Of a stretch of 64,000 nt of DNA, positions 1 through 64,000 are shown in pieces. Positions within the stretch are counted from its first letter, which is position 1, and every line of letters starts with the position of its first letter. Source of the stretch: an uncultured Syntrophaceae bacterium (GTDB lineage: Bacteria > Desulfobacterota > Syntrophia > Syntrophales > UBA2192). The stretch lies in assembly GCA_964628025.1 (NCBI GenBank), contig CAZVLL010000004.1, forward strand, positions 118,416 to 182,415, in the 5' to 3' direction. A program made the position numbers and the translations under genes. The notes beneath the pieces were generated by a model. It searched no databases. It was not told the origin of the DNA and was given only the letters and a program-made list of their open reading frames with translations.

Positions 1-2
1 AG

Positions 3-263
3 GTGGAGACGATCCAGGAAGGGATTGTGAACCAGGCCGTTGTCTATCCCCGAAAGGTCCTCGAGAAGGCACTCACGAACAAGGCTTCGGCCATCATCCT
101 CGTCCACAACCATCCGTCGGGGCACGTGCGCCCCTCCGACGCGGATATCCGTCTGACGCGCGTCCTGCAGGACGCCGCCCGGGTCATGGATATCGTCCTG
201 CACGATCATCTGATCGTCGGCGAGAATCGATTCTTCAGTTTCCGGGAAGAGGGAATCCTTTAA
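3..263 (+). CDS. radC: RadC/JAB-domain protein, C-terminal part (5' truncated by window edge)
   Basis: VYPRKV..A..ASAIILVHNHPSG..PSDAD..T..L....LHDHLIVG JAB motif. Confidence 0.92.
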   Translation: METIQEGIVNQAVVYPRKVLEKALTNKASAIILVHNHPSGHVRPSDADIRLTRVLQDAARVMDIVLHDHLIVGENRFFSFREEGIL

Positions 264-305
264 CGATGGGGTGCAGGGTAAAGGAATCAGGGAACAGGCA
301 AAGAA

Positions 306-480
306 CTCGGGCAGGATTCTGGAATGCGAAGTTAGGCGCGTTTTAGTTAACCGCTCTTCGCGAAGCGAAACGCCCACAGCGCAAACTGCCTGAGCCCGGA
401 GGGCGAGTTTTTGCGTCTGCAGTGGAGCACGCGTTAGAGCGGTCTAAAACCGTCTATTCGCAGGAAGAATCCTGATCGAG
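306..480. repeat. ~175-nt imperfect inverted repeat / structured element between convergent genes
   Basis: Nested stems CAGGATTCT(312-320)/AGAATCCTG(466-474), TGCGAA/TTCGCA, TAGGCG/CGTCTA, GTTTTAG/CTAAAAC, ACCGCTCT/AGAGCGGT, CCAC/GTGG, GCGCAAA/TTTGCGT, apical GCCC-GGA-GGGC. Confidence 0.75.
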
Positions 481-484
481 TGAA

Positions 485-1384
485 TCACAGATTGATGCTT
501 GTGAAGGGAATGGGCGTAAAGGTCAGCGCAAAGCAAAACATGGCGAAATACCCGATGGCCAAGCGTCGGCTGTCCATTGGACCCCAGTCGTAGATCACCG
601 GCGGGTGAGAAACACCCAGGATCAGAAGAATCCCGCTCCAGACGAGCCAACCCTCCCACCCCACGATCCCGAGGGCCAGAAGAAGCATCATCACCATCCA
701 GGCCACCTCCCGCTGCCGGTGCCCGAATATTGCGTAAATAATGTGGCCGCCGTCGAGCTGCCCCACGGGAATGAGGTTGAGGGAGGTCACCAGAAGGCCG
801 ATCCAGCCTGCAAAGGCAACGGGATGGAGGATCACGTCCTGGTCCGCTGCAATCGTCCCATTTACCATCCAGTTGATGATCGAGAAGAGGGCGCACTCGC
901 CGAGATGGATACCGACTCCCGCCGTTTGCACTGCCGGAACGATCTGGGAGAGTGACAATCCCACGAACAGAACGGGGATGGTAACAACCAGTCCGGCCAG
1001 AGGCCCCGCCGCGCCGATTTCGATGAGGGCGTTGCGGTCCGAGATGGGAGATTTCATGGCAATGAAGGCTCCGAAGGTTCCCACAAGGGTGGGTCCCGGA
1101 ATGAAGTAAGGATAGCTTACATCGACTCCGTTTCTCTTGGAAGCCACGTAATGGCCAAGCTCGTGGCATCCCAGGATGAGAAGCAGCGTGAAGGAAAAGG
1201 GAATGCCCTGCCAGATGCCCCAGGGCTTTTCAAAAGGATTCACTCCGGCCTGAAGGGCGCCGGCCACGAGGGTTGTGAACACGGTTACGACAAAGAGACC
1301 CAAAGGGACAAGGGGGTGGTTGAACCGGGAGCTTGACAGAATTCGGCGAAGAGTTGATTTCAGTCCCATAAATATGAGGATCAC
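485..1384 (-). CDS. Site-2 protease (peptidase M50) family membrane metalloprotease
   Basis: HELGH zinc motif, NLIPVGQLDGGH motif, multiple TM segments. Confidence 0.9.
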   Translation of the reverse strand: MILIFMGLKSTLRRILSSSRFNHPLVPLGLFVVTVFTTLVAGALQAGVNPFEKPWGIWQGIPFSFTLLLILGCHELGHYVASKRNGVDVSYPYFIPGPTLVGTFGAFIAMKSPISDRNALIEIGAAGPLAGLVVTIPVLFVGLSLSQIVPAVQTAGVGIHLGECALFSIINWMVNGTIAADQDVILHPVAFAGWIGLLVTSLNLIPVGQLDGGHIIYAIFGHRQREVAWMVMMLLLALGIVGWEGWLVWSGILLILGVSHPPVIYDWGPMDSRRLAIGYFAMFCFALTFTPIPFTSINL

Positions 1385-1442
1385 ATTTCTATGATCCCCT
1401 GTTCATTAACACGTCCTGTACATGCGGTTCAAGGAAAAGCGG

Positions 1443-1727
1443 TCACTCTTCGTCCAGATTCACCTTGTCGCGAAGCTCCTTTCCCACCTTGAAGAAGGGA
1501 AGCCTTTTCGGGGAAACGGTTATGTTCATGCCCGTCTTCGGGTTTCGCCCTGTGTAGGACTCGTAGTTTCTCACCACGAAGCTTCCAAACCCCCGGATCT
1601 CGATCCTGCCGCTTGTCTTCAGCTCTTCCGTAAATCCCTTGAATATGAGATTGACCACGTCGGTGGCCTTCTTCTCCGTTAGGTTTTCCCGTTTTGCCAG
1701 CTCCTCGATCAATCCCGACTTGTTCAT
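1443..1727 (-). CDS. ihfB: Integration host factor beta / HU family DNA-binding protein
   Basis: MNKSGLI..., IEIRGFGSF, GRNPKTG, PFFKVGKELR; start set at ATG 1727. Confidence 0.8.
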   Translation of the reverse strand: MNKSGLIEELAKRENLTEKKATDVVNLIFKGFTEELKTSGRIEIRGFGSFVVRNYESYTGRNPKTGMNITVSPKRLPFFKVGKELRDKVNLDEE

Positions 1728-1849
1728 AGTCCCCCCGTGAAAAAGCAAAATCAGTCGTAAAGGCCTTGTCGATGCAAAAATAAAAAGGGATTAATTACGC
1801 GTTTTCATTGGATATTAATTGCTGTCGTCCCGGAATGTCAAGAACAATT

Positions 1850-2578
1850 TTACCCTTTTTTCCGTCTCGGACCCAGAAACCCCTCAATTTCTTTCTTTAG
1901 GAGATGTCGGTATTCGCCCGGCTTAAGGCTTCCCAGTTCGAGGCGGCCCATGGAAACCCGGATCAGTCGTGCCACGGGATGGCCCAGCGCTTCCAGGGCA
2001 CGCCGGATGACCCGGTTGCGACCCTCTGAAATGGTGATTCGGAGCCACTGGCTCTTCTCGTTGTATTTTTCCTCATGGATTTCCTTCACCGAGAAGGGCC
2101 CATCCTCCAGATCAATCCCGTTGATCAGGGACTGAATGTCTTTCCGCGTGAGCCGCCCGCGCACCTTCACAAGATAGGTGCGCGGGATCTCATAGCGGGG
2201 ATGCTGGACGCGCTCGGCAAAGTCGCCGTCATTCGTCAGGATCAGGAGGCCTTCGGAGTCGTAGTCGAGCCGACCCACGGGGTATACCCGCTTGGAGATG
2301 TCGTAAAGAAGATCCCCGACTACGGGCCGTCCTTCGGGATCCTTGAGTGTTGTCACGGTTCCCGCGGGCTTGTTAAGGACAAGATAGAGCCTCTCCGTTT
2401 CCGTGGTGATCATCCGCCCGTCGACGCGGATCTCATCCCGATCGGGGTTTGCTTTGGTTCCCAGCTGCCGGACGACTCTGTCGTTGACCTGCACCTTGCC
2501 CGCAAGGATGAGCTCCTCGGCAGACCGCCGTGAGCAGATCCCCGCAGCGGCGATAATTTTCTGGAGTCTTTCTTCCAT
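1850..2578 (-). CDS. rluB: rRNA pseudouridine synthase (RluB/RsuA family)
   Basis: S4 domain RLQKIIAAAGICSRR, catalytic VGRLDYDSEGL, EGRNRVIRR; next to scpAB. Confidence 0.85.
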   Translation of the reverse strand: MEERLQKIIAAAGICSRRSAEELILAGKVQVNDRVVRQLGTKANPDRDEIRVDGRMITTETERLYLVLNKPAGTVTTLKDPEGRPVVGDLLYDISKRVYPVGRLDYDSEGLLILTNDGDFAERVQHPRYEIPRTYLVKVRGRLTRKDIQSLINGIDLEDGPFSVKEIHEEKYNEKSQWLRITISEGRNRVIRRALEALGHPVARLIRVSMGRLELGSLKPGEYRHLLKKEIEGFLGPRRKKG

Positions 2579-2582
2579 GAGG

Positions 2583-3104
2583 CTATTCCTCCATCTCGGT
2601 GATTTCCCGCAGCGTGGGCAGCTCGGACAGATCCTTTAAATCGAAAACCTCGAGGAATCGCTTCGTTGTACCGTACATGATGGGCTTTCCGGGAACGTTT
2701 TTTCGGCCCACGATCCGGATGAGTTTTTTTTCCAGGATCCCTTTGAGTGAACCGCTCACATCGACGCCGCGAATTTTTTCGATCTCCTGCCTCGTCACGG
2801 GCTGCCGATAGGCCACCACAGACAAGGTTTCCATGGCCGCAGGGGAAAGGGGAACGGGACGAATGCCTCGAAGCTTCCTGAGCCAGGGGGCGAATTCCGT
2901 TTTCGTCCTGAACTGATACCCCCCTGCCACTTCCATGAGGCACAAGCCTCCGCTTCTCTGACGGTATTCCAGCTCGATGTCCTGCAGAATCTCCAGGATT
3001 GACTTGCGATCCACATCCCCCAGGATATCCTTCAGACGGTCCGCCGAGAGCGGGGTCTCCGACGCGAAGACCAGCGCTTCGACAACGGCTCTCCAATCAT
3101 CCAT
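2583..3104 (-). CDS. scpB: SMC-Scp complex subunit ScpB
   Basis: VEALVFAS, LSPAAMETLSVVAYRQPVTR.EIEKIRGV, YGTT..FLEVF.L; start at ATG 3104. Confidence 0.92.
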   Translation of the reverse strand: MDDWRAVVEALVFASETPLSADRLKDILGDVDRKSILEILQDIELEYRQRSGGLCLMEVAGGYQFRTKTEFAPWLRKLRGIRPVPLSPAAMETLSVVAYRQPVTRQEIEKIRGVDVSGSLKGILEKKLIRIVGRKNVPGKPIMYGTTKRFLEVFDLKDLSELPTLREITEMEE

Positions 3105-3828
3105 CGTTTGATTCCTCCACCGCAGGGAATATTCGGATCGGCCCGAACGGGTCAGCCTGGAATGCCCTGACAACCCGCATCTTCATCAGCTCAAGGACGG
3201 CAAGAAGCGTATAGATGATGCTCTTGCGGGTTCGGCTTGCCTTCAGAAGATCTGCGAAAGACAGGCTCTTTTCCCGCGAGAGGTCCTCCAGAATCTCGTT
3301 GATCCGGTCGGAAAGCGAAATCCGCTCCGTGTCGATCTCCAGGAGATCTTCCTTGTCCATCCGCTCGACGACCTGCTTGAAGGCCTCGATAAGATCGAAG
3401 AGACTCACCTCCACCATGGGGCCCTCTTCCTCATCGGTCGACTCATCCACAGCTTGGATCCGCTTGAACACGTCCCGGTCCAGAAGCTTCCGTTTGTCCA
3501 AGCTGAACGCCACTTCCTTGAAGGCCTGATATTCCAGGAGCTGCCTCACCAGCTCCGCCCGGGGGTCTTCCTCTTCCTCGCCTTCCGTCTCCCCTTCCTC
3601 AACGGGCAGAAGCATTCTCGATTTGATATGGATGAGCGTTGCCGCCAGAACAAGATACTCCCCGGCCAGGTCAAGATTGAGGGCCTTCATCATTTCGAGA
3701 TGGGCCAGGTACTGCTCCGCGATGAGGGCCATCGGGATATTGTAGATATCGAGCTCGTTCTTCCGGATCAGGTAAAGAAGAAGATCCAGCGGCCCTTCAA
3801 AGATGTCGAGTTTGACCTCGTAACTCAT
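3097..3828 (-). CDS. scpA: Segregation and condensation protein ScpA
   Basis: FEGPLDLLLYLI, AATLIHIKSRMLLP; start at ATG 3828 (MSYEVKL), ORF-track extension overlaps trpS. Confidence 0.92.
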   Translation of the reverse strand: MSYEVKLDIFEGPLDLLLYLIRKNELDIYNIPMALIAEQYLAHLEMMKALNLDLAGEYLVLAATLIHIKSRMLLPVEEGETEGEEEEDPRAELVRQLLEYQAFKEVAFSLDKRKLLDRDVFKRIQAVDESTDEEEGPMVEVSLFDLIEAFKQVVERMDKEDLLEIDTERISLSDRINEILEDLSREKSLSFADLLKASRTRKSIIYTLLAVLELMKMRVVRAFQADPFGPIRIFPAVEESNDG

Positions 3829-3833
3829 GGCAA

Positions 3834-4826
3834 TCAGATCCGCACGGCGTCGCGGACTTCCATCATCGTCGCCCGTGCCACTCGCTGAGCCCGATCGTTG
3901 CCGTCGGCGATGATGTCGTGCACTTCCCCGATATGGGCCCGGTAGTATTCCTGCTTCTCGTGGATCGGCTTCAATCCTTCTGCAACATGCAGGGCCAGCC
4001 GCTTCTTGCACTGGACGCAGCCGATGGCCGCCTTTCGGCAGTCCCGCTCGATTTCCCCGACTTCTGTCTCGGGGGAGTACAGATTGTGGAAGCTGAAAAC
4101 GTTGCAGACTTCCGGACGTCCCGGGTCGCTTTTCCTCTGGCGCTGCGGATCGGTGAACATGGACTCGATCTTCTTGCGGAGTTCTTCTCCGCAATCGCTC
4201 AGGAATATGGCGTTGTCGTAGGACTTGCTCATCTTGCGGCCGTCGATGCCCAGCAACTTCGGTACCTCCGTCAGAAGCGGCTCGGGGATGGGGAAGATCT
4301 CCCGGTAGAGAAAATTGAAGCGACGGGCGATTTCCCGGGTGAGTTCCACGTGGGGCAGTTGATCGACGCCTACGGGCACACCGTAGGCTTTGTACATAAT
4401 GATGTCCGCCGCCTGGAGAACGGGGTAACCGAGAAAGCCGAAGGTGGAGAGGTCCCGGTCAATGAGTTCCTGTTTCATTTCTTTGTAGGTGGGGTTTCGC
4501 TCCAGCCAGGGAAGCGGCGTGATCATGCACAGGAGCACGAAGAGCTCCGCGTGTTCCAGAACCGAGGACTGGACGAAAAGGGTGCTCTCTTTCGGGTCGA
4601 GCCCGGCAGCCAGCCAGTCAATCACGATGTCGATACGGTTCTGTCGTATCTCCTCGGTCCGGTTGTAGTCCGACGTAAGCGCATGCCAGTCGGCAATGAA
4701 ATAAAAACAATCGTACCCCCCGTTGTTTTGGAGATCGACCCAGTTCTTCAGGGCTCCGAGATAGTTTCCGAGATGCAGCTTACCCGTCGGCCGCATCCCG
4801 CTCAGTATTCTTCTTTTCTCTCCCAT
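3834..4826 (-). CDS. trpS: Tryptophanyl-tRNA synthetase
   Basis: SGMRPTGKLHLGNY (HIGH), YPVLQAADI, VPVGVDQ, KMSKS. Confidence 0.97.
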   Translation of the reverse strand: MGEKRRILSGMRPTGKLHLGNYLGALKNWVDLQNNGGYDCFYFIADWHALTSDYNRTEEIRQNRIDIVIDWLAAGLDPKESTLFVQSSVLEHAELFVLLCMITPLPWLERNPTYKEMKQELIDRDLSTFGFLGYPVLQAADIIMYKAYGVPVGVDQLPHVELTREIARRFNFLYREIFPIPEPLLTEVPKLLGIDGRKMSKSYDNAIFLSDCGEELRKKIESMFTDPQRQRKSDPGRPEVCNVFSFHNLYSPETEVGEIERDCRKAAIGCVQCKKRLALHVAEGLKPIHEKQEYYRAHIGEVHDIIADGNDRAQRVARATMMEVRDAVRI

Positions 4827-4978
4827 ATCTCCTCTTCTTCCATGCCGCGCAATCCCGGCCAGACCGCTGATCGGAAATCGCCCGGGCAGGACCCGGGCGC
4901 CCCGCTCGTATAACAGAATTGCCGGAGCATGTCAACGGTGGGAGAAGCCAAGTTCAAGAAAAAACACGGCAATTTTCC

Positions 4979-5788
4979 TCACTCCGCTTCGCGCGCGAGA
5001 ATCTGCTCGGCTTTTTTGAGCTGCTTCTTCAGGGCTTTCTCTCGTACCGGCCTTTCTTTCAATGCGTTGATGACGCCGAGTCGGACCAATCGCCCAAGCG
5101 GCTTTATCGGTTCGGGCTCCTCGAGAATCAGCCGCAGTTCCGCGGCAATCCGATAATCTTCCAGTTCTGCCAGAATAGACCGGGACAGCGCTTCGGCAAT
5201 CCTCTGCTCGCTGTCGCGGACGATCCGGAAACCCAGCCGAGTTTCGAACCGGATGGCCCGGAAGATCCGCGTCGGGTCATCGATGAAGCTTTGATCGTGG
5301 AGAATCCGGATGTGCTGCTTGCGAAGGTCGCGGATACCGCGGAAATAATCGAAAAGACGGCCGAATTCTCCCGGCATCAGCGAGGCGGCCATTGCGTTGA
5401 CCGTGAAATCCCGCCGCGACAGGTCATCGCGGATGGTGCCGGGAGTCACCCGGGGCAGGGATGCAGCTCGCTCGTATGTTTCTGTGCGCGCCGTGGCCAC
5501 GTCCACCCGGAGTTCGTCGGGAAAGATGAGGGTGGCCGTTCCGAACCGCTCGTGGCACTTCACCCTTGCGTGCAAGCACTCGGCAAGGGATCTGGCATAG
5601 CGAATCCCCTCTCCCTCAACGACGATATCCATATCGAAACTGTGAAGTCCGAGCAGGAGGTCCCGGACCGTCCCTCCCACGACACAGGTGGGATAGCCCA
5701 TCTCGGCGCCGAGGCTCCCGGCCTCGTGGAGAATTTCCTGCTGCACCGGGCTCAGTGTTCGGTGAATTCGTTCGGAGATGTTCCCCAT
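4979..5788 (-). CDS. Class II tRNA nucleotidyltransferase / poly(A) polymerase family, short form
   Basis: VVGGTVRDLLLG, DMDIVV, DLSRRDFTVNAMA, DDPTRIFRAIRF. Confidence 0.85.
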   Translation of the reverse strand: MGNISERIHRTLSPVQQEILHEAGSLGAEMGYPTCVVGGTVRDLLLGLHSFDMDIVVEGEGIRYARSLAECLHARVKCHERFGTATLIFPDELRVDVATARTETYERAASLPRVTPGTIRDDLSRRDFTVNAMAASLMPGEFGRLFDYFRGIRDLRKQHIRILHDQSFIDDPTRIFRAIRFETRLGFRIVRDSEQRIAEALSRSILAELEDYRIAAELRLILEEPEPIKPLGRLVRLGVINALKERPVREKALKKQLKKAEQILAREAE

Positions 5789-5805
5789 CGTGGATAAGCT
5801 CTGGA

Positions 5806-7035
5806 TTATTTACTTTTCTTTTTCAGAACCAGAAAATACAGATCCCCCTCCTCTTTGAGGTGACCCGCCGCGATCTCCGCCTCCCGGCCTCTTCCAAAAA
5901 AGAGATCTACCCTTCCGGGACCCGTGATGGCCCCACCCGTATCCTGGTTCAGGACAAACCGCGAGAATGGAACCCAGGAGAGGATATCTCCGCCCGGGCC
6001 GATGACGGGCTTTCTCGTCCTGACAAAGGCCAGTGCTCCCCTCGGGAATAACGTCTGATCCGTCGCGATGGATCGTCCGCCCGTAAGAGAAACGCCGATG
6101 CTGCCCACGGGGCCTACCTCGACAGAGCGGAAGAACACGTAACTTTCATTGTAATGGAGGATTTCCTGGATCTCGTCCGGGTTCTCCCGGAGATATTTCT
6201 TGATGCCCTGCATGGACAGGTTATCCCGGGTGGCCTTCCCCGAGTCGATGAGCAGCCTGCCGATACTTCGATAGGCCCTGCCGTTCGACTGTGCATAGCT
6301 CACCTGAAAGCAACTCTCATCAGGAAGGCAGATCGTGCCGGAGCCCTGGATATGGAGAAAGAAAATGTCCACAGGATCAGCAAACCAGGCGATTTCCAGA
6401 CCCTTGTTCTCGAGGACACCGGCGCCGTCAATCTCCTCGCGGGTATAATACGGAAGAAGCTCGCCGTTCTCGACGCGGCCGACGAGCCGTTCATTTCGGT
6501 TTTTGTCGCGGAATTTTCCCAGCTGTACCACGACCGCATCGTCGGGCTTGCGATAGATGGGGTATCGGTAACGATCGTTTCTTTCGAGAGACCCTTGCAG
6601 GACGGGTTCGTAATAGCCCGTGAAAAGCACCCGGCCCGACGATTCGTTCCCGGAGGCCCTGTAAACATCAAAGCGTTCCCTCACCTTGTTTTCCATCTCC
6701 GACGGGGAATCGCCTGTCTCGGCAATTACGAGAAACGCTTGCAGGGATTCCTTCATGTCACGGACGGTGAATCGCTCTGCTCCCAACCGGTACGTGCTGC
6801 GCTCAGGCAGCCTGGCGTAGTAATCGAGGCTCCTGCGAACTGCCCTGATGAGAGATTCCCGGTCCATGTCGTCGCTGAAAGGGGGAACCTCGGTGACCGA
6901 GACGGGGGCGAGTGGCGGCCTTTCTTTCGTCACGGGTGCAGAAGGTGCCGCCGGCGGCGGTTTCTCGATGGTCGCGCAGGCGCTGATGAGCGCTGCCGTG
7001 AGCAGAATGAGAAACAGGTTTCGCATTGAGATCAT
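5806..7035 (-). CDS. mltA: Membrane-bound lytic murein transglycosylase A (lipoprotein)
   Basis: Lipobox ISAC, FTGYYEP, FFLHIQGSG, QDTGGAITGPGRVDLFFG. Confidence 0.92.
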   Translation of the reverse strand: MISMRNLFLILLTAALISACATIEKPPPAAPSAPVTKERPPLAPVSVTEVPPFSDDMDRESLIRAVRRSLDYYARLPERSTYRLGAERFTVRDMKESLQAFLVIAETGDSPSEMENKVRERFDVYRASGNESSGRVLFTGYYEPVLQGSLERNDRYRYPIYRKPDDAVVVQLGKFRDKNRNERLVGRVENGELLPYYTREEIDGAGVLENKGLEIAWFADPVDIFFLHIQGSGTICLPDESCFQVSYAQSNGRAYRSIGRLLIDSGKATRDNLSMQGIKKYLRENPDEIQEILHYNESYVFFRSVEVGPVGSIGVSLTGGRSIATDQTLFPRGALAFVRTRKPVIGPGGDILSWVPFSRFVLNQDTGGAITGPGRVDLFFGRGREAEIAAGHLKEEGDLYFLVLKKKSK

Positions 7036-7102
7036 CCAGTGATAATAAGCGGCTGAGAACAGCTGGGAATGTCAGGTTAGAGGTTCAGATGCAGGGCGAC
7101 CG

Positions 7103-7582
7103 TTACAGCTCGATGATCATCGCGTACTCGTCGCAAAAATCAGGATACTTCCAGCACTTGAAGCAGTCGGACCAGATCTTCTCCGGAAGCTCCGTACGCT
7201 GAACTTCATGAAATCCCATCTTGTCAAAAAAATCCTTCTGATAGGTCAGCGCAAAGATCCGGTAGATTTCCAGGATGATCGCTTCCGAGATGCACGCCTC
7301 GACCAGCTTCTTGCCGATACCCCTGTGGCGGTATTCGTCGGATACGTAGAGGGAGCGAATCTCGGCGAGGTTCTCCCAGAACAGGTGCATGGCGACGATC
7401 CCCACGATGGGCCCCTTGTCTTCCTCCAAGTACACATAGAAGTCACGCAGGCTGTTGTAGAGATCCACAAGCGACCGGGGCAACATCTCGCCCTTGGCCG
7501 CTGAGAGGTTGATGATCCGGTGCATCGCCTTCACGTCACTGGTCTTTGCTTTTCTCAGCATTGCCCTTCCCGCCTGACTCAT
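7103..7582 (-). CDS. GNAT N-acetyltransferase, short ArgA-like (amino-acid N-acetyltransferase); start may be 7561
   Basis: MLPRSL..LY, AEIRSLYV....RHRGIGKKLV, LPEKIWSDCFKC..YPDFCDE. Confidence 0.8.
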   Translation of the reverse strand: MSQAGRAMLRKAKTSDVKAMHRIINLSAAKGEMLPRSLVDLYNSLRDFYVYLEEDKGPIVGIVAMHLFWENLAEIRSLYVSDEYRHRGIGKKLVEACISEAIILEIYRIFALTYQKDFFDKMGFHEVQRTELPEKIWSDCFKCWKYPDFCDEYAMIIEL

Positions 7583-7621
7583 TGTTTTCCGTTCCGCCCG
7601 TTCGTACGGCAGGAACCGAAT

Positions 7622-7655
7622 TCAGCCTCAGCCCTCAGCCCTCAGCCCTCAGCCC
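7622..7655. repeat. Heptamer tandem repeat (TCAGCCC)x4 plus one partial copy, overlapping recN stop
   Basis: tcagcc tcagccc tcagccc tcagccc tcagccc read directly. Confidence 0.85.
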
Positions 7656-9340
7656 GGTTTTTTCGCCGCCTTGAGCATTTCCCGCGCGGTGTCCCTTGTC
7701 TTTTCGGTAATCTCGACTCCGCCGATCATCCGCGTGATTTCATCGAGGCGCTCATTCTCCAATAAGGTCTTTACATCCGTTCGTGTCCGCCCGCCAGCCA
7801 CGGTTTTCGCAACCCGGTGGTGTGTCTCGCCGAAAGAAGCAATCTGCGGCAGATGGGTAATGCAGATAACCTGGTGGTGCCGCGAGATGTCACGAAGTTT
7901 CCGTCCCACGATCTCCGCCGTGGCGCCGCCGATACCGCTGTCCACCTCGTCGAAAATGACCGTTCCCACCGATCCTGCCCCGGCGAGGACCTTCTTCATG
8001 GCGAGCACAATTCGCGAAAGCTCACCGCCCGATGCGATTCGGTTCAGAGGTTTCAGCTGTTCCCCCACATTCGTAGAAAGGTAAAACTCCAGGTGATCGA
8101 CGCCCCTGGAATGAAACGGCGGCGACCCATCTTCTTTCAGCTGAAGATCCTTGAACACGACCCTGAAGCGGGCCTTCTCCATTTTCAGCTCGTGAATCTC
8201 TTCTTCGATGGCTTTCTCCATGGACGAGGCCACGCGCTTCCGCTCGGACGTGAGTTTCCCCGCCTGCTCCAGAAGTTCCGTCTTCTTTCTGTCCAGCTCC
8301 CCGCACAGGCTTTCGAGGCCTTCCGCCGCGCTTGAGATCTCCCCAAGTTCAGCCCGCAGGGACTGTCCTGTCTTAAGGGCACTTTCGATGGACCCTCCGT
8401 ACTTTTTCTTCAATCTCCCGATCACATCGAGCCGGTCGTCGATCTCCTCAATCCGCGCCGGGTCATTCTGAATTTTGCTCAGATAATCCCGAATGCCTCT
8501 TGCGGCATCTTCGATCTGGATGGCAAGCGCTTTCACCTCGTCATCGGAGACGGGAAAATTCGGGTCGATGCGGCGGAGGTCACGGATGTGGCCGGCAACG
8601 CGGCTCATCCGGGCCAGAACCGATTCTTCCTGCCCGTAGAGAATGTCGTAGGATTGCCGGGAGCACTCCGTCAGCTTTACGGCGTTCGCAAGGACTTTTT
8701 TTTCCTCCTGGAGAACCCCGTCCTCACCGGACTTGAGATCCGCCTTCTCGATCTCGACTGCCTGGAATCGGAGAAATTCCTCTCTCTCATCGCGGTTCCG
8801 GTTCTTCGCCGCCAGTTCCTCTTTCTTTGCGCTGAGCTTCCGGTACTCCTCGTAGAGCACAGAGAAGGCGTTTCGCTGAGACTCCAGCCCTCCGAACTCA
8901 TCGAGAATATCGATGTGGCTGGCCGGGTCGAGCAGGGCCTGGTGCTCGTGCTGACTGCAGATGTTGACCAGGGCCTCGCTGATCTCACCCAGCATGGCCA
9001 GCGTGGCGAGGTTGCCGTCGATGTAAATCCGGTTTTTCCCCGAGCGCGACACCACCCGTCGCACAACAAGCTCCCTGCCGGGACGGAATCCCATCTCATA
9101 GAGCTTTGCGGTCAGATTCCTGTAGGGCCCGATGTCGAAGACGGCTTCCACAACAGCCGCATCTTCCTCCGAACGGATCAGGTCCGTCGACGCCCTCTCC
9201 CCCAGCAACAGCCCGATGGCCCCGATCAGGATCGACTTGCCCGCTCCCGTCTCGCCCGAGATGACGTTCAAACCGTCATGGAAGGCCAGATTGAGCCTGT
9301 CAATGATGGCAAAATTGGTGATGCCCAGTTCCTTCAGCAT
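7649..9340 (-). CDS. recN: DNA repair protein RecN
   Basis: SGETGAGKS Walker A, coiled coil, ASGGELSR, IFDEVDSG, ITHLPQIA; follows NAD kinase. Confidence 0.96.
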   Translation of the reverse strand: MLKELGITNFAIIDRLNLAFHDGLNVISGETGAGKSILIGAIGLLLGERASTDLIRSEEDAAVVEAVFDIGPYRNLTAKLYEMGFRPGRELVVRRVVSRSGKNRIYIDGNLATLAMLGEISEALVNICSQHEHQALLDPASHIDILDEFGGLESQRNAFSVLYEEYRKLSAKKEELAAKNRNRDEREEFLRFQAVEIEKADLKSGEDGVLQEEKKVLANAVKLTECSRQSYDILYGQEESVLARMSRVAGHIRDLRRIDPNFPVSDDEVKALAIQIEDAARGIRDYLSKIQNDPARIEEIDDRLDVIGRLKKKYGGSIESALKTGQSLRAELGEISSAAEGLESLCGELDRKKTELLEQAGKLTSERKRVASSMEKAIEEEIHELKMEKARFRVVFKDLQLKEDGSPPFHSRGVDHLEFYLSTNVGEQLKPLNRIASGGELSRIVLAMKKVLAGAGSVGTVIFDEVDSGIGGATAEIVGRKLRDISRHHQVICITHLPQIASFGETHHRVAKTVAGGRTRTDVKTLLENERLDEITRMIGGVEITEKTRDTAREMLKAAKKPG

Positions 9341-9341
9341 A

Positions 9342-10220
9342 TTACTCGCGGTTCGTCGCCGTGGGGGATCCGCCCCATCCGAGCTTCGATCTCAGGATCT
9401 GCAGGTAGTCCCTCCTGGACGATACAATCAGATTCGTCACGCAGTCCGACTTGCTCACGGATATGGCATCGCCGGGCTTCAGGTTGTAGGTCACCTGCCC
9501 GTCGCAACTCATGATGGCGCCCGCTTCCCGGGTCCAGAGCATGACCTTGAGGACCGCCGTCTCCGGCAGGATCACCGGGCGGTTTGTCAGGGTATGGGGA
9601 CAGATGGGATTGAGGATGATGGTGTTCGACACGGGAAAGACGATGGGGCCTCCCGCCGAGAGCGAATACGCCGTGGACCCCGTTGGTGTTGAGATGATGA
9701 GGCCGTCGGCCCGATAGGTAGTCAGATACCGGCCGTCGACGATGGTCTCCAGGTCCACCATGCGGGAATAGTTTCCGCGGTTGATGACCACATCATTGAG
9801 AACGGAACATTCGAAGCTCTCGCCCCGGTCATCCTGGACGGTGACATCCAGCATCATACGCTCCTCGGTCTGGTAATCCCCCGCCAGGACCCCTTCCAGG
9901 GCGTCGAACATCTCGTTGAGATTGATGACGGTGAGATATCCGAAGGTCCCCATGTTGACGCCTAGAATCGGGACTGCGCATTTCCGCATGAGCCGGGCCG
10001 CCTGCAAAAGCGTCCCGTCCCCGCCCATCGTCACCGCGAGATCGACCCGGTTGCCGATTTCGTCGCCGTGATAGCCCTTGGCACCGAGCTTTACGGCCAC
10101 TTCTTTCTCCAGGAGGACTTCCAGGTTTTTCTCCTTCGCCCAGTCGGAGAGCCGCTCGATGTTTTCGACCACATGGCTCTTATTCGCGTTGCCGATAATG
10201 CCTATCCGTTTGATCTCCAT
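9342..10220 (-). CDS. nadK: NAD kinase
   Basis: GGDGT, LNDVVI, DGLIISTPTGSTAYSLSAGGP; start at ATG 10220. Confidence 0.95.
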   Translation of the reverse strand: MEIKRIGIIGNANKSHVVENIERLSDWAKEKNLEVLLEKEVAVKLGAKGYHGDEIGNRVDLAVTMGGDGTLLQAARLMRKCAVPILGVNMGTFGYLTVINLNEMFDALEGVLAGDYQTEERMMLDVTVQDDRGESFECSVLNDVVINRGNYSRMVDLETIVDGRYLTTYRADGLIISTPTGSTAYSLSAGGPIVFPVSNTIILNPICPHTLTNRPVILPETAVLKVMLWTREAGAIMSCDGQVTYNLKPGDAISVSKSDCVTNLIVSSRRDYLQILRSKLGWGGSPTATNRE

Positions 10221-10397
10221 CGAATGAAACCCCTTAAAATATCGGCAAAAAAGTAACACACTTTAGACATGCTGTCTATCATGTTATAATCGCTCCTCAC
10301 AGGCACCGTCACGCATGCCATCTCTTCTTCAGCTGACTTGTTTATTGACAAAGACCTCTTCTTTACGTTACCGTGCCCCCCTTCAGGAGGAACACAC

Positions 10398-11525
10398 ATG
10401 GGGCTTTTGAAAGGATCGCTGACCTTTTCCAGATACCGCGTCACCGGGGAACTCCCCGCTGACTTTCGTGCCTTCTTTGACCGGCAGGTCAAGAAGTACG
10501 CCTTCCAGGAACTGACGGCCTCGGTCGAGGAGCAGGCCTTCGGCTGGACCAGCCTGGAGAATCCTCTTGACGCAGCCTTCGAGGGATCTCATTACAACGT
10601 CGGGGACTTCTTCTATTTTGCACTTCGCATCGATAAAAAATCCGTTCCCCCGGCGCTTCTGCGCCTGAAGTGCCTCGAAGAAGAGCGAAGATCCCTGAAG
10701 GCAAGCGGCAAGAAGCGTATATTCCGGGAGCAGACCAAGGAGATCAAGGAGCGGGTGTATCTGCATCTGCTGACCCGGGCCTATCCCATCCCGTCGCTCT
10801 ATGACATCCTGTGGTCTCCGACAAGCGGATGGCTTCTCCTGGGATCTCACTCCGACAAGGTATTTGAAATTTTCGATGATTTCTTCAAGGTCTCCTTCAA
10901 CATGCGGTTTGCGCCCTGTCTTCCCTGGGATCCCGAGCGGCTTGACAAGAAAACTGCTGAGGCAATCGCTGCATTGGAAGGCGGCTTTCTTCTCGATGCC
11001 GGGCGGGGAGCTGCGGAGAAACCCGACCCGTCGTTTCTAGCCCGAGAGTTCATGACCTGGCTGTGGTTCAAGTCGGAGGAGCGGGACGGAGCGATATCGA
11101 TACCGGGCCAGGCCGACCTCAAGATCCATTTCGAGAAAAGAGTCGTGCTGGAGTCCGGTGAGGGAGAGTACTCGGAGACCGTGGCCTGCCAGGGCCTTCA
11201 CGCCGATCTTCGGGAGGGAAAGGCCGCCATCCGCGAAGGAAAAAAAGTGCGGGAAGCCCGCCTGCGCATGGAAAAGGAAAGCGACCGCTGGGAGTTCACG
11301 ATCAAGGCCGACAGGCTCCAGTTCCAATCGATGAGACTGCCCCCGACGGGAGGGCTCGACGAGGAGGGCGAGGACAGGGAAGGCGGTATTCTCGAGAGGA
11401 TCCACCTTGTCGAGACAGCCCTGAAAACCATCGATGATCTTTTCGCCTTTTTCCTCAAGCGGCGACTTTCACCCCAGTGGGTGTCGGAAGAGATCCCCCG
11501 TATCAAGGCCTGGCTGAAGGCCTAG
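10398..11525 (+). CDS. RdgC-like recombination-associated protein (apparently two-domain)
   Basis: SD AGGAGG before ATG 10398; GSLTFSRYRV, FGWTSLE, LRIDKKSVP, then FLAREFMTWLWFKSE...ALREGKKV-like second half. Confidence 0.6.
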   Translation: MGLLKGSLTFSRYRVTGELPADFRAFFDRQVKKYAFQELTASVEEQAFGWTSLENPLDAAFEGSHYNVGDFFYFALRIDKKSVPPALLRLKCLEEERRSLKASGKKRIFREQTKEIKERVYLHLLTRAYPIPSLYDILWSPTSGWLLLGSHSDKVFEIFDDFFKVSFNMRFAPCLPWDPERLDKKTAEAIAALEGGFLLDAGRGAAEKPDPSFLAREFMTWLWFKSEERDGAISIPGQADLKIHFEKRVVLESGEGEYSETVACQGLHADLREGKAAIREGKKVREARLRMEKESDRWEFTIKADRLQFQSMRLPPTGGLDEEGEDREGGILERIHLVETALKTIDDLFAFFLKRRLSPQWVSEEIPRIKAWLKA

Positions 11526-11717
11526 CTGATTTCCTTCCGTAACACTCGAAACATTTTTTCTGTTTCTCGTAATACTCAGGAGAAACGGCTTCACCTGCAA
11601 AGCGTAAAACGTGAGGACTGCTTTCTGATCCGTCGTTGTTTTCGGATTGAGAAAGCGTAACATTCAGATTAACCGGCTGGCGTTGGTGCGCCAAACGCGA
11701 CGAAATTACTAAAGCCT

Positions 11718-11993
11718 TTACACCCTCGCGTCAATATTCTTATAAACCGATTTCCGATGCCTAATGCCAAGAATCCATACCTCGGACTCGAGCACTTTGA
11801 ACACGATTCGGTAATCACCCACGCGGAGCTTCCAGTAGCCTTTCAGTGACTTTCGCAAAGGCTCCCCGTAGTCCTGAGGTGCGTTCTGTAACCGTTCTTC
11901 TATGGCCTTACGGATTCTGTTTTTTGTTCTTCGATCGATAAGGGGCAAATCCTCGACGTGAACAGCGGGATGATAGTGCAATGTAAAAGGCAT
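11718..11993 (-). CDS. Type II toxin, RelE/ParE family
   Basis: 91 aa, GEPLRKSLKGYWKLRVGDYRIVF, GIRHRKSVY. Confidence 0.9.
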   Translation of the reverse strand: MPFTLHYHPAVHVEDLPLIDRRTKNRIRKAIEERLQNAPQDYGEPLRKSLKGYWKLRVGDYRIVFKVLESEVWILGIRHRKSVYKNIDARV

Positions 11994-11996
11994 GGG

Positions 11997-12224
11997 TCAT
12001 TCCCACACATCTTCATGCGATAGCGCCACTTTTCTGTCAAATGTTTTTATTCGCATATCGGCAAAAGCTGCAAGGGAGACATCTTCCCGCAAGTCAATTG
12101 CCTCCCTGATAAGGTCACGGGCAATGGTGGACATGGAAACACCCTCACTGGTTGCCAGGTCATGTATAACACTGTACAGTGGCGGCTCAACAACAATGTT
12201 TACTCTCGGATTTTTTGTGGGCAT
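11997..12224 (-). CDS. Antitoxin, ribbon-helix-helix/CopG type
   Basis: MPTKNPRVNIVVE, LATSEGVSMSTIARDLIREA, LSHEDVW; 3 nt upstream of toxin. Confidence 0.85.
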   Translation of the reverse strand: MPTKNPRVNIVVEPPLYSVIHDLATSEGVSMSTIARDLIREAIDLREDVSLAAFADMRIKTFDRKVALSHEDVWE

Positions 12225-12244
12225 GGTTCTTTCTCCTTTTGGGT

Positions 12245-12274
12245 AAGTGTAACACTTGTGACGCACCGCGTCAA
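12245..12274 (-). promoter_or_regulatory. sigma70 promoter of TA operon overlapped by palindromic operators
   Basis: TTGACG-N17-TACACT on minus strand; palindromes AAGTGT-A-ACACTT (12245-12257) and TGACGC-ACC-GCGTCA (12259-12273). Confidence 0.65.
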
Positions 12275-12367
12275 GGAGAAAATCCCATTAACGTCAAAAC
12301 ATGATTATGGAAACTTAATTTTTTGACTACTTCAGGAAGTCATCTGTTCTGCTATGTAGAATGCTTC

Positions 12368-13420
12368 TCAAGCGATCTCCTTCAGAGCGGCGACGAGAAC
12401 CTGGTTTTCCTCCTCCGTACCGACGGTGATGCGGATCTTGTCGTCGAGCCTCGACCGGTTCCAGTAACGAACCAGAATCCCCCTGTCCCTCAATTCGTAA
12501 TACAGGTACTGGGCATCGCCCCGGGGCGGATGGGCCAGGATGAAATTGGCCTGTGAGGGCCAGAACTTGTACTTCATCTGCTCCAGCGCCTTTGCCAGTT
12601 TTGCCCTGGTGACTTTTATCCGTTCGGCATTGGCCTTCATCCAGGCCTGGTCGTTCATGGCGGCAGTCGCGAGCCGGAGCGCCACGGCATCGACGTTGTA
12701 GCTGTCCTTGATCTTGATAAGCCCTTCCAGAAGCTCAGGCCTCGCCACACCGAAACCCACGCGAAGACCCGCCAGTGAATACGCCTTAGACAGCGTCCTC
12801 AGCACGATGACGTTCTGACGCCTCGAAACCAGGCCCAGAGCATTCTCTTCGGCAAAGTCCGTATAGGCCTCGTCGATGACCAGAATCCCTTTGAGCCCTG
12901 CGGCAAGCCTTTCGAGATCCTTGACCGGGGCGACCGTTGCCGAAGGGTTGTTCGGTGTGCAGACAAAGGTCAGATCGGCCTGGGCCTCCAGCAGCCCCTC
13001 GACGGGCAGGTTGTACTCCTCATCGTAAGGGACTTCCATCGTCGAGGCATCCTGCATCTCGGCCAGAGTGATGTAGAGGGAATAGGTGGGCGTGGGATAG
13101 GCGATTTTACGGCCCGGTTCAAGGAATGCCCGGGCCAGAAGTGCCAGCATCTCGTCGCTGCCGTTTGCGGCTATGACCCAGTCCACGGGAATACCGTACA
13201 CCTTCGCGGCAGCCTCCCGGGCCATCTCGGCCATCGGGTCGGGATAGCGCCGGAGCCAGTCCCCGTCAAACTCATGGAGGACTTTCATTACATCCGGTGA
13301 GGGCAGATAAGGGTTCTCGTTCGTATTGAGCTTTATGACCTTCGAGCCCGGCGGGGGCTGCTCGCCCGGCGCGTAGCCTTCCATCTTTTTCACGTTGTCC
13401 CGAAAATTGATCATGTCCAT
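12368..13420 (-). CDS. hisC: Histidinol-phosphate aminotransferase
   Basis: KLNTNENPY, NGSDE, PNNPS, IDEAY, RTLSKAYSLAGLRVG. Confidence 0.93.
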   Translation of the reverse strand: MDMINFRDNVKKMEGYAPGEQPPPGSKVIKLNTNENPYLPSPDVMKVLHEFDGDWLRRYPDPMAEMAREAAAKVYGIPVDWVIAANGSDEMLALLARAFLEPGRKIAYPTPTYSLYITLAEMQDASTMEVPYDEEYNLPVEGLLEAQADLTFVCTPNNPSATVAPVKDLERLAAGLKGILVIDEAYTDFAEENALGLVSRRQNVIVLRTLSKAYSLAGLRVGFGVARPELLEGLIKIKDSYNVDAVALRLATAAMNDQAWMKANAERIKVTRAKLAKALEQMKYKFWPSQANFILAHPPRGDAQYLYYELRDRGILVRYWNRSRLDDKIRITVGTEEENQVLVAALKEIA

Positions 13421-13470
13421 CCTTCAGAAATTCTATTTCGCGTCTTCTGCACACCAAGAACACCAGGGTA

Positions 13471-14430
13471 TCACGCCTGCCACCTGTCACCTGTCACCTT
13501 GTACTTTGCGCCCTGCCATGTATCCCTTTTTTCCAACTCTCTGTCAATCGCGTTGAGCACCCTGAGCTTGTTGGCCGCCCAGTCCGGACCGAGGTAAATA
13601 TCCCGGTATCCTTCCGCCGTCAATCGTTGAACTGTCATCGTCGGGGGAAGGATTTCAAGAACGTCGCACAAAATGGAAACATATTCTTCCTGTCCCATAA
13701 GCGCGATGCTTCCCTCTTCGAACTGCTGCCCGGTCCGGGTTCCCCGAAGCGCCAGGAGCGAATGAATTTTGATGCCGTCCAGCGGAAGGGCTGCAACGGC
13801 TTTTGCCGTATCGAACATGTCATCCCGGGTTTCACCGGGAAGTCCCAGAATGATGTGCGTGCAGATGAAAACGCCCCTGCCCGATGTCTTCCGAACAGCC
13901 TCGATGAAGGTTGCCGCATCGTGGCCGCGATTCATTCTGTCCAGCGTCCGGTCGTGAATGGACTGCAGCCCGTACTCGATCCAGACGTGTTTCGTCTTCG
14001 CATAATCCTGCAGCAGACGGAGAATCTCTTCATCCACGCAGTCCGGTCTCGTGCCGATGGAAAGCCCGATGACATCCTCCTGCGCAAGCGCTTCATCATA
14101 GAGCGCCTTGAGCGTTTCAACAGGACCGTAGGTGTTCGTGAAGGTCTGAAAGTACGCAATAAAATTCGCCGCGCCCCGGAGATTCCGGTAGAGGGCCTTT
14201 CCAGCATGGACCTGCTCCGTCACGGACGGCAGCGGCCCCTTCTGGCGGAGAACCGAGCCACGACCGTCACAGTAGGCGCATCCGCCCACTGCGATCTTCC
14301 CGTCGCGGTTCGGACAGGTAAACCCCGCATCGATCTGGAGCTTGTTTACTCTGCACCCGAATCGATTGACCAGGAAGCTCTTGAAATCGTAGTAGCGCTT
14401 GCGGTTGTTCCAGAAGTCCGGTTTGGGCAT
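13471..14430 (-). CDS. Radical SAM protein, TIGR01212/YhcC family
   Basis: DAGFTCPNRDG....GGCAYC, YFQTFTNTY, IGTRPDC; true start ATG 14430 (upstream ORF extension is antisense to mnmG). Confidence 0.9.
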   Translation of the reverse strand: MPKPDFWNNRKRYYDFKSFLVNRFGCRVNKLQIDAGFTCPNRDGKIAVGGCAYCDGRGSVLRQKGPLPSVTEQVHAGKALYRNLRGAANFIAYFQTFTNTYGPVETLKALYDEALAQEDVIGLSIGTRPDCVDEEILRLLQDYAKTKHVWIEYGLQSIHDRTLDRMNRGHDAATFIEAVRKTSGRGVFICTHIILGLPGETRDDMFDTAKAVAALPLDGIKIHSLLALRGTRTGQQFEEGSIALMGQEEYVSILCDVLEILPPTMTVQRLTAEGYRDIYLGPDWAANKLRVLNAIDRELEKRDTWQGAKYKVTGDRWQA

Positions 14431-14514
14431 AATGGGAAATCTATTGTATTTTTGAAGGGATGTTATTAAATATACCCTTCTATTGCAAGCGGCCTTTCGG
14501 CCAAGGGGTGCAGG

Positions 14515-16434
14515 GTGTCGGGTCCAGGAAGTAGCGAAAGAAAATATGACGTCATCGTGGTTGGCGGCGGCCATGCCGGGTGTGAGGCGGCCCTTGCCGC
14601 TGCCCGTATGGGATGCGAGACGCTCCTTTTCAACATCAATCTCGACTCGCTTGCCCTCATGTCCTGCAATCCGGCCATAGGGGGGCTTGCAAAGGGACAG
14701 CTTGTCAAGGAAATCGATGCGCTCGGCGGCGAGATGGGAAAGATCGCCGACCGCACGGCCGTCCACTTCCGCCTGTTGAATTCCTCGAAGGGACCTGCCG
14801 TCCAGTCCTCCCGCGTCCAGTGCGACAAGCAGCTCTACCGTCTGGCCATGAAGACCGTCGTGGAGCACCAGAAGAATCTGCACCTCCGTCAAGGACTCGT
14901 CGATCGCTTTGCCGTCGAAGGCAGCAAGGTCACAGGCGTCATCGACAGCACGGGTTTTTTCTACCCCGCAAGCGCCGTGATTATCACCACGGGCACTTTT
15001 CTCAATGGCCTCATCCACATCGGGACATTCCGGACACCGGCAGGTCGTGCCGGAGAGATCGCATCGGTTGACCTGGCCGAATCCCTTCGTGAGACAGGGT
15101 TCGAAATGGGCCGGATGAAAACGGGGACCCCGCCGCGCCTCAAGGCTTCCTCGATCGAATTCGACAGGCTCGAGCGCCAGGACAGCGATCCAAACCCGGA
15201 GCCGTTTTCCTACACCACGGAAGCGCTCCGGCAGGAACGCCTGCCCTCCTATTTCTCACACACTACGGAAGAGACACACAGACTGTTGCGGGAAAATATC
15301 CGGCTTTCCCCCCTGTACTCGGGAGTCATCACGGGCGTCAGCGCCCGCTATTGTCCTTCCCTCGAGGACAAGGTCATGCGCTTTTCCGACAAGGGCCGCC
15401 ATCCTGTGACGCTGGAGTTCGAGGGGCTCGATACGGAAGAGATCTACGCCAAGGGTCTCGGGAACTGCCTTCCCCTGGAACTGCAGGAAAAGATCGTTCA
15501 CAGTGTCCCCGGACTGGAGAGGGCCGAGATCATGCGACCGGCCTACGCCATCGAGTACGACTACGTACAGCCGACGGAGCTGAAGCAGACGCTCGAGACA
15601 AAACGCATTGCAGGGCTTTTCCTTGCGGGCCAGATCAACGGCACCTCCGGTTACGAGGAAGCTGCCGGCCAGGGACTGTGGGCGGGCATAAACGCGGCCC
15701 TGCAGGTGCAGAAGCGACCCCCTTTCGTCCTGGAGCGATCGGAGGCCTACATAGCCGTCATGATTGATGACCTGGTAACGCGCGGCGTCGACGAGCCCTA
15801 CCGGATGTTCACCTCTCGTGCCGAATACCGGCTGATTCTCCGGGAGGACAATGCCACAATCCGCCTCATGGGAAAAGGTCACGAGATCGGACTCATACCG
15901 GACGGCTCTTACGGAGAGTTACAGGAAAAGGTCCGGCAAATCGAGTATGGGATTCGACATCTCTCTTTGAAGACGGTCTACCCTACTGCAGAAACCAATG
16001 GGATTCTCGCGGATCGGGGATTCCTTCCCATCCGCAAGCCTCTTTCGCTCTTCCATCTCCTCAAAAGGCCCGAGATGACCTACGACGATCTCGGGGTTTT
16101 CGATGCCGAGCTGCCCGCTATAGAGCATTCCGTGAAAAAGCAGATCGAGATCGAGGCCCGCTACGAAGAGTACATCCGGCGTCAAAACGAGTCCGTCGAG
16201 AAGTTCCGAGAAATGGAAGGGAAGAAAATTCCCGCCGACGTCGACTATTTCCAGGTTCCCAGCCTCTCCAACGAGCTCAAGTGCAAGCTCGATGCGATCC
16301 GGCCAGCCAGCTTCGGCCAGGCCCAGCGCATTCCGGGCATGACCCAGGCGGCACTTGCGGCGGTCCTGGTGTACCTGAAGAAAATCGAGTTGCAGAATGA
16401 GGCCAAAACAAAAGTCAGCGGTTCAAAGCCGTAA
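14515..16434 (+). CDS. mnmG: tRNA uridine 5-carboxymethylaminomethyl modification enzyme MnmG (GidA)
   Basis: [59 protein letters not shown]. Confidence 0.97.
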
Positions 16435-16712
16435 TCCGCCCCGGAAAAGGAAACCCTCCTTCAACGCCTTAAGATCGCTCTTTCTTCACGCCGGCCTGCA
16501 TCATCAGGAATAGTTGGAATTAGTTTTTCGACGACAGGTATTCCTCCCCTACTGGCGCGTAAAACCGGCCATATTTCTTTGCTCTATGAAATTCATACTT
16601 TCTACGTATTGCCATCGTCTTCAATCCTTTATATTCTTCTATCAACAATTTGTTGCGGAGGGTTCAGTCCAGTTTCCTTAACCAGCTTTGCCTTTATGTA
16701 AATGAGGAAGTT

Positions 16713-16895
16713 ATGGCCATACAGGATTTGTCTTCTGCGCGGACACAGTCGGATAAAGTCAGGGAAGAACAGGCCATCGTGAGTGCCGTCGCCCGGCATT
16801 TTGAGAAGGTATCCCCTTCCGGGCAATCCCCTTCGGGAAAGATGGAATCCTCCATATTGACCGCCCTTGACCGGTATTTCGAAGAAAAGAGATAG
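16713..16895 (+). CDS. Small hypothetical protein (60 aa) with two internal helical repeats
   Basis: SD GAGGA before ATG 16713; EQAIVSAVARHFEK vs ESSILTALDRYFEE. Confidence 0.5.
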   Translation: MAIQDLSSARTQSDKVREEQAIVSAVARHFEKVSPSGQSPSGKMESSILTALDRYFEEKR

Positions 16896-17053
16896 ACGCA
16901 TCAAGACGACCGCCCTATCTTTTCTGTGCATTTTTTCATCTTTGCGTGAGCCTGCAGGCTTACATCGGTCCGGTGATCGTATTCGCGATAATGGTCGGAT
17001 CTCCTGCACAAGAGATCCCGAGCATGAACGTAAAGTTTTCCTGATACAGTCGA

Positions 17054-18139
17054 CTACTCCCCGACCATCTCTATCCGGACCGAATAAAACCCGCCCTTGA
17101 TGTCTGACGTCACGGTCCTGTTGTGGACCGTGCCGACGGCCTTCAGGCCCTCCCTGAAGTCATGGATTGCCTCTGCCCGGATTTGTGCTGCGAATATCTG
17201 CCGTCCATCCTGAACACGTTTCTGAATCTCCCTCGCTCCATTTCTATTGAGTAGTATCTCGATCTCTCCGGCTGCAGTCGCGGTATTCAGAACGCGAACG
17301 ATGACGTCATAATCCACGGCCGGTTTGGCGGGTGAAGCCATCATTGCCGCCGACCTGTCCGGGATGGGTACGGATCGCTTCGCCATTTTTGCAGCGGCAC
17401 CGGAAGCGACAGCCATATCTTCTTGCTTCTGCCCATAGGCCGGCGCCTGGATGGTCCGGTCGGCCTCCTTACTGCGCGCCCGGGTCACCTGATTCAGTGC
17501 TTCCTCATCTGCGGCCGCCCCCACTTCTTTTTTTCTCACCGCCAGCAGCGATTCTTCGGTCTTCGCTTCGTCGTATACTGCTCCCGCACGAACAGGGACT
17601 TCCTTTGGTTTCGAATCCACGCTGCCGGACAGCAGTGCCGGAGGTACCGCATCCTTTTTTTCCGACTTCACAGCGGCAGGGGCTTCTTCCTGAACCGGAC
17701 GCAAAGACACAGACTCTTTCAGAGGTTCCGGACTCACATCGTTTTTTCGGGCCTCCTGGACAGCTGTCCCGGTCGGCGCCATTTGCCTGAACTCGGGATC
17801 TTCTGCTTTATAAACATTCCAGGCGACAACGGCGATAAGGACAGTGGCAAGGGCCTGGACGGGAACCTTGATGTGAAGCGGATAAAAGAATTTCCGGAAG
17901 ATGCTCTCCTTTTGTTTTGTCTCCTCACGGACCCGGGCCATGACCCGAGTCTTCAGCCAGGGCGGTGGTTCTATCTCATCGAGCTCCCTCATGAGTTTCG
18001 ACGCTCCCTCGAGGTTCGTGACGGCTGCAGCACAGGACGGGCACACCTTCAGGTGCGTTTCGATGTCTTCCTTCTGCCCCGCGGGGAGCACGCCCTCTAT
18101 CCATGGGGGAAGCAGATTTTCAATTTCTTTGCACGTCAT
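17054..18139 (-). CDS. Zinc-finger (zf-HC2) anti-sigma factor with single TM and periplasmic domain
   Basis: MTC...HLKVCPSC (HxxxCxxC), TM VQALATVLIAVVAW; overlaps ECF sigma stop. Confidence 0.85.
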   Translation of the reverse strand: MTCKEIENLLPPWIEGVLPAGQKEDIETHLKVCPSCAAAVTNLEGASKLMRELDEIEPPPWLKTRVMARVREETKQKESIFRKFFYPLHIKVPVQALATVLIAVVAWNVYKAEDPEFRQMAPTGTAVQEARKNDVSPEPLKESVSLRPVQEEAPAAVKSEKKDAVPPALLSGSVDSKPKEVPVRAGAVYDEAKTEESLLAVRKKEVGAAADEEALNQVTRARSKEADRTIQAPAYGQKQEDMAVASGAAAKMAKRSVPIPDRSAAMMASPAKPAVDYDVIVRVLNTATAAGEIEILLNRNGAREIQKRVQDGRQIFAAQIRAEAIHDFREGLKAVGTVHNRTVTSDIKGGFYSVRIEMVGE

Positions 18140-18762
18140 CGCAGATCACCAAGAACATTCACAAGGCAGTCTTTCAGGGCGGCCCTTGCCCTGAAGAGCC
18201 GTGATTTTACGGTTCCGTCCGGCAGTTTCAGCATGGCGCTGATCTCGTCATAAGAAAATCCATGGATATCCCGGAGGACAATGACCTCCCGGTATTCACC
18301 TTCCAGGGAACCGATGCACTCCTGGACTTTTTCCTCCAATTCTTTCTTTTCAAGCTCCTCTGCCGCAGATTCCCCACCGTCGTGCGCCTGGCGCGACACG
18401 CTTCCATTTCTCAATTCAACCGGGTCATCGATCGAGCGAGTTTCATGACGTGACCGGCTTTCTGTCTGTCTGATCCGATTTCTGGCCTGATTCACGACGA
18501 TCCCGTAGAGCCAGGTGGAAAACTTCGCTTCCCGCCTGAAGGTCCTCATCGAACGGTGTGCCGAGAGAAAGGCTTCCTGCACGACATCGCAGGCCTCATC
18601 GTAGTCCCCAAGCATCCGATAGGCAATGTTCAGCATGCGTTTCTGATGACGAACGACGAGGACCTCGAAGGCGTCCGTGTCGCCCTTCTGGCAAAGAACA
18701 ACCGCTTCATCGTCGTCGACGTCAACATATCGTTGTATGGCTGCAACCACGGGACCCGTCAT
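18136..18762 (-). CDS. ECF RNA polymerase sigma factor
   Basis: GDTDAFEVLV, DVVQEAF, FSTWLYGI, FSYDEIS.ML....GTVKSRLFRAR. Confidence 0.93.
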   Translation of the reverse strand: MTGPVVAAIQRYVDVDDDEAVVLCQKGDTDAFEVLVVRHQKRMLNIAYRMLGDYDEACDVVQEAFLSAHRSMRTFRREAKFSTWLYGIVVNQARNRIRQTESRSRHETRSIDDPVELRNGSVSRQAHDGGESAAEELEKKELEEKVQECIGSLEGEYREVIVLRDIHGFSYDEISAMLKLPDGTVKSRLFRARAALKDCLVNVLGDLR

Positions 18763-18844
18763 TTCAGGCGATTTTATTTCTTCGATTTCCCTTCACTGCG
18801 TCGATCTTGTCAAGAAGAATATTCCCAGCCGATACCGTACAGAC

Positions 18845-21163
18845 TTAAACGGTCAAGGTTACCATTACTCTCGCCTCCTCTCCGTCCTGAGTGGAGGGCA
18901 TCCTGATCTTCCTGATCTCAGCGGTTACGCACCGATGGACCTTGCTGTTATTGAGTGTACTGGAAAGAAGCTGTACGTTCTTCACCGTGCCGTTGGGGTT
19001 GATCGTGATCCGCAAGACGATGTTTCCTCCGGACCCGGCAATGCAGGATTCGAACAGACGGAGATGGTCGCTCAGCACCGTGTAAACAGCCTCCCGCGAG
19101 AGCCCATGCGAAACGCCTATATCGGCGATGGCTATTGCTGCCTTTCTGTCCTTCTCTTCGTCCTTTACCCGCATCTCTCTTGCGAGGGCCTTGTCTTCTG
19201 CTGTCCCGGCAATCGCCTTTTTTGCCATCTGCGCCACGGGTGCATAGGCACGCATCATGTTGCCGCCGACGGCATAGTCGGATACGCCCTGCGGAAGCGG
19301 CAGGGGCTGCTTCACTGTCGTGGGTTTCCCGTCGCTGTTCCGCACTTCCGAATCGACGGCCACGAAAGAAGTATATGCCGTCAGCAGGTTATACCGAAGA
19401 CCCAGTTCCGTGACCTCCTGGATCCGCCCGTCGCTGACCTTGAGCCTGTTGTAGTCCGAGAGCACCGCAATCCTGTGGCGTGCCCATAGGGTGCCCAGGG
19501 CCGAATGTGCATCCGAGGGTTTCACCTTGCTTACATTGATCTTCTCGGTATGCTTTCCTTCCCCCGAAACTCCTTGCAGCGTGATGGTTCCTTTCGCCTT
19601 GCCGCGCCATTTGCCGAAAACGATGACGGGACGTTCCGCCAGGATATCGGGAATGCTGAGCGGTTCGACATCATGGGTGTCGAATCCCTTGAAATCGATC
19701 TTCACCTGTGTGAGCACCGGCGATTCGATCAACTTGCGGAACGCGGCAGCCTTTGCAGGTGCCTCGTCGGCCTTCGCGATCACGAAAGGATCTCCCATCC
19801 CGACGTGTGCCATCCCCTCGATAATATGGCGATTGACGGCCGTCCCAATCCCGAAGGCAAACATGTTGGCATTGTCCAGTCCGCTTCGGATCAGGTCGAA
19901 GACTTCTTCTTCGACGGTGACATAGCCGTCGGTGGCGATGACGATGGTCCGGGACGTATTATCTACTTTCTTCAGGGAGAGTGCCCGTTTCAGCGCAGGC
20001 AAAAGCTCCGTACCGCCGCCACCCCTCTGGCGATCGATAAGCTGAATGGCCCTCGCGATGTTCTCCTGCGTGGCCGGCAATGATTCCTCGGCCATGACCG
20101 ATGAACCACCCGAGAAAAGCAGGACGTTGAACCGGTCCGTGGGCCTCAGGTTCCCGATCAGATCGGCCATGAGTTTTTTCGATATTTCCAGCGGGAAGCC
20201 GTGCATGGAACCCGACACATCGACGATGAAGATGTACTCCCGGCCGGGGATGTCTGCCTTCGTGATTCTCTTTGGGGGTTGCATCATGAGAAGAAAGAAA
20301 TTTTCTTTTTTCCCCTCATAGAGTAGCAGACCCGACTGGATCCTGTCGCCGTCGAGACGATACCGCAGGATATAATCGCGATTGCCGCCGGAGGTATCCG
20401 AACTATCAAGAATCACCTTTGCCGTTGTGGGACCGCTGTACGAGGCGTTCACCGTGTGCGACGGGCACACAAGCTCCCGGATCGGCAGTCCCGCGGCAAT
20501 GTCCACGGTGATGCCGAATGTGTAGGATGGAGATTCACTCTGACGAAAATAGGGATTCTGGACCCAGTGCTCCGATGGAGGAGCCGTCTCGGCCTTCTGG
20601 CTGGAATAGCGGGGCCCGACGACGGTGGGATAAACGAACTCGTACACGCTGTCCGTCGGGGCGATCAGCTCTGTGTACTTCATCTCCACTTTGATCTCGT
20701 CGCCGGGCATGATGTTGGCCACGTTCATCTGGAAGACGTTGGGCCGCTGCTGCTCCAGTAGAGAGGCGCTCCTTCCCTGGTCGCGCGCCTGCTCGTACTC
20801 TCGCCGGGCATCGTCACGCTTTTTGATCTGCGCCTCGACCACGCGCTTGCCGATGTTCATCTTCATTCCGTAAATGGCCGCCCTCGTCGAGGCGGGAAAG
20901 ACGTAGACCGCCTCAAGGGGCTTCTTTCCTTCATTTTTATAGACCTGCGTTACGAGGACATCGGCGATGACACCCGAGATGCGGACCGAGGCCGAGGTGG
21001 ATTTCAGGGGAAGCCGTTCCAGGGATGGGTCGTCGCTTTTCACGAAGAAATAGGGTGACAGGGTCCGATCGTAGGTTGTCTCCGGGCCTGCAGAAGCCGC
21101 GGTAAGCGGGTACATCGAGGCGATCAGGATGAAAAGTATCAGAAGTCGAATGGCCGGTTTCAT
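18845..21163 (-). CDS. Secreted VIT + von Willebrand factor A domain protein with C-terminal TonB-C-like domain
   Basis: Signal peptide, VIT (VTQVYKN...EAVYVFP...ASLLEQQRPNVF), MIDAS DVSGSM, GGGGTEL, TDG; SD AGGAGG before ATG 21163. Confidence 0.85.
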   Translation of the reverse strand: MKPAIRLLILFILIASMYPLTAASAGPETTYDRTLSPYFFVKSDDPSLERLPLKSTSASVRISGVIADVLVTQVYKNEGKKPLEAVYVFPASTRAAIYGMKMNIGKRVVEAQIKKRDDARREYEQARDQGRSASLLEQQRPNVFQMNVANIMPGDEIKVEMKYTELIAPTDSVYEFVYPTVVGPRYSSQKAETAPPSEHWVQNPYFRQSESPSYTFGITVDIAAGLPIRELVCPSHTVNASYSGPTTAKVILDSSDTSGGNRDYILRYRLDGDRIQSGLLLYEGKKENFFLLMMQPPKRITKADIPGREYIFIVDVSGSMHGFPLEISKKLMADLIGNLRPTDRFNVLLFSGGSSVMAEESLPATQENIARAIQLIDRQRGGGGTELLPALKRALSLKKVDNTSRTIVIATDGYVTVEEEVFDLIRSGLDNANMFAFGIGTAVNRHIIEGMAHVGMGDPFVIAKADEAPAKAAAFRKLIESPVLTQVKIDFKGFDTHDVEPLSIPDILAERPVIVFGKWRGKAKGTITLQGVSGEGKHTEKINVSKVKPSDAHSALGTLWARHRIAVLSDYNRLKVSDGRIQEVTELGLRYNLLTAYTSFVAVDSEVRNSDGKPTTVKQPLPLPQGVSDYAVGGNMMRAYAPVAQMAKKAIAGTAEDKALAREMRVKDEEKDRKAAIAIADIGVSHGLSREAVYTVLSDHLRLFESCIAGSGGNIVLRITINPNGTVKNVQLLSSTLNNSKVHRCVTAEIRKIRMPSTQDGEEARVMVTLTV

Positions 21164-21194
21164 AATGTACCTCCTTGATTCTTGTTCTGATTGT

Positions 21195-21223
21195 TTAGAC
21201 AACAGAGGCCTCAAAAAAGTTCC
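21195..21223 (-). promoter_or_regulatory. ECF (RpoE/AlgU-like) promoter upstream of VIT-vWA/ECF/anti-sigma operon
   Basis: Minus strand GGAACTT-N16-GTCTAA. Confidence 0.7.
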
Positions 21224-21270
21224 AGCCGTGAATCGTTCTCCACCCTTTGCCCGGTACCCTCACTTCTGGT

Positions 21271-21357
21271 GACAATTTTGTTCATACACGCGAAGACCTC
21301 TTGTTTTTTGTGCCTATTTTCGCTATAGGAACAATTCTGTCATACGACAAGAATGTT
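21271..21357. promoter_or_regulatory. Three ACA-N4-TGT boxes around candidate sigma70 promoter of the activator gene
   Basis: GACAATTTTGTT 21271-21282, AACAATTCTGTC 21330-21341, GACAAGAATGTT 21346-21357; TTGTTT-N17-TATAGG 21301-21329. Confidence 0.55.
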
Positions 21358-21371
21358 CAACAGGATACGCC

Positions 21372-22898
21372 ATGAGCCGATTCAACTACGAGGAACTTGC
21401 CGCTCTGCATACCATCGCGAAAATTCTGACCCAGACCGGTGAGCTGCGCGAACAGCTTGACAAGATCATGATCGAACTGAGCAAGCGCCTCGGAATGGAA
21501 CGCGGAATGATCTCCATCCTGGATCAGAAAACAGGAGAGACCTGGCTGGAAGTGGCCCGCGGGGTCGATATCGAAGGCCTCGACATCAGCTACAAGCCAG
21601 GCGAGGGAATCACGGGCAAGGTCGCTCAGACAGGACGGCCCATGGCCATCGCAAACCTGGGCAAGGAGAACCTCTTCCTTGACCGCACCGGCGCCCGGAA
21701 GCACCTCGACCGTTCCCAGCTTGCGTTCCTCTGTGTCCCCATCATCTACAACGGGAAGGTTGCGGGCGTGCTGTCGGCCGACAAACTCACCCACAAGGTC
21801 ACAGACCTCGAGGAGGAGGTGGCCATTTTATCGGCCGTGGCAGATCTCATCGCCAAGGCCGTTCACGGGCTGGGACTGGAGGAGGAAAACCGGCGGCTGC
21901 GGAAGATGCTCAGCCATACGCGAACCATCTCCACGGACATCATCGGGAATTCCAAGCCCATGCTGGACGTGCTCAACCTGATTTCCCAGGTGGCCGACTC
22001 GGGCACGACGGTCCTCATCAACGGGGAGACCGGAACAGGAAAAGAACTCGTGGCGCGGGCGATCCACTCCAACAGTCCCCGCAAGAACGGCCCCTTCATC
22101 CAGGTCAACTGCGCCGCCATGCCCGATACGCTCATTGAAAGCGAACTCTTCGGTCATGAGAAAGGGGCCTTCACCGGAGCCATCCAGCGGCGCCGCGGTC
22201 TCTTCGAGGAGGCCCACGGCGGGACTATTTTCCTCGACGAGATCGGGGAGCTTTCCCCGGCGGCACAAGCCAAGGTGCTTCGCGTGCTTCAGGAAAAACA
22301 GCTCCAGCCGGTTGGTTCTTCACGGACGGTCACGGTGAATGTCCGTATCATTGCGGCTACGAACCGGATCCTGGAACAGGATGTGGCCGAGGGTCGTTTC
22401 CGTGCGGACCTCTACTACCGGCTCAACGTGTTTCCCATCTACATGCCGAATCTGCGGGAGCGGGGAAGCGACATCATCCTGCTGACGGATCACTTCATCG
22501 TGAAGTATGCCAAGATACTCGTGAAGCGCGTAAAGAGGATTTCCACACCGGCACTGGACATGCTTCTCGCGTACCATTGGCCCGGGAATGTCCGCGAGCT
22601 GGAAAACTGCATCGAACGGGCCGTGATCCTGGCCCCCGGTGATTCCATCGAAAGCCCCCACCTGCCACCGTCGCTTCAGTTGAAATCGAAAGAGGCGGCA
22701 AAGACGGAACGGGGCAAACTCGAAACCCTCGTCAGTGCCTACGAGCGATCCCTGATCATTGACGCGCTGAAAGACGCCCGCGGCAACCAGAGCAAAGCGG
22801 CAAAATTTCTGGGAACGACGAAACGGATTATCCAGTACAAAATCACGAAATACGCCATCGATCCCCAGCGTTTCAAATCCAAACGGATTGCATCCTAA
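21372..22898 (+). CDS. NifA-like sigma54-dependent transcriptional activator (GAF-AAA+-HTH)
   Basis: N-terminal GAF ([21 protein letters not shown]), [31 protein letters not shown], Fis-type HTH. Confidence 0.93.
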
Positions 22899-22938
22899 AG
22901 AGGGAGGATTCCACGTCGTGCCTAAACACTTAATCCGG

Positions 22939-23121
22939 TACATTTATGTAGCTGTTTCCTGCCGCTTCTATTCTTGAAATGCCCTCAGGCGGTCTTCTCT
23001 GAGCCCCCGGATTCTTCCCGACGTGAATATTTAAACCCCTCACATCAAGGAGTTAACAGCTGTTCTTGTCTTTTATCCGCAATGCTGCGGAACTGTGTTT
23101 CGAACGTGGCATGTTTTTTGA
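22939..23121 (+). promoter_or_regulatory. Box + IHF-like site + near-consensus sigma54 promoter upstream of HTH-only gene
   Basis: TACATTTATGTA 22939-22950; CATCAAGGAGTTA 23043-23055 (1 mismatch to WATCAANNNNTTR); TGGCATGTTTTTTGA 23107-23121 (GG-N10-GA, -12 imperfect). Confidence 0.5.
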
Positions 23122-23176
23122 CAATTCACGATACATAAGTTTTTCATTCCACAACAACCGGGCGGAGTGAAACATC

Positions 23177-23386
23177 ATGAACGTGGAAAAAATGGAGAGC
23201 AAAACAGTATCATCCCTAGCCAGTCTTATGAACGCTTATGAGCGTGCATTGATCATCGATGCGCTCGTAAGCACACTGGGAAATCAGAGTCAGGCGGCAA
23301 AACGGCTCGGCACATCCAAGAGGGTGATTCACTACAAGATACACAAATACGGGATCGACCCTCGCCGTTTCCGGATGGGCCTGTAG
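23177..23386 (+). CDS. Stand-alone Fis-type HTH protein, paralog of the upstream activator's DNA-binding domain
   Basis: SD GGAG; AYERALIIDAL....GNQSQAAKRLGTSKRVIHYKIHKYGIDP. Confidence 0.85.
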   Translation: MNVEKMESKTVSSLASLMNAYERALIIDALVSTLGNQSQAAKRLGTSKRVIHYKIHKYGIDPRRFRMGL

Positions 23387-23411
23387 TCGATCAAGCGGGG
23401 GCCCGTAAAGT

Positions 23412-23452
23412 TACATTATTGTACGTGGCATTTTGCGAAATACAATATTGTT
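23412..23452. promoter_or_regulatory. Paired ACA-N4-TGT boxes overlapping candidate sigma70 promoter of glutamate synthase operon
   Basis: TACATTATTGTA 23412-23423 and TACAATATTGTT 23441-23452; TTGTAC-N16-TACAAT 23419-23446. Confidence 0.6.
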
Positions 23453-23522
23453 CCTTTTTTACTTTCTCCCCGGATCAAAGACCGTCATCCAAAAACGATG
23501 ATGATGCGAAGGAACTGAGATC

Positions 23523-24653
23523 ATGTGTCGACTTTTTTCCATCACAAGCGAACAGCCTCTTTCTCCTCTGATTGCCCTCGAGGCGCTCAACGTCATGAAG
23601 GAAGGCCACGATGGCTCCGGAGTCGGTCTTTACATGACCGATCTAGGCGGAGAATTCGCCGGCTACAAGCAATGCCCGATTCTTTCGGGGATCTTCACGA
23701 AAGAAGGAATGAAGAAGCTCAACGATTACATGACGGCCCGAGGCTTTGTCGCAAAGCACGAGGTCGTCATCCGGCCCTCCAAAACCCCTCCGACGGGGAC
23801 CCCGCGACGAGACGTATACCTGTTTGCAGTTTATGAGTACCCTGCCGAGTGGATGGATCTCAGCCGGGAAGAGCGATCGCTTCGCTTCATGGTCACCCGC
23901 GTCCAGTTGCGCCAGATGGGCCTGGAGGACGGCTCGATGATGGTCTTCAGCTTCTGGCCCGACGTGCTCATGCTCAAGGAGATCGGCGATCCCCTCGAGG
24001 TGGCCGATTACCTCGATCTCGACAGGCGGAACATCCTGGCCCGTAGCATGCTGGCCCAGGGCCGTCAAAACACGAACTACGCTATCACGCTGTATGCCTG
24101 CCACCCTTTTTTCATCCAGGGTATGGCGACCATGACCAACGGAGAGAACACGGCCTTCGTTCCGATTCGAGAGTTCCTCCTCTCAAGGAATTGCCCCGGC
24201 TACATCGGCTACCAGTCCGACTCGGAAGTGTTCACCCATATCATGCATTATACGCATTACAGGCTCGGCATGGGACTCGAGGCCTACAAACACATCATTA
24301 CCCCGTTGAAAGATGAAGAACTGAACAAACACCCCGACGGGAAGTGGCTTCGGCTGTTGAAGCATACCTGCCGTCCCCTCATCATCGACGGGCCCAACTG
24401 CGTCATCGGTTTTTTGCCCGACAAAACCATGTTTGTCGTTCAGGACAGCAAGAAACTCCGCCCCGGTATTATCGGCGGCAAACCGGGACTCTTCGCCGTT
24501 TCCTCGGAGATGTGCGGCCTCGATTACGTCATTCCCGACCGCGACAAGAGCCGGGATTTTCAGCCCATGAAATACGATGTCGCCAGTGTCGGTCCCGATC
24601 GTTCGGAGGTTAATGTATGGAATCAATGGGAACCCTTCACCCATCCACGCTGA
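23523..24653 (+). CDS. Glutamate synthase, glutamine amidotransferase (class II) subunit, GltB domain 1
   Basis: N-terminal Cys nucleophile (MCRLF), QGRQNTN, ACHPF, TNGEN, SDSEV, DGP, LRP. Confidence 0.88.
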   Translation: MCRLFSITSEQPLSPLIALEALNVMKEGHDGSGVGLYMTDLGGEFAGYKQCPILSGIFTKEGMKKLNDYMTARGFVAKHEVVIRPSKTPPTGTPRRDVYLFAVYEYPAEWMDLSREERSLRFMVTRVQLRQMGLEDGSMMVFSFWPDVLMLKEIGDPLEVADYLDLDRRNILARSMLAQGRQNTNYAITLYACHPFFIQGMATMTNGENTAFVPIREFLLSRNCPGYIGYQSDSEVFTHIMHYTHYRLGMGLEAYKHIITPLKDEELNKHPDGKWLRLLKHTCRPLIIDGPNCVIGFLPDKTMFVVQDSKKLRPGIIGGKPGLFAVSSEMCGLDYVIPDRDKSRDFQPMKYDVASVGPDRSEVNVWNQWEPFTHPR

Positions 24654-26251
24654 GCACCAAGGACCTGCGCTGGCGGATCCTCTGGAGCAAGGAAAAGTGC
24701 ACCCTCTGCGGCCGCTGTACGGCCGTCTGCCCCGTGCAGTCCATTGAGTTGGGCGTACATCGCAAACGAACGGTTTCCGTCCCCCTGGGAATCAAGGAAA
24801 CGCCGGGTGCGGCCTTTTCCGTGTATCATGGAATCGATCAAAGGACCGACCCAGCCTACGCCTGCATCGGCTGCGCCATGTGCAACCTCGTGTGTCCCAA
24901 CGAAGCCATCATTCCCGTGCAAAACGAGGAGATCGACAAGCAGCGGTTCCACATCAATACGGGCGGGATTCCCCGCAGGCGCGGCGGCCGTCGCAACAAC
25001 CCGGGAAGCCTGCTGGACCAGATCAAGTTCGTCCGCATCTCCATGCTGACCGACCCGGCCCTCGACGCCGGCCGCCACGAATTCGAACTGAGAACGCTTT
25101 TGGGCCGTATCCTTCCTGCCGAGGAGGCCCTGCAGTTCACCCGGGAAAATGGCTGGATCCCTCCTGTCCGCGAAATTTACCCGCTCATCATCGGGAGCAT
25201 GTCCTTCGGGGCGCTGTCCCCTACCATGTGGGAAGGGCTCCAGATGGGGGTGGCCTATCTCAACGAAGAGCTTAAAATGCCCGTGCGGATGTGCACCGGC
25301 GAGGGCGGCTGTCCCCCGAGGCTTTTGCGCTCACGCTTCATCAAGTACGTCATCCTCCAGATCGCCAGCGGCTACTTCGGCTGGGATGAGATCATCCACG
25401 CATTGCCCGAGATGAAGGAAGATCCCTGTGCAGTGGAAATCAAATACGGGCAGGGCGCCAAGCCCGGCGACGGGGGCCTGCTGATGTGGTACAAGGTCAA
25501 CAGCCTCATCGCCCGGGTTCGCGGCGTGCCGGCTGGCGTGAGCCTCCCCAGCCCGCCCACGCACCAGACAAAGTACTCCATTGAGGAGTCCGTGGCAAAG
25601 ATGATCCAGTCCATGTACATGGCCTGGGGGTTCCGCGTTCCCGTGTATCCCAAGATCTCCGCCACAAGCACCACCAATGCCGTGCTCAACAACCTGACCC
25701 GCAACCCCTACGCCGGAGGGCTCGCCATCGACGGAGAGGACGGCGGTACCGGGGCCGCGTACAACGTTTCCATGGATCACATGGGTTACCCCATCGCGAG
25801 CAATATCCGGGACGCCTACCTCAATCTGGTCAAAATCGGAAAGCAGAACGAAATCCCGCTCTTTGCCGCCGGCGGTATCGGAAAAAACGGGAACCTCGCC
25901 GCCAATGCCGCCGCCCTCATCATGCTGGGAGCAAGCGGCGTCCAGATCGGCAAATACGCCATGCAGGCGGCAGCGGGCTGCCTCGGCTCGGAGACGGACC
26001 GCTGCAATGTCTGCAACATCGGTCTTTGTCCGAAAGGAATCACCTCTCAAGATCCCCGCCTGTACCGGCGTCTTGATCCCGAGAAAGTGGCCGAGCGCCT
26101 CGTGGACATGGTTCTCAGTTTTGACACGGAACTGAGGAAGGTTGTTGCCCCCCTGGGCCGTTCCACCTCGCTGCCCATCGGTATGGCCGATGCCCTCGGG
26201 ATCGCCGACAAGGCGGCGGCGGAGCGGCTTCAGATCCAATACGTCGTGTAG
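24617..26251 (+). CDS. Glutamate synthase FMN-binding subunit with N-terminal 2x[4Fe-4S] domain (GltB domain 2)
   Basis: CTLCGRCTAVCP, CIGCAMCNLVCP, MSFGALS, TGEGG, EIKYGQGAKPGDGG, CNVCNIGLCPKGITSQ. Confidence 0.92.
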   Translation: MESMGTLHPSTLSTKDLRWRILWSKEKCTLCGRCTAVCPVQSIELGVHRKRTVSVPLGIKETPGAAFSVYHGIDQRTDPAYACIGCAMCNLVCPNEAIIPVQNEEIDKQRFHINTGGIPRRRGGRRNNPGSLLDQIKFVRISMLTDPALDAGRHEFELRTLLGRILPAEEALQFTRENGWIPPVREIYPLIIGSMSFGALSPTMWEGLQMGVAYLNEELKMPVRMCTGEGGCPPRLLRSRFIKYVILQIASGYFGWDEIIHALPEMKEDPCAVEIKYGQGAKPGDGGLLMWYKVNSLIARVRGVPAGVSLPSPPTHQTKYSIEESVAKMIQSMYMAWGFRVPVYPKISATSTTNAVLNNLTRNPYAGGLAIDGEDGGTGAAYNVSMDHMGYPIASNIRDAYLNLVKIGKQNEIPLFAAGGIGKNGNLAANAAALIMLGASGVQIGKYAMQAAAGCLGSETDRCNVCNIGLCPKGITSQDPRLYRRLDPEKVAERLVDMVLSFDTELRKVVAPLGRSTSLPIGMADALGIADKAAAERLQIQYVV

Positions 26252-26266
26252 CCGGAGAGAAAAACC

Positions 26267-28645
26267 GTGAGAGAAAAGAAGTCACCCAGGAAAAACGTCA
26301 GGACCAAGGAACCTACCCTTGTCGTCGAAGGGATGGTGAAGGGGCGGCGGATCGACTCGCGTGTCCTCGAAGAGCGTATGCAGAAGGCCGTGGAAGCCGG
26401 TCACCGCTCGATCGAGGTTCAGGCCTTCGGGCAGCACGGTATCGGGGGCAGGCTCTGGAAGGCGGGAAACGAAGCGCTCACGATCCGAATCAGCGGATCC
26501 CCCGGACAGCGTGTGGGTTCCATGGGATTTCCCAACACCTTCATCGAGGTCACGGGCCCTGCCTCCGACGACGTGGGCTGGCTGAACGCCGGCGCCACGA
26601 TTGTCGTGCACGGCCACGCCACCAACGGCTGCGGCAACGCCATGGCCCAGGGAAAGATTTTCGTGGCGGGCGATATCGGCGCCCGCGGCATGACCATGAC
26701 CAAGCACAACCCCCGGTTCGCCCCCCCTGAACTGTGGGTACTGGGCGGTGTCGGTGATTCCTTTGCCGAATTCATGGCAGGAGGCATCGCCGTCGTGTGC
26801 GGCCACGAGTCCCACCAGGCAGACAATGTTCTGGGCCACCGCCCCTGTGTAGGCATGGTGGGCGGGAAGATCTTCTTCCGCGGCCCCTACAAAGGCCACA
26901 GCGAGGAGGATGCCCGCCTCGATCCCGTTTCAGCCGCCGACTGGAAGTGGCTCAAGGCCGGCATGAAGGACTTTCTCCGCTCTATCGGGCGCGATGAACT
27001 CTACGAAAGCCTGACGGAAGATCCGGCCGTCTGGAAGCTCCTCTCGGCCCGCAAGCCCGGTGAGAAAGGCACGAAGGCCGTCCGCAAAATGGAAGACTTC
27101 CGCCGCTTCGTCTGGGACAGCGAACTCGGAAAGGGCGGGTTGATAGGGGATCTGACCGATATGGACCGAAGCCCGATCCCGGTCATCACAACGGGGACCC
27201 TCCGGCGTTTTGTCCCGGTCTGGGAGAACCTGAAATTCCTGCCGCCGTGCCAGGCCAGTTGCCCCACCGGGATCCCCGTGCAGAAGCGCTGGGAAATGGT
27301 GCGAAAGGGGCTCGTCGACGAGTCTGTCGACATCGCGCTGGCCTACACGCCATTCCCCGTCACGGTCTGCGGATACCTCTGCCCCAACGTCTGCATGCAG
27401 CACTGCACGCGGCAGATAGAAGGCATGAAGCCGGTGGACATCGCGGTTCTGGGCAAGGCAAGCCTCAAGGCGAAGCCGCCCGAGCCGGCACCGGCTTCGG
27501 GCTACAGGGTGGCCATTGTCGGCGGCGGGCCTGCAGGTCTCTCCATCGCCTGGCAGCTGTACCTGAAGGGCCATCAGCCCGTCGTCTTCGACCGGGGCGA
27601 GGAGCTGGGGGGAAAGATCACGAGTTCCATCCCCAGCCTGCGCATCCCCGACGAGATCGTCCGGCATGAAATCGATCGGGTGAAAGGACTCATCCCCAAG
27701 GTCCACACGAAGAAAGACCTGTCGAAAAAGGAGTTCACGAAACTTCGCGAAGAATACGACTACGTCGTCATCGCCACGGGGGCCCAGAAGCCGCGCATGC
27801 TCCCGATCCCCGGAATCGAGCGCGCCCTTCCGGCCCTCGAATTCCTGCGCGCCAGCAAGGAGAACCGCATCCGGGTCGGAACACGCGTCGTCGTCATCGG
27901 TGCGGGAAACGTGGGATGCGACGCGGCGGCGGAGGCAGCGCGGCTCGGCGCCATGGACATCACGCTTATCGACATCCAGGAGCCGGCCTCTTTCGGAAAG
28001 GAGCGCCAGCATGCCGAGGCAGCGGGGGCCAAGTTCCTCTGGCCTGTCGCCTCAAGGGCCATCACCGCGGAAGGCGTCGAGCTCTCGAAAGGAGATATCC
28101 TGCCCGCCGACACGGTCATCGTGGCCGTCGGCGACCAGCCCGACCTGGGCTTTGTTCCTGACAGCATCACCACGGACAGGGGATTCGTCGTCGTAAACGA
28201 GCATTTCCAGACAAGTGACCCCAAGGTCTTCGCCGTGGGCGACACGGTCAGGCTGGGGCTTCTCACAGAGGCCATCGGCGCAGGCCGAAGAGCCGCAGAG
28301 TCCATCGACGCTTTGCTCAAGGGTCGCGAACCGGCCCTCGACACGCTGCCGCCCATCCCCTCGGCCCGGATCAAGCTCGAATACTATGACCCGCGAGTCA
28401 AAGGCTTCGGGGATGTAGACGACTGCGCCGGCGAGTGCGCCTCCTGCGGCTCCTGCCGGGACTGCTCTGTGTGCGTCACCCTCTGCCCGCAGAATGCGAT
28501 CTCGCGCAAGGACCTGGGCGGCGGTGCCTACGAGTACACCGTGGACCCCGACCTGTGCATCGGCTGCGGCTTCTGCACGGGTGCCTGTCCCTGCGGGATC
28601 TGGCAACTGGTGGAGAATGTCCCGATCGACAGCGTCAATCAGTAA
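26267..28645 (+). CDS. Glutamate synthase GXGXG domain fused to GltD-like FAD/NAD(P)H oxidoreductase and ferredoxin domain
   Basis: GQHGIGG, AEFMAGG, PPCQASCPTG, VGGGPAG, VIGAGNVGCD, C-terminal CRDCSVC...CIGCGFCTGACPC. Confidence 0.88.
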   Translation: MREKKSPRKNVRTKEPTLVVEGMVKGRRIDSRVLEERMQKAVEAGHRSIEVQAFGQHGIGGRLWKAGNEALTIRISGSPGQRVGSMGFPNTFIEVTGPASDDVGWLNAGATIVVHGHATNGCGNAMAQGKIFVAGDIGARGMTMTKHNPRFAPPELWVLGGVGDSFAEFMAGGIAVVCGHESHQADNVLGHRPCVGMVGGKIFFRGPYKGHSEEDARLDPVSAADWKWLKAGMKDFLRSIGRDELYESLTEDPAVWKLLSARKPGEKGTKAVRKMEDFRRFVWDSELGKGGLIGDLTDMDRSPIPVITTGTLRRFVPVWENLKFLPPCQASCPTGIPVQKRWEMVRKGLVDESVDIALAYTPFPVTVCGYLCPNVCMQHCTRQIEGMKPVDIAVLGKASLKAKPPEPAPASGYRVAIVGGGPAGLSIAWQLYLKGHQPVVFDRGEELGGKITSSIPSLRIPDEIVRHEIDRVKGLIPKVHTKKDLSKKEFTKLREEYDYVVIATGAQKPRMLPIPGIERALPALEFLRASKENRIRVGTRVVVIGAGNVGCDAAAEAARLGAMDITLIDIQEPASFGKERQHAEAAGAKFLWPVASRAITAEGVELSKGDILPADTVIVAVGDQPDLGFVPDSITTDRGFVVVNEHFQTSDPKVFAVGDTVRLGLLTEAIGAGRRAAESIDALLKGREPALDTLPPIPSARIKLEYYDPRVKGFGDVDDCAGECASCGSCRDCSVCVTLCPQNAISRKDLGGGAYEYTVDPDLCIGCGFCTGACPCGIWQLVENVPIDSVNQ

Positions 28646-28719
28646 GCGTTGATGTACGAAGCGGCCGCATCGCGGCCGGAAGGAAAGGACTTGCTTTTTC
28701 AACAGGCTCTGTCAGAATT

Positions 28720-28762
28720 CTTCATTCCGATACGGTCATACAAAAGACCGGATTGAATGAAG
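28720..28762 (+). promoter_or_regulatory. Stem-loop in glnA leader
   Basis: CTTCATTC/GAATGAAG outer stem, CGGTC/GACCG inner stem, loop ATACAAAA; 30 nt before ATG. Confidence 0.45.
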
Positions 28763-28792
28763 CAACCTTTTACCCATATCAAGGAGGCCGTA

Positions 28793-30124
28793 ATGACCAA
28801 TATCAGAGACGCAAAAGATGTACAGAAATTTGTCAAGGACAAGAACGTCAGCTTCATTCAATTCTGGTTCACCGATGTCCTTGGAAAACTGAAAACCTTC
28901 AGCGTAACCCCGTCGGAACTCGAAGAGGGCATGGCGGAGGGAATGGGCTTCGATGGTTCCTCCATCGAGGGTTTCGCCCGCATCGAAGAGAGCGACATGA
29001 TCGCCATGCCGGACCCCAAGACGTTCCAGTTGATTCCCTGGCGTCCCAGCGACCGCCCCGTGGCACGCATGTTCTGTGACATCCTGAACCCCGACGGCAC
29101 CCCCTACATGGGCGACCCCCGCTACGCGCTGAAGAGAATCCTCGCCAAGATCGCCAAGCAGGGATACACCTTCTACGTGGGGCCCGAGCTGGAATATTTC
29201 TACTTCGCCAATGATAGCGAGCCCGAAATCCTCGACCAGGCCGGCTACTTCGACGGCCTTCCCACCGACCGCGGCACGGACCTGCGCCGCCAGACCATCT
29301 TCGCTCTTCAGAGCATGGGGATCCGCGTAGAGTACAGCCATCACGAAGTCGCCCCAAGCCAGCACGAGATCGATCTGCGCTACCTCGACGCCCTGACCAT
29401 GGCCGACACGGTCATGACCTACCGGGTGGCCGTAAAGGAGATCGCGCGGCAAAACGGCGTTTACGCCACCTTCATGCCGAAGCCGATTTTCGGTCAGAAC
29501 GGAAGCGGCATGCACGTTCATCAGTCGCTTTTCAAGGGCAGCAAGAATGCCTTCTTCGACGGAAAAGACAAATATCATCTCTCCGGTGTGGCCAAGCACT
29601 ACATCGCCGGAATCATGCGGCACGCCCGGGAGATGACGGCCATCACCAACCAATGGGTCAATTCCTACAAGCGTCTGGTGCCCGGTTATGAGGCGCCTGT
29701 GTATTGCGCCTGGGCACGCCGCAACCGCTCCGCCATGGTTCGCGTCCCCATGTACAAGCCCGGCAAGGAGAAGGCCACCCGTATCGAGTACCGCTCGCCC
29801 GATCCGACCTGCAATCCCTACCTGGCCTTTGCCGTCATGCTGGCGGCGGGTCTCAAGGGCATCGAATCCAAGTACGTTCTGCCCGAGCCAGTGGAGCATG
29901 ACATCTTCGAGATGGACGAGAAGGCGCGGGCCGCCGAGGGAATTACGTCTCTGCCGGGAAGCCTCTGGGAGGCCACGGAAGAGCTCAGGAAGAGCGTGCT
30001 GGTCAATGAGACGCTCGGGGACCACATCTTCGGCAAGTTCATTGCAAACAAGGAGAAGGAGTGGGACCTCTTCCGGACCCACGTGACCGACTTCGAAATC
30101 AGTCGCTATCTTCCCATGCTGTAA
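28793..30124 (+). CDS. glnA: Glutamine synthetase type I
   Basis: SD AAGGAGG; FDGSSIEG, GPELEYF, HHEVAPSQHEI, TFMPKP....NGSGMHVHQS, YKRLVPGYEAP, RIEYRSPD. Confidence 0.96.
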   Translation: MTNIRDAKDVQKFVKDKNVSFIQFWFTDVLGKLKTFSVTPSELEEGMAEGMGFDGSSIEGFARIEESDMIAMPDPKTFQLIPWRPSDRPVARMFCDILNPDGTPYMGDPRYALKRILAKIAKQGYTFYVGPELEYFYFANDSEPEILDQAGYFDGLPTDRGTDLRRQTIFALQSMGIRVEYSHHEVAPSQHEIDLRYLDALTMADTVMTYRVAVKEIARQNGVYATFMPKPIFGQNGSGMHVHQSLFKGSKNAFFDGKDKYHLSGVAKHYIAGIMRHAREMTAITNQWVNSYKRLVPGYEAPVYCAWARRNRSAMVRVPMYKPGKEKATRIEYRSPDPTCNPYLAFAVMLAAGLKGIESKYVLPEPVEHDIFEMDEKARAAEGITSLPGSLWEATEELRKSVLVNETLGDHIFGKFIANKEKEWDLFRTHVTDFEISRYLPML

Positions 30125-30128
30125 AGGC

Positions 30129-30165
30129 AAAGAAGGGGCAATCCGAACGGTTGCCCCTTCTTTTT
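30129..30165 (+). terminator. Rho-independent terminator after glnA
   Basis: AAAGAAGGGGCAA-TCCGAACGG-TTGCCCCTTCTTTTT. Confidence 0.85.
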
Positions 30166-30277
30166 CGATTCTCTTGGAAAACTAGAAGAATTCGAGTATA
30201 GTAATCGAGCGGGTGTGACCACTCGTCAGGGCGGTTCACCCGCATCGCCTTGTCTACAAACCCACGGAGTATTGAAC

Positions 30278-31423
30278 GTGCATCTTCTGAAGAAAAGACC
30301 CAGGGCTACGCTTGTTCTCGAGGACGGCAGCATTTACCGGGGCTATGCCTTCGCCTACGTGGGGGAGGCCATGGGAGAAGTCGTCTTCAACACGGGCATG
30401 ACGGGCTACCAAGAAATCCTTACGGACCCGTCCTACCAGGAACAAGTCGTGACGATGACCTACCCCCTCATCGGCAGCTACGGGATCAACCCCGAGGACA
30501 TGGAGTCCGCAAAGATCCACCTCGAAGGGTTCATCGTCAAAGAATACCAGCCCTTCCCCAGCAACTGGCGCTCCCGCATGACCCTGAAGGAGTTCCTCGA
30601 AGGGCACAAGAAGCTCGGCGTCGAGGGAATCGATACTCGGGCTCTCACCCGCCGAATCCGTATGGCCGGGGCCATGAAGGGAATCCTCTCGACAGAGACG
30701 GACGACACGCGGCTCCTGCTCGAAAAGGTCCGCGCTTACCCGGGACTCGTGGGAAGGGACCTCATTCCCCTCGTGACCTGCGAGAAACCCTATCTCTGGA
30801 AAGACAACGGCCCCCGCCCCATCGAACGGATGGAAAAGACGAAATCGCGCCTGCGCGTCGTCGTCATCGACTGCGGCGTGAAGTACAACATATTACGCAA
30901 TCTCGAAAAGCAGGGCTGCGACGTCATCGTCGTCCCGGCCCGGACGACGGCCCCGGAAATCCGGGCCTATGATCCGGATGGAGTGCTCTTGAGCAACGGC
31001 CCCGGAGACCCGGCCACCCTTCCCTACATCGTCGATACGGTCCGGCAGCTTCTGGGCCGAACGCCCATCTTCGGTATCTGCCTCGGGCACCAGATCCTGG
31101 GCCAGGCACTGGGCGGAACGACGGCCAAGCTCAAGTTCGGCCACCACGGGATCAACCAGCCTGCCAAGAACGTGAAGCACAACCAGGTCGAGATCACCTC
31201 GCAGAACCACGGGTTTATCGTCCTTCCGGAGTCGCTGAAAGGCATGCTCGAGAAGACGCACATGAATCTCAACGACGGCACCCTCGAGGGTCTCTCTGTC
31301 CCGGGGAAAATGGCCTTCAGCGTTCAGTACCACCCCGAAGCGGCGCCCGGCCCCCAGGACGCGAATTATCTCTTTACGGAATTCACCGACCTCATGCGGA
31401 GAGAGAAACGCAAAGATGCCTAA
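30278..31423 (+). CDS. carA: Carbamoyl-phosphate synthase small subunit
   Basis: [47 protein letters not shown]; GTG 30278 after GGAG. Confidence 0.95.
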
Positions 31424-34400
31424 GCGTACCGATCTGAAGAAAATCCTCATCATCGGCTCGGGGCCTATCATCATCAGCCAGGCCTGCGAGTTCGACTATT
31501 CGGGTACCCAGGCCTGCAAGGCCCTTCGGGAGGAGGGTTACGAAGTCATCCTCATCAACTCGAACCCGGCCACGATCATGACGGACCCCGAGATGGCCGA
31601 CAGGACCTATGTGGAGCCGATCACGCCGGAGGCCGTGGCCAAGATCATCGAAAAAGAACGGCCCGACGCCATCCTTCCCACCCTCGGAGGCCAGACAGGC
31701 CTCAATACCGCAGTGGGTGTGGCCAAGCTGGGTGTACTGGAAAAGTACGGCGTCGAGCTCATCGGAGCCTCTCTGGAAGTCATCCACAAGGCCGAGGACC
31801 GGGAGAAGTTCCGCGACGCCATGGAGAAAATCGGCCTGAGGGTCCCCTGCAGCGGCTTCGCCCGAAGCCTGGATGATGTGCTCAAGGTCGCAAACGAGAT
31901 TGGCTTCCCCATCATCATCCGCCCCTCCTTCACCCTGGGAGGCACCGGCGGAGGCGTGGCCTACAACCGCGAGGACCTGCTCGATATCGCCAAGCAGGGA
32001 CTCGACGCCAGCATGATCGGCGAGATCATGCTCGAGGAGTCCGTCCTCGGCTGGAAAGAATACGAGCTCGAGGTGATGCGCGACAGGGCCGACAACGTCG
32101 TCATCATCTGCTCCATCGAGAACTTCGATGCCATGGGAGTGCACACCGGTGACTCCATCACTGTGGCGCCCGCCCAGACGCTTACCGACGTGGAATACCA
32201 GGAGATGCGGAACGCTTCCATCGCCATCATGCGCGAGATCGGCGTCGAGACGGGCGGCTCGAACGTCCAGTTCGCCGTCAACCCGAAAAACGGCGAGATG
32301 GTCGTCGTCGAGATGAACCCACGCGTGTCGCGCTCCTCGGCTCTCGCCTCGAAGGCCACGGGTTTCCCCATCGCCAAGATCGCCGCGAAGCTCGCCGTCG
32401 GCTATACGCTCGACGAAATCCCCAACGACATCACCCGCGAGACGATGGCCTCCTTCGAGCCCACGATCGACTACGTCGTCACAAAGATCCCACGATGGAC
32501 CTTCGAGAAGTTCCCCGAGACAGAGGACATCCTCACGACGTCCATGAAGTCCGTCGGCGAGACCATGGCCATCGGCCGGACCTTCAAGGAGTCCCTCCAG
32601 AAGGCCGTCCGGTCCCTCGAGATCGGGCGCTTCGGCCTGCTGCAGCAGCTTCCCCCCGATATCGCAAGCGCCGAAGAGTTTCTGATCCCCAAGCTGACGA
32701 CGCCCAACTCGCAACGGCTATTCTACATCGCCACGGCCATCCAGTGCGGCATGTCCATCGAGGATATCTCGCGCTACACCTACGTCGACCCGTGGTTTCT
32801 TTATCACGTCAAGGAAATCGTGGAGTCCGAAAACGCCTTCCGGGTCCTTTCGCCCTCGGCAGAGACGCTTCGCGAGGCGAAGGCGCTGGGGTTTTCCGAC
32901 CGCTACCTGGCACAGCTCTGGAACAAGACGGAACAGCAGATCCGGGACCTGCGCATGCAGCACAAGGTGGTTCCCGTTTACAAGCTCGTCGACACCTGCG
33001 CGGCCGAATTCGAGGCCTACACACCCTACTACTACTCCACCTACGAAACCGAGGACGAGTCTCGGCCGTCGAGCCGAAAAAAAGTTGTTATCCTCGGCAG
33101 CGGCCCCAACCGGATAGGCCAGGGCATCGAATTCGACTATTGCTGCGTCCACGCCTCCTTCGCCCTGCGCGAGGAAGGCTTTGAGAGCATCATGGTGAAC
33201 TCCAACCCCGAGACCGTCTCGACGGACTACGATACATCGGACAAGCTCTATTTCGAGCCCCTGACCCTGGAAGACGTTCTCCACATCCTCAAGGCGGAAG
33301 ACCCCTTCGGGGTGATCGTTCAGTTCGGCGGCCAGACGCCTCTCAACCTTGCACGGGGCCTTGCCGCGGCAGGCGCGCCCATCTTGGGAACGTCCCCGGA
33401 AGCGATCGACCGTGCCGAGGACCGGGAGCGCTTCGGCGACATCGTCCGCAAGCTCAAGCTCAACCAGCCCGACAACGACAACGTGACGAACGTCGAGGCC
33501 GCCCTGAAGGCGGCCGAGCGGATCGGCTATCCCGTACTGGTCCGCCCCTCCTACGTGCTCGGCGGGCGCGCCATGGAGATCGTCTACGACGCGGCCATGC
33601 TCCGGGAGTATATGGATCGGGCGCTTCTGATTTCACCGGATCATCCGATCCTGATCGACAAGTTTCTCGGCGATGCCGTGGAACTCGACGTGGATGCCAT
33701 CAGCGACGGGAATCTTACGGTCATCGGCGGGATCATGGAGCACATCGAAGAGGCCGGCATCCACTCGGGCGACAGCGCCTGCGTGCTGCCCGCCTTCTCT
33801 TTCTCGCCGGAGCTTTTGGACACGATCGAGCGCCAAACCAAGATGCTCGCCGCGGAGCTGGGCGTCGTGGGGCTCATGAACATCCAGTATGCCATCAAGG
33901 ACGGTGTCCTGTACGTCCTCGAAGTCAATCCCCGGGCCTCCCGGACGGTTCCTTTCGTGTCAAAGGCCATCGGCGTGCCCCTGGCGAAGCTCGCCACAAA
34001 GGTCATGCTCGGCCGATCGCTTGCGGATCTGGGTTTCACCGAGAAAGTCTGGCCCAAACACGTTTCGGTGAAGGAGTCCGTCTTCCCCTTCAATCGCTTC
34101 CCCAACGCCGATGTCATTCTGGGGCCGGAGATGAAATCAACGGGAGAGGTGATGGGAATAGACCGCTCCTTCGGGATGGCCTTTGCAAAATCCCAGATGG
34201 CCGCAGGATTTCAGCTTCCCCTGAAGGGAAACGTCTTCGTCAGTGTACACGACCATCACAAGGAAAGCATGGTCCCCATTGCGAGGTCCCTGCGGGACAT
34301 GGGCTTCCGGATCCTTGCCACGAGGGGAACGGCTGCATATCTTAAGAGAAACGGCATTGTCTCCGAGGCGATCTGCAAGGTCAGCGAAGGTCGGCCGCAC

Positions 34401-34703
34401 GTCGTCGACTTCATCAAGAACGGAAGCATTCATCTCGTCATCAACACCGTTCTGGGCCGGCGGTCTTCGCTGGATTCCTACCACATCCGCCGAGGGGCGT
34501 TGACGTACGGCATCCCCTACACGACGACCATCGCCGGGGCCAGAGCCGTGAGCGAAGCCATCCGGGCTCTCCAGAAGGAAGAATGGCAGGTCCGCCCGCT
34601 ACAGGAGTACTACAAGGTTCAGAAAGCAGGCGGCCCGTCGAAGCAAACCGGAAAAAGGCAGCCGCAAGGAGCCCCCAAGAAGGGCACGAAGCGAAACACC
34701 TGA
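31416..34703 (+). CDS. carB: Carbamoyl-phosphate synthase large subunit
   Basis: [28 protein letters not shown], duplicated ATP-grasp halves, [12 protein letters not shown] domain. Confidence 0.97.
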
Positions 34704-34750
34704 TGACGACATCGGGCAGGCAGCAAGGCAAAGGGATCGGGATACCCCAT

Positions 34751-36208
34751 ATGTTCAGCAACTGGATGAACGACGACGGACCGCGCGAGGAGTGCGGTAT
34801 CTTCGCCGTGCACGGCCACGAACAGGCAGCGAGATTGACCTACTTCGGACTCTTCGCGCTGCAACACCGCGGCCAGGAAAGCGCCGGCATCACCACGGCA
34901 GACGGCAAGACCGTTCACGAGCACAAGGGGATGGGCCTCGTCTCCGAAGTCTTCCACGAAAATACACTGCAGAAGCTCCATGGTCACATGGCCATCGGTC
35001 ATGTCCGCTATTCGACCACCGGGTCCTCGACCCTGTCCAACGCCCAACCCTTTCTGGTCCATCATGCCGGTGAGCCCTACGCCCTGGGGCACAACGGAAA
35101 CCTCATCAATGCACAGCAGCTACGCTCTCAGCTCGAGAAACAGGGCTCCATTTTCCAGTCTACCATGGACAGCGAGATCATTGTTCATCTCATGGCCCAT
35201 CATCTCCGAAACGGATTCGAGGATTCTCTGGTGAAGGCGCTCGGAAAGGTGAAGGGGTCGTACTGCCTGGTGATGCTGACGAAGGACAAGGTCATCGCCG
35301 CCCGGGATCCCCGGGGATTCCGACCCCTGGCCATCGGGAAACTGGGAGAGGCCTATATCGTTGCCTCGGAGACCTGTGCCTTCGATCTGCTGGGAGCGAC
35401 CTACGTCCGGGACGTCGATCCGGGCGAGATCGTCATCATAGACAGCTCCGGACTCAAAAGCCTCAAGCCCTTCCGAAAAGTCCGACCCGCCCATTGCATC
35501 TTCGAGCTCGTTTACTTCGCACGGCCCGACAGCCACATCTTCGGCCAGAATGTCTATCTCTGCCGCAAACGCTTCGGCCGTCAGCTCGCTCGCGAGTATC
35601 ACCCGGACGTGGACCTCGTTATGCCCTTCCCCGACTCCGGAAACTATGCAGCCCTGGGTTACGCCGAGGAAAGCCGCCTGCCGTTCGAGATGGGCATGAT
35701 CCGCAACCACTACGTGGGCCGCACCTTCATCCAGCCATCCCAGGCGATCCGCGATTTCGGCGTTCGCGTGAAGCTCAACCCCGTAAAACCCCTGCTCCAG
35801 GGAAAGCGCGTCCTCATCGTCGAGGATTCCATTATCCGGGGCACCACGAGCCGGAATCGAATCCGCAATCTGCGGCAGATCGGGGTGAAGGAAATCCACA
35901 TGGCCATCAGCTGCCCGCCCACGATCCATCCCTGCCCCTTTGGCATCGATTTTTCCTCGAAGGGGGAACTGATCGCCGCGGAAAAGGGTTCGGCCGAGGC
36001 AATCGCCCGTTTCATCGGCCTGGATTCCCTCTATTACCTCAGTATCAAGGGCATGGTCGAGGCCACGGGAATGGATCCCCGGAGTTTCTGTCTGGCCTGT
36101 TATTCCGGGAAATATCCCGTTCCCGTCGACGAGGAGCTCGATAAGTTCTGCCTGGAGGACCGGGCAACCTGCGACACGCAGCAGGATGATCTCCCCTTCA
36201 TCTCGTGA
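34751..36208 (+). CDS. purF: Amidophosphoribosyltransferase
   Basis: REECGIF, LQHRGQESAG, GHVRYST, HNGN, CIFELVYFARPDS, VEDSIIRGTTS; start approximate. Confidence 0.95.
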   Translation: MFSNWMNDDGPREECGIFAVHGHEQAARLTYFGLFALQHRGQESAGITTADGKTVHEHKGMGLVSEVFHENTLQKLHGHMAIGHVRYSTTGSSTLSNAQPFLVHHAGEPYALGHNGNLINAQQLRSQLEKQGSIFQSTMDSEIIVHLMAHHLRNGFEDSLVKALGKVKGSYCLVMLTKDKVIAARDPRGFRPLAIGKLGEAYIVASETCAFDLLGATYVRDVDPGEIVIIDSSGLKSLKPFRKVRPAHCIFELVYFARPDSHIFGQNVYLCRKRFGRQLAREYHPDVDLVMPFPDSGNYAALGYAEESRLPFEMGMIRNHYVGRTFIQPSQAIRDFGVRVKLNPVKPLLQGKRVLIVEDSIIRGTTSRNRIRNLRQIGVKEIHMAISCPPTIHPCPFGIDFSSKGELIAAEKGSAEAIARFIGLDSLYYLSIKGMVEATGMDPRSFCLACYSGKYPVPVDEELDKFCLEDRATCDTQQDDLPFIS

Positions 36209-36339
36209 CGGGCTGTTGAAACAGGCTCCTGCCCCGCATACATCGAACCTCTTGTTCCCATCTCTGAGCAGGATCGCTTTATCCATTCAATCCGCAACGC
36301 ATGATATTGTTCGCCCAATGTATTTATTCTCGCTATCTA

Positions 36340-36451
36340 TACAACCTTGTACAACTATCCATTAATTATACAATTGTGTATATCTCATCGAACGATACCA
36401 TTTGGCATCTTATTGATATATTTCATGTTTTGTGGTGGCCGGGGAATTGCA
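36340..36451 (+). promoter_or_regulatory. Paired boxes plus sigma54 promoter of amtB-PII operon 1
   Basis: TACAACCTTGTA 36340-36351, TACAATTGTGTA 36369-36380; TGGCCGGGGAATTGCA 36436-36451 (GG-N10-GC). Confidence 0.7.
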
Positions 36452-36488
36452 ATCTGTTCTGTAATTCATGATTGGGGGACGGGACATC

Positions 36489-37715
36489 ATGGTTCATCAA
36501 ATCAACGCGGGCGATACAGCCTGGATTCTGGTCTGCTGTTCCCTTGTGCTGCTCATGACACCGGCACTGGCGCTGTTTTACGGCGGGATGGTGCGGCGGA
36601 AAAACGTTCTTTCCACATTGACGCTGAGCTACATCTTCATGGCCCTCATCGGGGTGCAATGGGTCGCTTACGGATACTCCCTTGCCTTCGGCACGTCCAT
36701 CCACGGATGGATCGGGGGCCTGAACTTCATCGGGTTTCAGGGGGTGGATGCCCTGCCCAATGCGGACTACAGCAAAACGATTCCTCATGGGCTCTTCGCC
36801 GCCTTCCAGATGATGTTTGCCGTTATCACGCCGGCCCTGATCACCGGCGCCTTCGTGGAGCGGGTCAAGTTCAAAGGCTTTCTGCTGTTCAGCCTGCTCT
36901 GGGCGACGCTCGTCTATGATCCCCTTTGCCATTGGGTCTGGGGTCAAGGCGGCTGGCTGAAAAACCTGGGGGTCCTTGATTTTGCGGGCGGGACGGTCGT
37001 GCACATCGCAGCCGGTTTTTCCGCCCTCGCATTTGCCCTGGTGATCGGGCCACGCAAGGGTTTCGGCAAGTCCCCCATGGAGCCGAATAATATCCCCCTG
37101 ACGGTTCTGGGGGCCGGACTGCTATGGGTGGGCTGGTTCGGCTTTAACGCAGGTTCTGCCCTGGCCGCTAACGGTGTGGCCGTCAATGCCCTTCTGACCA
37201 CGAACACCTCGGCGGCGACGGCCGGCCTGGTCTGGATGGTTCTCTCCTGGCTCGACGGTCGGCCCAGCACGTTGGGAATCGCAACAGGGATGGTGGTCGG
37301 CCTGGCGGCTGTGACCCCGGCTTCGGGTTACATCACGCCGATGGCATCCATGCTGGTCGGGGCCGTCGCGGCACCGCTGTCTTATTATGCGATGCGCTTC
37401 CGGGACCGCCGCAAACTCGATGAGTCCCTCGATGTATGGGCATGTCACGGAATTGCCAGCACGTGGGGCATGATCGCCGCCGGTCTTTTCGCAACCGTCT
37501 CCGTTAACAGCGACGGTGCCAACGGCCTGTTCTTCGGCAACCCCGGACAGATCGGGATCCAGATCCTGGCCATCGTCGTCACCATGGTCTTTTCATTCGG
37601 GATGACCTTTTTGCTGGCCAAGGCGCTCAACGCGAGTATCGGATTGCGGGTGAGTCCCATGGAGGAGGAGGTCGGACTGGATATCAGTTCCCACGGGGAA
37701 CGATCGTATTCATAA
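36489..37715 (+). CDS. amtB: Ammonium transporter 1
   Basis: LMTPALALFYGG, FQMMFA, DFAGGTVVH, GWFGFNAGS, DVWACHG, GLDISSHGE. Confidence 0.95.
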   Translation: MVHQINAGDTAWILVCCSLVLLMTPALALFYGGMVRRKNVLSTLTLSYIFMALIGVQWVAYGYSLAFGTSIHGWIGGLNFIGFQGVDALPNADYSKTIPHGLFAAFQMMFAVITPALITGAFVERVKFKGFLLFSLLWATLVYDPLCHWVWGQGGWLKNLGVLDFAGGTVVHIAAGFSALAFALVIGPRKGFGKSPMEPNNIPLTVLGAGLLWVGWFGFNAGSALAANGVAVNALLTTNTSAATAGLVWMVLSWLDGRPSTLGIATGMVVGLAAVTPASGYITPMASMLVGAVAAPLSYYAMRFRDRRKLDESLDVWACHGIASTWGMIAAGLFATVSVNSDGANGLFFGNPGQIGIQILAIVVTMVFSFGMTFLLAKALNASIGLRVSPMEEEVGLDISSHGERSYS

Positions 37716-37773
37716 TCCTGCGCGCCGGATAGAATGGCCATCGCAGGCAATCCCTTCTTTTGGAGATTGACCC

Positions 37774-38160
37774 ATGCTGAAAAAAATCGAAGCGATCATT
37801 CGTGAAGACAAGGTCAACGATGTCGTGGACGCCCTGGCCGAAATCGGCATTGTGGGATTGAACATCTTTGAAGTGCGTGGCCACGGCCGCCAGGGAGGAA
37901 TCTCGCTTGTGGGCCGGGCCGGAACCTACCAGGTCAACATGCTGCCGAAAATCCAGGTCAACATCGTCCTGAGCGACCGCAACCTCGAGGCCGCCATCGA
38001 CGCCGTTCTCAACTCAGCCCGGACCGGGGAGCCCGGGGACGGTCTAATCTTTGTCTGTCCCGTGGACGAGGTGATTCGCATCCGGACGCGCGAGCGAGGC
38101 CAGGATGCCATGATGTATCCTGACGATATCGACGAAAAGAAGAAACGGAGTAAAGGGTGA
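37774..38160 (+). CDS. glnK: PII nitrogen regulatory protein 1 (divergent T-loop, C-terminal extension)
   Basis: GHGRQG, LPK, ARTGEPGDGLIFV, RIRT; follows amtB. Confidence 0.88.
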   Translation: MLKKIEAIIREDKVNDVVDALAEIGIVGLNIFEVRGHGRQGGISLVGRAGTYQVNMLPKIQVNIVLSDRNLEAAIDAVLNSARTGEPGDGLIFVCPVDEVIRIRTRERGQDAMMYPDDIDEKKKRSKG

Positions 38161-38185
38161 GAAGACCATCCATTGCCTTGCACGG

Positions 38186-38902
38186 CTATTTGGCCGACAG
38201 GCCGTGAGCGGCTGAATCCCTCATTTCGTAATCCCCGTTCCGTCTCATCGCCCTGTAGATATCCAGAGTAATTTCTTTCGATAATGTTTCCATGGCCTTG
38301 CTCATGGACCGGGCCAGGGATTCGGCGCCTTGATTTTGCATGACCTGGACGGAGCGATAGTTTTTCTGGAACACCGTCCGGTCATGGGTATCCGGTCTGC
38401 TCGCTTTGAGGAGGGTCACATTCAGGGCAAGGACGGCATGGCTTCCGTTGCTGTCTTCCAGTTCGTACATTTCTTCGATGACGCCGCCAAGGTCATACAT
38501 GCCATTCTCCGCATCACCGGAAGAAAATACGCCTCTGAACAGGCCCGCGACTTTCAAATCGCGCAGGAGCAGATCCGATATCATGACGGACGGCTTGACC
38601 TTCCAGCGATGATAGGCGTCGTCGCCATACACAAAAGGTCTTGAACGGTACACCATGGACGTGGTGTTGAAGGTGCGGACGATAGAAAGAGGCTCTACCC
38701 GGATCGAGTCGTTTACAGGCTCCATCTCTTTGAATGCAGGGGCCGAATATTCCAGTGCGTAGTGACGGACGGAACCGGTGGATTTCCCGCCGGCCGCGCA
38801 CCCGCTCAGGAGGATCATTGCCGAACACAGACCCAATGCAAAACAGCGGATCATCAGGGCAGCGGGGAAAAGCCCCATTTTCCGGAACGTCCCTGTTCTC
38901 AT
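38186..38902 (-). CDS. ABC transport auxiliary lipoprotein (PqiC-like)
   Basis: Lipobox LSGC, YALEY, YHRWKVKPSVMI; last gene of MCE operon. Confidence 0.75.
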   Translation of the reverse strand: MRTGTFRKMGLFPAALMIRCFALGLCSAMILLSGCAAGGKSTGSVRHYALEYSAPAFKEMEPVNDSIRVEPLSIVRTFNTTSMVYRSRPFVYGDDAYHRWKVKPSVMISDLLLRDLKVAGLFRGVFSSGDAENGMYDLGGVIEEMYELEDSNGSHAVLALNVTLLKASRPDTHDRTVFQKNYRSVQVMQNQGAESLARSMSKAMETLSKEITLDIYRAMRRNGDYEMRDSAAHGLSAK

Positions 38903-39717
38903 GGCGCGGCCTCCCGGTGTGGTCTGGGGGAAGGCGCGCTGCTGAAGAGGATTTCCGACGGGTCCGCCTGAATCCTTTCAACGAACACCTCGAGATTTTC
39001 CGAGACCTGGCGGAGGTTCTCCGCGGTGATTTTCAAATCGGCGGAGATCCTGCGGGAATCCTTCTCCAGCCCTTCAAGGGTTTTCTGAGCCTGTCCTGAG
39101 GTTTCTTTCAGCTTCAGGCCGTCAAATTCGGTCCGGATGCCTTTCAGGGCAGTGCGCGCTTCCGCAATGGTCTCCCTCGTGCTGCTCAGGATTTCGTCTA
39201 CACCGCCTGTCGCCAGCAACCGGTCCGTGTGGCGGAAGGTCTTGTCGAGGTGGACCGTCGCGGATTCCAGCCTGTTGAGAACCTGTTTTGTCCTGGACGG
39301 GCGTGACGGGATGAGGGGATAAGGCGGATGGTGTCCCGGAGGAGCCGCGTCCAGAATCTCATCCTCTTTCTTTCGATCGAGGTCGATGAACACGATGCCG
39401 GTCAGTCCCGCCAGTTTCAATTCCGCACAGATATCGTTGCCCAGGCGTTCATTCACATTCAGCTTCATGACGACTTCGACCATGGCACTTGCCAGCTCCA
39501 CGCCGATCCTCTCGACCCTCCCGATGTTGACCCCCCTCAATTTCACACTGGAATCGGGGTTCAGCCCCTGGACGGATTCATCAAAATAGGTCACATAGGA
39601 CTTCCCGCCTTCAAAGAATTTCGAGGCGCCCAGCCACACGGTCGCGCCCACACCGATCACAGAACCGAGCATCACGAACAGTCCGAGCCAGATCTTCGAT
39701 GTCTTTTTCTTGGCCAT
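38899..39717 (-). CDS. MCE/MlaD family substrate-binding protein
   Basis: N-terminal TM, YFDESVQGL..DSSVKLRGVNIGRV, GLTGIVFIDL, helical tail. Confidence 0.88.
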   Translation of the reverse strand: MAKKKTSKIWLGLFVMLGSVIGVGATVWLGASKFFEGGKSYVTYFDESVQGLNPDSSVKLRGVNIGRVERIGVELASAMVEVVMKLNVNERLGNDICAELKLAGLTGIVFIDLDRKKEDEILDAAPPGHHPPYPLIPSRPSRTKQVLNRLESATVHLDKTFRHTDRLLATGGVDEILSSTRETIAEARTALKGIRTEFDGLKLKETSGQAQKTLEGLEKDSRRISADLKITAENLRQVSENLEVFVERIQADPSEILFSSAPSPRPHREAAP

Positions 39718-39720
39718 GTC

Positions 39721-40497
39721 TCAGGCGCCTCTACCGGGTCCCCTGTTGAAGAAATCAATGACCCTCGGGTCGGAGGCGCTTTCCCGCATGACTCGCGGGT
39801 CGCCCTCTGCGATGATCCCCCGGGCTTCTTTGTCCAGCATAATGATCCTATCGGCAATATCCAGGATCGAATTTAATTCATGGCTCACGATAATCATGGT
39901 CGTCCCCATGCCGGCATTGATGTCCTTCACGAGGCGGTCCAGTCCTGCCGAGGTCACCGGGTCCAGGCCCGCCGAAAGCTCATCCAGGAAAAGAATCTGC
40001 GGGTCGAGCGCCATGGCCCGTGCAATGCCGGCGCGCTTCTTCATCCCTCCTGATATCTCCGACGGAAGGCTATCCTCGTAGCCGGACAGATTGACCAGGC
40101 GGAGTTTCATCCTGACGATCTCATCGACAAAGTCCGGAGGAATGTCGGTATGTTCCAGCAGGGGAAGTGCGATATTCTCCGCCAGGGTCATCGATCCGAT
40201 CAAAGCACCGGACTGGAAAAGCACGCCAAACCTCTTTTTTGCCTGGAGCAGCGCGTCTTCATCGGCCGAGACCAGGTCCGTATCCTCGATGGAGACCCTG
40301 CCGTGATCGGGACGGTAGAGCCCGGTCATGCACTTGAGCAGCGTGGATTTCCCGCAACCGCTCTCCCCGACAATCACGAAGATCTCCCCCCGGAGCACCC
40401 GGAGGCTTACGTCTTCCAGAACGTGGTTGTCTCTGTAGTAGGCGGAGATTCCTTCCACTTCAACGACAGGCCGTTCTGACCCCCCCATTCCTTTCAT
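39721..40497 (-). CDS. MlaF-like ABC transporter ATP-binding protein
   Basis: GESGCGKST, FQSGAL, ISGGMKKRAGIARAMALDP, FLDE, SHEL. Confidence 0.9.
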   Translation of the reverse strand: MKGMGGSERPVVEVEGISAYYRDNHVLEDVSLRVLRGEIFVIVGESGCGKSTLLKCMTGLYRPDHGRVSIEDTDLVSADEDALLQAKKRFGVLFQSGALIGSMTLAENIALPLLEHTDIPPDFVDEIVRMKLRLVNLSGYEDSLPSEISGGMKKRAGIARAMALDPQILFLDELSAGLDPVTSAGLDRLVKDINAGMGTTMIIVSHELNSILDIADRIIMLDKEARGIIAEGDPRVMRESASDPRVIDFFNRGPGRGA

Positions 40498-40548
40498 TTC
40501 CTCTTCCTTTCGATACCCACTCGCTCCTTCTCTTCGGCCCGTTGGGAC

Positions 40549-41694
40549 CTAACGGATGTAATGCAGCATGATGGCGAATGCCGAATCCGTTATGATGACT
40601 AAAAAAATAGACGACACGACCGCGGATGTTGTCGCGGAACCGACAGCCTCCGCGCCCCCTCTTGCCTGGAAACCTCGATGGCAGGAGATTCCGGCGATTA
40701 ACGCAGCAAAGCACATGGCCTTGAACAAGCTCGACACGACGTCAAAGACTTCGATGCTCTCCATGGTTTGCTGCATATAGGAATAGACGGACAGATCCAT
40801 TCCGGTGATCCCCACAAAAAGCCCTCCAAGGATTCCCAGCAGGTCTGCATAGAGCGTCAGGATCGGTACAACCAGGATGGAGGCAATCACCTTCGGCACG
40901 ACAAGAAAGTTGACCGGCTCGAACCCCATCGTCGACAGGGCATCGATCTCTTCATTGACCCGCATCGTGCCGATTTCCGCCGAAAAAGCCGAACCGGAGC
41001 GCCCCGCGAAGATGATGGCCGTCATGATCGGGCCGAGTTCCTTTACAAGGGCAATGGCCACAAGCGATGCGACATAGATGTTGGCCCCAAACACCCGCAG
41101 TTGGAGAGAGGCCATGAAGGCCATGATGAGGCCCATCAGAATGCTGATCAGGCCCACAACGGGAAGGCCCTCCATCCCTGCCTTTTTCATGTAATACAGG
41201 ACGGCCTCCCATCGAACGGATCGCGGGCGAATCATACTGCGGGCAAGGGATACAGCCACGTCACCCACGAAGAGGCAGAGAAGATCCATGCGGTCAAACA
41301 ATCGGCTCAGGGCATTCTCCGCCCGTGCCAATACGTTCAGAGCCTTTTTCCCCGAAAGCCCTGTCGACTTTGTTTCCTCGTAAGCGACGATCCCGATCAT
41401 GCGTCGGGTTTCGGAGCTCATACCTGTTATACCGAGATGGATGGCTTTGCGGGCGGCTTTCTCCCGTGACAGGACGAGCGCCAGGGCACCTGCGCTGTCC
41501 AGGTACTCGATCCCGTTGAGGTCAAAGGTTAATTCCCCGTCCGTTGTCTTATCCAGCAGTATTTCAACGTCCGCCAGAAAATCCTTTACTGTATCAAGAG
41601 ATATCATTCCCGAGATGCCGACCGTCAGCGAACCGGGTTTTGCCGGTTCCGACTGGATAGAATATTTATTTGCAGGCTCGACAGATGAGTTCAT
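40549..41694 (-). CDS. MlaE-like ABC permease with N-terminal STAS domain
   Basis: DLNGIEYLDSAG (STAS), KELGPIMTAI..AGRSGSAFSAEIGTMRVNEEIDAL; start at ATG 41694. Confidence 0.9.
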   Translation of the reverse strand: MNSSVEPANKYSIQSEPAKPGSLTVGISGMISLDTVKDFLADVEILLDKTTDGELTFDLNGIEYLDSAGALALVLSREKAARKAIHLGITGMSSETRRMIGIVAYEETKSTGLSGKKALNVLARAENALSRLFDRMDLLCLFVGDVAVSLARSMIRPRSVRWEAVLYYMKKAGMEGLPVVGLISILMGLIMAFMASLQLRVFGANIYVASLVAIALVKELGPIMTAIIFAGRSGSAFSAEIGTMRVNEEIDALSTMGFEPVNFLVVPKVIASILVVPILTLYADLLGILGGLFVGITGMDLSVYSYMQQTMESIEVFDVVSSLFKAMCFAALIAGISCHRGFQARGGAEAVGSATTSAVVSSIFLVIITDSAFAIMLHYIR

Positions 41695-41873
41695 GGCACC
41701 CCGGATCATCAGAAAATAGCGTAATCTCCACTTTTGTATATCGGCAGATGGAAAGAATATATTCAGCAATTCCGGGAAGCGATCAGCGTTCCGTGTCACT
41801 GGTTCGTACAGGGCGATGGCGGCCCTGGCCGGTATCCGCCGGGCCCGGAGCATACGCACGCAGCGCCACATTT

Positions 41874-42038
41874 ATCATTATTGTTGCATTTATATATAAT
41901 AAAGACAATAACGTGCTTTATAAATTATTAGTATACATTATTGTATGATTATTTTCATGACCCCGTCGGAGATTATCTTATTTATATGTATTATATTGAA
42001 TACTTACAATATATTTTTCCCCTGGCACTTTTATTGCT
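41874..42038 (+). promoter_or_regulatory. Three boxes at 30-bp period plus sigma54 promoter of amtB-PII operon 2
   Basis: ATCATTATTGTT 41874, GACAATAACGTG 41904, TACATTATTGTA 41934; CTGGCACTTTTATTGCT 42022-42038 (GG-N10-GC). Confidence 0.8.
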
Positions 42039-42086
42039 CAGTTGAATAGCAAGTATTTGACAATTCCATCACAGGAGGGCTTTATC

Positions 42087-43322
42087 ATGAATACGGGCGA
42101 TACTGCTTGGGTGCTCATGTCGTCTGCACTCGTTCTTCTCATGACTATCCCCGGTCTTGCTTTTTTCTACGGCGGACTCGTCAGGAGAAAAAATGTTCTT
42201 TCCATTCTGATGCAATGCCTGATTATTCTTTGCGTCATCACGCTCCAGTGGGTCCTCTACGGGTATTCCCTGACCTTCGGTCCCGACGCCTGGAACGGGA
42301 TCATCGGCGGGCTCGACTGGGCCGGGCTGCGCAATGTCGGCGGCCAGCCCAATACCGATTACGCCGCGACCATTCCGCACTATGCCTTCATGATCTTTCA
42401 GTGCATGTTCGCAGTCATCACGCCGGCGCTGATCATCGGAACCTTTGCCGAGCGGATCAAGTTCTCGGCATTTCTGCTCTTCACGATCCTCTGGGCGACC
42501 TTTGTCTATAATCCGCTCGGGCACTGGGTCTGGGGAATGGGAGGATGGCTTCGGGATCTGGGGGCTCTCGACTTCGCAGGGGGCATCGTGGTTCACACCA
42601 GCTCGGGCGTATCGGCTCTTGTCCTGGCGCTCCTCATCGGAAAGAGGATCGGATTCGACAAAAGGGCCTTCACACCGCACAACCTGCCCTTCACGGTCAT
42701 GGGGGGCGCGCTGCTCTGGTTCGGATGGTTCGGGTTCAATGCAGGCAGCGCTTTGGCGGCCAATGAACTCGCGGCCAATGCCTTCGTTACAACTACCGTC
42801 GCGGCCTCCGCTGCAGGATTGACCTGGGCCATTATTGAATGGTTTAAGCACAAGGCTCCCACTGCCCTCGGCGCCATTTCAGGCGCAGTGGCGGGACTCG
42901 TCGCCATCACACCGGCCTGCGGGTTTGTAAACCCAATGAATGCCATCTTCATCGGGTTGCTCGCCAGTTTCTTCTGCTATTTCGCCATTGCGAAGGTGAA
43001 AGCCTTCTTCAAATATGACGACTCTCTCGATGTATTCGGCATCCACGGCGTCGGCGGCATCTGGGGAACTCTCGCCACGGGCCTGTTCGCGGAGAAGGCC
43101 GTCAACGAGGCCGGCGCCAACGGGTTGCTGTTCGGCAATGCGCAGCTTTTCTTCGTCCAGTGTCTTCTCGTTGTGGTGACCATCGCTTTCGCGGCGGTCA
43201 TGACCTGGATCATTTTCAAACTCGTCGACGCGTTGATGTGTGTCCGGGTGGAAAAGACCAAAGAGATTGTCGGTCTGGACCTTACCCAGCACAGCGAGTC
43301 GGCATACACCCTGGTCGACTAG
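42087..43322 (+). CDS. amtB: Ammonium transporter 2
   Basis: SD AGGAGG; PGLAFFYGG, FQCMFA, DFAGGIVVH, GWFGFNAGS, DDSLDVFGIHG. Confidence 0.95.
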   Translation: MNTGDTAWVLMSSALVLLMTIPGLAFFYGGLVRRKNVLSILMQCLIILCVITLQWVLYGYSLTFGPDAWNGIIGGLDWAGLRNVGGQPNTDYAATIPHYAFMIFQCMFAVITPALIIGTFAERIKFSAFLLFTILWATFVYNPLGHWVWGMGGWLRDLGALDFAGGIVVHTSSGVSALVLALLIGKRIGFDKRAFTPHNLPFTVMGGALLWFGWFGFNAGSALAANELAANAFVTTTVAASAAGLTWAIIEWFKHKAPTALGAISGAVAGLVAITPACGFVNPMNAIFIGLLASFFCYFAIAKVKAFFKYDDSLDVFGIHGVGGIWGTLATGLFAEKAVNEAGANGLLFGNAQLFFVQCLLVVVTIAFAAVMTWIIFKLVDALMCVRVEKTKEIVGLDLTQHSESAYTLVD

Positions 43323-43334
43323 GAGGCGCTCATC

Positions 43335-43676
43335 ATGAAATATATCATTGCCATCATCAAACCGCACAAACTGGACGACGTGATGAATGCGCTCGAAGAG
43401 GTCAACGTGAACCTGATGACCGTTTCCAACGTGCTTGGCCGGGGACGGCAGATGGGCATTACAGAGGTCTATCGGGGCGCCAAGGAAGTGGGGAGTCTCC
43501 TCAAGAAGGTAAAACTTGAAATCGCCGTCAACGAAGATTTTGTGGAGCCCACCATCCAGGCCCTTAGCAAGGGAGCCCGCACAGGCGAGATCGGAGACGG
43601 GAAAATCTTTGTTCTGGACCTTCCCGACGTCATCCGGATCCGCACCGGCGAACGCGGCGGGCCGGCGATCGGGTAA
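43335..43676 (+). CDS. glnK: PII nitrogen regulatory protein 2
   Basis: [41 protein letters not shown]. Confidence 0.92.
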
Positions 43677-43858
43677 AAAAACGGCATCGGGCGACGGGCT
43701 TCCGGTATCAGGAAATGAATGAGTCCCCTATCTTTTTTCTCTGATGCTTGTTGCCCGGCGCCTGAGGCCTTGATCCCTCAGGTCCTGTCATGAAGACAGA
43801 ACATGAAAAAAACCCTTGAATTCATCTTGCACGGGGATCCGGGTGCGATCACTCAGGA

Positions 43859-43994
43859 TACATATTGGTACACCACCCATGATAGTGATACATTATCGTA
43901 TCGCACACAGACGTCCTTGCCACGTCCGCTGCACGCATTAACCTTATCATATTCGTATCTTACATATTTTCTTATCATTGGCATCCGAATTGCT
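43859..43994 (+). promoter_or_regulatory. Paired boxes plus sigma54 promoter upstream of DapB-like gene
   Basis: TACATATTGGTA 43859-43870, TACATTATCGTA 43889-43900; TTGGCATCCGAATTGCT 43978-43994 (GG-N10-GC). Confidence 0.75.
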
Positions 43995-44025
43995 GCATGA
44001 TCAATTCGATACCGGGAGGTATTGT

Positions 44026-44073
44026 ATGCACATCCTGCTTTGCTGTTGCTTTATGATTGTGAGACAATGTTAG
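44026..44073 (+). other. Candidate 15-aa Cys-rich leader ORF (MHILLCCCFMIVRQC)
   Basis: GGGAGGT 5 nt before ATG 44026, TAG 44071-44073. Confidence 0.3.
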
Positions 44074-44098
44074 GTGAGCATAATGGCGGGAGAAAACC

Positions 44099-44632
44099 AT
44101 GGTGAGGGCTGTCGTAACAGGCGTGAGCACCAAGATGGGCAGCAGACTCATGCAGCTCGTCTATGAAACGGATGGCATCGAACTCGTCGGGGCCGTGGAC
44201 AGCCGCGAAAGCCGTTATGTAGGCCAGGATGCCGGCGAGATCAATCAGCTGGGGTTTTTTGGTGTGCCCGTCGTCGATGACCTTCGGGATTGCATCAAGC
44301 ACAGCTGTGTGGTCATCGACTTTACGGAAAAGGAATCTTCCCTGACCCACCTCAAAATCGCTGCCGAGCACAAGACGTCGATGGTGATGGGAACCATGGG
44401 ATTCATGCTCGACGAAATGGACCGCATCCGCGAGCTGACCAAAAAGACTCGCTGCGTTCTCGTGCCCAATGTAAGCCCCGCTCTTTTCAGCGAGATGGGA
44501 GCGGGCGTAGAGCTGATTTACCGCTCCTTTATCCGGGACACTTTCGCACGGGAGGCCATCGCCGCCGCGAAATGGATCGTGAAGCAGAAGAATGGGCTGT
44601 ACGACATGCAGGACGTCCTCGGACTGAAATAA
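44099..44632 (+). CDS. DapB (dihydrodipicolinate reductase)-derived protein lacking the substrate-binding/catalytic domain
   Basis: DapB N-domain (VGQDAGE, VIDFT, GTMG, PNVS) joined in frame to DapB C-terminal tail (RDTFAR..IAAAKW....NGLYDMQDVLGL); no HHxxK.DAPSGTA motif. Confidence 0.8.
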   Translation: MVRAVVTGVSTKMGSRLMQLVYETDGIELVGAVDSRESRYVGQDAGEINQLGFFGVPVVDDLRDCIKHSCVVIDFTEKESSLTHLKIAAEHKTSMVMGTMGFMLDEMDRIRELTKKTRCVLVPNVSPALFSEMGAGVELIYRSFIRDTFAREAIAAAKWIVKQKNGLYDMQDVLGLK

Positions 44633-44855
44633 ATCTCGTGAAAATCCTTAAGCCCACTCTTTCCTTTCGATTTATCCAACCTCTCCTGTTTCTGTCCTAA
44701 CGACAGATGACTTCGCTATCACTATCAAATTTTATCCTGACCACCCTTTCACCTCAAGTTCTCAACCTCACTGTGTTAATAAGATCGAAGATTATCGTTT
44801 GAAAGCATTAGCGCTTGCAGGAGAAGGCAAGCTGATACTCGTGGCCGCAGCGGGG

Positions 44856-45857
44856 TCAGGGAGCTTCTGTCATGATTTCATTGGACAGCGGCTGCCCAGC
44901 GGAGAATTCGTTGATACTGTTAATCGTGGTTTCACAGATGGTCGAAATCGCTTCCTGGGTGAAAAAGGCCTGATGTCCGGTGACAATCACATTCGGAAAT
45001 GATAGGAGGCGTTGGAAAATGTCGTCGGAAATGATTGTGCTCGACAGGTCGCGGAAAAAGAGATCTGCCTCCTGCTCATAGACGTCGATTGCCAGGCCGC
45101 CGAGTTGCCCGCTCTTGAGGGCCTCGATCGCCGCTTCGGTGTCGACCAGCCCGCCGCGGCTGGTATTGACCAGTAAGGCGCCGCGCTTGGCGCGGGACAG
45201 TGTGTCCGCATTGATAATGTGGTGCGTTTCGGGTGTCAGGGGGCAGTGCAGAGAGATAATATCGGCCCTGGCGCCGATTTCGCCCGGCTGCGCATAGCGG
45301 ACTCCAAGGGCTTCAAACTCGGCTGAAGGGTACTTATCGTAGCCAATCACCTCGCAGCCGAACCCTAGCATGATGCGTGCAAACACACGCCCGATCTTGC
45401 CGGTCCCGACCACGGCGACTGTCTTGCCGTGTAGATCGAAGCCCATCAGTCCGTCGAGCGCGAAGTTGGAATCACGGGTCCGGTTGTAGGCCCGGTGAAT
45501 CTTGCGGTTGATAGCGAGGAGGAGGGCGACGGCATGTTCGGCGACCGAGTACGGTGAGTAGGTGACGACACGCACCACCTTGATGCCGAAACGCGCTGCG
45601 GCGCGCAGATCGACGTTATTGAAGCCGGTGCAGCGCAGGGTGACAAGACGCGTTCCCCCGTGAGATAGCGTTTCCAGGACATCTGCGTCAGCCTTGTCAT
45701 TGACGAATATGCATACGGCATCGTACGCGTGTGCAAGCGATGCCGTTTCCCGCTCCAGCGGCACATCGAAATAGGTAATCCGGTGACCGGAGGCGGCATT
45801 GGCTGCGTCCAGGTAATCGCGGTCATAACGCTTGGCGCTGAATACGGCTATGTTCAT
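44856..45857 (-). CDS. ldhA: D-lactate dehydrogenase (D-2-hydroxyacid dehydrogenase)
   Basis: VCIFVND, LRCTGFNNVDL, YSPYSVAEH, GTGKIG, NTSRG, DVYEQE, TGHQAF. Confidence 0.88.
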   Translation of the reverse strand: MNIAVFSAKRYDRDYLDAANAASGHRITYFDVPLERETASLAHAYDAVCIFVNDKADADVLETLSHGGTRLVTLRCTGFNNVDLRAAARFGIKVVRVVTYSPYSVAEHAVALLLAINRKIHRAYNRTRDSNFALDGLMGFDLHGKTVAVVGTGKIGRVFARIMLGFGCEVIGYDKYPSAEFEALGVRYAQPGEIGARADIISLHCPLTPETHHIINADTLSRAKRGALLVNTSRGGLVDTEAAIEALKSGQLGGLAIDVYEQEADLFFRDLSSTIISDDIFQRLLSFPNVIVTGHQAFFTQEAISTICETTINSINEFSAGQPLSNEIMTEAP

Positions 45858-46655
45858 CGATTCTCCTTTCGACGGCGTATGATTTATAATGCTACTAAAA
45901 AAATCCCATCCGACTTACCCCCCGAGCAATACAGCGGCGATCTGAACGAACAGAATCTTGAGAACGGTCGGATTATAAGAACATAAGACAAGGGAATTTT
46001 GTATGTCAACAGAAATATGGCGTTTGCTGAGCGGATGATTGCGAAAGGAATATTCGGGATCGCCGTAAATGTATTCATTACGCATTGAAGTCTTGTATCC
46101 ATCCAAGAAAGCCCTGCCTACAGCGTTCAGGAAGGAAGATGCTACCTGGCCGGAATTTTTCGATAAGAATTCCATCTTTGGTGAGTACACCTGCGAAGCG
46201 TGGAAATATAGTTTCTGAGGTAACGTTAATTTCGGATTGAAAGAGAGTGTCTAACGCCAATTAAAATGAGCTGAGATCATGTGTAAGCTCCTCCATCGTC
46301 GTTCGTCGATGAGGAGGTATCCAGGTTTGAACTGCTTGACAGATTTCGCCGCAAAAGGCTGAACTCCCTGAGAACCTGCGAAGAGCAAACACGAAGTGGG
46401 ATAAGACAGGGTTGACAGACTCGATAATTGATGGAACACTTTATAAATAGAGGCTCTGGTAATGATAAATGAAACTGGAGGTTCACCAAGACGAATGATC
46501 ACGGACGTACGTTGAGGGGTGCAGGGCGAAAATACCTAACGGAGCATTCTGACTAAACACCTCGGGAAGCCATCGGCATCTGCTAAGCAGCAACGGGCAA
46601 GGTCGACATCAATGAAATCACTGCGAGCCCGGTGAAAGAGAAAAAAGGAAAATCC

Positions 46656-47591
46656 ATGACCCACTCTCCCTGGATTCGAGCAGCCCGTCTCCAATTACAC
46701 ACCATCGGTTTTACCCCGCTATTGCTTGGAAACATCATAGCTTGGTACGAGTTTGGGCATTTCAGCTGGCCGCGATTTATCCTTTCCCTTCTAATTGGTC
46801 TCCTGATTCATCTCGTCACGGCGTTTGTGAACGACGTGGCAGATATCCAAACAGATGAAGCCAACTTTTCACGCACCCCTTTTTCCGGAGGTTCAGGGGT
46901 TGTGGTCGAAGGACAACTGTCACGTTCCGACCTGATAATAGGCGCAAGTTGGGCAATCTTTTTGACCGTCGTCTTGACTGGCGTTATGATTTTTGGTTTG
47001 CATGTTCACTGGGGAATTCTGTTGTTCGTGAGCTGGGGCATAGTGAGTGCAACAGAATACAGCCTCCCTCCCGTGAAGTTGTCCTACCGAGGAGGGGGTG
47101 AATTTCTGGTTTTTGTGACTTACAGTATTGCGCTCGTTTGGGCAGGCTATTTTTCACAGGCCGGGCCGGCTTATTCGCCCCTGGTATGGGCCTTGAGCAT
47201 ACCCATCGGCTTTGCCGTTTTTTCCCTGATCACCGTTACTCAATTTCCGGATCTGGAAGCCGACCGGAAGGCCAAGAAGCGTTCGCTCGTCATTATGTTT
47301 GGCGTCAAAAAGACCCTTTCCATCGTTTCGCTGGCTGTTTCGTCGAGTATGCTCAGCGTGATGGTTTTCCTCCTGACGGGTTCCATCCCAATCTGGCCAG
47401 GTGTATTATCCCTTCTCTGCCTGCCTCTTGTATATCGATTGTTGAAAATGATATTTCGTCATGAAGAGGAAGGAATTTCCCTGTATACAAAACTCAGTCA
47501 GGGGACATTGATTCTGACCCTTTGGCTCGGTTTGGCACCGGCCCTCGGACTAATGCTGGATCGCTGGCTGCGTATACGTATAACGGGATAG
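46656..47591 (+). CDS. UbiA-superfamily prenyltransferase (MenA-like)
   Basis: NDVAD...D motif, TPFSGGSG, YSLPPVKLSYRGGGE, QFPDLEADRKAKKRSL, multiple TMs. Confidence 0.85.
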   Translation: MTHSPWIRAARLQLHTIGFTPLLLGNIIAWYEFGHFSWPRFILSLLIGLLIHLVTAFVNDVADIQTDEANFSRTPFSGGSGVVVEGQLSRSDLIIGASWAIFLTVVLTGVMIFGLHVHWGILLFVSWGIVSATEYSLPPVKLSYRGGGEFLVFVTYSIALVWAGYFSQAGPAYSPLVWALSIPIGFAVFSLITVTQFPDLEADRKAKKRSLVIMFGVKKTLSIVSLAVSSSMLSVMVFLLTGSIPIWPGVLSLLCLPLVYRLLKMIFRHEEEGISLYTKLSQGTLILTLWLGLAPALGLMLDRWLRIRITG

Positions 47592-47746
47592 CGTTTTCAT
47601 GCAAACATCCATACAAGATACAAGGATGTCTTTTGAAGCTGAGCGTTTGATTCACTCTTGACAGGGTTTCGAGCATCAGGATTTGTGGTCGGACGGAACC
47701 TTAATGCAGGTTTGATTGCGGCGATAGGCCCGCAGCAGGGGGAAAT

Positions 47747-49390
47747 TTGAGGACTTTTCGCATCATACTTGGGGGGTGTATCGATCTTATCCTTTTCGGC
47801 GTGTTTGTTCCCTGGGCGACGGTCCGGGTGGGACGCATGCTCGATACAGCATTTCCCCTTTCTTTGAATATCAGCCGCCACATTTTAGACATCGTTGGAA
47901 TCGCCTCAATCGTGTCGGGGGCCGCGTGGCTCCTTTGGGCCTGGTATCTGCTTGTCAGAGAAGGCCATGGATACCTGACCGAGCTTTTCCGCATTGAAAT
48001 TTCGCCCGTAACAGACCGTCTGGTTACCAGCGGACCCTTTTCAGTTCACAGACATCCTGTGTGCATGGGCTACCTTTTGATCATCGCGGGATTAGGCATG
48101 GTGATCGGTTCGCCCGGAGTAGTGGCAGTGTGTGTGCCGTTGCTTCTTTACATCGTTTACGTCTATTTGCGTTTGTTCGAAGAACCGGCCCTGCAAAGGC
48201 GGTTTGGACATGATTACGAATCCTATTCCGGGCGGGTGCCCATGTTTTTTCCATTCCGACGGAACGGGGTTCCTGTAGCCTTCAGAAATCTTCATGCCGA
48301 TCGTGTCCGCTTCGCGATCAATGTCGCCGGTGTAGCCTTTTCCGTTCTGCTTATCTGCTTTCAACTATCCGTCCTCAAGGGAACCCGTGCGCAGATCACA
48401 ACGTATATCGATCATACAGGCGCGAATATCTGGGCCATGCAAAAGGGGGTGGATGATTTTGTTGCAACTTCCGTGGTGCCGAGGGAAAGCGTTGACGCCG
48501 TGGAAAGGGTGAACGGCGTCCAAAGAGCGGCCGGCATCTATGCCATTTATACCCTCTTGGAGATCAACAAGGTTAAATCCAGAGTTTACGTGATCGGCTA
48601 TGACACCAAGTCAGGCGACGGCGGCCCATGGAAATTGGGGAAAACCCTCCCTCACGTGAAGGATGTTCGTTCACTCAGACAAGATGAAGTCCTGCTCGAT
48701 GAAAATCTTGCCCATCGTCATGGCCTCGAACCGGGAGATCGTGTGTCCTTTTTCGGCCAATCGTTCACCGTCGCTGGATTCACATTGGAAACAACCTCCA
48801 TCGGCAGCCAATATGCCTTTTTACCAAGGGAGACCGTCAGCCGCTTACTGCCGGGCGGACAATTCTCCTTTACTCATGTGCTTGTATGGTCAAATGGAAC
48901 AATTTCTGATCAGGATATCATCCACCATATTGGCGAAATAACCGGCCTGAACGGTATAACGAGAGATTCGCTCGCGGCCAATATGCGTGAATTTCTGGGT
49001 ATGTTTATGTTGCCTCTGTTGACCGCAGGGGTGGTCATGGGCTTTCTGGTCGGATCCATAACCATCGGCATTACCCTATACACAGCCGTTCTGGAGAGGT
49101 TCAAGGAATACGGTACAATGAAAGCTCTGGGCGCGACGGGCTGGTTCCTTTATGGGATTGTTTTGAAACAATCCCTCATCTCTCTCGGCATCGGCACCGT
49201 AATGGGCCTGGCTCTTGGGGTATTGGCCAATCATTTCATCAATCAATGGGTTCCCGGGATGACGGCCAGACTGGACGGCTCCATCACGATGCAGACTCTT
49301 CTTACGGGTTTGGTCATGGCGGTCTTAAGCACTGGTCTTCCGATGTGGCGGCTATCTCGCCTTGACCCAATGGAGGCTTTCCGGTCATGA
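47747..49390 (+). CDS. Fusion: ICMT/PEMT-family membrane methyltransferase + FtsX/DevC-type ABC permease
   Basis: LVTSGPFSVHRHP..MG, FEEPALQRRFGHDYESY..RVP, then AFRNL..DRVRF..NVAGVAFSVLL, large periplasmic loop, LYTAVLERFKEYGTMKALGA, RLDPMEAFR. Confidence 0.8.
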   Translation: MRTFRIILGGCIDLILFGVFVPWATVRVGRMLDTAFPLSLNISRHILDIVGIASIVSGAAWLLWAWYLLVREGHGYLTELFRIEISPVTDRLVTSGPFSVHRHPVCMGYLLIIAGLGMVIGSPGVVAVCVPLLLYIVYVYLRLFEEPALQRRFGHDYESYSGRVPMFFPFRRNGVPVAFRNLHADRVRFAINVAGVAFSVLLICFQLSVLKGTRAQITTYIDHTGANIWAMQKGVDDFVATSVVPRESVDAVERVNGVQRAAGIYAIYTLLEINKVKSRVYVIGYDTKSGDGGPWKLGKTLPHVKDVRSLRQDEVLLDENLAHRHGLEPGDRVSFFGQSFTVAGFTLETTSIGSQYAFLPRETVSRLLPGGQFSFTHVLVWSNGTISDQDIIHHIGEITGLNGITRDSLAANMREFLGMFMLPLLTAGVVMGFLVGSITIGITLYTAVLERFKEYGTMKALGATGWFLYGIVLKQSLISLGIGTVMGLALGVLANHFINQWVPGMTARLDGSITMQTLLTGLVMAVLSTGLPMWRLSRLDPMEAFRS

Positions 49391-50079
49391 CCCCTGTCAT
49401 TGAAGCGGACGATGTGTCTCGGAGCTTTGGAAAGAGCGGTACCGAGGTAGTGGCCGTCAATCATGTCTCTCTCAGTATCGGCACCGGGGAATTGCTTATG
49501 CTCATGGGACCGTCAGGCAGCGGCAAAACCACCCTTCTTGCAATGCTCGGGTGCATCCTCAGACCTTCTTCAGGTCACATCCGGGTGCAAGGGAAGGAGG
49601 TCGGCACCCTGTCTTCAAAGGAACTCGCAAGGCTTCGGGCGGAAACCATCGGATTTGTCTTCCAGGGCTTCAATCTCCTGTCCGCATTGACCGCGTGGGA
49701 AAATGTCGCCTTGGCGGGGGATTTTCTCTTAAGGCATCCTCGAAGCATGCATTCCCGTTCTATTGAAATCCTCAAGAATATAGGCCTAGGCCATCGTATC
49801 TATCACCTCCCCGAGAATCTTTCGGCCGGAGAAAAACAGCGCGTCTCCTTTGCCCGCGCCCTTGTAAACAGCCCCAGGATCATTCTGGCCGATGAACCCA
49901 CAGCGAATCTTGATTCCAAAAACCGCGACATGGTCGTCAGTCTGCTGCGGCAGGCAGTCAAAGAACAAGATGTCAGCGTCATCATCGCTACCCACGATGA
50001 ACGAATCCTGCAGGTGGCAGACCGCGTCATCCGGATCGAAGACGGGCAACTGATGGATGACCGTAAACACCGTCCTTGA
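49387..50079 (+). CDS. ABC transporter ATP-binding protein (LolD/MacB/DevA type)
   Basis: GPSGSGKTT, IGFVFQGFNL, LSAGEKQRV, ADEPTANLD, ATHD. Confidence 0.92.
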   Translation: MTPVIEADDVSRSFGKSGTEVVAVNHVSLSIGTGELLMLMGPSGSGKTTLLAMLGCILRPSSGHIRVQGKEVGTLSSKELARLRAETIGFVFQGFNLLSALTAWENVALAGDFLLRHPRSMHSRSIEILKNIGLGHRIYHLPENLSAGEKQRVSFARALVNSPRIILADEPTANLDSKNRDMVVSLLRQAVKEQDVSVIIATHDERILQVADRVIRIEDGQLMDDRKHRP

Positions 50080-50409
50080 AATTCGGAGCCATTGGATCCA
50101 TAAAGGCAGAGAATTGGGTGGCTTTCCCAATGTTTGCCAGTTTTAATGACTACACCGAATGGGTAAGGCCAACGGTTGACTTTGCTTTCAAGACGCTTTT
50201 ATCAGGCCTGATTACCGAATGAAATATTCACATTTTGGCGAAATATGATTTTCAAGCTTACAGGAAGGAGTGGATACCCGGCTTGACACTCGTAGTCAGG
50301 TCAAGTTCTGTTTAGGACACTTATTCACGCCGCGACTTCATGGAAAGCACTGGCAATCCATCATCCGGATCGCTATAAACAGGGTATTGTCCGCAGAAGG
50401 AGGAGTGAC

Positions 50410-51879
50410 ATGCCCGTCCTGCCCAGAGAGCCCCTCATCTATGAGATCAACACCTGGGTCTGGCTTGCAGAACTAAGCCGCAAGCACCAGAAGCCTGTTA
50501 CGCTGTTAACCGTCCCACCGAAGGAATGGGATGCCATTGCCTCTTTCGGCTTCGATGCGGTCTGGCTTATGGGTGTATGGCGGCGAAGTCCGGCCGGCAT
50601 GAAGATCGCTCAGAATCACCCTGCCCTATTCGAGGAATACCGCAAAGCACTTCCCGATCTTACCTCCGACGATATCGTCGGATCCCCCTACTGCATTCAG
50701 GAATACACCGTCGATGAGCATCTCGGGGGACCCGAAGGACTTTCCACCGCTCGCGCAGCTCTTTCGGACTGCGGAATCAGTCTCATCCTGGATTTCGTAC
50801 CGAACCACATCGCCCTGGATCACCCATGGGTCCCGGAGCATCCCGAGTTCCTCATCCCGGGGAACGCCGCCGATCTCATCCGGGCTCCGGGGGAGTTCTT
50901 CCAGTCGGGCGGACGTGTGTTTGCCTTTGGAAGGGACCCCAATTACCCCCCCTGGACAGACGTGGCTCAATTGAATGCCTTTCATTCCGGAGTGCGGGAG
51001 GCAGCCATCAGGGCCCTTCTCGGCATAGCCGGCCAGTGCGACGGAGTGCGCTGCGACATGTCGATCCTGCTCATCAACAGGATATTCCGACATACGTGGG
51101 GAGGCCGTACCGGCATGACACCGCAGCGCGAATACTGGGTGGAGGTCATCGAGGCTGTTCGGGATCGCCATCCGCACTTTGCATTCCTCGCCGAGGCCTA
51201 CTGGGGCCTCGAACGGGATCTGCAGCAGCAGGGCTTCGATTACTGCTACGACAAGCACCTCTATGACCGCCTTGTCCATGAGTCCGCGGAAACGGTCCGG
51301 CTTCACCTCTCCGAAGACCTTGCGTATCAGAAGAGGCTTATCCGCTTCATCGAGAATCACGACGAACCACGAGCCGCAGCAACCTTTGCCACACAGAAGG
51401 CCAGGGCTGCAGCGGTAGTCATCGCGACACTTCCCGGGGCAAGGCTGTTTTTCGACGGCCAGTTCGAGGGCCGGAAGGTGCAGCTTCCCGTCCAGCTCGG
51501 GCGGCAGGCCGAGGAATCCCCGCATTTAGAACTTCAGGGTTTTTACAGGACATTGCTCGAATCCGTGAAAGGCGCTCATCTGCGCGAGGACGCTTGGAGT
51601 CTCTGCGAACTGTCCGGATGGTCCGACAATGAAAGCTTCAGGAATCTTGTGGCCTGGATATGGGCCGGCGTCGACAGGCATCACCTCATCGTCGTGAACC
51701 TGTCGGATCGGCCATCCCAGGGGCGCGTTCGCATGCCCGGCCGGCAACTTGCCGGGCGAACGTGGCGGCTGGTCGATCTTCTTTCGGGGAGCGTCTACGA
51801 GCGGGACGGGAACGAAATGACGGACCCGGGGCTGTTTGTGGATCTCCGACCGTGGGGCTATCATTTTCTGGAGTTCTGA
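50410..51879 (+). CDS. Alpha-amylase family (GH13) glycoside hydrolase
   Basis: IYEINT, LDFVPNH, DGVRCDM, LAEAYW, FIENHDEPR. Confidence 0.88.
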   Translation: MPVLPREPLIYEINTWVWLAELSRKHQKPVTLLTVPPKEWDAIASFGFDAVWLMGVWRRSPAGMKIAQNHPALFEEYRKALPDLTSDDIVGSPYCIQEYTVDEHLGGPEGLSTARAALSDCGISLILDFVPNHIALDHPWVPEHPEFLIPGNAADLIRAPGEFFQSGGRVFAFGRDPNYPPWTDVAQLNAFHSGVREAAIRALLGIAGQCDGVRCDMSILLINRIFRHTWGGRTGMTPQREYWVEVIEAVRDRHPHFAFLAEAYWGLERDLQQQGFDYCYDKHLYDRLVHESAETVRLHLSEDLAYQKRLIRFIENHDEPRAAATFATQKARAAAVVIATLPGARLFFDGQFEGRKVQLPVQLGRQAEESPHLELQGFYRTLLESVKGAHLREDAWSLCELSGWSDNESFRNLVAWIWAGVDRHHLIVVNLSDRPSQGRVRMPGRQLAGRTWRLVDLLSGSVYERDGNEMTDPGLFVDLRPWGYHFLEF

Positions 51880-51937
51880 ACGCACATGGCGCGAGGTGAC
51901 AGGTTAAAGCAATAAGGAGCACCACCTGTTACCTGCC

Positions 51938-52717
51938 TTACCACACCTCCCGCACCTTCACCCCGCTTCCGGAGAGGTACTCCTTCATCTCGGAAATCGT
52001 GTAGGTTCCATAGTGGACGATGGACGCGATAAGGGCCGCATCGGCTTTTGCCGTCGTCAGCACGTCCAGAAGATGCTCTTTCTTCCCTGCTCCCCCCGAT
52101 GCGATGACCGGAATCTTCACATTCGTTGTGATCAGGTGGGTAAGCTCCAGTTCGTATCCATCCAGCGTCCCGTCGGCATCGATGGAATTCAGGCAGATCT
52201 CCCCTGCTCCGAGGTTTTCAGCCTCCCTGGCCCACCAGAGGGCGTCGATGCCCATGTACTTCCTGCCGCCCTGGATGACGATCTCGTAGCCCGAGGGGAG
52301 CTTCGCGCTTTTCTCGACCTTCTTCACATCCATCCCCAGGACGATACACTGGCATCCGAAGGCAACGGCACCTTCGCTGATGATCCGGGGATTCTCCACA
52401 GCACCGGAATTGACACTGACTTTCTCCGCACCGGCAAGGATCACCTTGCGCATGTCCTCGAGAGTACGAATACCTCCGCCTACGGAGAAGGGGATAAAGA
52501 TCGTCTCGGCCACACGTTTCACGACATCGATCATGATGTCGCGCCCCTCCGACGAGGCCGTGATGTCATAAAAGACAATTTCGTCGGCGCCCTGCTCATA
52601 ATACCGGCGCGCCACCTCCACGGGGTCGCCGATATCGATATTGCCCTTGAACTTGATCCCCTTGGTCAGTCTCCCGTCTCTCACATCCAGGCAGGGGATG
52701 ATTCGTTTACTGAGCAT
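51938..52717 (-). CDS. hisF: Imidazole glycerol phosphate synthase cyclase subunit
   Basis: [47 protein letters not shown]; start ATG 52717. Confidence 0.96.
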
Positions 52718-53345
52718 GTCTGCCATCCCAACGACTGAAATTTTCCAGGATCCGCAATCCGAATCGTCCGCTTTTTTCCGGGTGGAACTGGACCGCCACG
52801 AGACTGCCCCGCGACACGGCGGAGGCGAACCGGATCCCGTATTCCGTCTCACCGACAACGTCGGACCCGTTCGACGGCGACGGGTAGTAGGAGTGGACAA
52901 AATAGAATTCGGCGTTTCCGGGAATGCCGGCAAACAACGGATGATTCCCTGTGAATGCAACGCGGTTCCAGCCCATGTGCGGGATCTTGAGGAGATCGCC
53001 CTTTTCCGACATGCCTTCCGGAAAGCGCTTGACACAACCGGAAATGATGCCCAGGCAGGCCGTTCGATCGTCCTCTTCGCTGTAGTCGAAGATGACCTGC
53101 GTACCCAGACATATGCCAAGGAGGGGCTTGCGGGCTTGATAAAGCTCACGAATGCATCCGGCAAGATTCGTTTCCCTGAGATTTCGCATGGCCTCCCCGG
53201 CCGCACCTACGCCGGGAAAGATCACCCGATCGGCCCTGCAGAGTTCATCGGCGCGATCCGTGATGACGCAGGGCACGTTCAGGCTCTGGAGGGCTCTGGC
53301 AACACTGGTCAGGTTGCCGGCCCGATAATCGACGATGGCAATCAT
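52707..53345 (-). CDS. hisH: Imidazole glycerol phosphate synthase glutaminase subunit
   Basis: IVDY.AGNLTSV, FPGVG, GICLG, PHMGWN, YFVHSYY, QFHPEKS. Confidence 0.96.
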
Positions 53346-53642
53346 GAAACACTCGAATATGAATATTTATTGTAATTACTATAACGCAAAATGCCTTGAA
53401 AATCAACATTCACGGGCATTTTCGGTGAAAAAACCCTTGACCGCACTGCTTCACGCGTATAAATATTCTACTAGGGGATCCCGGAAGGAGTCCTGTTCCG
53501 ACTCCTTCGACACGACAGGTTTCGACCCTCTTCTCCCGACTGCACGACTACCCGATGCGACACCTTTGTCAGGATTCTCCGTCAGGCCCGGCAACCCTTC
53601 CAGCCCACTCCAAACAAACCTCAGACGAAAGGAGGTCCCACC

Positions 53643-53867
53643 ATGCTGCAGAATCATGACTACAATCTCCTGGAAACCATCACGGTCATCGCTCGAAGCA
53701 TCTATCGATATGACACCTACATGAAGGACCTGGATAAGGTGAAATGCGAGTCCTGCCGGAAGATGTGGCATGAGTTCCACGGGCAACGGCAGAAAGAACT
53801 CGCCATGCTGCTCAAAGAATTGCGAAACCATGTAGACAGCGGCATGATGAACATCGAGAAGACATGA
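53643..53867 (+). CDS. Small hypothetical helical protein with CxxC motif (74 aa)
   Basis: SD AAGGAGGT; NHDYNLLE....YRYDTY.KD...CESCRKMW. Confidence 0.7.
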   Translation: MLQNHDYNLLETITVIARSIYRYDTYMKDLDKVKCESCRKMWHEFHGQRQKELAMLLKELRNHVDSGMMNIEKT

Positions 53868-53907
53868 TAGAAGCGGTTGTGCGTTGTTCTGTCCGGTTCG
53901 GGCACGA

Positions 53908-54978
53908 TCAGAGTTCGCCGAGTTCCTTGAGCCTGTCTACATCGCCTTTTCTGGCCACAAGGGTGCGGTTTCCCGAACGGACGACAATGAGGTCATCAAC
54001 ACCGATGAGGGCCACGGTTTCGTCGGGAATCTCGCAGAAAACGAGGTTTCCCGACGCGCCGAGGGCCTTGACATTCCCCCTGGTTGTGTTTCCACTTGCA
54101 TCCCTGGCGAGGAAGTTCTCCATTGCCGGCCAGCTCCCCACATCGGTCCACGAGAACAGCGATGCCACGCATCGCAGCGGCGTTTTGGTCTTTTCCATGA
54201 CGCCGTAATCGATGGAGATGGGTTCGATGGCGGAAAAAGCAACTTCCAGTGCCTTCTGCCAGCCCTGTGTGCCGTCGTGCCGGCCCAGCGAGGAAAGCGC
54301 TGCAAAGTGCTGCGGCAGCCAGGTACGGATCTCCTCGAGGATGGCCGTCGTTTGCCAGACAAACATCCCCGAGTTCCAGAAAAAACGGCCCGACTCGACA
54401 TATTGCCTTGCCGTTTCGAGGTCGGGCTTTTCCTTGAACTGCCTGAGTTCGAAATGCTCGATCCCGTCGTCATTGGCGATGGGCGCCCCGGTTTCGAGAT
54501 AGCCGTATGCGGTGGCCGGAAAGGCCGGTTTGATCCCGAAGGTGTAAAAGACTCTGCTTTCGGCGACCTGCGCAGCAGCTGAAATCAGATTCTTCTGGAA
54601 GAGCTGCCTCGGCTCGATCAGGTGGTCCGCCGTCAGCGTGAGAATGATGCTGTCGCCGAAACGCTCACGGACAAGAACGGCAGCCAGCGTTACCGCGGCT
54701 GCCGTGTCACGACGGATCGGCTCGCCGATGACATGCCCGGCAGGAAGATCCGGAAGCTGTTCCTCGACCAGGGAAACGTGCGCGGCGTTTGTGAGGACAA
54801 GGATTCGCTCGGGAGATACCAGCCCCCGCAGCCTGTCATAACTCATCTGCAGGAGGCTCCTCTCGCCGAAGAGGGCAATGAACTGTTTGGGCTTCTGCCG
54901 GGTACTGAGCGGCCAGAAGCGTGTCCCCATTCCTCCCGCCATGATGACCGCTACGAGCTGCCGATCCAATTCTGCCAT
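53908..54978 (-). CDS. manC: Mannose-1-phosphate guanylyltransferase
   Basis: IMAGGMGTRFWPLS...KPKQF, EP..RDTAAA, ADH, YGY, FKEKPD, WNSGMF, SIDYGVME, WTDVGSW. Confidence 0.9.
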   Translation of the reverse strand: MAELDRQLVAVIMAGGMGTRFWPLSTRQKPKQFIALFGERSLLQMSYDRLRGLVSPERILVLTNAAHVSLVEEQLPDLPAGHVIGEPIRRDTAAAVTLAAVLVRERFGDSIILTLTADHLIEPRQLFQKNLISAAAQVAESRVFYTFGIKPAFPATAYGYLETGAPIANDDGIEHFELRQFKEKPDLETARQYVESGRFFWNSGMFVWQTTAILEEIRTWLPQHFAALSSLGRHDGTQGWQKALEVAFSAIEPISIDYGVMEKTKTPLRCVASLFSWTDVGSWPAMENFLARDASGNTTRGNVKALGASGNLVFCEIPDETVALIGVDDLIVVRSGNRTLVARKGDVDRLKELGEL

Positions 54979-55021
54979 TCCTTGCCCCTTGAAGCCTTTG
55001 GAAACGATACGTCTCTGCCGT

Positions 55022-55384
55022 TTACACCCGGCCGTAATCGTCTTCCAGCCGTTCTATGTCGTTTTCGTCGAAGTAATCGCCTGTCTGGACTTCAACGAAT
55101 ACAAGCTTCGACGGTCCCATGTTTCGGACCCTGTGCAAAGCACCACGGGGGATATCAACGGATTGCCCCTTTCGCAGGATGATTTCATCGGTGTTCAGCG
55201 TCAGCAAGGCCTCCCCGGAGACGATCAGCCAGTGCTCGTCCCGGTGCCGATGCCTCTGGAGGCTCAGGCGCTTTCCCGGCAAGACGACGATCCGCTTCAC
55301 CTTGTGTTCCGCATCTTCCAGCAGTACGTCGTAATATCCCCAGGGCCGTTCCCCCCTCGCCTGTGGACTCATCGCCGAAACCAT
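55022..55384 (-). CDS. Stand-alone phosphomannose isomerase type II cupin domain
   Basis: ERPWGYY, VKRIVVLPGKRLSLQRH.HRDEHW, EVQTG.YFDENDIERLEDDYGR. Confidence 0.88.
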   Translation of the reverse strand: MVSAMSPQARGERPWGYYDVLLEDAEHKVKRIVVLPGKRLSLQRHRHRDEHWLIVSGEALLTLNTDEIILRKGQSVDIPRGALHRVRNMGPSKLVFVEVQTGDYFDENDIERLEDDYGRV

Positions 55385-55526
55385 CGTTCTCGTTTCCTCC
55401 CCGGACCGACTGTTTTCATGGCCCTGAAGCTCTCCGACGTTACCATATTTCGGGAAGCAGCACCACCCTGTTTGCACTGGACATTCCCGCTCCTTTGTTG
55501 ATATTCATAAAGAAAAGGGGGCTGAA

Positions 55527-56471
55527 ATGAAGATCTGTTTTGCTGCACCGGAAAACGCCTGGGGAGGTGCTCTCGGTCTCCTGAAGGCGGAACTTCCCGA
55601 ACATGAGTTCGATTCCCTGGCGACCTTTGTACTGGAAAACCTTCAAGGTTATGACGTCTTGATTCCGACCATGTCGCAGGTGACGGAACCGCTCCTCGCC
55701 ACGGCGGATCGGATGAAGCTGATTCAGCAGGTCGGCTCCGGGCTGGAAGGGGTTGATATCGAGGCAGCAAAGAAGCGGGGCATCTGCGTTGCGAACGTCC
55801 CCACGGACAGCTGCGGGAACGCCGACTCCGTCGCCGAGTTGGGAATCTACATGATGGTCGGCCTTGCCCGCAATTTCCGCGGCATGGCGGCAAGTTTCGC
55901 GAATCGCAAGATCGGCCAGCCGAAGGGCATGGCCCTGAAGGGAAAGACCGTCGGAATCATCGGCCTGGGCGGTATCGGCAAAGCCCTCGTAAAAAGGCTC
56001 CGTGCTTTCGACGTCCGGCTGATCGGGATCAAGCGGGATCACCCCGAGGAAGCAGCAAGGGATCTCGGCATGGATTGGGCAGGCGGCTCGCAGGATCTGG
56101 AGAAGTTTCTTGGCCTATCGGACTTCGTCATCCTGAGCCTCCCTCTCACGGCGGAGAGCCGCAACCTGATGAACGAAAAAACCTTTGCCGCGATGAAAAA
56201 AGACAGCTTTCTCATCAATCTGTCACGGGGGGGCATCATCGATCGCGCCGCCCTCGAGAAAGCACTCGCCACGGGCCAGATCGCAGGAGCAGGCCTTGAT
56301 GTGTACTGGGAGGAACCGGTCGATCCGAGCGATCCCATCTTCCAGTACAACGTTCTGACAACGCCGCACATCGGCGGATCCACCGACATTTCCATTTCCG
56401 GCATCGTGCAGGTCGTGGCGGAAAATATCCGGCGGGTTCAGAAAAACGAGGAACCCCTCTACGCAAAATAG
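55527..56471 (+). CDS. D-2-hydroxyacid dehydrogenase family protein
   Basis: GLEGVD, SVAE, GLGGIG, INLSRG, GLDVYWEEP, TPHIGG. Confidence 0.88.
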   Translation: MKICFAAPENAWGGALGLLKAELPEHEFDSLATFVLENLQGYDVLIPTMSQVTEPLLATADRMKLIQQVGSGLEGVDIEAAKKRGICVANVPTDSCGNADSVAELGIYMMVGLARNFRGMAASFANRKIGQPKGMALKGKTVGIIGLGGIGKALVKRLRAFDVRLIGIKRDHPEEAARDLGMDWAGGSQDLEKFLGLSDFVILSLPLTAESRNLMNEKTFAAMKKDSFLINLSRGGIIDRAALEKALATGQIAGAGLDVYWEEPVDPSDPIFQYNVLTTPHIGGSTDISISGIVQVVAENIRRVQKNEEPLYAK

Positions 56472-56498
56472 TCCCGCTGAGGGTCCGGGTCCTGACCG

Positions 56499-57218
56499 TC
56501 ACCGCAGATTCTTTTCCACGAAGTCCCAGTTCACTCGCCTATCCAGGGAGGCCTCCACGAAATCCTTCCTGCGGTTCTGGTAATCCAGATAGTAGGCGTG
56601 CTCCCATACGTCGATGGTCAGGAGTGGTTTCACGCCCTGGGTGATCGGGTTATCAGCATTCGGCGTCTTGAGCACCTTCAACACCGTGCCGTCCGTCACA
56701 AGCCACACCCAGCCGCTTCCAAACTGACCGAGGGCCGCATTGACAAATTCCTTCCGGAAGAGATCATAACTCCCGAAATCCTTCTCAATCCGTTTGCCGA
56801 GTTCACCCCCCGGTTTCCCGCCGCCTCCGGCCTTCATGCCGTTCCAGTAAAACGTGTGATTCCAGACCTGGGCCGCCGCGTTGAAGACGGGAGTTTTTCC
56901 GGGAACACCGGCCGTCTCCTTGATGATTTGTTCAAGGCTCAATTTTTCGTAGGGCGTATTCTGCACCAGGTCATTCAGGATATAGAGATATCCGAGGTGA
57001 TGCTTGCCGTAGTGGAACCCGACGGTCCTTGCCGAGATGACCGGTTCCAGGGCATCTTCCGGGTATGGCAGGGAAGGAACACCGAAGGGAGATGTTTTCT
57101 GAGCCTCTGCCGTAGCCGGAATTCCCGCCGACGAAACGGCAAGCACGGCCGTCCCCGCCAGGGCCGCCTTCACGAATTCACGCCTTGTAAGTCCGCATGC
57201 GTTGATCCTGTCTTCCAT
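56499..57218 (-). CDS. sodB: Fe superoxide dismutase with Tat signal peptide
   Basis: TRREFVK twin-Arg signal; HYGKHH, AAQVWNH, FGSGW, DVWEHAYY; start ATG 57218. Confidence 0.88.
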   Translation of the reverse strand: MEDRINACGLTRREFVKAALAGTAVLAVSSAGIPATAEAQKTSPFGVPSLPYPEDALEPVISARTVGFHYGKHHLGYLYILNDLVQNTPYEKLSLEQIIKETAGVPGKTPVFNAAAQVWNHTFYWNGMKAGGGGKPGGELGKRIEKDFGSYDLFRKEFVNAALGQFGSGWVWLVTDGTVLKVLKTPNADNPITQGVKPLLTIDVWEHAYYLDYQNRRKDFVEASLDRRVNWDFVEKNLR

Positions 57219-57430
57219 GATTGTCCTCCTTTCCAGTGCCGGACCGGAACGGTTCGACGAAATTGATGGGCCACAAGAACAGGATAACAAAACAATTCCG
57301 GAAAGAACAGTACCCGATCTTACGCTCCCGCACGAGTGCGTGTACAGCCGGGAACCTGTCCGAAAATGATTTGATCCACGCAGCAGGTTCCGCTATAGTC
57401 GCCCCCAATTGATGACAAACTGGAGGCTTC

Positions 57431-58984
57431 ATGGCCCTTTCTGTAATCCTGACGTTGCTGCCCATCGCCGTGATCGTTTATCTCCTGGTCAACCGGCGCT
57501 TTTCCGCCGACGCGAGCGGTGTCATCGGCTGGCTGCTGACCCTGTGTATCGCCATCTTCTATTTCAGCACCCCGCTGGAAATGGGGCTTCTGTCTTCCCT
57601 GGCCGGAATCATTGCCTCGTTCCCGGTGTCGCTCATGGTCGTCACCTCGATCCTCCAGATCACGTTCATGGAATCCACCGGGGCTCTTCGGAGGATCACC
57701 GTCTTTGTCAAAACCTTTGCATCGTCTGATCGATCGGTGCAGATCATGCTAATTAACGTCGGCGCGGGAACGTTGCTCGTCTCCGTAGGGGCCACGCCCG
57801 TTTCAATCCTGCCCCCGATTCTCGTCGCGCTCGGATATTCGACCTTCGTGGCCGTGGCCCTGCCCGCTTTGGGATTTGACGCGCTGTGCACCTTTGCACT
57901 CCTCGGGGCGCCCCTTGTCGTCTACTCGGATCTTACGGGTACGCCTCTGGCGCAGTCCGCCCAGGTCTTCGCGAAATTTCTCCCGGTGATCTCGGTCCTC
58001 ATCGGGTTCGGCATGCTCTGGATCGTGGGCGGCATCCGGCAGATGAAAGAAGGATTTATCCCTTGCGTGCTTGCCGGGGTCACCAACGGGGGGGTCGCCG
58101 TGGCAGTGGCCCACGTCGGGATCGGTGTGGTCCTAACAGGAGTGATTGGTGGTTTTTGTACGATGATGGTCATGCTGCTTTATCTGAAACTTCGGGGCCT
58201 GCCGATCATCGACCGCTCCCACCTGACAGCAGATGATCTTCGCATCGAAAAGCAGATGTCGCTCATCACGGCGCTCTCGCCGTGGATCATCCTGATTGTA
58301 GCGTCCTTCGCCATTAACTTTTACCCCCCCTGGTTCGATGCCCTCTTCAGGAAAATGGACATGGGCATCTCGATAATCCAAGGGCAGACAATCCGGACCC
58401 GCATGCTGTGGAACGCCTATACGTGGGTTCTCGTCAGCACGGTACTTTCGGCCATTTTCCTCCGACCCAGCGCAGCGTGCATCGGGAACACCTTCCGGAA
58501 ATGGCTGAAGCGGGCGCCCCGTCCTGCCCTCTCGGCAGCCATTTTCTTTGCGATCGCATTTGTCATGAATAATTCCGGCTTCCAGCTGACCGGAAATGCA
58601 TGGAAACTTCTGGAGCCGGCTTCCAACATGATCTGGGTCCTTGCCCAGGGCTCTGCTGCCGCCTTCGGAGCCGTGTATCCATTCATCAGCGCCTTCCTCG
58701 GACTCTTCGGCGGTTTTGTCAGTGGGAGTGAGGCATCCACGATTGCCATGTTCACGAAGTATCACCTTCTGACCTCGAAGCTGCTCAGCGTCGATGCCCT
58801 CATCGTGACCGCCGTGACGGGCATCGGCGGCGGACTCGCCAGTGTCATCTCCCCGGCAAAGCTTCAGAACGCGGCAGCGACCATTGACGCACTCGGCATC
58901 GAGAGCCAGGTCATCCGAACGACCTTTGTGATCTCCCTTGTCATCACGACCGTGGCGGCGTTCATGGCCCTGGTATTTGCCTGA
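57431..58984 (+). CDS. L-lactate permease (LctP) family transporter
   Basis: Highly hydrophobic; FMESTGA, GFVSGSEAS, GGGLASVISPAKL. Confidence 0.75.
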   Translation: MALSVILTLLPIAVIVYLLVNRRFSADASGVIGWLLTLCIAIFYFSTPLEMGLLSSLAGIIASFPVSLMVVTSILQITFMESTGALRRITVFVKTFASSDRSVQIMLINVGAGTLLVSVGATPVSILPPILVALGYSTFVAVALPALGFDALCTFALLGAPLVVYSDLTGTPLAQSAQVFAKFLPVISVLIGFGMLWIVGGIRQMKEGFIPCVLAGVTNGGVAVAVAHVGIGVVLTGVIGGFCTMMVMLLYLKLRGLPIIDRSHLTADDLRIEKQMSLITALSPWIILIVASFAINFYPPWFDALFRKMDMGISIIQGQTIRTRMLWNAYTWVLVSTVLSAIFLRPSAACIGNTFRKWLKRAPRPALSAAIFFAIAFVMNNSGFQLTGNAWKLLEPASNMIWVLAQGSAAAFGAVYPFISAFLGLFGGFVSGSEASTIAMFTKYHLLTSKLLSVDALIVTAVTGIGGGLASVISPAKLQNAAATIDALGIESQVIRTTFVISLVITTVAAFMALVFA

Positions 58985-58997
58985 GGAAATACCTGTC

Positions 58998-59939
58998 ATG
59001 GAAAAGCGCCGCCTCGTGCAAGCCTCTGCGCCGCTGCTTCGATTTTTCGGCCTCGCCGCCCTCTTCTTTCAGAGAAACATCCTTCATCGGGATTTGCCGC
59101 TGTTGGCAAGCTTCAAGCTCACCTACCGCTGCAATCTGCGATGCGCGCCGTGCCCCTACCACCGACGTGACGATGCCCAGCAGGCACATATCCGCTGGGA
59201 GTCCGCCGTTGAGGCGCTTGATGCGCTTCACCGCGCCGGTTGCCGGATCGTCGTATTTGAAGGGGGTGAGCCCCTGCTGTGGAATGACGGCAGCCGGACG
59301 TTTGCCGATCTGGTCCGTTATGCGCGGGATCGCTTTCTCTGCACGGCGGCGACCACGAACGGGACCCTGCCTCTCGATGTGCCCGTCGATGTCCTCTGGG
59401 TGAGCCTCGACGGGACAAAAGAAACTCATGATCGACTGCGGAGCGGCTCCTTCGATCGCGCATGGGACAATCTCGGCAAAACGACCCACGGAAAACTGTT
59501 CGTCCATTTCACAATGAACCGGGAAAACTGGCGGGATCTGGAAAGCCTTCTCGATGATCTGAAGCAGCGCCCGGCGGTGCGAGGCGTGACGATCCAGCTC
59601 TTCTACCCCTACGGGCAGGGTGAAGAGGCTCTTGCACTGACCGCTGCCGAACGGCGAGACGCCATCCACGGTGCGATCCGGCTCAAGGAGCGGGGTTACC
59701 GGATCATCAATTCGAGGCGATCCCTCGAAAACATGATCACGAACGACTGGAACTGCCGCGACAGACTTCTGATGAATGTGGACCCCGACGGAACAATCAC
59801 GAGGGGCTGCTATGTCCGCAGCCGGGGAGAGGTTCAATGCGCAGAGTGCGGTTTCACGCCCGTAGCCGAGCTTTCAGGCGCTCTCGATGGGAGACCCGGC
59901 TCTATTCTGGCCGGATGGCGCGCCTTCGTAAGTCCCTGA
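58998..59939 (+). CDS. Radical SAM protein with C-terminal Cys cluster
   Basis: CNLRCAPC, GGEP, TTNG, VSLDG, C..GCY..CAECG. Confidence 0.85.
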   Translation: MEKRRLVQASAPLLRFFGLAALFFQRNILHRDLPLLASFKLTYRCNLRCAPCPYHRRDDAQQAHIRWESAVEALDALHRAGCRIVVFEGGEPLLWNDGSRTFADLVRYARDRFLCTAATTNGTLPLDVPVDVLWVSLDGTKETHDRLRSGSFDRAWDNLGKTTHGKLFVHFTMNRENWRDLESLLDDLKQRPAVRGVTIQLFYPYGQGEEALALTAAERRDAIHGAIRLKERGYRIINSRRSLENMITNDWNCRDRLLMNVDPDGTITRGCYVRSRGEVQCAECGFTPVAELSGALDGRPGSILAGWRAFVSP

Positions 59940-59961
59940 ACAGGCAGCACGGACCCCGTAT

Positions 59962-61482
59962 CTATGCCCTTCCATAGGTCTTCGTCATCTCGAGCAGCCA
60001 CCGTTCGAGACGTCCGCCGATTTTTCCCGGCCGAAGTCGCCAGCGCCAGTAATGTCCCTTTCCGGCCGGAAGGTTCATCCGGGCCTCTTCACCGAGCCCC
60101 AGAAGGTCCTGCATGGGGATAACGGCTGTACCCGAAATGGACATCATGGCAAGCCGGATCAAAGCCTCATGCACCCGCTCGGCTCCGACACTGAAACCAA
60201 GATAGTCAAACAGGCATTCCTTCTCCGACCGTCCGGCCTCTTTTTCGAACCAGCCCCTGACGGTATTGTTGTCGTGGGTCCCGGTATAGACGAAGTCCCG
60301 CTCGATATGGTTGTGCGGCATATGATGACTCGACGCACCTCCGGAACCGAAGGCAAAAAGAAGAACTCGCATGCCCGGCAACTCGACCCCGTCGAGAACG
60401 GCGCGGACGTCCGGCGTGATAAAGCCCAGGTCCTCGGCCACCAGGGCCTGTCGGTTCACCGTCCTCAGAAGGGTCCTGAAAAAATCAACGGCAGGAGCAT
60501 CGGTCCATCTCCCCTTCGCGGCTGTCCTGCTTTTCGCGGGAACTTCCCAGTACGAAACGAGGCCCCGGGAGTGATCGATCCGGATCAGGTCGAAGAGTTC
60601 CAGATTGTGGCGGATGCGGGAGACCCACCAGGAAAACCGGCTTTTTTTATGAGCGCCCCAATCATAAACAGGATTCCCCCACAGCTGCCCCGTCCGGCTG
60701 AAGCAGTCGGGCGGAACACCGGATACGAAGGCAGGACTGCCCTTCTCGTCCAGCTTGAAAAGAGAGGGGTTGCCCCAGACATCGGCGCTATCGTGGCGGA
60801 CATAATAGGGCAAGTCTCCCATGATGGAAATCCCGCGATCGCTGCAGTAGGCCTTGAGGGCCCGCCACTGACGGAAAAACAGAAACTGGAGGAACTTCTC
60901 TTGCTCTACCAGGGGAGCAATCTCTTCGATTCGGAGCCCCAGAGCCTTCATGCGCCGATCGCGAAATACCTCCGGCCATCGGGTCCATGCTTTTTTTCCA
61001 AAGACGATCTTGAGGGATCTGAAAAGGCAGTATTCATCGAGCCAGTGTCGTTGCCGGCTGTAGAAGGCTTCGAAGTCGGATTGAAATCTTCCCGGGCTAG
61101 CCGAAAAACGCCGCCAGGCCTCGCTCAGGATTTTCTTCTTGAAGGCGGCAGCGAGTTCATAATCGACGGCGTCAAAGGAAAAATATGGCGTCCCCGCAAG
61201 ATCATTCTTGCGCAGGAAACCCTCTTCGACGAGTTTTTCGGGACTGATGAAGAGGGAGTTTCCCGCGTAGGCTGACGAGCTGCTGTAGGGGGAATGGCCC
61301 GTTTGCCTGTCCGTGGGCACCAGAGGAAGGACCTGCCAGATTCTCTGCCCGGCACGATGAAGAAAATCGGCAAACCGGTACGCATCGGGCCCCAGATCGC
61401 CGATACCGAAACGGGACGGCAGGGAGCTCACATGGAAGAGAATTCCGCTTCGTCTCTCCACAGGTAACTCTTCATGTAGCAC
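59962..61482 (-). CDS. malQ: 4-alpha-glucanotransferase (GH77)
   Basis: GILFHVSSLP, GIGDLG, WQVLPL, GQLWGNP.YDW, RIDH, AEDLG, YTGTHDN. Confidence 0.93.
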   Translation of the reverse strand: MLHEELPVERRSGILFHVSSLPSRFGIGDLGPDAYRFADFLHRAGQRIWQVLPLVPTDRQTGHSPYSSSSAYAGNSLFISPEKLVEEGFLRKNDLAGTPYFSFDAVDYELAAAFKKKILSEAWRRFSASPGRFQSDFEAFYSRQRHWLDEYCLFRSLKIVFGKKAWTRWPEVFRDRRMKALGLRIEEIAPLVEQEKFLQFLFFRQWRALKAYCSDRGISIMGDLPYYVRHDSADVWGNPSLFKLDEKGSPAFVSGVPPDCFSRTGQLWGNPVYDWGAHKKSRFSWWVSRIRHNLELFDLIRIDHSRGLVSYWEVPAKSRTAAKGRWTDAPAVDFFRTLLRTVNRQALVAEDLGFITPDVRAVLDGVELPGMRVLLFAFGSGGASSHHMPHNHIERDFVYTGTHDNNTVRGWFEKEAGRSEKECLFDYLGFSVGAERVHEALIRLAMMSISGTAVIPMQDLLGLGEEARMNLPAGKGHYWRWRLRPGKIGGRLERWLLEMTKTYGRA

Positions 61483-61504
61483 TTTACTGTAATTCTCTAA
61501 CTAC

Positions 61505-62323
61505 TTACGATAAAACAATTTCTCCACACAAGACTGTAACAGCCCGTCCCCCGATGAGGACACGGTCATCCTTGAGACCGACGCGCAGAATCCCGCCCCG
61601 TGACGAGACCTGGTAGGCCACGAGCGCCTTCTTTCCCAATTTTTCACCCCAGTAAGGTCCGAGGCAACAGTGGGCCGATCCCGTCACGGGATCCTCGTCC
61701 ACACCTACGGCGGGCGCGAAAAAACGCGAGACGAAGTCATAGCCGGCTAACCGGCTGCGGCTCGTCACGATGACTCCCCTCATGTCCACTTTTTTCAAGC
61801 GGGTCATGTCGGGATTGAGACGGCGAACGGTAGCTTCGTCTCCCACCTCGATCAGATAGTCAAAGCGGTTTCGTCCCGAATACAAAGGCTTCACTCCGAG
61901 GGCCCCGATCAGCTCCGTCGGAGCGGCGGCGGCTCTTTCCGGTTCGGAGGGAAAATCCATCTCAATCCAGTCATCCTGCTTTTCCGCGGACAGAACACCG
62001 CTGCGGGTGTGGAACAGGGCCCTTTCACCTGCTGCAAGCTCACCGCTCTCCCAGAGGATATGGGCGCTCGCCAGGGTGGCGTGTCCGCAGAGATCGACCT
62101 CGACGGCGGGAGTGAACCAGCGCAGAGTGTAGCTGCCGTCGGCCCGCTTTTCCAGAAACGCCGTCTCCGACAGGTTCATCTCCCGGGCCACGTCCTGCCT
62201 CCAGCCGTCGTCGCGGGGCTCTTTCAAAATGCACACAGCGGCGGGGTTACCCTTGAAGGGACGGTCTGTGAATGCGTCAACAATGAAAATCGTTTGTTTC
62301 ACAGGTGAAACTCCCCGGATCAC
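61505..62323 (-). CDS. PhzF family isomerase
   Basis: VDAFT..PFKGNPAAV, EMNLSETAF, EVDLCGHATLA, EDPVTGSAH. Confidence 0.92.
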   Translation of the reverse strand: MIRGVSPVKQTIFIVDAFTDRPFKGNPAAVCILKEPRDDGWRQDVAREMNLSETAFLEKRADGSYTLRWFTPAVEVDLCGHATLASAHILWESGELAAGERALFHTRSGVLSAEKQDDWIEMDFPSEPERAAAAPTELIGALGVKPLYSGRNRFDYLIEVGDEATVRRLNPDMTRLKKVDMRGVIVTSRSRLAGYDFVSRFFAPAVGVDEDPVTGSAHCCLGPYWGEKLGKKALVAYQVSSRGGILRVGLKDDRVLIGGRAVTVLCGEIVLS

Positions 62324-62341
62324 TTCTCAAGGTACAGCGGT

Positions 62342-62791
62342 TCATTTGGCAGGCTCAGGTTTCAAGAGAACCTGCTTGCTGTTGTTGGCTTTGCTGGCCT
62401 CTTCGATCTGATCCGTGGGGTCCAGCCACACCCTGATCGCCGTGGGTTCCTGGATTCGTATGGGGCTTGTATACGTCATCGACCCGCCGGGATTCCGGAG
62501 AGCACGGTTCGGGTCCGAAGCCCACAGTGTCGCATAGTCCACGAACTGCACGCCGATCATGATCACGAAACAGGCCGCATACGATTCTGTCGACACCCAG
62601 GCCTTGTCAGGAAGGGACCCCGGGCCTGCGTTGCGGATCTCCACGACGATATTCCCCGACGGATTCAGATAAATCTTGTCGACGACCAGATCGGGCTTTA
62701 ACGTGGTGTCCTGGGCCAATGCCGAAAAAGCCGGGCACAGCAAGGCCCCGACGGTGATCAGCATGATGACGAATCGATTCATGCGTCGCAT
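62342..62791 (-). CDS. Secreted protein with CARDB-like Ig domain
   Basis: Signal peptide, KPDLVV, IRNAG, DPTDQIEEASKANN. Confidence 0.65.
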   Translation of the reverse strand: MRRMNRFVIMLITVGALLCPAFSALAQDTTLKPDLVVDKIYLNPSGNIVVEIRNAGPGSLPDKAWVSTESYAACFVIMIGVQFVDYATLWASDPNRALRNPGGSMTYTSPIRIQEPTAIRVWLDPTDQIEEASKANNSKQVLLKPEPAK

Positions 62792-62839
62792 GGCTTCCTC
62801 CGTTTTTCCATGAATGTTTCTTTCCAAGCTCGCGGGCCG

Positions 62840-63682
62840 TCACATGATGTAGCTGTGAAGGCTGTCGAGGTAGTTCACCCCCAGATAGGTAAAGAGGACC
62901 GACGCAAAACCAAGGATGGCCATGAGCGCGACACGCTTTCCCCGCCAGCCCCTTACAAGCCGTGCATGGAGCAGTGCGGCATAGACGAGCCACGTGATCA
63001 GCGACCAGGTTTCCTTCGGATCCCAGCTCCAGTAGGACCCCCATGCGAAGTTGGCCCAGACCGATCCCGTGATGATCCCGAGAGAAAGAAAAATGAATCC
63101 CATGATCGTGCTGTGGTAGATGAGGTCCTCGATGGCCCCATCGTCGGGGAAATGGCTCCCGCGGCCTTTCGAGGGGTTCTCCGTGCCGGTCACAAATCGC
63201 CGTGCGAAGAACAGGATCCCCAGCCCGAACGCGATCGTGAAGGCCCCGTATCCCATGAAGCATGTCACGACGTGGCTTGTGAGCCAGTTGCTCTGCAGGG
63301 CCGGAATGAGCGGCTGGATTCGTGCCGCCTCGTCCGGAGAGAGCGACGCATAGGCCATAGACAGAAACGCTACCGGCGTGACGAACGGCCCGAGGACCCG
63401 GTTCCGGATCCGCCATTCCATCACGAGATACAGCAGCATGATCGCCCAGGAAAAGAAAATCATCGATTCGTAGAAATTGGCAAGCGGCGCATGTCCGATC
63501 CCGAGCCGGTAGGACTCCCACCAGCGAATCCCGATGCCGACGGTGTGAAGCGCCAGCCCCGAGAGGGCTGTGCCCGTGGCAAGCTTTCCCCAGTACTCGT
63601 CATCCCTTAACATCCGGATGAGATAAAAGGCCATGGCGACGAGGTAGATCACCGTTGCCCAGCCCAGCATTTTCGTATTCAT
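62840..63682 (-). CDS. ccsA: Cytochrome c biogenesis system II protein CcsA/ResC
   Basis: HAPLANFYES, PALQSNWL..HV, WWD motif WANFAWGSYWSWDPKETW, LHSY. Confidence 0.92.
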   Translation of the reverse strand: MNTKMLGWATVIYLVAMAFYLIRMLRDDEYWGKLATGTALSGLALHTVGIGIRWWESYRLGIGHAPLANFYESMIFFSWAIMLLYLVMEWRIRNRVLGPFVTPVAFLSMAYASLSPDEAARIQPLIPALQSNWLTSHVVTCFMGYGAFTIAFGLGILFFARRFVTGTENPSKGRGSHFPDDGAIEDLIYHSTIMGFIFLSLGIITGSVWANFAWGSYWSWDPKETWSLITWLVYAALLHARLVRGWRGKRVALMAILGFASVLFTYLGVNYLDSLHSYIM

Positions 63683-64000
63683 GACGATTCACCCTTGTAG
63701 GATCGGATGATCTTCTCGATTTCCCGGTCCAGCTTCACGGGGTCCCGGTTGCATCGCCCGGCGACGCAGACACGTATCTTGCCGTGCGTTCGGTCGACAC
63801 GGACAAAGACCTCCCGATGCGAGGAAAGAAAGGTCAGAAGAAACCCTGCGACCAGAAGAAAAGCCCCCGTCCCGACCACGGGAACCCCGGGGTCCCGGTT
63901 GACCTTGAGCCCCGTATAGTAACTGGTCTCGATCCCCGAGAGCAGGAACCGGTAGGGCCGGTAGAGGTCGGTATTGAATTGGGGAATCATTTTCGTGATC
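63679..64000 (-). CDS. resB: Cytochrome c biogenesis protein ResB/CcsB, C-terminal part (truncated by window edge)
   Basis: YTGLKVNRDPGVPVV, SHREVFV; overlaps ccsA start. Confidence 0.8.
   Translation of the reverse strand, partial: ITKMIPQFNTDLYRPYRFLLSGIETSYYTGLKVNRDPGVPVVGTGAFLLVAGFLLTFLSSHREVFVRVDRTHGKIRVCVAGRCNRDPVKLDREIEKIIRSYKGESS

Follow-up and report, generated by a model that had tools for sequence, protein, structure and literature searches.

In enteric bacteria, NtrC (NRI) acts at glnAp2 through tandem dimer sites about three turns apart (~32 bp), which nucleate a hexamer; NtrC sites that overlap a sigma-70 promoter lead to autorepression. At the nif promoters of diazotrophic Proteobacteria, the upstream activating sequence of NifA is TGT-N10-ACA. 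The master sigma-54 activator of nitrogen genes in Geobacter sulfurreducens is GnfM, whose tandem sites have been footprinted; GnfM activates from upstream sites and represses where its sites overlap the promoter (Ueki and Lovley 2010, PMC2995071). In Desulfovibrio vulgaris Hildenborough, comparative genomics predicts that the single-component sigma-54 activator DVU1949 regulates its own expression and, in Table 1 of that study, that it controls nine operons classed as nitrogen metabolism and transport (Kazakov et al. 2015, PMC4641369). The text of the same study describes TGT/ACA half-sites 9, 11 or 12 bp apart in some motif groups.

Here we analyze computationally a stretch of 64,000 nucleotides from an uncultured Syntrophaceae bacterium ("the window"). 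A first-pass annotation had proposed that 13 palindromic boxes in the window are the binding sites of a local sigma-54 nitrogen regulon. Enrichment, conservation, promoter geometry, and linkage to an activator gene support this reading.

Palindromic boxes are enriched and regularly spaced

Each box is a palindrome of roughly 16 bp, built on an ACA-N4-TGT core around an A/T centre. All 13 positions in the first-pass annotation are correct. The core is exact in nine boxes and has one mismatch in the other four: 41874 (TCA..TGT), 41904 (ACA..CGT), 43859 (ACA..GGT), and 43889 (ACA..CGT). The consensus proposed there, TACAwwwwTGTA, fits only in part: the exact TACAWWWWTGTA is present at just three boxes (22939, 23412, and 41934), and the others deviate. 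We describe the local consensus as wTACAwwwwTGTAw, and as GGAACAAwwTTGTTCC near the activator gene. The boxes at 23412 and 41934 are indeed identical (TACATTATTGTA).

By itself, the loose pattern ACA-N4-TGT is weak evidence for the boxes: it has 15 matches in the window versus 6.5 expected, and 2 of 100 shuffles contained at least 15. The exact TACAWWWWTGTA occurs three times in the window versus a shuffle expectation of 0.00, and three or more were seen in 0/100 shuffles. Across the 2.75-Mb genome, there are nine exact matches to TACA-N4-TGTA, five of which lie within this 23-kb stretch. We also scored intergenic DNA (threshold of at least 8 bits) with a matrix that was built solely from relatives' sites, although it was seeded with the first-pass boxes. 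The local intergenic DNA (1,942 bp in five regions) contains 12 matches, or 6.18 per kb, versus 0.183 per kb in the remaining ~387 kb of intergenic DNA; the local box density is 34 to 160 times greater than in other intergenic DNA. When the five regions were shuffled with dinucleotides preserved, the mean was 0.76 matches and the maximum 4, and none of 1,000 shuffles reached 12. This contradicts the possibility, raised at first pass, that the motif is equally frequent in AT-rich intergenic DNA.

The spacings within groups (29, 29, 30/30, and 30 bp) are as first reported, but they correspond to about 2.8 helical turns instead of ~3. Among adjacent pairs of matrix matches in the whole genome (120 bp apart or less), 7/9 are spaced 29-30 bp; in relatives, 51 of 87 adjacent pairs from 79 loci are spaced 29-31 bp.

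A NifA-like activator gene flanked by boxes

The features around the activator gene are as follows. (Here and below, boxes have no strand, and their scores are from the relatives' matrix.)

21271 to 21282: box GACAATTTTGTT, upstream of the activator gene, ~20 bp before the -35 of the sigma-70-like promoter; 17.7 bits
21301 to 21329, plus strand: putative sigma-70-like promoter of the activator gene (TTGTTT, 17 nt, TATAGG), read by eye from 16 aligned genus loci
21330 to 21341: box AACAATTCTGTC, overlapping the -10/start region of that promoter; 12.3 bits
21346 to 21357: box GACAAGAATGTT, weak; 8.0 bits
21372 to 22898, plus strand: P0001, sigma-54 activator of 508 aa, GAF - AAA+ (GAFTGA) - HTH_8, from domain and family searches
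22939 to 22950: single box, 40 bp past the activator's stop and ~163 bp upstream of the HTH1 promoter; 14.4 bits

The best NCBIfam model for the activator is NifA (TIGR01817), with 497.6 bits versus a curated cut-off of 528.85, and the match stops at residue 431, ahead of the DNA-binding domain. The genome is 98.9% complete and has no family matches for NifD or NifK. Given the score below the cut-off, no NifDK found, and the different site geometry, we rejected the identification as NifA: the activator is NifA-like but not NifA. The genome encodes RpoN.

The box at 21271 is kept in 16/16 aligned genus loci, while conservation of the weak box at 21346 was not seen in that alignment. Because the box at 21330 overlaps the -10 of the activator's promoter, it is likely an autorepression site, through which the activator would probably repress transcription of its own gene from this sigma-70-like promoter. 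The link to sigma-54 promoters that was drawn at first pass holds for the three groups that precede such promoters, but the promoter that the activator's boxes flank or overlap is conserved and sigma-70-like.

Boxes upstream of sigma-54 promoters

Putative targets farther downstream in the window include two ammonium transporter loci and a dapB-like gene.

36340 to 36351: box TACAACCTTGTA, upstream of amtB1; below 6 bits because of its G+C centre
36369 to 36380: box TACAATTGTGTA, upstream of amtB1; 13.2 bits
36436 to 36451, plus strand: sigma-54 promoter of amtB1-PII, TGGCCGGGGAATTGCA, from a promoter match
36468 to 38160, plus strand: amtB1 and a 128-aa P-II protein, from family searches
41874 to 41885: box ATCATTATTGTT, degenerate, distal of three at amtB2; 9.5 bits
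41904 to 41915: box GACAATAACGTG, degenerate, middle of three; 10.7 bits
41934 to 41945: box TACATTATTGTA, proximal of three; 14.9 bits
42023 to 42038, plus strand: sigma-54 promoter of amtB2-glnK, TGGCACTTTTATTGCT, from a promoter match
42087 to 43676, plus strand: amtB2 and glnK
43859 to 43870: box TACATATTGGTA, upstream of the dapB-like gene; 12.1 bits
43889 to 43900: box TACATTATCGTA, upstream of the dapB-like gene; 13.5 bits
43979 to 43994, plus strand: sigma-54 promoter of the dapB-like gene, TGGCATCCGAATTGCT, from a promoter match
44099 to 44632, plus strand: dapB-like gene, 177 aa, from TIGR00036

The GG-N10-GC elements reported at first pass are present (36437/36449, 42024/36, and 43980/92); from box to GG, the distances are 68, 90, and 91 bp. 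Measured from the -24, box centres at amtB2, the dapB-like gene, and C7:17764 fall at 84-88, 114-118, or 144 bp; at amtB1, the distance is 62 bp. The likely start of amtB2 is the ATG at 42087, within an ORF whose opening position is 42042. The spacer upstream of amtB2 has a G+C content of 25%. The dapB-like gene matches TIGR00036 with 116.2 bits (the cut-off is 122), and only in its N-terminal half. The regulon reaches beyond the window, with boxes at C3:135728/135758 and C7:17570-17669.

A small stand-alone copy of the activator's DNA-binding domain

Between the activator gene and amtB1 lie a small gene, HTH1, and a large operon.

23107 to 23122, plus strand: sigma-54-like promoter of HTH1, TGGCATGTTTTTTGAC, from the genus alignment
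23177 to 23386, plus strand: HTH1 (P0002), 69-aa stand-alone Fis/NtrC-type HTH, from family and sequence comparison
23412 to 23423: box TACATTATTGTA, first box in the 29-bp pair located after HTH1 and before the GltS operon; 14.8 bits
23441 to 23452: box TACAATATTGTT, second of the pair; 20.2 bits, the top score in the genome
23523 to 36208, plus strand: operon of a three-ORF archaeal-type glutamate synthase, glnA, carA, carB, and purF, from family searches

By sequence comparison, HTH1 is a paralogue of the activator's DNA-binding domain (35/53 identical, or 66%; E = 1e-22). Its occurrence as a 69-aa stand-alone copy behind a conserved sigma-54-like promoter is novel. In this promoter, TGGCA..TT.TTG is invariant in 17/17 loci, and the -12 is non-canonical: this genome has GA, and the 16 aligned relatives have GT (TTGTC). 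The box at 22939 is conserved in the genus alignment. HTH1 lies directly upstream of the box pair 23412/23441, and there is no conserved promoter behind this pair in the genus alignment. We propose that HTH1 is transcribed from the sigma-54-like promoter, which has a single box ~163 bp upstream, and that this promoter probably also drives the downstream 12.7-kb GltS-glnA-carAB-purF operon, whose first ORF begins MCRLF.

A symmetric dimer is predicted for HTH1, with a score of 0.51 versus 0.00 for the best control; the mark was reached by 20 of 30 known pairs and by 1 of 23 single chains. The partner's pLDDT is at least 77, and contacts agree between runs (90% or above). Among the genomes searched, HTH1 is found in one Syntrophales family only. 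Relatives contain a second small copy, HTH2, which is deleted here and which, like HTH1, is immediately upstream of a box pair.

The boxes travel with the activator gene

A lack of conservation upstream of orthologs had been named at first pass as a possible objection, but in relatives the boxes recur in matching positions ahead of amtB1, amtB2, and the dapB-like gene and around the activator gene. (Because the relatives are kin, the counts that follow overstate their independence.) At amtB2, none of the 27 relatives' loci lacks a box; among genus loci, the counterpart of the proximal box (41934) is found at -97 to -102 in 11/11 and a second box at -127 to -132 in 9/11. At amtB1, boxes are present in 13 of 14 loci, as are sigma-54 promoter matches, and 6/7 aligned loci of the dapB-like gene have both boxes and promoter. 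ACA and TGT are retained and the flanks drift at the amtB2, HTH1, dapB-like, and activator loci.

Boxes are present at 28/29 relatives' activator loci. Across 46 loci from the phylum, there are 1.13 boxes per kb within 350 bp of the activator gene versus 0.07 per kb elsewhere. In a distant family, two boxes spaced 30 bp, then a sigma-54 promoter and a transporter gene, come after a 45%-identical activator homologue. Boxes are also found just upstream of activator homologues in 5 of 23 scanned loci from MAGs that are labelled as other phyla. Overall, the boxes accompany the GAF-type activator gene throughout the order and, in places, in the wider phylum. Activator homologues with different recognition helices also adjoin such boxes; the correlation of recognition helix with box (16/23 vs. 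3/23) is for groups that were defined after looking, and it is not exclusive.

Which protein reads the boxes?

We infer that the boxes are upstream activating sites, most likely of the adjacent GAF-AAA+-HTH activator (21372-22898), with a probability of about 0.78. The first-pass annotation had proposed an activator/HTH pair as the binder. Conservation of the boxes extends to families in which no small HTH was found, so we keep the activator as the primary candidate, with the small HTH as a secondary one only. It seems quite unlikely that the boxes are read mainly by the small HTHs (HTH1, or HTH2 in relatives) as repressors or architectural proteins, with the activator binding elsewhere or nonspecifically. 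HTH1 and HTH2 each adjoin a box pair on its upstream side, and the predicted HTH1 dimer would suit a palindrome. But the boxes and promoter geometry are kept in 19 other families with only the activator's own HTH found (all matching frames were at least 500 aa); one genome that lost HTH2 (G000) retains the boxes and promoter; and the activator carries its own, closely similar HTH.

An unlinked global regulator (such as a CRP/Fnr-, GlnR/TnrA-, NrpR-, Fur-, or IHF-type protein) whose sites merely co-occur with the activator's regulon is also unlikely. AT-rich palindromes are a common type of operator, and genome G026, without a close activator orthologue (the best match, at 6.9e-95, covers the AAA+/HTH part only), nonetheless has amtB preceded by a sigma-54 promoter and a good box. 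On the other hand, tandem boxes 29-30 bp apart and ~85-145 bp upstream of sigma-54 promoters have the geometry of enhancers, and the boxes follow the activator gene across the phylum. The following consensus sites of other regulators are not known to include an ACA-N4-TGT core: NtcA, GTA-N8-TAC; TnrA/GlnR, TGTNA-N7-TNACA; NrpR, GGAA-N6-TTCC; IHF, WATCAA-N4-TTR; and TyrR, TGTAAA-N6-TTTACA. Nor did we find, in the running text of the literature searched, an assignment of the motif to another regulator, which had been raised as a possible objection at first pass. Finally, instead of protein sites, the boxes could be palindromes that arose by chance, or elements that bend the DNA, within AT-rich promoter spacers, as the weak enrichment of the loose pattern and the low G+C of the amtB2 spacer might suggest. 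This is barely credible: it is contradicted by the conservation at amtB2, with ACA and TGT retained as flanks drift, by the shuffles (0/1000), and by the sharp spacing peak at 29-30 bp.

A proposed mechanism

If the activator reads the boxes, then its dimers would bind them via the C-terminal Fis-type helix-turn-helix. Each set of two or three boxes (spacing of 29-30 bp) lies ~60-145 bp ahead of a -24/-12 promoter and would seat as many dimers next to each other; adjacent dimers would assemble into a hexameric ATPase. The hexamer would loop onto RpoN-RNA polymerase and open the promoters of amtB1-PII, amtB2-glnK, and the dapB-like gene and, outside the window, those of a Gcw_chp porin-like gene and a 131-aa gene. 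Genes for ammonium uptake and glutamine/glutamate synthesis are most likely switched on by the activator. By analogy to NifA, the GAF domain probably senses nitrogen status, with 2-oxoglutarate or a P-II protein as the signal that it reads. The boxes with their excess, spacing, and conservation, the promoters, the gene content, and the presence of RpoN are computational findings; which way the genes are regulated and by what signal, like the binder, are inferred.

Comparison to known systems

This is an ordinary kind of regulon; what is new is the sequence of the sites and the unusual extra small DNA-binding protein. The activator shares with NifA the order GAF - AAA+ with GAFTGA - Fis-type HTH and enhancer sites ~100 bp upstream of -24/-12 promoters. 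In contrast to NifA, its putative targets are assimilation genes, and the site has the inverted half-site order and a 4-bp spacer (versus TGT-N10-ACA). As with NtrC, the putative dimer sites stand in tandem, overlap with a sigma-70-type promoter is the likely basis of autorepression, and the regulon is for nitrogen assimilation and includes glnA and amtB-glnK. But the sensor is a GAF domain, whereas NtrC has a receiver domain that NtrB phosphorylates; the box sequence is unrelated, and the spacing is 29-30 bp instead of ~32 bp. The first-pass annotation was right that the geometry is neither NifA's nor NtrC's.

The tandem sites, with putative activation from upstream and repression at promoter overlap, resemble those of GnfM (PMC2995071). 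An antiterminator is also used in that system; no counterpart was seen here, and there were no Rfam family matches. DVU1949, as presented in PMC4641369, is a GAF-type activator with matching regulon content, which makes it a candidate counterpart of P0001; its gene is in an operon with iorAB, and the activator gene here is not.

In fold class, HTH1 resembles Fis, the stand-alone Fis/NtrC-type DNA-binding protein of gamma-proteobacteria, and both are small; the HTH1 profile picks up Fis chains (E = 1.4e-4 to 2.8e-3). Fis itself is said to derive from an NtrC DNA-binding domain, as Morett and Bork reportedly argued in 1998. HTH1 differs from Fis in its length (69 aa vs. 98) and in lacking the N-terminal arm; also, it is 66% identical to the domain of the adjoining activator and is encoded within that activator's regulon.

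The boxes are conserved and concentrated in a nitrogen-assimilation regulon

The box motif and the regulon that it marks are real, well conserved, and of a known kind; they are not a new mechanism. The genes listed below lie within 21.2-44.7 kb of the window. The source genome (G000) has 33 contigs that total 2.75 Mb, at 57% G+C.

Features of this stretch (window coordinates)
21372-22898 (+): gene for the GAF - AAA+ - HTH_8 sigma-54 activator
23177-23386 (+): HTH1, a stand-alone HTH_8 protein of 69 amino acids
23523-36208: three-ORF archaeal-type glutamate synthase, then glnA, carA, carB, and purF (the GltS operon)
36436: sigma-54 -24/-12 promoter of amtB1, TGGCCGGGGAATTGCA, canonical
36468-38160: amtB and a P-II gene (amtB1)
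Between the amtB1 and amtB2 pairs, opposite strand: Mla-like operon
42023: sigma-54 -24/-12 promoter of amtB2, TGGCACTTTTATTGCT, canonical
42042-43676: second amtB-glnK pair (amtB2)
43979: sigma-54 -24/-12 promoter of the dapB-like gene, TGGCATCCGAATTGCT, canonical
44099-44632: dapB-like gene

The first-pass annotation had named 13 palindromic ACA-N4-TGT boxes in this region, and we found all 13 at their coordinates. Nine have the exact ACA-N4-TGT core, and the other four (41874, 41904, 43859, and 43889) have one mismatch in it. The loose ACA-N4-TGT pattern is weak evidence by itself: the window has 15 copies versus 6.5 expected, and 2 of 100 shuffles had 15 or more. There are three exact matches to TACAWWWWTGTA in the window (0.00 expected from shuffles), and five of the nine exact copies of TACA-N4-TGTA in the whole genome fall in this stretch.

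We also scored intergenic DNA with a matrix built from 132 sites, all of them from relatives, yet seeded with the 13 boxes. Matches of at least 8 bits number 12 in the local spacers (1,942 bp, 6.18 per kb) and 71 in all other intergenic DNA of the genome (~387 kb, 0.183 per kb). Dinucleotide shuffles of the five local spacers gave a mean of 0.76 matches and a maximum of 4, and none of 1,000 shuffles reached 12. Given the genome-wide contrast in density and the outcome of the shuffles, we can dispose of AT-rich spacers as the cause of the boxes.

Among the nine adjacent pairs of boxes in G000 that are at most 120 bp apart, seven are spaced by 29-30 bp, one by 59 bp, and one by 69 bp. The 79 loci from relatives have 87 adjacent pairs, of which 51 are 29-31 bp apart; because the genomes are kin, this count overstates independence. 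The annotation had proposed that this spacing places the bound dimers on one face of the DNA. The spacing itself is borne out, but 29-30 bp corresponds to ~2.8 turns of B-DNA, and the dimers would share one face only approximately.

The boxes are also kept across relatives. Close orthologs of the activator are present in 37 of 41 genomes sampled from the genus, family, and order (counting G000); in the other four (G017, G018, G025, and G026), the best matches are at the level of paralogs. Boxes are found at 28 of the 29 activator loci from relatives: upstream of the gene, just past its stop codon, and as a 29-bp pair ahead of the GltS operon. For amtB2, every one of the 27 loci from relatives has a box that scores 11 bits or higher, and 13 of the 27 match a strict promoter pattern. 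Within the genus, amtB2 has a box at -97 to -102 in 11/11 loci and a second one at -127 to -132 in 9/11. For amtB1, boxes and the promoter are each found in 13 of 14 loci, and the 29-bp pair in 7 of 14. The dapB-like gene keeps two boxes and TGGCAy-N5-TTGCT in 6 of 7 aligned loci.

The bases that flank the core vary between targets. Boxes near the activator, HTH1, and the GltS operon prefer G-A ahead of the ACA core (GGAACAA..TTGTTCC), and boxes near amtB1, amtB2, and the dapB-like gene prefer A-T (TATACA..TGTATA). Comparing the former boxes to the amtB and dapB-like boxes (window boxes and loci L001-L017 versus L039-L050 and L206-L214, all from kin genomes), G at -7 has a frequency of 63% versus 13%, and T at -6 has 25% versus 60%. 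The two types of flanks could mark two affinity classes, two binders, or mere local composition. An exact copy of TACATTATTGTA is found elsewhere in the genome (C9:86379-86394, in locus L033), within a 662-amino-acid ORF that has no Pfam match; this may be a chance occurrence or a faulty gene call.

The first ORF of the glutamate synthase (23523-24653, 376 amino acids) did not match any family in Pfam or NCBIfam. Its start has a conserved MCRLF, and an MCRLF-type start is what is expected for an N-terminal-nucleophile glutamine amidotransferase. The purF ORF as listed (34583-36208) overlaps carB by ~120 nt; the match to the purF model begins only at residue 71, which puts the probable true start near 34793. 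The dapB-like protein has 177 amino acids, as it does in L041, and it matches positions 2-132 of 270 in TIGR00036, which is the N-terminal half of DapB. With a score of 116.2, below the cut-off of 122, the protein may not be a genuine DapB. A Cys-rich ORF of 15 codons (MHILLCCCFMIVRQC) lies at 44026-44073, between the sigma-54 promoter and the start of the dapB-like gene. In relatives, the leader of this gene is longer (100-300 nt) and contains conserved blocks. A scan of the whole window against Rfam matched no family.

Promoters of the regulon

G000 encodes RpoN (PF04552 at C3:112289-112765, E = 4.9e-65), and the GG-N10-GC promoters of amtB1, amtB2, and the dapB-like gene are kept in relatives, as expected for control by sigma-54. 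The center of the box is 62 bp from the -24 element at amtB1; the corresponding distances are 84, 114, and 144 bp at amtB2 and 85 and 115 bp at the dapB-like gene. Tandem palindromic boxes 29-30 bp apart and 62-144 bp upstream of the -24 elements fit the geometry of enhancers (roughly 80-150 bp). Another target, at C7:17764, has three boxes and GGGTAC-N5-TTGCT.

The activator's own gene has boxes with no sigma-54 promoter behind them. Instead, an alignment of 16 loci from the genus (L004 was excluded, as we could not place its start) has a conserved TTGTTT-17-TATAGG. The box at 21271 is just upstream of this element, and the box at 21330 covers its -10. As judged from the alignment, this layout fits autorepression. 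NtrC represses its own gene by the same logic of a site over a promoter. The same promoter-overlap logic is described for GnfM at gdhA (PMC2995071).

The promoter of HTH1 (23107-23122) reads TGGCAy-N5-TTGTC in relatives, with TTGAC in G000. TGGCA..TT.TTG is invariant in 17/17 loci, and one conserved box lies ~163 bp upstream. A second promoter of the regulon with TTGT at -12 (TGGCAC-N5-TTGT at C3:135875-135890, or 2375-2390 of L031) is upstream of a Gcw_chp gene and stands behind a 30-bp pair of boxes (C3:135728/135758). These two promoters have TTGT or TTGA in place of TTGC. All 16 aligned relatives have the GT form at the -12 of HTH1, which suggests that this lineage tolerates a non-canonical -12.

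The pair of boxes at 23412/23441 is located between HTH1 and the start of the GltS operon. By eye, we saw no conserved sigma-54 promoter in 23452-23523 in G000 and the aligned relatives. Within 21200-23560, sigma-70-like sites were at the level of shuffles (2 versus 1.2 expected) and indicated no promoter for GltS, and terminator-like sites were also at that level (1 versus 3.0 expected). The predicted RNA fold of the spacer between HTH1 and GltS (z = -0.92) does not support a leader structure. Transcription of the GltS operon probably begins at the promoter of HTH1; in that case, the pair at 23412/23441 would serve as a brake or exert its effect from downstream.

G000 has another 29-bp pair of box-like sites at C7:43446-43490 (L036). 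These are flanked by a gene of the HpaB/4-hydroxybutyryl-CoA-dehydratase family, which has its own sigma-54 promoter, and by a divergent GAF-PAS sigma-54 activator. These sites may represent a related motif that belongs to another activator.

The activator is the primary candidate for the binder of the boxes

The activator has an AAA+ domain (PF00158, E = 2.6e-73), and its translation contains GAFTGA, as expected for a protein that interacts with sigma-54. Members of its family were found in 187 of the 301 sampled genomes. In 46 loci from the wider phylum, the density of boxes is 1.13 per kb within 350 bp of the ends of the activator gene and 0.07 per kb elsewhere. Short frames that encode the small HTH were found in 16 of 18 genomes of the genus (counting G000), in 3 of 4 genomes of its sister genus, and in no other genome searched. 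In 19 other families, every match to the small HTH is within a frame of at least 500 amino acids, which is the activator itself, and the boxes are kept.

Because the boxes follow the activator gene and persist in families where the short-frame HTH was not found, the activator is the primary candidate for the protein that reads the boxes. The binding of its HTH to the boxes is predicted from co-localization and conservation. The annotation had proposed that an activator/HTH pair binds the boxes; the distribution of the boxes makes the activator the primary candidate and the small HTH a secondary one.

Of the 23 loci with an HTH of the form T[TS][KR]R..[QH]YK, 16 have boxes nearby, as do 3 of the 23 other loci; the helix groups were drawn up after the data were seen. 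This link is not exclusive: a 45%-identical homolog from a distant family, with the helix ITYRIIYYK, also has boxes. Downstream of it are two 19-bit boxes with a spacing of 30 bp, together with a sigma-54 promoter and a gene for a Peripla_BP_5 transporter. Boxes also lie just upstream of homologs in 5 of 23 scanned loci from public MAGs, some of which are labeled as other phyla; among the matches listed, these homologs are all at most 54% identical. As a counterpoint, amtB in G026 is preceded by a 17-bit box and a promoter, even though this genome lacks a close ortholog of the activator. In loci L203-L205 (family f57), a 46%-identical GAF-type activator is encoded directly upstream of amtB, and the gap contains a single box, a terminator-like hairpin, and TGGCAC-N5-ATGCC.

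Stand-alone copies of the DNA-binding domain

HTH1 aligns with residues 450-502 of the activator at 66% identity (35/53, E = 1e-22), matches PF02954 (E = 4.6e-10), and is 81-91% conserved within the genus. Among solved structures, the best match to its profile is 2m8g_X, a 70-amino-acid "Transcriptional regulator" (E = 4.5e-11), followed by Fis and then by a chain of NifA. Its relatives are annotated as hypothetical, as "helix-turn-helix domain-containing," or, wrongly, as "Nif-specific regulatory protein."

A second such protein, HTH2 (48-57% identical to HTH1), is encoded after amtB2-glnK in at least eight genomes of the genus and is followed by a pair of boxes. HTH2 has ~75 amino acids, and its gene directly follows amtB2-glnK in, for instance, L042, L044, L045, L047, and L048. 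It is deleted in G000, L040, and L041; the remnant in G000 is the first ~40 bases, at about 43790-43830.

Structure prediction lends some support to a putative homodimer of HTH1. The predicted homodimer scored 0.51 (best control, 0.00), with a partner pLDDT of at least 77 and at least 90% agreement in contacts between runs; the mark for this test was reached by 20 of 30 known pairs and by 1 of 23 single chains. Since solved dimers of Fis and NtrC exist, passing may reflect mere likeness to them. The predicted interface (residues 12-26 and 44-50) is mostly conserved in the activator.

We propose, tentatively and with a probability of roughly one in three, that HTH1 is a freshly born, Fis-like copy of the activator's DNA-binding domain, that HTH2 is a second such copy, and that both give the regulon negative feedback. 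The activator itself would turn on the genes of the regulon through sigma-54, and the small HTH proteins would occupy the same boxes as homodimers. Alternatively, they might pair with the activator via the first helix, which both have in common, and the resulting mixed dimers would poison it. For negative feedback by either route, the pair of boxes right behind each small HTH gene would be the first site of action. If our proposal is correct, then a Fis-type protein arose independently for a second time from an enhancer-binding protein, and sigma-54 enhancers are tuned in a way that we did not find described in the literature. These paralogs are the part of the system that deserves experiment, as they could give new insight into the tuning of sigma-54 enhancers.

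Comparison with known regulators

The activator works like NifA or NtrC, yet it belongs to neither family. Its score against TIGR01817 (NifA) is 497.6 bits, which is below the equivalog cut-off of 528.85. We found no match to NifD/K (PF00148) in G000, which is 98.87% complete. Matches to PF00142 (NifH) are weak (best E = 4e-9) and uninformative, as this family also matches 14 of 14 control genomes, so we relied on PF00148 instead. The upstream activating sequence of NifA is TGT-N10-ACA, whereas the boxes here are ACA-N4-TGT, and 19-20 bp separate the TGT of one box from the ACA of the next. As for NtrC, the N-terminus of the activator is a GAF domain (PF01590, residues 25-164), Pfam returned no receiver domain, and the score against TIGR01818 is 336 (cut-off 558.6). 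To our knowledge, none of the Fur, Rex, ArgR, LexA, CodY, or GntR-type operators has an ACA-N4-TGT core, so we set these aside on the basis of their consensuses as we know them.

The regulon gives a testable map of nitrogen assimilation for the Syntrophales, with one activator, one type of box, and at least seven promoter regions plus their genes. As far as we know, Syntrophales are syntrophic anaerobes that are hard to grow and lack genetics. Automatic labels such as "NifA" or "Nif-specific regulatory protein" are misleading for this protein family in a genome such as G000, where we found no nitrogenase. The design of paired boxes and a promoter is also found beside homologs of 45-70% identity elsewhere in the phylum, so a single matrix could serve to annotate a large number of genomes.

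Our literature searches found no text that describes an ACA-N4-TGT enhancer, and nothing relevant in passages of PMC6615313. The consensus for GnfM is published as a figure (PMC2995071). Among published systems, the closest is the nitrogen regulon of DVU1949 in Desulfovibrio vulgaris (PMC4641369). DVU1949 is encoded in an operon with iorAB, and we saw iorAB beside none of the activator homologs in the phylum loci that we examined. The motif of DVU1949, published in a figure and supplementary files, may equal or differ from ACA-N4-TGT. The DVU1949 regulon was predicted by comparative genomics, and it shares both this kind of prediction and the nitrogen theme with the regulon that we describe here.

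Follow-up and report, generated by a model that had tools for sequence, protein, structure and literature searches.

The locus, which belongs to uncultured syntrophic bacteria, raises the question of what role the DNA-binding domain of a sigma54 activator may play when it is encoded a second time, as a separate small gene, beside the activator gene. In the 64-kb window, that is, the whole stretch of DNA that was analysed, a 508-aa GAF/AAA+ (GAFTGA)/HTH_8 enhancer-binding protein (EBP; 21372–22898, plus strand) is followed by a stand-alone HTH_8 gene of 69 aa (23177–23386, plus strand). The latter is intact and has its own Shine-Dalgarno sequence (GGAG at 23164–23167, plus strand, 9 nt ahead of the ATG), as the initial annotation of this DNA had described. 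That annotation further suggested that the activator induces a small protein which binds the same sites and competes with it.

According to Pfam, the EBP is composed of a GAF domain (residues 25–164), a Sigma54_activat domain (190–356; PF00158, E-value 2.6e-73), an AAA_lid_14 domain and a C-terminal HTH_8 domain (458–494), and both the GAFTGA and the Walker A motifs are legible in its translation. Its earlier designation as NifA-like can be retained as a label of architecture only, because the NifA equivalog model of NCBIfam (TIGR01817) scores 497.6 bits, under its cut-off of 528.85. Nor does it correspond to NtrC: Pfam identifies its sensor domain as GAF and finds no receiver domain, and no locus of the genome reaches the cut-off of the NtrC model (TIGR01818; top score 470.5 vs 558.6). 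The reported absence of nif genes is borne out by a search of the organism's own genome (98.9% complete), in which nothing exceeded the cut-off of the nifH model (top score 44.6 bits vs 394). Orthologs of the EBP 90–91% identical to it were found in G003 and G009, the two genomes of the genus that hold one. Three ACA-N4-TGT boxes precede the EBP gene (21271–21358, plus strand; cores at 21272, 21331, and 21347) and are candidate autoregulation sites; boxes are likewise found in four outgroup loci (L025, L026, L030, and L035), 44–97 bp ahead of the earliest start codon in the EBP frame.

The small protein matches only HTH_8 (PF02954; 39.5 bits vs a cut-off of 22, residues 22–58) and HTH_50 in Pfam; in agreement with the initial description, it has neither a sensor domain nor the AAA+ Sigma54_activat domain with its GAFTGA loop. 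When it was compared with the NifL, PspA, HrpV, and FleN families, Pfam and NCBIfam likewise gave HTH_8-type matches only. Its resemblance to the C-terminal domain of the EBP, at first counted by hand as 33 identical residues out of 46, was recovered by BLASTP (35/53 identical residues [66%], 44/53 positives, E-value 1e-22), and the four other matches in the genome are at most 36% identical, all of them HTH_8 ends of long frames. A short ORF derived from the 3′ end of a neighboring gene might be suspected to be either a functionless remnant left by partial tandem duplication or an erroneous ORF call, an explanation to which we give almost no credit. Of the 17 further genomes in the genus, 15 contain the gene, as do 3 of the 4 genomes of the sister genus, and its ORF is intact in both genera. 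Its median dN/dS is 0.097 (116/120 pairs), falling to 0.013 for the 47 codons of the HTH core and rising to 0.26 for the N-terminus; synonymous sites are near saturation. The ATG and a stretch rich in purines (GGGGTG in the majority of loci) are conserved in an alignment of 16 loci of the genus, as are the Shine-Dalgarno sequence and the promoter, and nearly all of the 55 relatives found in databases are 69–113 aa long, all but one containing PF02954. These data refute the remnant or miscall: the small gene is real and under selection.

The AlphaFold2 model of the small protein (mean pLDDT 86) displays a disordered N-terminus (residues 1–13), one long helix (14–32) and a helix-turn-helix (37–44 and 48–58), ending in a short C-terminal turn, that is, the three-helix fold in which a long dimerization helix precedes the helix-turn-helix. 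The closest structures in the PDB are the DNA-binding domain of an EBP (2m8g), Fis, and the DNA-binding domain of NtrC4; superposition on the last two gives TM-scores of 0.63–0.71 and an rmsd of about 1 Å over 47–52 residues, the Foldseek E-values being weak (0.028 or above) because the domain is small.

Several observations bear on the relationship between the small protein and the EBP. Their coding sequences are 62% identical over the shared domain, with the same third position in 17 of 53 cases and the same codon at 13 of the 35 identical residues, which indicates that the duplication is old and that the protein similarity was kept by constraint. Gene conversion, or co-evolution of the interface, was considered in view of the “YER” shared in helix 1, and was rejected because EBPs from other orders have YER or FER as well and because of the saturation at synonymous sites. 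A phylogeny of 37 distinct 52-residue domain sequences distinguished separate clades for the glt-linked small proteins of the first genus, those of the second, the amt-linked small proteins, the EBPs of the first genus, and the other EBPs; the branching order among these groups, and hence the origin of the glt-linked gene from the EBP gene or from the amt-linked gene, was not recovered in this tree. Residues E, R, GNQ, AA, LG, R, and K are invariant in the alignments of both EBP domains and small proteins, and a Y of the recognition helix is near-invariant among the latter. At one position of this helix, on the other hand, all 21 EBP domains have Q and all 33 small proteins have H, and the end of helix 1 has an invariant V in small proteins versus K in the EBP consensus. 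These two fixed differences count against competition for the same sites, as they could reflect an altered specificity or affinity. Within the genus, neither recognition helix varies, apart from a Y/F exchange in that of the small protein, and we found no co-variation of the boxes with either protein that tells which of them reads the boxes.

The Q-to-H and K-to-V substitutions would also be in line with a coupler role similar to that of Nac in enteric bacteria, whose gene is transcribed from a sigma54 promoter under NtrC control and which, having no ATPase, acts on additional nitrogen genes. Induced by the EBP and endowed with its own sequence preference, the small protein would act on other promoters, including sigma70 promoters, which it would repress or activate under nitrogen limitation, widening the regulon past sigma54 promoters. 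In relatives, stand-alone HTH_8 genes located after amt-glnK (type-2) encode strongly diverged recognition helices, and proteins of this clade that consist of the domain alone are therefore able to gain targets of their own. Most DNA-facing residues are nevertheless still common to the small protein and the EBP. We regard such a coupler as unlikely. Nac itself is of the LysR type and is not related to the protein that induces it, whereas the small protein is a paralog of its presumed inducer's DNA-binding domain.

The genomic context of the small gene was compared in 19 loci (16 from the genus and 3 from the sister genus), all belonging to one Syntrophales family, to which the gene is confined. 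In all 19, it lies directly 5′ of the genes for a split glutamate synthase (glt), which in the window encode proteins of 376, 544, and 792 aa identified by Pfam and NCBIfam (23523–28645, plus strand). The EBP gene, in contrast, is not upstream of it in two of the three sister-genus loci inspected. The activator and the small gene, initially presented as a pair, are thus neighbors here, but the small gene is linked more tightly to the glutamate synthase operon than to the EBP gene. The interval between the small gene and glt contains two tandem boxes with no strand assigned, A (23412–23423) and B (23441–23452), 29 bp apart from center to center. All 19 loci have the tandem pair, with a spacing of 29 bp in the genus and 31–32 bp in the sister genus. 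A glt-proximal TGGCA-N6-TNG promoter was found in this interval in 6 of the 16 loci of the genus and in the three of the sister genus, but not in this genome (23387–23522), in which the small gene consequently appears to be the first gene of the glutamate synthase operon. Boxes A and B also contain sigma70-like hexamers (TTGTAC-16 nt-TACAAT), and occupancy of these boxes could repress a basal promoter, as a Nac-like coupler might do; the −35 hexamer, however, matches at only 3/6 bases and is absent from the scan output.

In other families of the order, the EBP gene, tandem boxes, a sigma54 promoter, and glt follow one another with nothing in between. In all seven outgroup loci with that synteny, boxes separate the EBP gene from glt, and in four of the genomes concerned (G023, G027, G030, and G036), no stand-alone HTH_8 relative was detected at E ≤ 1e-6; tandem pairs in outgroups devoid of the small gene are 30–31 bp apart. 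The boxes are older than the small gene. Two genomes, G017 (100% complete) and G018 (99%), jointly lack the EBP ortholog, the small gene, and the first glt gene, their best EBP match being only 49–50% identical. This joint absence suggests that the three genes act as a module, which we count in favor of competition. A search of the organism's own genome with GdhA of G018 did not retrieve gdhA.

The promoter region of the small gene contains the three elements reported initially, one of them in a modified form. The −24 element lies about 165 bp downstream of box U (TACATTTATGTA, 22939–22950, no strand assigned), whose ACA and TGT cores do not vary among the 16 loci of the genus. Between this box and the promoter lies a putative IHF-like site (CATCAAGGAGTTA, 23043–23055, plus strand), which is only partially conserved in the 16-locus alignment. 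The sigma54-type promoter itself (TGGCATGTTTTTTGA, 23107–23121, plus strand) fits the consensus that we used (TGGCAC-N5-TTGC, GG and GC being 10 bases apart) in its −24 element and spacing, but its −12 element is TTGA; near-consensus, as it was first called, is a fair description, although the most conserved base of this element is changed (GA instead of GC). TGGCA-N6-TTG is found at the orthologous position in all 19 loci, followed by T in 15 of them, by A here and by G in 3. The maintenance of this deviation (TTGT, TTGA, or TTGG) in every locus argues for a functional promoter, though not a canonical one, and we count the non-canonical −12 element as a point against competition. With a conserved sigma54 promoter preceded by a regulon-type box, the induction of the small gene by the EBP, as first proposed, is a sound inference.

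The box extends beyond this locus. TACA-N4-TGTA occurs 5 times in the window versus 0.05 expected, a number attained in 0/100 shuffles, and the sigma54 promoters of amt1, amt2, dapB, and the small gene are preceded by boxes at a distance of 67–170 bp. The amt1 ammonium transporter ORF (36468–37715, plus strand) is preceded by tandem boxes 29 bp apart (36340–36351 and 36369–36380) and a sigma54-like promoter (TGGCCGGGGAATTGC, 36436–36450, plus strand). The amt2 (42087–43322) and PII (glnK; 43335–43676) genes, on the plus strand, follow a box (41934–41945) and a consensus sigma54 promoter (42023–42037), and no remnant of an amt-glnK-linked small gene was found in six frames of the sequence that comes next (43677–44098). 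In front of dapB (44099–44632, plus strand), a degenerate box (TACATTATCGTA, 43889–43900) accompanies a consensus sigma54 promoter (43979–43993), and relatives have a box and a promoter at the corresponding place. A further tandem box pair with a promoter is located on contig C3. The initial expectation that the targets are ammonium uptake and assimilation is supported by these sites at amt1, amt2-glnK, and the glt locus: the box seems to mark a nitrogen regulon comprising the EBP gene, the small gene and split glutamate synthase, the two amt genes, glnK, and dapB, and the boxes are predicted to serve EBPs of this lineage as enhancers. The sites of the sigma54 regulon are found among low-GC ACA-N4-TGT hits whose spacer is AT-rich. 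Six other low-GC hits (on C18, C11, C10, two on C2, and C7:62291) looked like chance occurrences and were discarded, their context showing no nearby sigma54 promoter and no evident nitrogen gene. Among the ACA-N4-TGT sites inspected, no second motif class or target without a sigma54 promoter was recognized, which speaks against a Nac-like coupler.

These data suggest that the small protein probably tunes, and most likely damps, the output of the EBP. It would be a dimeric, DNA-binding-domain-only paralog of the adjacent EBP. The EBP would sense nitrogen status and, bound to ACA-N4-TGT enhancers, activate the sigma54 promoters of the small gene with the glt operon, of the two amt genes, of glnK, and of dapB, and a small protein made from an EBP-driven promoter would be produced in proportion to the output of the regulon. 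Having the fold of the EBP domain and most of its DNA-facing residues, and lacking the ATPase and GAFTGA loop, it would fill the same or overlapping boxes without activating, so that EBP-dependent transcription would be damped and stabilized. The reading that we favor, with somewhat less than even confidence, is negative feedback by a protein which the EBP induces and which binds the enhancers of the EBP but is unable to activate. From the sequences compared here, we infer the dependence of the small-gene promoter on the EBP, the binding of the boxes by either protein, and the sign of the effect; its negative sign is a guess, and the architecture would also suit a helper that bends DNA.

Such a helper would be a dimer comparable to Fis or IHF, which bends DNA or fills the enhancer and thereby eases the assembly of the EBP hexamer or looping, resulting in positive feedback. 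The fold is that of Fis as well as of EBP DNA-binding domains, and in genomes that lost the glt-proximal promoter, a single upstream box with a tandem pair about 300 bp downstream may be a geometry in which looping needs help. An IHF-like site is, however, already located between box U and the promoter, outgroups have the same enhancer-promoter-glt layout without the small gene, and we found no precedent in the literature searched. A separate Fis-like HTH_8 protein of 94 aa is also encoded elsewhere in the genome, so that a general nucleoid role need not fall to the small gene. Positive feedback by an architectural co-activator therefore seems improbable to us.

The small protein could also lower the EBP output by forming heterodimers with it through helix 1, leaving too few ATPase subunits on the enhancer, a concept known from plant microProteins (PMC9638782). 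Helix 1 is nearly identical in the two proteins (AYERALIIDAL in the small protein), whereas in the sister genus the small protein has DYERALIIDAL versus AQERSMIIDAL in the EBP, so that the interface is not identical everywhere. The predicted complex of the C-terminal 78 residues of the EBP with the small protein (alignments A1 and A2) scored 0.42, and one unrelated control 0.64; this prediction is given no weight in either direction. We hold this subunit poisoning to be quite unlikely. As for the more general concept of an “enhancer decoy,” in which a sigma54 activator would induce its own stand-alone DNA-binding domain, which competes or poisons at shared enhancers, it is a possibility that we put forward only tentatively and with more doubt than confidence.

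Competition at the enhancer would resemble several known systems without being equivalent to any. Fis of Gamma- and Betaproteobacteria, for which descent from the C-terminus of an EBP of the NtrC type has been proposed, is likewise a stand-alone dimeric HTH_8 protein, and the small protein aligns with its residues 44–97. Fis proper, however, is about 98 aa long, with an N-terminal β-hairpin arm and helix A, whereas the 69-aa small protein lacks the N-terminal 40 residues or so; unlike Fis, moreover, the small gene adjoins its parent EBP (66% identical) and is under a predicted sigma54 promoter in a nitrogen regulon, in one Syntrophales family only. The isolated C-terminal domain of NifA reportedly binds the enhancer and cannot activate. 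Such laboratory-made NifA and NtrC domains also consist of a DNA-binding domain without the AAA+ module, but the small gene is natural, separately encoded, selected, and has its own putatively regulated promoter. NifL, PspA, HrpV, and FleN would share with the small protein a lowering of EBP output and a gene beside or within the regulon; they contact the AAA+ domain and are unrelated in sequence, whereas the small protein would act at the DNA or the DNA-binding domain. To our knowledge, all anti-activators of sigma54 EBPs act on the ATPase domain. The PspA-PspF pair is mentioned in PMC4641369. MicroProteins such as LITTLE ZIPPER and Id are described (PMC9638782) as small single-domain paralogs of transcription factors, often induced by them and providing negative feedback. 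These usually keep the dimerization domain and lose DNA binding, whereas the small protein keeps the DNA-binding domain, and no bacterial sigma54 case was found in the literature searched. EBP types devoid of a DNA-binding or a sensor domain are listed in PMC3162934. FleT, which works with FleQ, and other truncated EBPs similarly lack one module and depend on a full-length partner, but they keep the AAA+ domain and lack the DNA-binding domain, the small protein being the reverse truncation. Full-text searches of the openly available literature, in its main text, found no description of a stand-alone gene for an EBP DNA-binding domain under EBP control.

If it is true, an enhancer decoy would represent a new class of anti-activation for EBPs and the bacterial equivalent of eukaryotic microProteins. 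It would also preserve, in extant organisms, an intermediate step of the proposed descent of Fis from NtrC. A selected, activator-controlled, DNA-binding-domain-only paralog would add regulation at the enhancer itself. It would, in addition, offer a case in which one can test how an activator's C-terminus may give rise to a global DNA-binding protein of the Fis kind while the latter is still part of its parent's regulon. More directly, in a genome with no NtrC or NifA equivalog at cut-off, a likely regulator, motif, and regulon are now defined for ammonium assimilation: this EBP is likely the master regulator of the process in Syntrophales, through the ACA-N4-TGT motif, often in tandem about 30 bp apart.

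The gene at 21372–22898 on the forward strand encodes a 508-aa protein with Pfam GAF, Sigma54_activat, AAA_lid_14 and HTH_8 domains, and its translation shows a GAFTGA and a Walker A motif; it is an enhancer-binding protein (EBP). Its architecture is NifA-like, but it scores 497.6 bits against a NifA cut-off of 528.85, no nifH was found in the genome, and none of the 19 EBP-type loci of the genome reaches the NtrC cut-off. We read it as the probable regulator of ammonium assimilation of the clade. Full-length relatives are common among Syntrophobacteraceae, in Desulfacinum and elsewhere, and linkage of the EBP gene to split glutamate synthase genes (glt) was also seen in 10 further loci, several labelled Desulfomonilia, among the best 80 of a search of one representative per species (185,579 species). 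A second GAF-type EBP, 63–68% identical to that of the window, occurs in two genus relatives examined, at full length in one (G009:C5:424856–426370) and split over two contigs in the other (G003, C126 and C52); the genome studied here showed no paralogue of this kind.

A 69-aa open reading frame (the small gene, 23177–23386, forward strand) starts 278 bp downstream of the EBP gene, with a GGAG Shine–Dalgarno (SD) sequence 9 nt ahead of its ATG. The initial annotation had described it as a stand-alone copy of the helix-turn-helix of the activator, and this is confirmed: Pfam finds only HTH_8 (39.5 bits, cut-off 22) and HTH_50, and BLASTP aligns the protein to EBP residues 450–502 with 35/53 identities (E-value 1e-22). 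The other four matches in the same genome are at most 36% identical, and all are HTH_8 ends of long open frames. An AlphaFold2 model (mean pLDDT 86) consists of a disordered N-terminus, a long helix (14–32) and a helix-turn-helix (37–44 and 48–58); the best solved relatives are the EBP DNA-binding domain 2m8g, Fis (residues 44–97) and the NtrC4 and NtrC1 domains. The small gene and the parent domain share only 62% nucleotide identity, their third positions agree in 17 of 53 codons, and the same codon is used for 13 of the 35 identical residues. An old duplication follows from this, with the 66% protein identity maintained by constraint rather than by a recent origin or gene conversion.

Among 40 related genomes, 15 of the 17 from the same genus carry a stand-alone ortholog (82–91% identity, open frames of 71–118 aa), as do three of four from the sister genus (70–76%). 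One genus genome (G003) was unassessable, as the EBP contig stops 359 bp past the EBP gene and glt begins on another contig; in the other (G017, 100% complete), as in one sister-genus genome (G018, 99% complete), the EBP ortholog, the small gene and the first glt gene are jointly absent. The small gene adjoins glt in 19/19 loci, and the EBP gene is located elsewhere in two sister-genus genomes. The same ATG and 69-codon frame are kept in all 16 genus loci. From 120 pairs compared with a Nei–Gojobori script, the median dN/dS was 0.097 for the whole gene (116 usable pairs), 0.013 for the 47-codon HTH core (113 pairs) and 0.26 for the first 20 codons (105 pairs), ratios that are approximate because synonymous sites are near saturation (median dS 0.91). 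The small gene is unambiguously under purifying selection, and this selection excludes the alternative, rated very improbable, that it is a dead remnant.

Upstream of the small gene lie a palindromic box (TACATTTATGTA, 22939–22950), an IHF-like site (CATCAAGGAGTTA, 23043–23055) and a sigma54-like promoter (TGGCATGTTTTTTGA, 23107–23121) in which the −12 GC is replaced by GA. Footprinting of the 16 genus loci shows conservation islands at the box core, the sigma54 element, the purine-rich SD and the ATG in an otherwise diverged spacer; the ACA and TGT of the box core are invariant, and the IHF-like site is partly conserved. TGGCA-N6-TTG is present in 19/19 loci, followed by T in 15, A here and G in three, the consensus C being found in none of the 19. 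Just before the promoter, at 23076–23091, is a terminator-like hairpin (six pairs, four of them GC, with a weak T tail) that could shield the small gene against transcripts coming from the EBP gene; the number of such hairpins is not above shuffle expectation.

The 64-kb window contains five copies of the full box, TACA-N4-TGTA, where 0.05 would be expected, and none of 100 shuffles reached five. The copies lie before and after the small gene (the latter at 23412–23423), twice before amt1, 29 bp apart, and once before amt2. A relaxed scan adds three boxes ahead of the EBP gene and a partner (TACAATATTGTT, 23441–23452) 29 bp from the box after the small gene, and tandem boxes follow the small gene in 19/19 loci. 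The genes downstream are a three-gene split glutamate synthase (23523–28645), glnA, carAB, purF and amt1, and further on amt2 (42087–43322), glnK (43335–43676) and dapB. In the dapB region (43889–44632), a consensus sigma54 promoter (43979–43993) has a one-mismatch box 90 bp upstream, an arrangement kept in relatives, and lysine/DAP synthesis therefore seems part of the EBP regulon. A 295-aa open reading frame on contig C3 is a likely further member, lying downstream of a tandem box pair 113–143 bp before a sigma54 promoter (TGGCACGAGCCTTGT; G000:C3:135731–135939). The first glutamate synthase gene (23523–24653; 376 aa, N-terminal MCRLF) is conserved in all relatives. Neither Pfam nor NCBIfam matched its product at the thresholds applied, and it presumably provides the split enzyme with its amidotransferase subunit.

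Ten loci from other families of Syntrophales served as outgroups. In seven, glt comes immediately after the EBP gene and the small gene is missing from between them; each of the seven spacers holds one or more ACA-N4-TGT boxes, with clean tandem pairs 30–31 bp apart in three. By eye, two more have a degenerate second box and six a sigma54 promoter before glt. No stand-alone HTH_8 relative was detected at E ≤ 1e-6 in G023, G027, G030 or G036, outgroup genomes 88–100% complete. The EBP recognition helix, TTKRI[IVT]QYKI, is near-constant in 20 of 21 aligned EBP domains, the remaining one having two conservative changes. The boxes are therefore most simply enhancers of the EBP that predate the small gene. 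These comparisons point to an ancestral order of EBP, tandem enhancer, sigma54 promoter and glt. In one family, a copied 3' end of the EBP gene, accompanied by one box and a sigma54 promoter of its own, came to separate the EBP gene from the tandem enhancer. A glt-proximal sigma54 promoter (TGGCAC-N5-TTGA or TCGA) persists in 3/3 sister-genus and 6/16 genus loci (L009, L010, L012, L013, L018 and L021, compared with window positions 23387–23522); in the other ten genus loci, including this genome, it is deleted and the spacer has shrunk to 132–189 bp. Where it is missing, the glutamate synthase operon seems to start with the small gene, and the tandem enhancer falls inside the presumed small-gene/glt transcript. 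The right half of the first of these tandem boxes and the left half of the second (23419–23446) read TTGTAC, 16 nt, TACAAT, resembling a weak sigma70 promoter (3/6 and 5/6 matches) and not reported by the promoter scan; box binding there could repress a basal glt promoter.

Without an AAA+ domain or a GAFTGA loop, the small protein is unable to activate sigma54 RNA polymerase. It retains the residues that are invariant in the EBP domain (E, R, GNQ, AA, LG, R and K), and the recognition-helix Y is near-invariant in small proteins. As its promoter carries the enhancer of the regulon, it would be made when the regulon is on, and, as the likely head of a presumably highly expressed operon and with a good SD, it should then outnumber the EBP. 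An inactive dimer would occupy the enhancers of the EBP, giving negative feedback, a mechanism that is the most economical one and that we put at somewhat under an even chance. Three observations count against a competitor: one recognition-helix position, aligned with Fis R89, is Q in 21/21 EBP domains versus H in 33/33 small proteins; K at the end of helix 1 of the EBP is V in the small protein; and alignments and box tables revealed no co-variation telling which protein reads which box. Among the alternatives, a Nac-like coupler acting on targets of its own is unlikely, and so to the same degree is a Fis- or IHF-like helper, a reading weakened by the outgroups that manage without the small protein and by a separate Fis-like protein in the genome; a heterodimer poison is less probable still. 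The Fis-like protein (G000:C14:17360–17701, reverse strand, outside the window) is the only other HTH_8 match in a small open frame of the genome; with about 94 aa, an N-terminal extension and a LGINRNTFQKKM helix reminiscent of Fis, it may be of the nucleoid type. Anti-activation is thus a plausible account, though unproven, and the one that we favour over any other single explanation.

In the species-representative search, 16 of the best 80 loci were glt-linked small genes, every one of them from sources labelled Syntrophales, Syntrophaceae, Syntrophobacterales or (delta)proteobacterial MAGs. The remaining 64 are EBP genes, with an open frame of about 500 aa or longer in 60 and a frame truncated by a contig end in four. 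HMMER against 1.84 billion representatives gave 854 matches at E ≤ 0.001. Among the best 150, 40 are at most 90 aa long, many with a plausible start and a short leader, so that stand-alone HTH_8 proteins are common as a class, even if some short matches may be fragments. The best matches also include very long proteins (P0056, 7571 aa; P0077, 4930 aa; P0092; P0192) with 5–8 separate HTH_8-like stretches. A word-index search returned 55 close relatives, named in their sources 'helix-turn-helix domain-containing', 'hypothetical' or, by transfer, 'Nif-specific regulatory protein'.

The domain family is already known, and the idea that Fis derives from an EBP domain is old. In the open-access full texts searched, we found no selected domain-only paralogue beside its parent EBP, driven by the parent's enhancer and a sigma54 promoter, and heading a target operon. 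A second stand-alone HTH_8 type, 65–80 aa long and 50–57% identical to the small protein, with more diverged recognition helices, lies directly after amt-glnK or amt; 8 of the 17 genus relatives have it, as do single genomes from several further families (L036:3965–4192, L037:3887–4225, L038:4129–4326 on the reverse strand and L044:3714–4157; in other families L039, L040, L041 and L042). It is absent from the genome studied here, with no trace between glnK and dapB (43677–44098). Domain-only paralogues in nitrogen operons are thus recurrent in Syntrophales.

Follow-up and report, generated by a model that had tools for sequence, protein, structure and literature searches.

The question raised by the locus studied here is whether a dapB-like gene that lies behind an ammonium transporter and PII gene pair, and that has lost the catalytic part of the enzyme in frame, is debris of a biosynthetic gene or a protein with a use of its own. 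The gene is found in a stretch of 64,000 nt from an uncultured Syntrophaceae bacterium (GCA_964628025.1 CAZVLL010000004.1:118416-182415), which was analysed as a whole and is referred to as the window; positions are counted from its first nucleotide. The comparisons described below suggest that the short DapB is probably a DapB-derived pseudoenzyme that was recruited to nitrogen control.

A DapB homologue lacking the inserted domain

The gene, its parts and the two genes upstream of it are located as follows.

42042-43322, plus strand: amtB2, ammonium transporter (PF00909, E 9.8e-134), with the open reading frame start as listed
43335-43676, plus strand: glnK2, PII protein with Glu at position 51 (Pfam), directly upstream of the short DapB
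44088-44092, plus strand: ribosome-binding site GGGAG, 6 nt 5' of the ATG, read directly
44099-44632, plus strand: coding sequence of the short DapB paralogue, 177 aa plus stop, frame intact
44099-44476, plus strand: first segment of the nucleotide-binding domain, residues 1-126, with the degenerate loop GVSTKMG
44477-44530, plus strand: remnant of the missing domain (its final two strands), residues 127-144, starting at the junction
44531-44629, plus strand: C-terminal helix and strand returning to the nucleotide-binding domain, residues 145-177 (RDTFAREAIAAAKW...NGLYDMQDVLGLK)

The true start of amtB2 may be an ATG near 42089. The Pfam calls on the open reading frame and on the upstream genes agree with the first-pass annotation, in which an intact frame of 177 aa had been read directly after amtB2-glnK2. 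Pfam DapB_N (PF01113) matched residues 3-124 with model positions 2-123 of 124 (E 3.9e-31) which, together with the DapB fold of the model described below, identifies a DapB N-domain. For DapB_C (PF05173) only model positions 65-121 of 121 were matched, on residues 118-174, and the HHxxK and DAPSGTA stretches expected of a DapB C-domain are absent. The DapB equivalog model TIGR00036 (EC 1.17.1.8, cut-off 122 bits) matched in two pieces, model positions 2-132 and 224-270 of 270, and the score of 116.2 bits leaves the short protein outside the equivalog. A full-length dapB had been expected elsewhere in the genome and was found on another contig with a TIGR00036 score of 296.9 bits; this real DapB and the short form are 47-49% identical over residues 1-129.

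When the short protein was aligned with full-length DapBs, 90 columns were absent, HHxxKKDAPSGTA among them, which is the size and content originally estimated for the missing region. The deletion is in frame and extends from directly after PNVS to directly before P-A-L-F, so that the junction reads ...VPNVS/PALFSEMGAG... (S126/P127). The N-domain had been described as running to PNVS and then joining a C-terminal tail that begins at RDTFAR; the join after PNVS was upheld, but the tail proved to be longer, since about 18 residues (127-144) precede RDTFAR. These residues are near-invariant within the genus. The alignment also bears out the reading of the glycine loop as GVSTKMG and gives GTMG for the second motif, so that neither the GxxGxxG loop nor the G-[ST]-T-G motif is intact. 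Residues 2-126 align to residues 6-130 of 1arz and residues 127-177 to residues 226-276 of 4ywj.

According to the structural report PMC5962572, the N-terminal cofactor domain of a DapB orthologue is discontinuous and consists of residues 1-127 and 235-264, the C-terminal domain at 128-234 serves substrate binding and tetramer formation, and the N-domains sit outside the tetramer core. Given these domain limits, the inserted domain has been removed almost exactly and the cofactor domain has been left whole. PMC5962572 is also in line with the catalytic and tetramerisation role that had been ascribed to the missing region, in that it places substrate binding and tetramer formation there. Because the catalytic domain is absent the short form cannot be a DapB, and it is predicted to have lost catalysis.

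Structure prediction of the protein alone, which had been suggested as a check, gave a compact domain (AlphaFold2, pLDDT 91.8, pTM 0.89). The weaker part of the model was confined to residues 121-140, with blocks at pLDDT 75 and 62, and the remnant at 127-144 was modelled at this lower confidence as a helix and not as strands. The top solved structures matched by the model in Foldseek were all DapB, with TMq values of about 0.8 (best 4ywj, E 2e-14, TMq 0.83). Amine dehydrogenases that have an N-domain like that of DapB came next. The observation of an excised DapB copy is thus confirmed.

Distribution and origin of the short form

A search for homologues with the same deletion and with amtB-glnK synteny had also been proposed, and both were found, the synteny across three clades. 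In the protein database 33 clusters spanned the whole short-DapB query at 53-100% identity and could be divided into clade A (21 clusters at 72-100% identity, 177 aa except for two longer gene calls) and clade B (12 clusters at 53-57% identity, 178-188 aa), with an identical junction in the alignment of the two clades. The next matches were full-length DapBs of 267-272 aa that covered just 71% of the query. Within the genus of the window, 14/17 genomes carried the short form, and among these 14 copies 12 were intact and full length, one ran into the end of a contig and one (G010) was broken in frame; in the sister genus it was present in 2/4 genomes. Full-length dapB was present in 40/40 relatives examined, and an order-wide search found it in nearly every genome searched. 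Two short-form-specific peptide patterns identified 14 loci among 185,579 species genomes (one per species), all of them in MAGs labelled Syntrophaceae, Syntrophales, Syntrophobacterales or delta proteobacterium.

The order-wide search for short forms, which covered 338 genomes and then five individual genomes, gave contiguous matches only in families f1 and f13. The latter, another Syntrophales family, holds a third short-form clade (clade C) in which the protein is 158 aa long in four genomes (G275, G276, G269 and G271) and 145 aa in G033, with 36-45% identity to the window protein; four other f13 genomes gave no contiguous match to the clade A query. The clade C proteins are without the remnant hairpin too and consist of the cofactor domain alone, with a loop that reads GAGR[KL][IM]G and that is gone altogether in G033. 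The form from G275 was modelled at pLDDT 95.7. In the protein database only four clusters were found for this clade.

In a tree of 52 sequences (LG+G4), built on the alignment columns that the window protein occupies, clades A and B together stood apart from everything else with a support of 100 and clade C was monophyletic with a support of 97, and the branch dividing all short from all full-length forms received a support of 22. With this last value, the short forms may go back either to one excision with a further deletion later on or to two separate excisions. The right-hand junctions differ between clades A/B and clade C, and the excisions in the two groups may have been separate events.

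The nearest cluster in the ESM Atlas was a 158-aa 'DapB N-terminus domain-containing' cluster of 114 members, from which no new lead followed. Database sources that name the short forms call them 4-hydroxy-tetrahydrodipicolinate reductase, which is a mis-annotation. No curated family for the short form was present among the Pfam and NCBIfam matches, and literature searches on titles and abstract openings found no description of a short DapB.

Purifying selection on the short gene

Rates of substitution were calculated according to Nei-Gojobori for 45 pairs from 10 congeneric genomes, each with a retrieved dapB sequence and a complete short copy, a requirement that excluded another five genomes. 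For the short gene dN was 0.073 and dS 0.878, with a median dN/dS of 0.088, as compared to a median of 0.095 for the full-length dapB in this set of genomes. Within the short gene residues 1-60 evolved fastest (dN 0.161), residues 61-126 were intermediate (dN 0.052) and the last 51 codons, residues 127-177, were almost frozen with a dN of 0.007 at a dS of 0.79. Two pairs from clade C gave dN/dS values of 0.07 and 0.10.

These values bear on the simplest explanation of a truncated gene, which is that it represents a decaying pseudogene or an artefact of the assembly. Such a view would accommodate the TIGR00036 score below the cut-off as well as the individual copies that are broken in G018 or interrupted by frame breaks in G010 and G270, but the same junction is found in the 33 database clusters and in 16 related genomes, and the frames are intact with a dN/dS of 0.09 at dS values up to approximately 1. 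We therefore consider that this explanation can practically be dismissed. Three of the conditions named at the outset as fatal to a functional reading, i.e. a deletion unique to one assembly, an assembly artefact or neutral evolution, are contradicted by the 16 genomes and by the median dN/dS. An identical deletion in many genomes, purifying selection, conserved synteny and a retained dapB together indicate a repurposed gene rather than debris, as the first-pass annotation had proposed. The short DapB is an enzyme homologue without the catalytic residues, it is under purifying selection and the true enzyme is kept in the same genomes; with its inactivity taken from the missing residues, it is almost certainly a selected pseudoenzyme.

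In the two genomes with frame breaks these were shared with neighbouring genes. In G270 (L069 3100-7050) amtB, glnK and the short dapB are frame-broken together, and in G010 (L033 5000-7900) amtB2 and the short dapB are; either error-prone assemblies or decay of the whole cluster would account for this.

A sigma54-type promoter with paired upstream boxes

The region between glnK2 and the short dapB contains three putative regulatory elements.

43858-43871, plus strand: upstream box 1, weak, with 4 mismatches to ATACATTATYGTAT, 30 bp before box 2
43888-43901, plus strand: upstream box 2, exact (ATACATTATCGTAT), 91 bp before the promoter, a presumed sigma54-activator site
43979-43994, plus strand: sigma54-type -24/-12 promoter TGGCATCCGAATTGCT, TGGCAT-N5-TTGCT

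The strict sigma54 pattern occurred only twice in the 64 kb, at 43979 and, for amtB2, at 42023, as compared to 0.08 occurrences expected by chance. The 14-nt box ATACATTATYGTAT had exact copies only at 43888 and 41933, that is 91 and 90 bp before the promoters of the short dapB and amtB2, respectively, and when up to two mismatches were allowed there were 5 matches versus 0.12 expected. Both boxes, the promoter and the nearly equal distances of 91 and 90 bp had been noted in the first reading of the sequence and were all recovered. With mismatches allowed, paired ATACA-N4-TGTAY-like boxes spaced 29-30 bp apart were seen upstream of four nitrogen genes, a gltB-like gene (23411/23440), amtB1 (36339/36368), amtB2 (41903/41933) and the short dapB (43858/43888), and probably represent the operator design of one activator. 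For amtB1 a sigma54-type promoter, TGGCCG-N5-TTGCA, was recognised by eye at 36436.

Among congeneric loci 11/13 had a strict sigma54 match 120-286 nt before the ATG, and the box-like columns were conserved in an alignment of 11 promoters. No strict match was present in the two remaining congeneric loci, L029 (where the spacer to glnK2 is about 160 bp) and L039, or upstream of two sister-genus loci, one of which has just 85 nt of upstream sequence. Given a -24/-12 promoter and activator boxes that are common to amtB and gltB, it is very likely, as judged from these motifs, that the short dapB belongs to a sigma54 nitrogen regulon. Since its sigma54 promoter comes with paired boxes of the kind that amtB1, amtB2 and the gltB-like gene also have, it is predicted to be expressed under nitrogen limitation.

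A gene for a GAF-AAA+-HTH activator, with domains assigned by eye from the translation, is located at 21372-22898. Directly after it and directly before the boxes of the gltB-like gene there is a stand-alone open reading frame of about 68 aa (23171-23386, plus strand) that resembles the C-terminal Fis-type HTH end of a sigma54 activator, and G012 has an HTH-only fragment of similar kind in the interval from glnK2 to the short dapB (L039, about 640-760). With this HTH-only frame the regulon may contain one more 'domain-only' paralogue besides the short DapB.

Other signals were sought in the region without success. Rfam gave no match on 41500-45000 (E up to 1), a simple terminator scan of 43300-45000 found none, and one sigma70-like site at 44057-44084 was no more than expected by chance. 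In 13 congeneric loci the 130 nt before the ATG were unconserved with the exception of the ribosome-binding site, a purine-rich site ahead of CCATG, and no leader element is therefore proposed. No RNA sequencing run containing 43300-44700 was listed.

Gene order and co-loss with amtB-glnK

The position of the short gene relative to amtB-glnK was conserved. In 12/12 congeneric loci examined glnK2 was immediately 5' of the short dapB, and in 10/10 congeneric loci with enough flank the order was amtB1-glnK1-amtB2-glnK2-short dapB, with a downstream neighbour that varied. In the sister genus the short dapB is 3.7 kb from amtB-glnK-glnA, past flotillin-like and lipoprotein genes. In clade C it starts 43-90 bp after glnK in four loci, two of which have it between two amtB-glnK pairs, and in G033 it is divergent from amtB-glnK. 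The surrounding 20 kb of the window contain a split glutamate synthase, glnA, carA, carB, an amidotransferase and both amtB-glnK pairs.

Two further observations concern the flanks. Four genes on the opposite strand (38186-41871, minus strand) separate amtB1-glnK1 from amtB2-glnK2 in the window; two of these were identified by Pfam (ABC auxiliary lipoprotein and MlaD) and an ATPase and a permease were named by reading alone. Given that the amtB-glnK pairs adjoin in 10 related genomes, the block looks like an insertion. On the other side, a convergent gene for a D-2-hydroxyacid dehydrogenase (44856-45857, minus strand) ends 224 bp past the short dapB and is not kept at that position in the relatives examined.

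In the family of the window five genomes are without the short gene (G017, G020, G018, G003 and G013, with a completeness of 100, 100, 99, 86 and 68%, respectively). None of the five gave a match to PF00909 or to the AmtB2 of the window, searches in which all 14 control genomes were positive, and their PII matches were sub-threshold or borderline with only 24.5-31.6 bits. A remnant of the clade B form is left at the syntenic place in G018 (L037 4998-5430); it has lost the N-terminus, carries TGA in place of a conserved Cys codon and is frameshifted close to its end. The adjoining flotillin-glnA-glnK-amtB block has been lost from this genome. Related genomes are not independent and the co-loss may thus correspond to two or three events, and the direction is clear: the short gene does not persist without amtB-glnK. 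From this and from the gene order it is likely that the function of the short DapB depends on AmtB-GlnK.

The converse dependence was examined for GlnK2. A PII protein of this type (68-93% identical) was found in 183/239 near-complete genomes of the order, almost all of which are without a short DapB, and a GlnK2 type specific to short-DapB genomes was thereby ruled out. As GlnK2-type PII mostly occurs without it, the short DapB would be an optional add-on and not a general partner.

Possible functions of the short protein

Nine positions are fixed differently in clades A and B as compared to full-length DapB, and all of them are between residues 125 and 155, i.e. in the junction, the remnant and the returning helix, which form the face that once abutted the lost domain. 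Taken with gene order, co-loss and promoter design, a remodelled and constrained face points to a protein-binding accessory of AmtB-GlnK. The mechanism we propose is that the short DapB is a non-catalytic DapB paralogue composed of the discontinuous nucleotide-binding domain alone, which would have arisen by in-frame excision of the inserted domain for substrate binding and tetramerisation and which purifying selection has since maintained. Under nitrogen limitation it would be made together with an ammonium transporter and the PII protein of that transporter, and it would act as a small, probably monomeric accessory that binds protein within the AmtB-GlnK uptake and signalling module. Its binding face would be the remodelled residues at approximately 125-160, the former seat of the lost domain, and it would be neither a reductase nor a canonical NAD(P)H sensor. 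A non-catalytic, protein-binding accessory of the AmtB-GlnK module is in our judgement the best explanation overall, although with a confidence only slightly better than even. Direct binding to GlnK or AmtB is a more tentative suggestion that we place somewhat below an even chance, and a complex prediction with three copies of GlnK2 and the short DapB (score 0.10) weighs neither for nor against it. The near-invariant C-terminal part could also reflect a structural healing of the excision rather than an interface.

The properties of GlnK2 may be relevant here. GlnK2 has Glu at position 51 and an unusual T-loop; GlnK1 (37777-38112) has Tyr51. The genome contained no GlnD equivalog, the best match reaching 54.7 bits against a cut-off of 519 bits. 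Given the lack of a GlnD equivalog and the Glu51, GlnK2 is not expected to be controlled by uridylylation, and some other modulator is plausible. Of the three examples of function that the first-pass annotation offered, a nucleotide sensor, a PII partner and an inhibitor of the true DapB, the PII partner would fit the genomic evidence best, and the other two were weakened as described below.

If the protein were a sensor of NAD(P)H or of the redox state, its isolated Rossmann domain would bind a dinucleotide in the manner of DapB and report the redox state to nitrogen assimilation; the logic would be analogous to that of NmrA or Rex. The fold is intact as judged from AlphaFold2 and Foldseek, and several features of a dinucleotide site are kept in clades A and B: the acidic residue that ends strand 2 (29/30 sequences), the first and the last Gly of the loop (29/30 each), Lys12 (18/30) and, in clade B, the complete GxxGxxG. 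However, the short forms vary at three positions that are invariant in full-length DapBs. The middle Gly of GxxGxxG occurs in 64/64 full-length proteins, 14/30 of clades A and B and 0/5 of clade C, the Thr of G-[ST]-T-G in 64/64, 10/30 and 1/5, respectively, and Asn124 in 64/64 full-length proteins and 19/30 of clades A and B. According to PMC5962572, the motif Thr of PaDHDPR (Thr100) bonds the nicotinamide ribose and the substrate. The G033 form is without the whole loop, and the N-terminal 60 codons are the fastest and the C-terminal part the slowest part of the gene, which is opposite to what a conserved dinucleotide site predicts. The relaxed nucleotide-motif residues argue against a canonical NAD(P)H sensor, canonical NAD(P)H binding in all clades is unlikely, and we judge the sensor to be an unlikely account of the gene.

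An antagonist or modulator of the true DapB appears still less probable. Here the remnant hairpin would, for example, cap the beta-sheet that builds the tetramer and thereby reduce the diaminopimelate/lysine flux under nitrogen limitation. It would suit a DapB paralogue that is accompanied by the full enzyme in every genome and that in clades A and B retains about 18 residues of the tetramerisation domain under extreme constraint. Yet the short form no longer has the domain through which DapB forms its tetramer, and PMC5962572 places the N-domains outside the core of that tetramer. Moreover, clade C is without the hairpin and has the same gene neighbourhood, the model shows the remnant as a helix rather than strands, at lower confidence, and the presence of the short form follows amtB-glnK and not dapB, which is near-ubiquitous in the genomes searched. 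With the tetramer interface gone and clade C hairpin-less, tetramer poisoning is unlikely. The least probable of the functional alternatives, with a very small chance in our estimate, is a subunit of a new enzyme in which the nucleotide-binding domain provides hydride transfer to a substrate site supplied in trans. DapB-like N-domains do serve other enzymes, as illustrated by the amine dehydrogenases among the structural matches, but no second gene besides amtB-glnK is conserved, the downstream neighbours differ and the dinucleotide motifs are relaxed.

Significance and comparison with known systems

PII proteins and AmtB together make up one of the most widespread signalling modules of prokaryotes and new partners are found only occasionally. 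The accessory favoured here would be a candidate PII/AmtB partner marked by gene order across two families, by co-loss and by a common promoter design. It is at the same time a tidy natural pseudoenzyme, which arose when a discontinuous two-domain enzyme lost precisely its inserted domain, and a protein that is small, models at high confidence and is easy to test. It might even stand for a novel kind of accessory to AmtB-GlnK, in which a biosynthetic enzyme was turned, by the clean loss of its inserted catalytic domain, into a module that binds PII or the transporter; we regard this as doubtful at present. If it were true, Syntrophaceae without GlnD and with a GlnK2 that lacks Tyr51 would gain an alternative tuning of ammonium uptake, or ammonium uptake might instead be coupled to a nucleotide-like signal. 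Uncultured syntrophic Syntrophaceae matter in anaerobic digestion, where ammonium levels control performance.

With DapB (TIGR00036; PF01113 and PF05173; 4YWJ, 1ARZ, 5Z2E) the short form shares the nucleotide-binding fold including the returning C-terminal helix and strand. It differs in that the substrate-binding and tetramerisation domain is missing, that GxxGxxG and G-[ST]-T-G are relaxed and that the gene is situated in a nitrogen regulon and not in a lysine-pathway context. PipX and PirC are small PII-binding accessory proteins and NmrA is a dead Rossmann-fold regulator; the likeness of the short DapB to these is one of concept, that of a non-enzymatic protein in nitrogen control, and no kinship in sequence or fold is expected. 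A parallel in gene order is the actinobacterial amtB-glnK-glnD operon, in which glnD is the third gene. The short DapB has no homology to GlnD, its own genome is without a GlnD equivalog and its GlnK2 carries Glu51. Like glnD in that operon, however, the short dapB comes third, immediately after amtB-glnK, and a role confined to the PII module is plausible.
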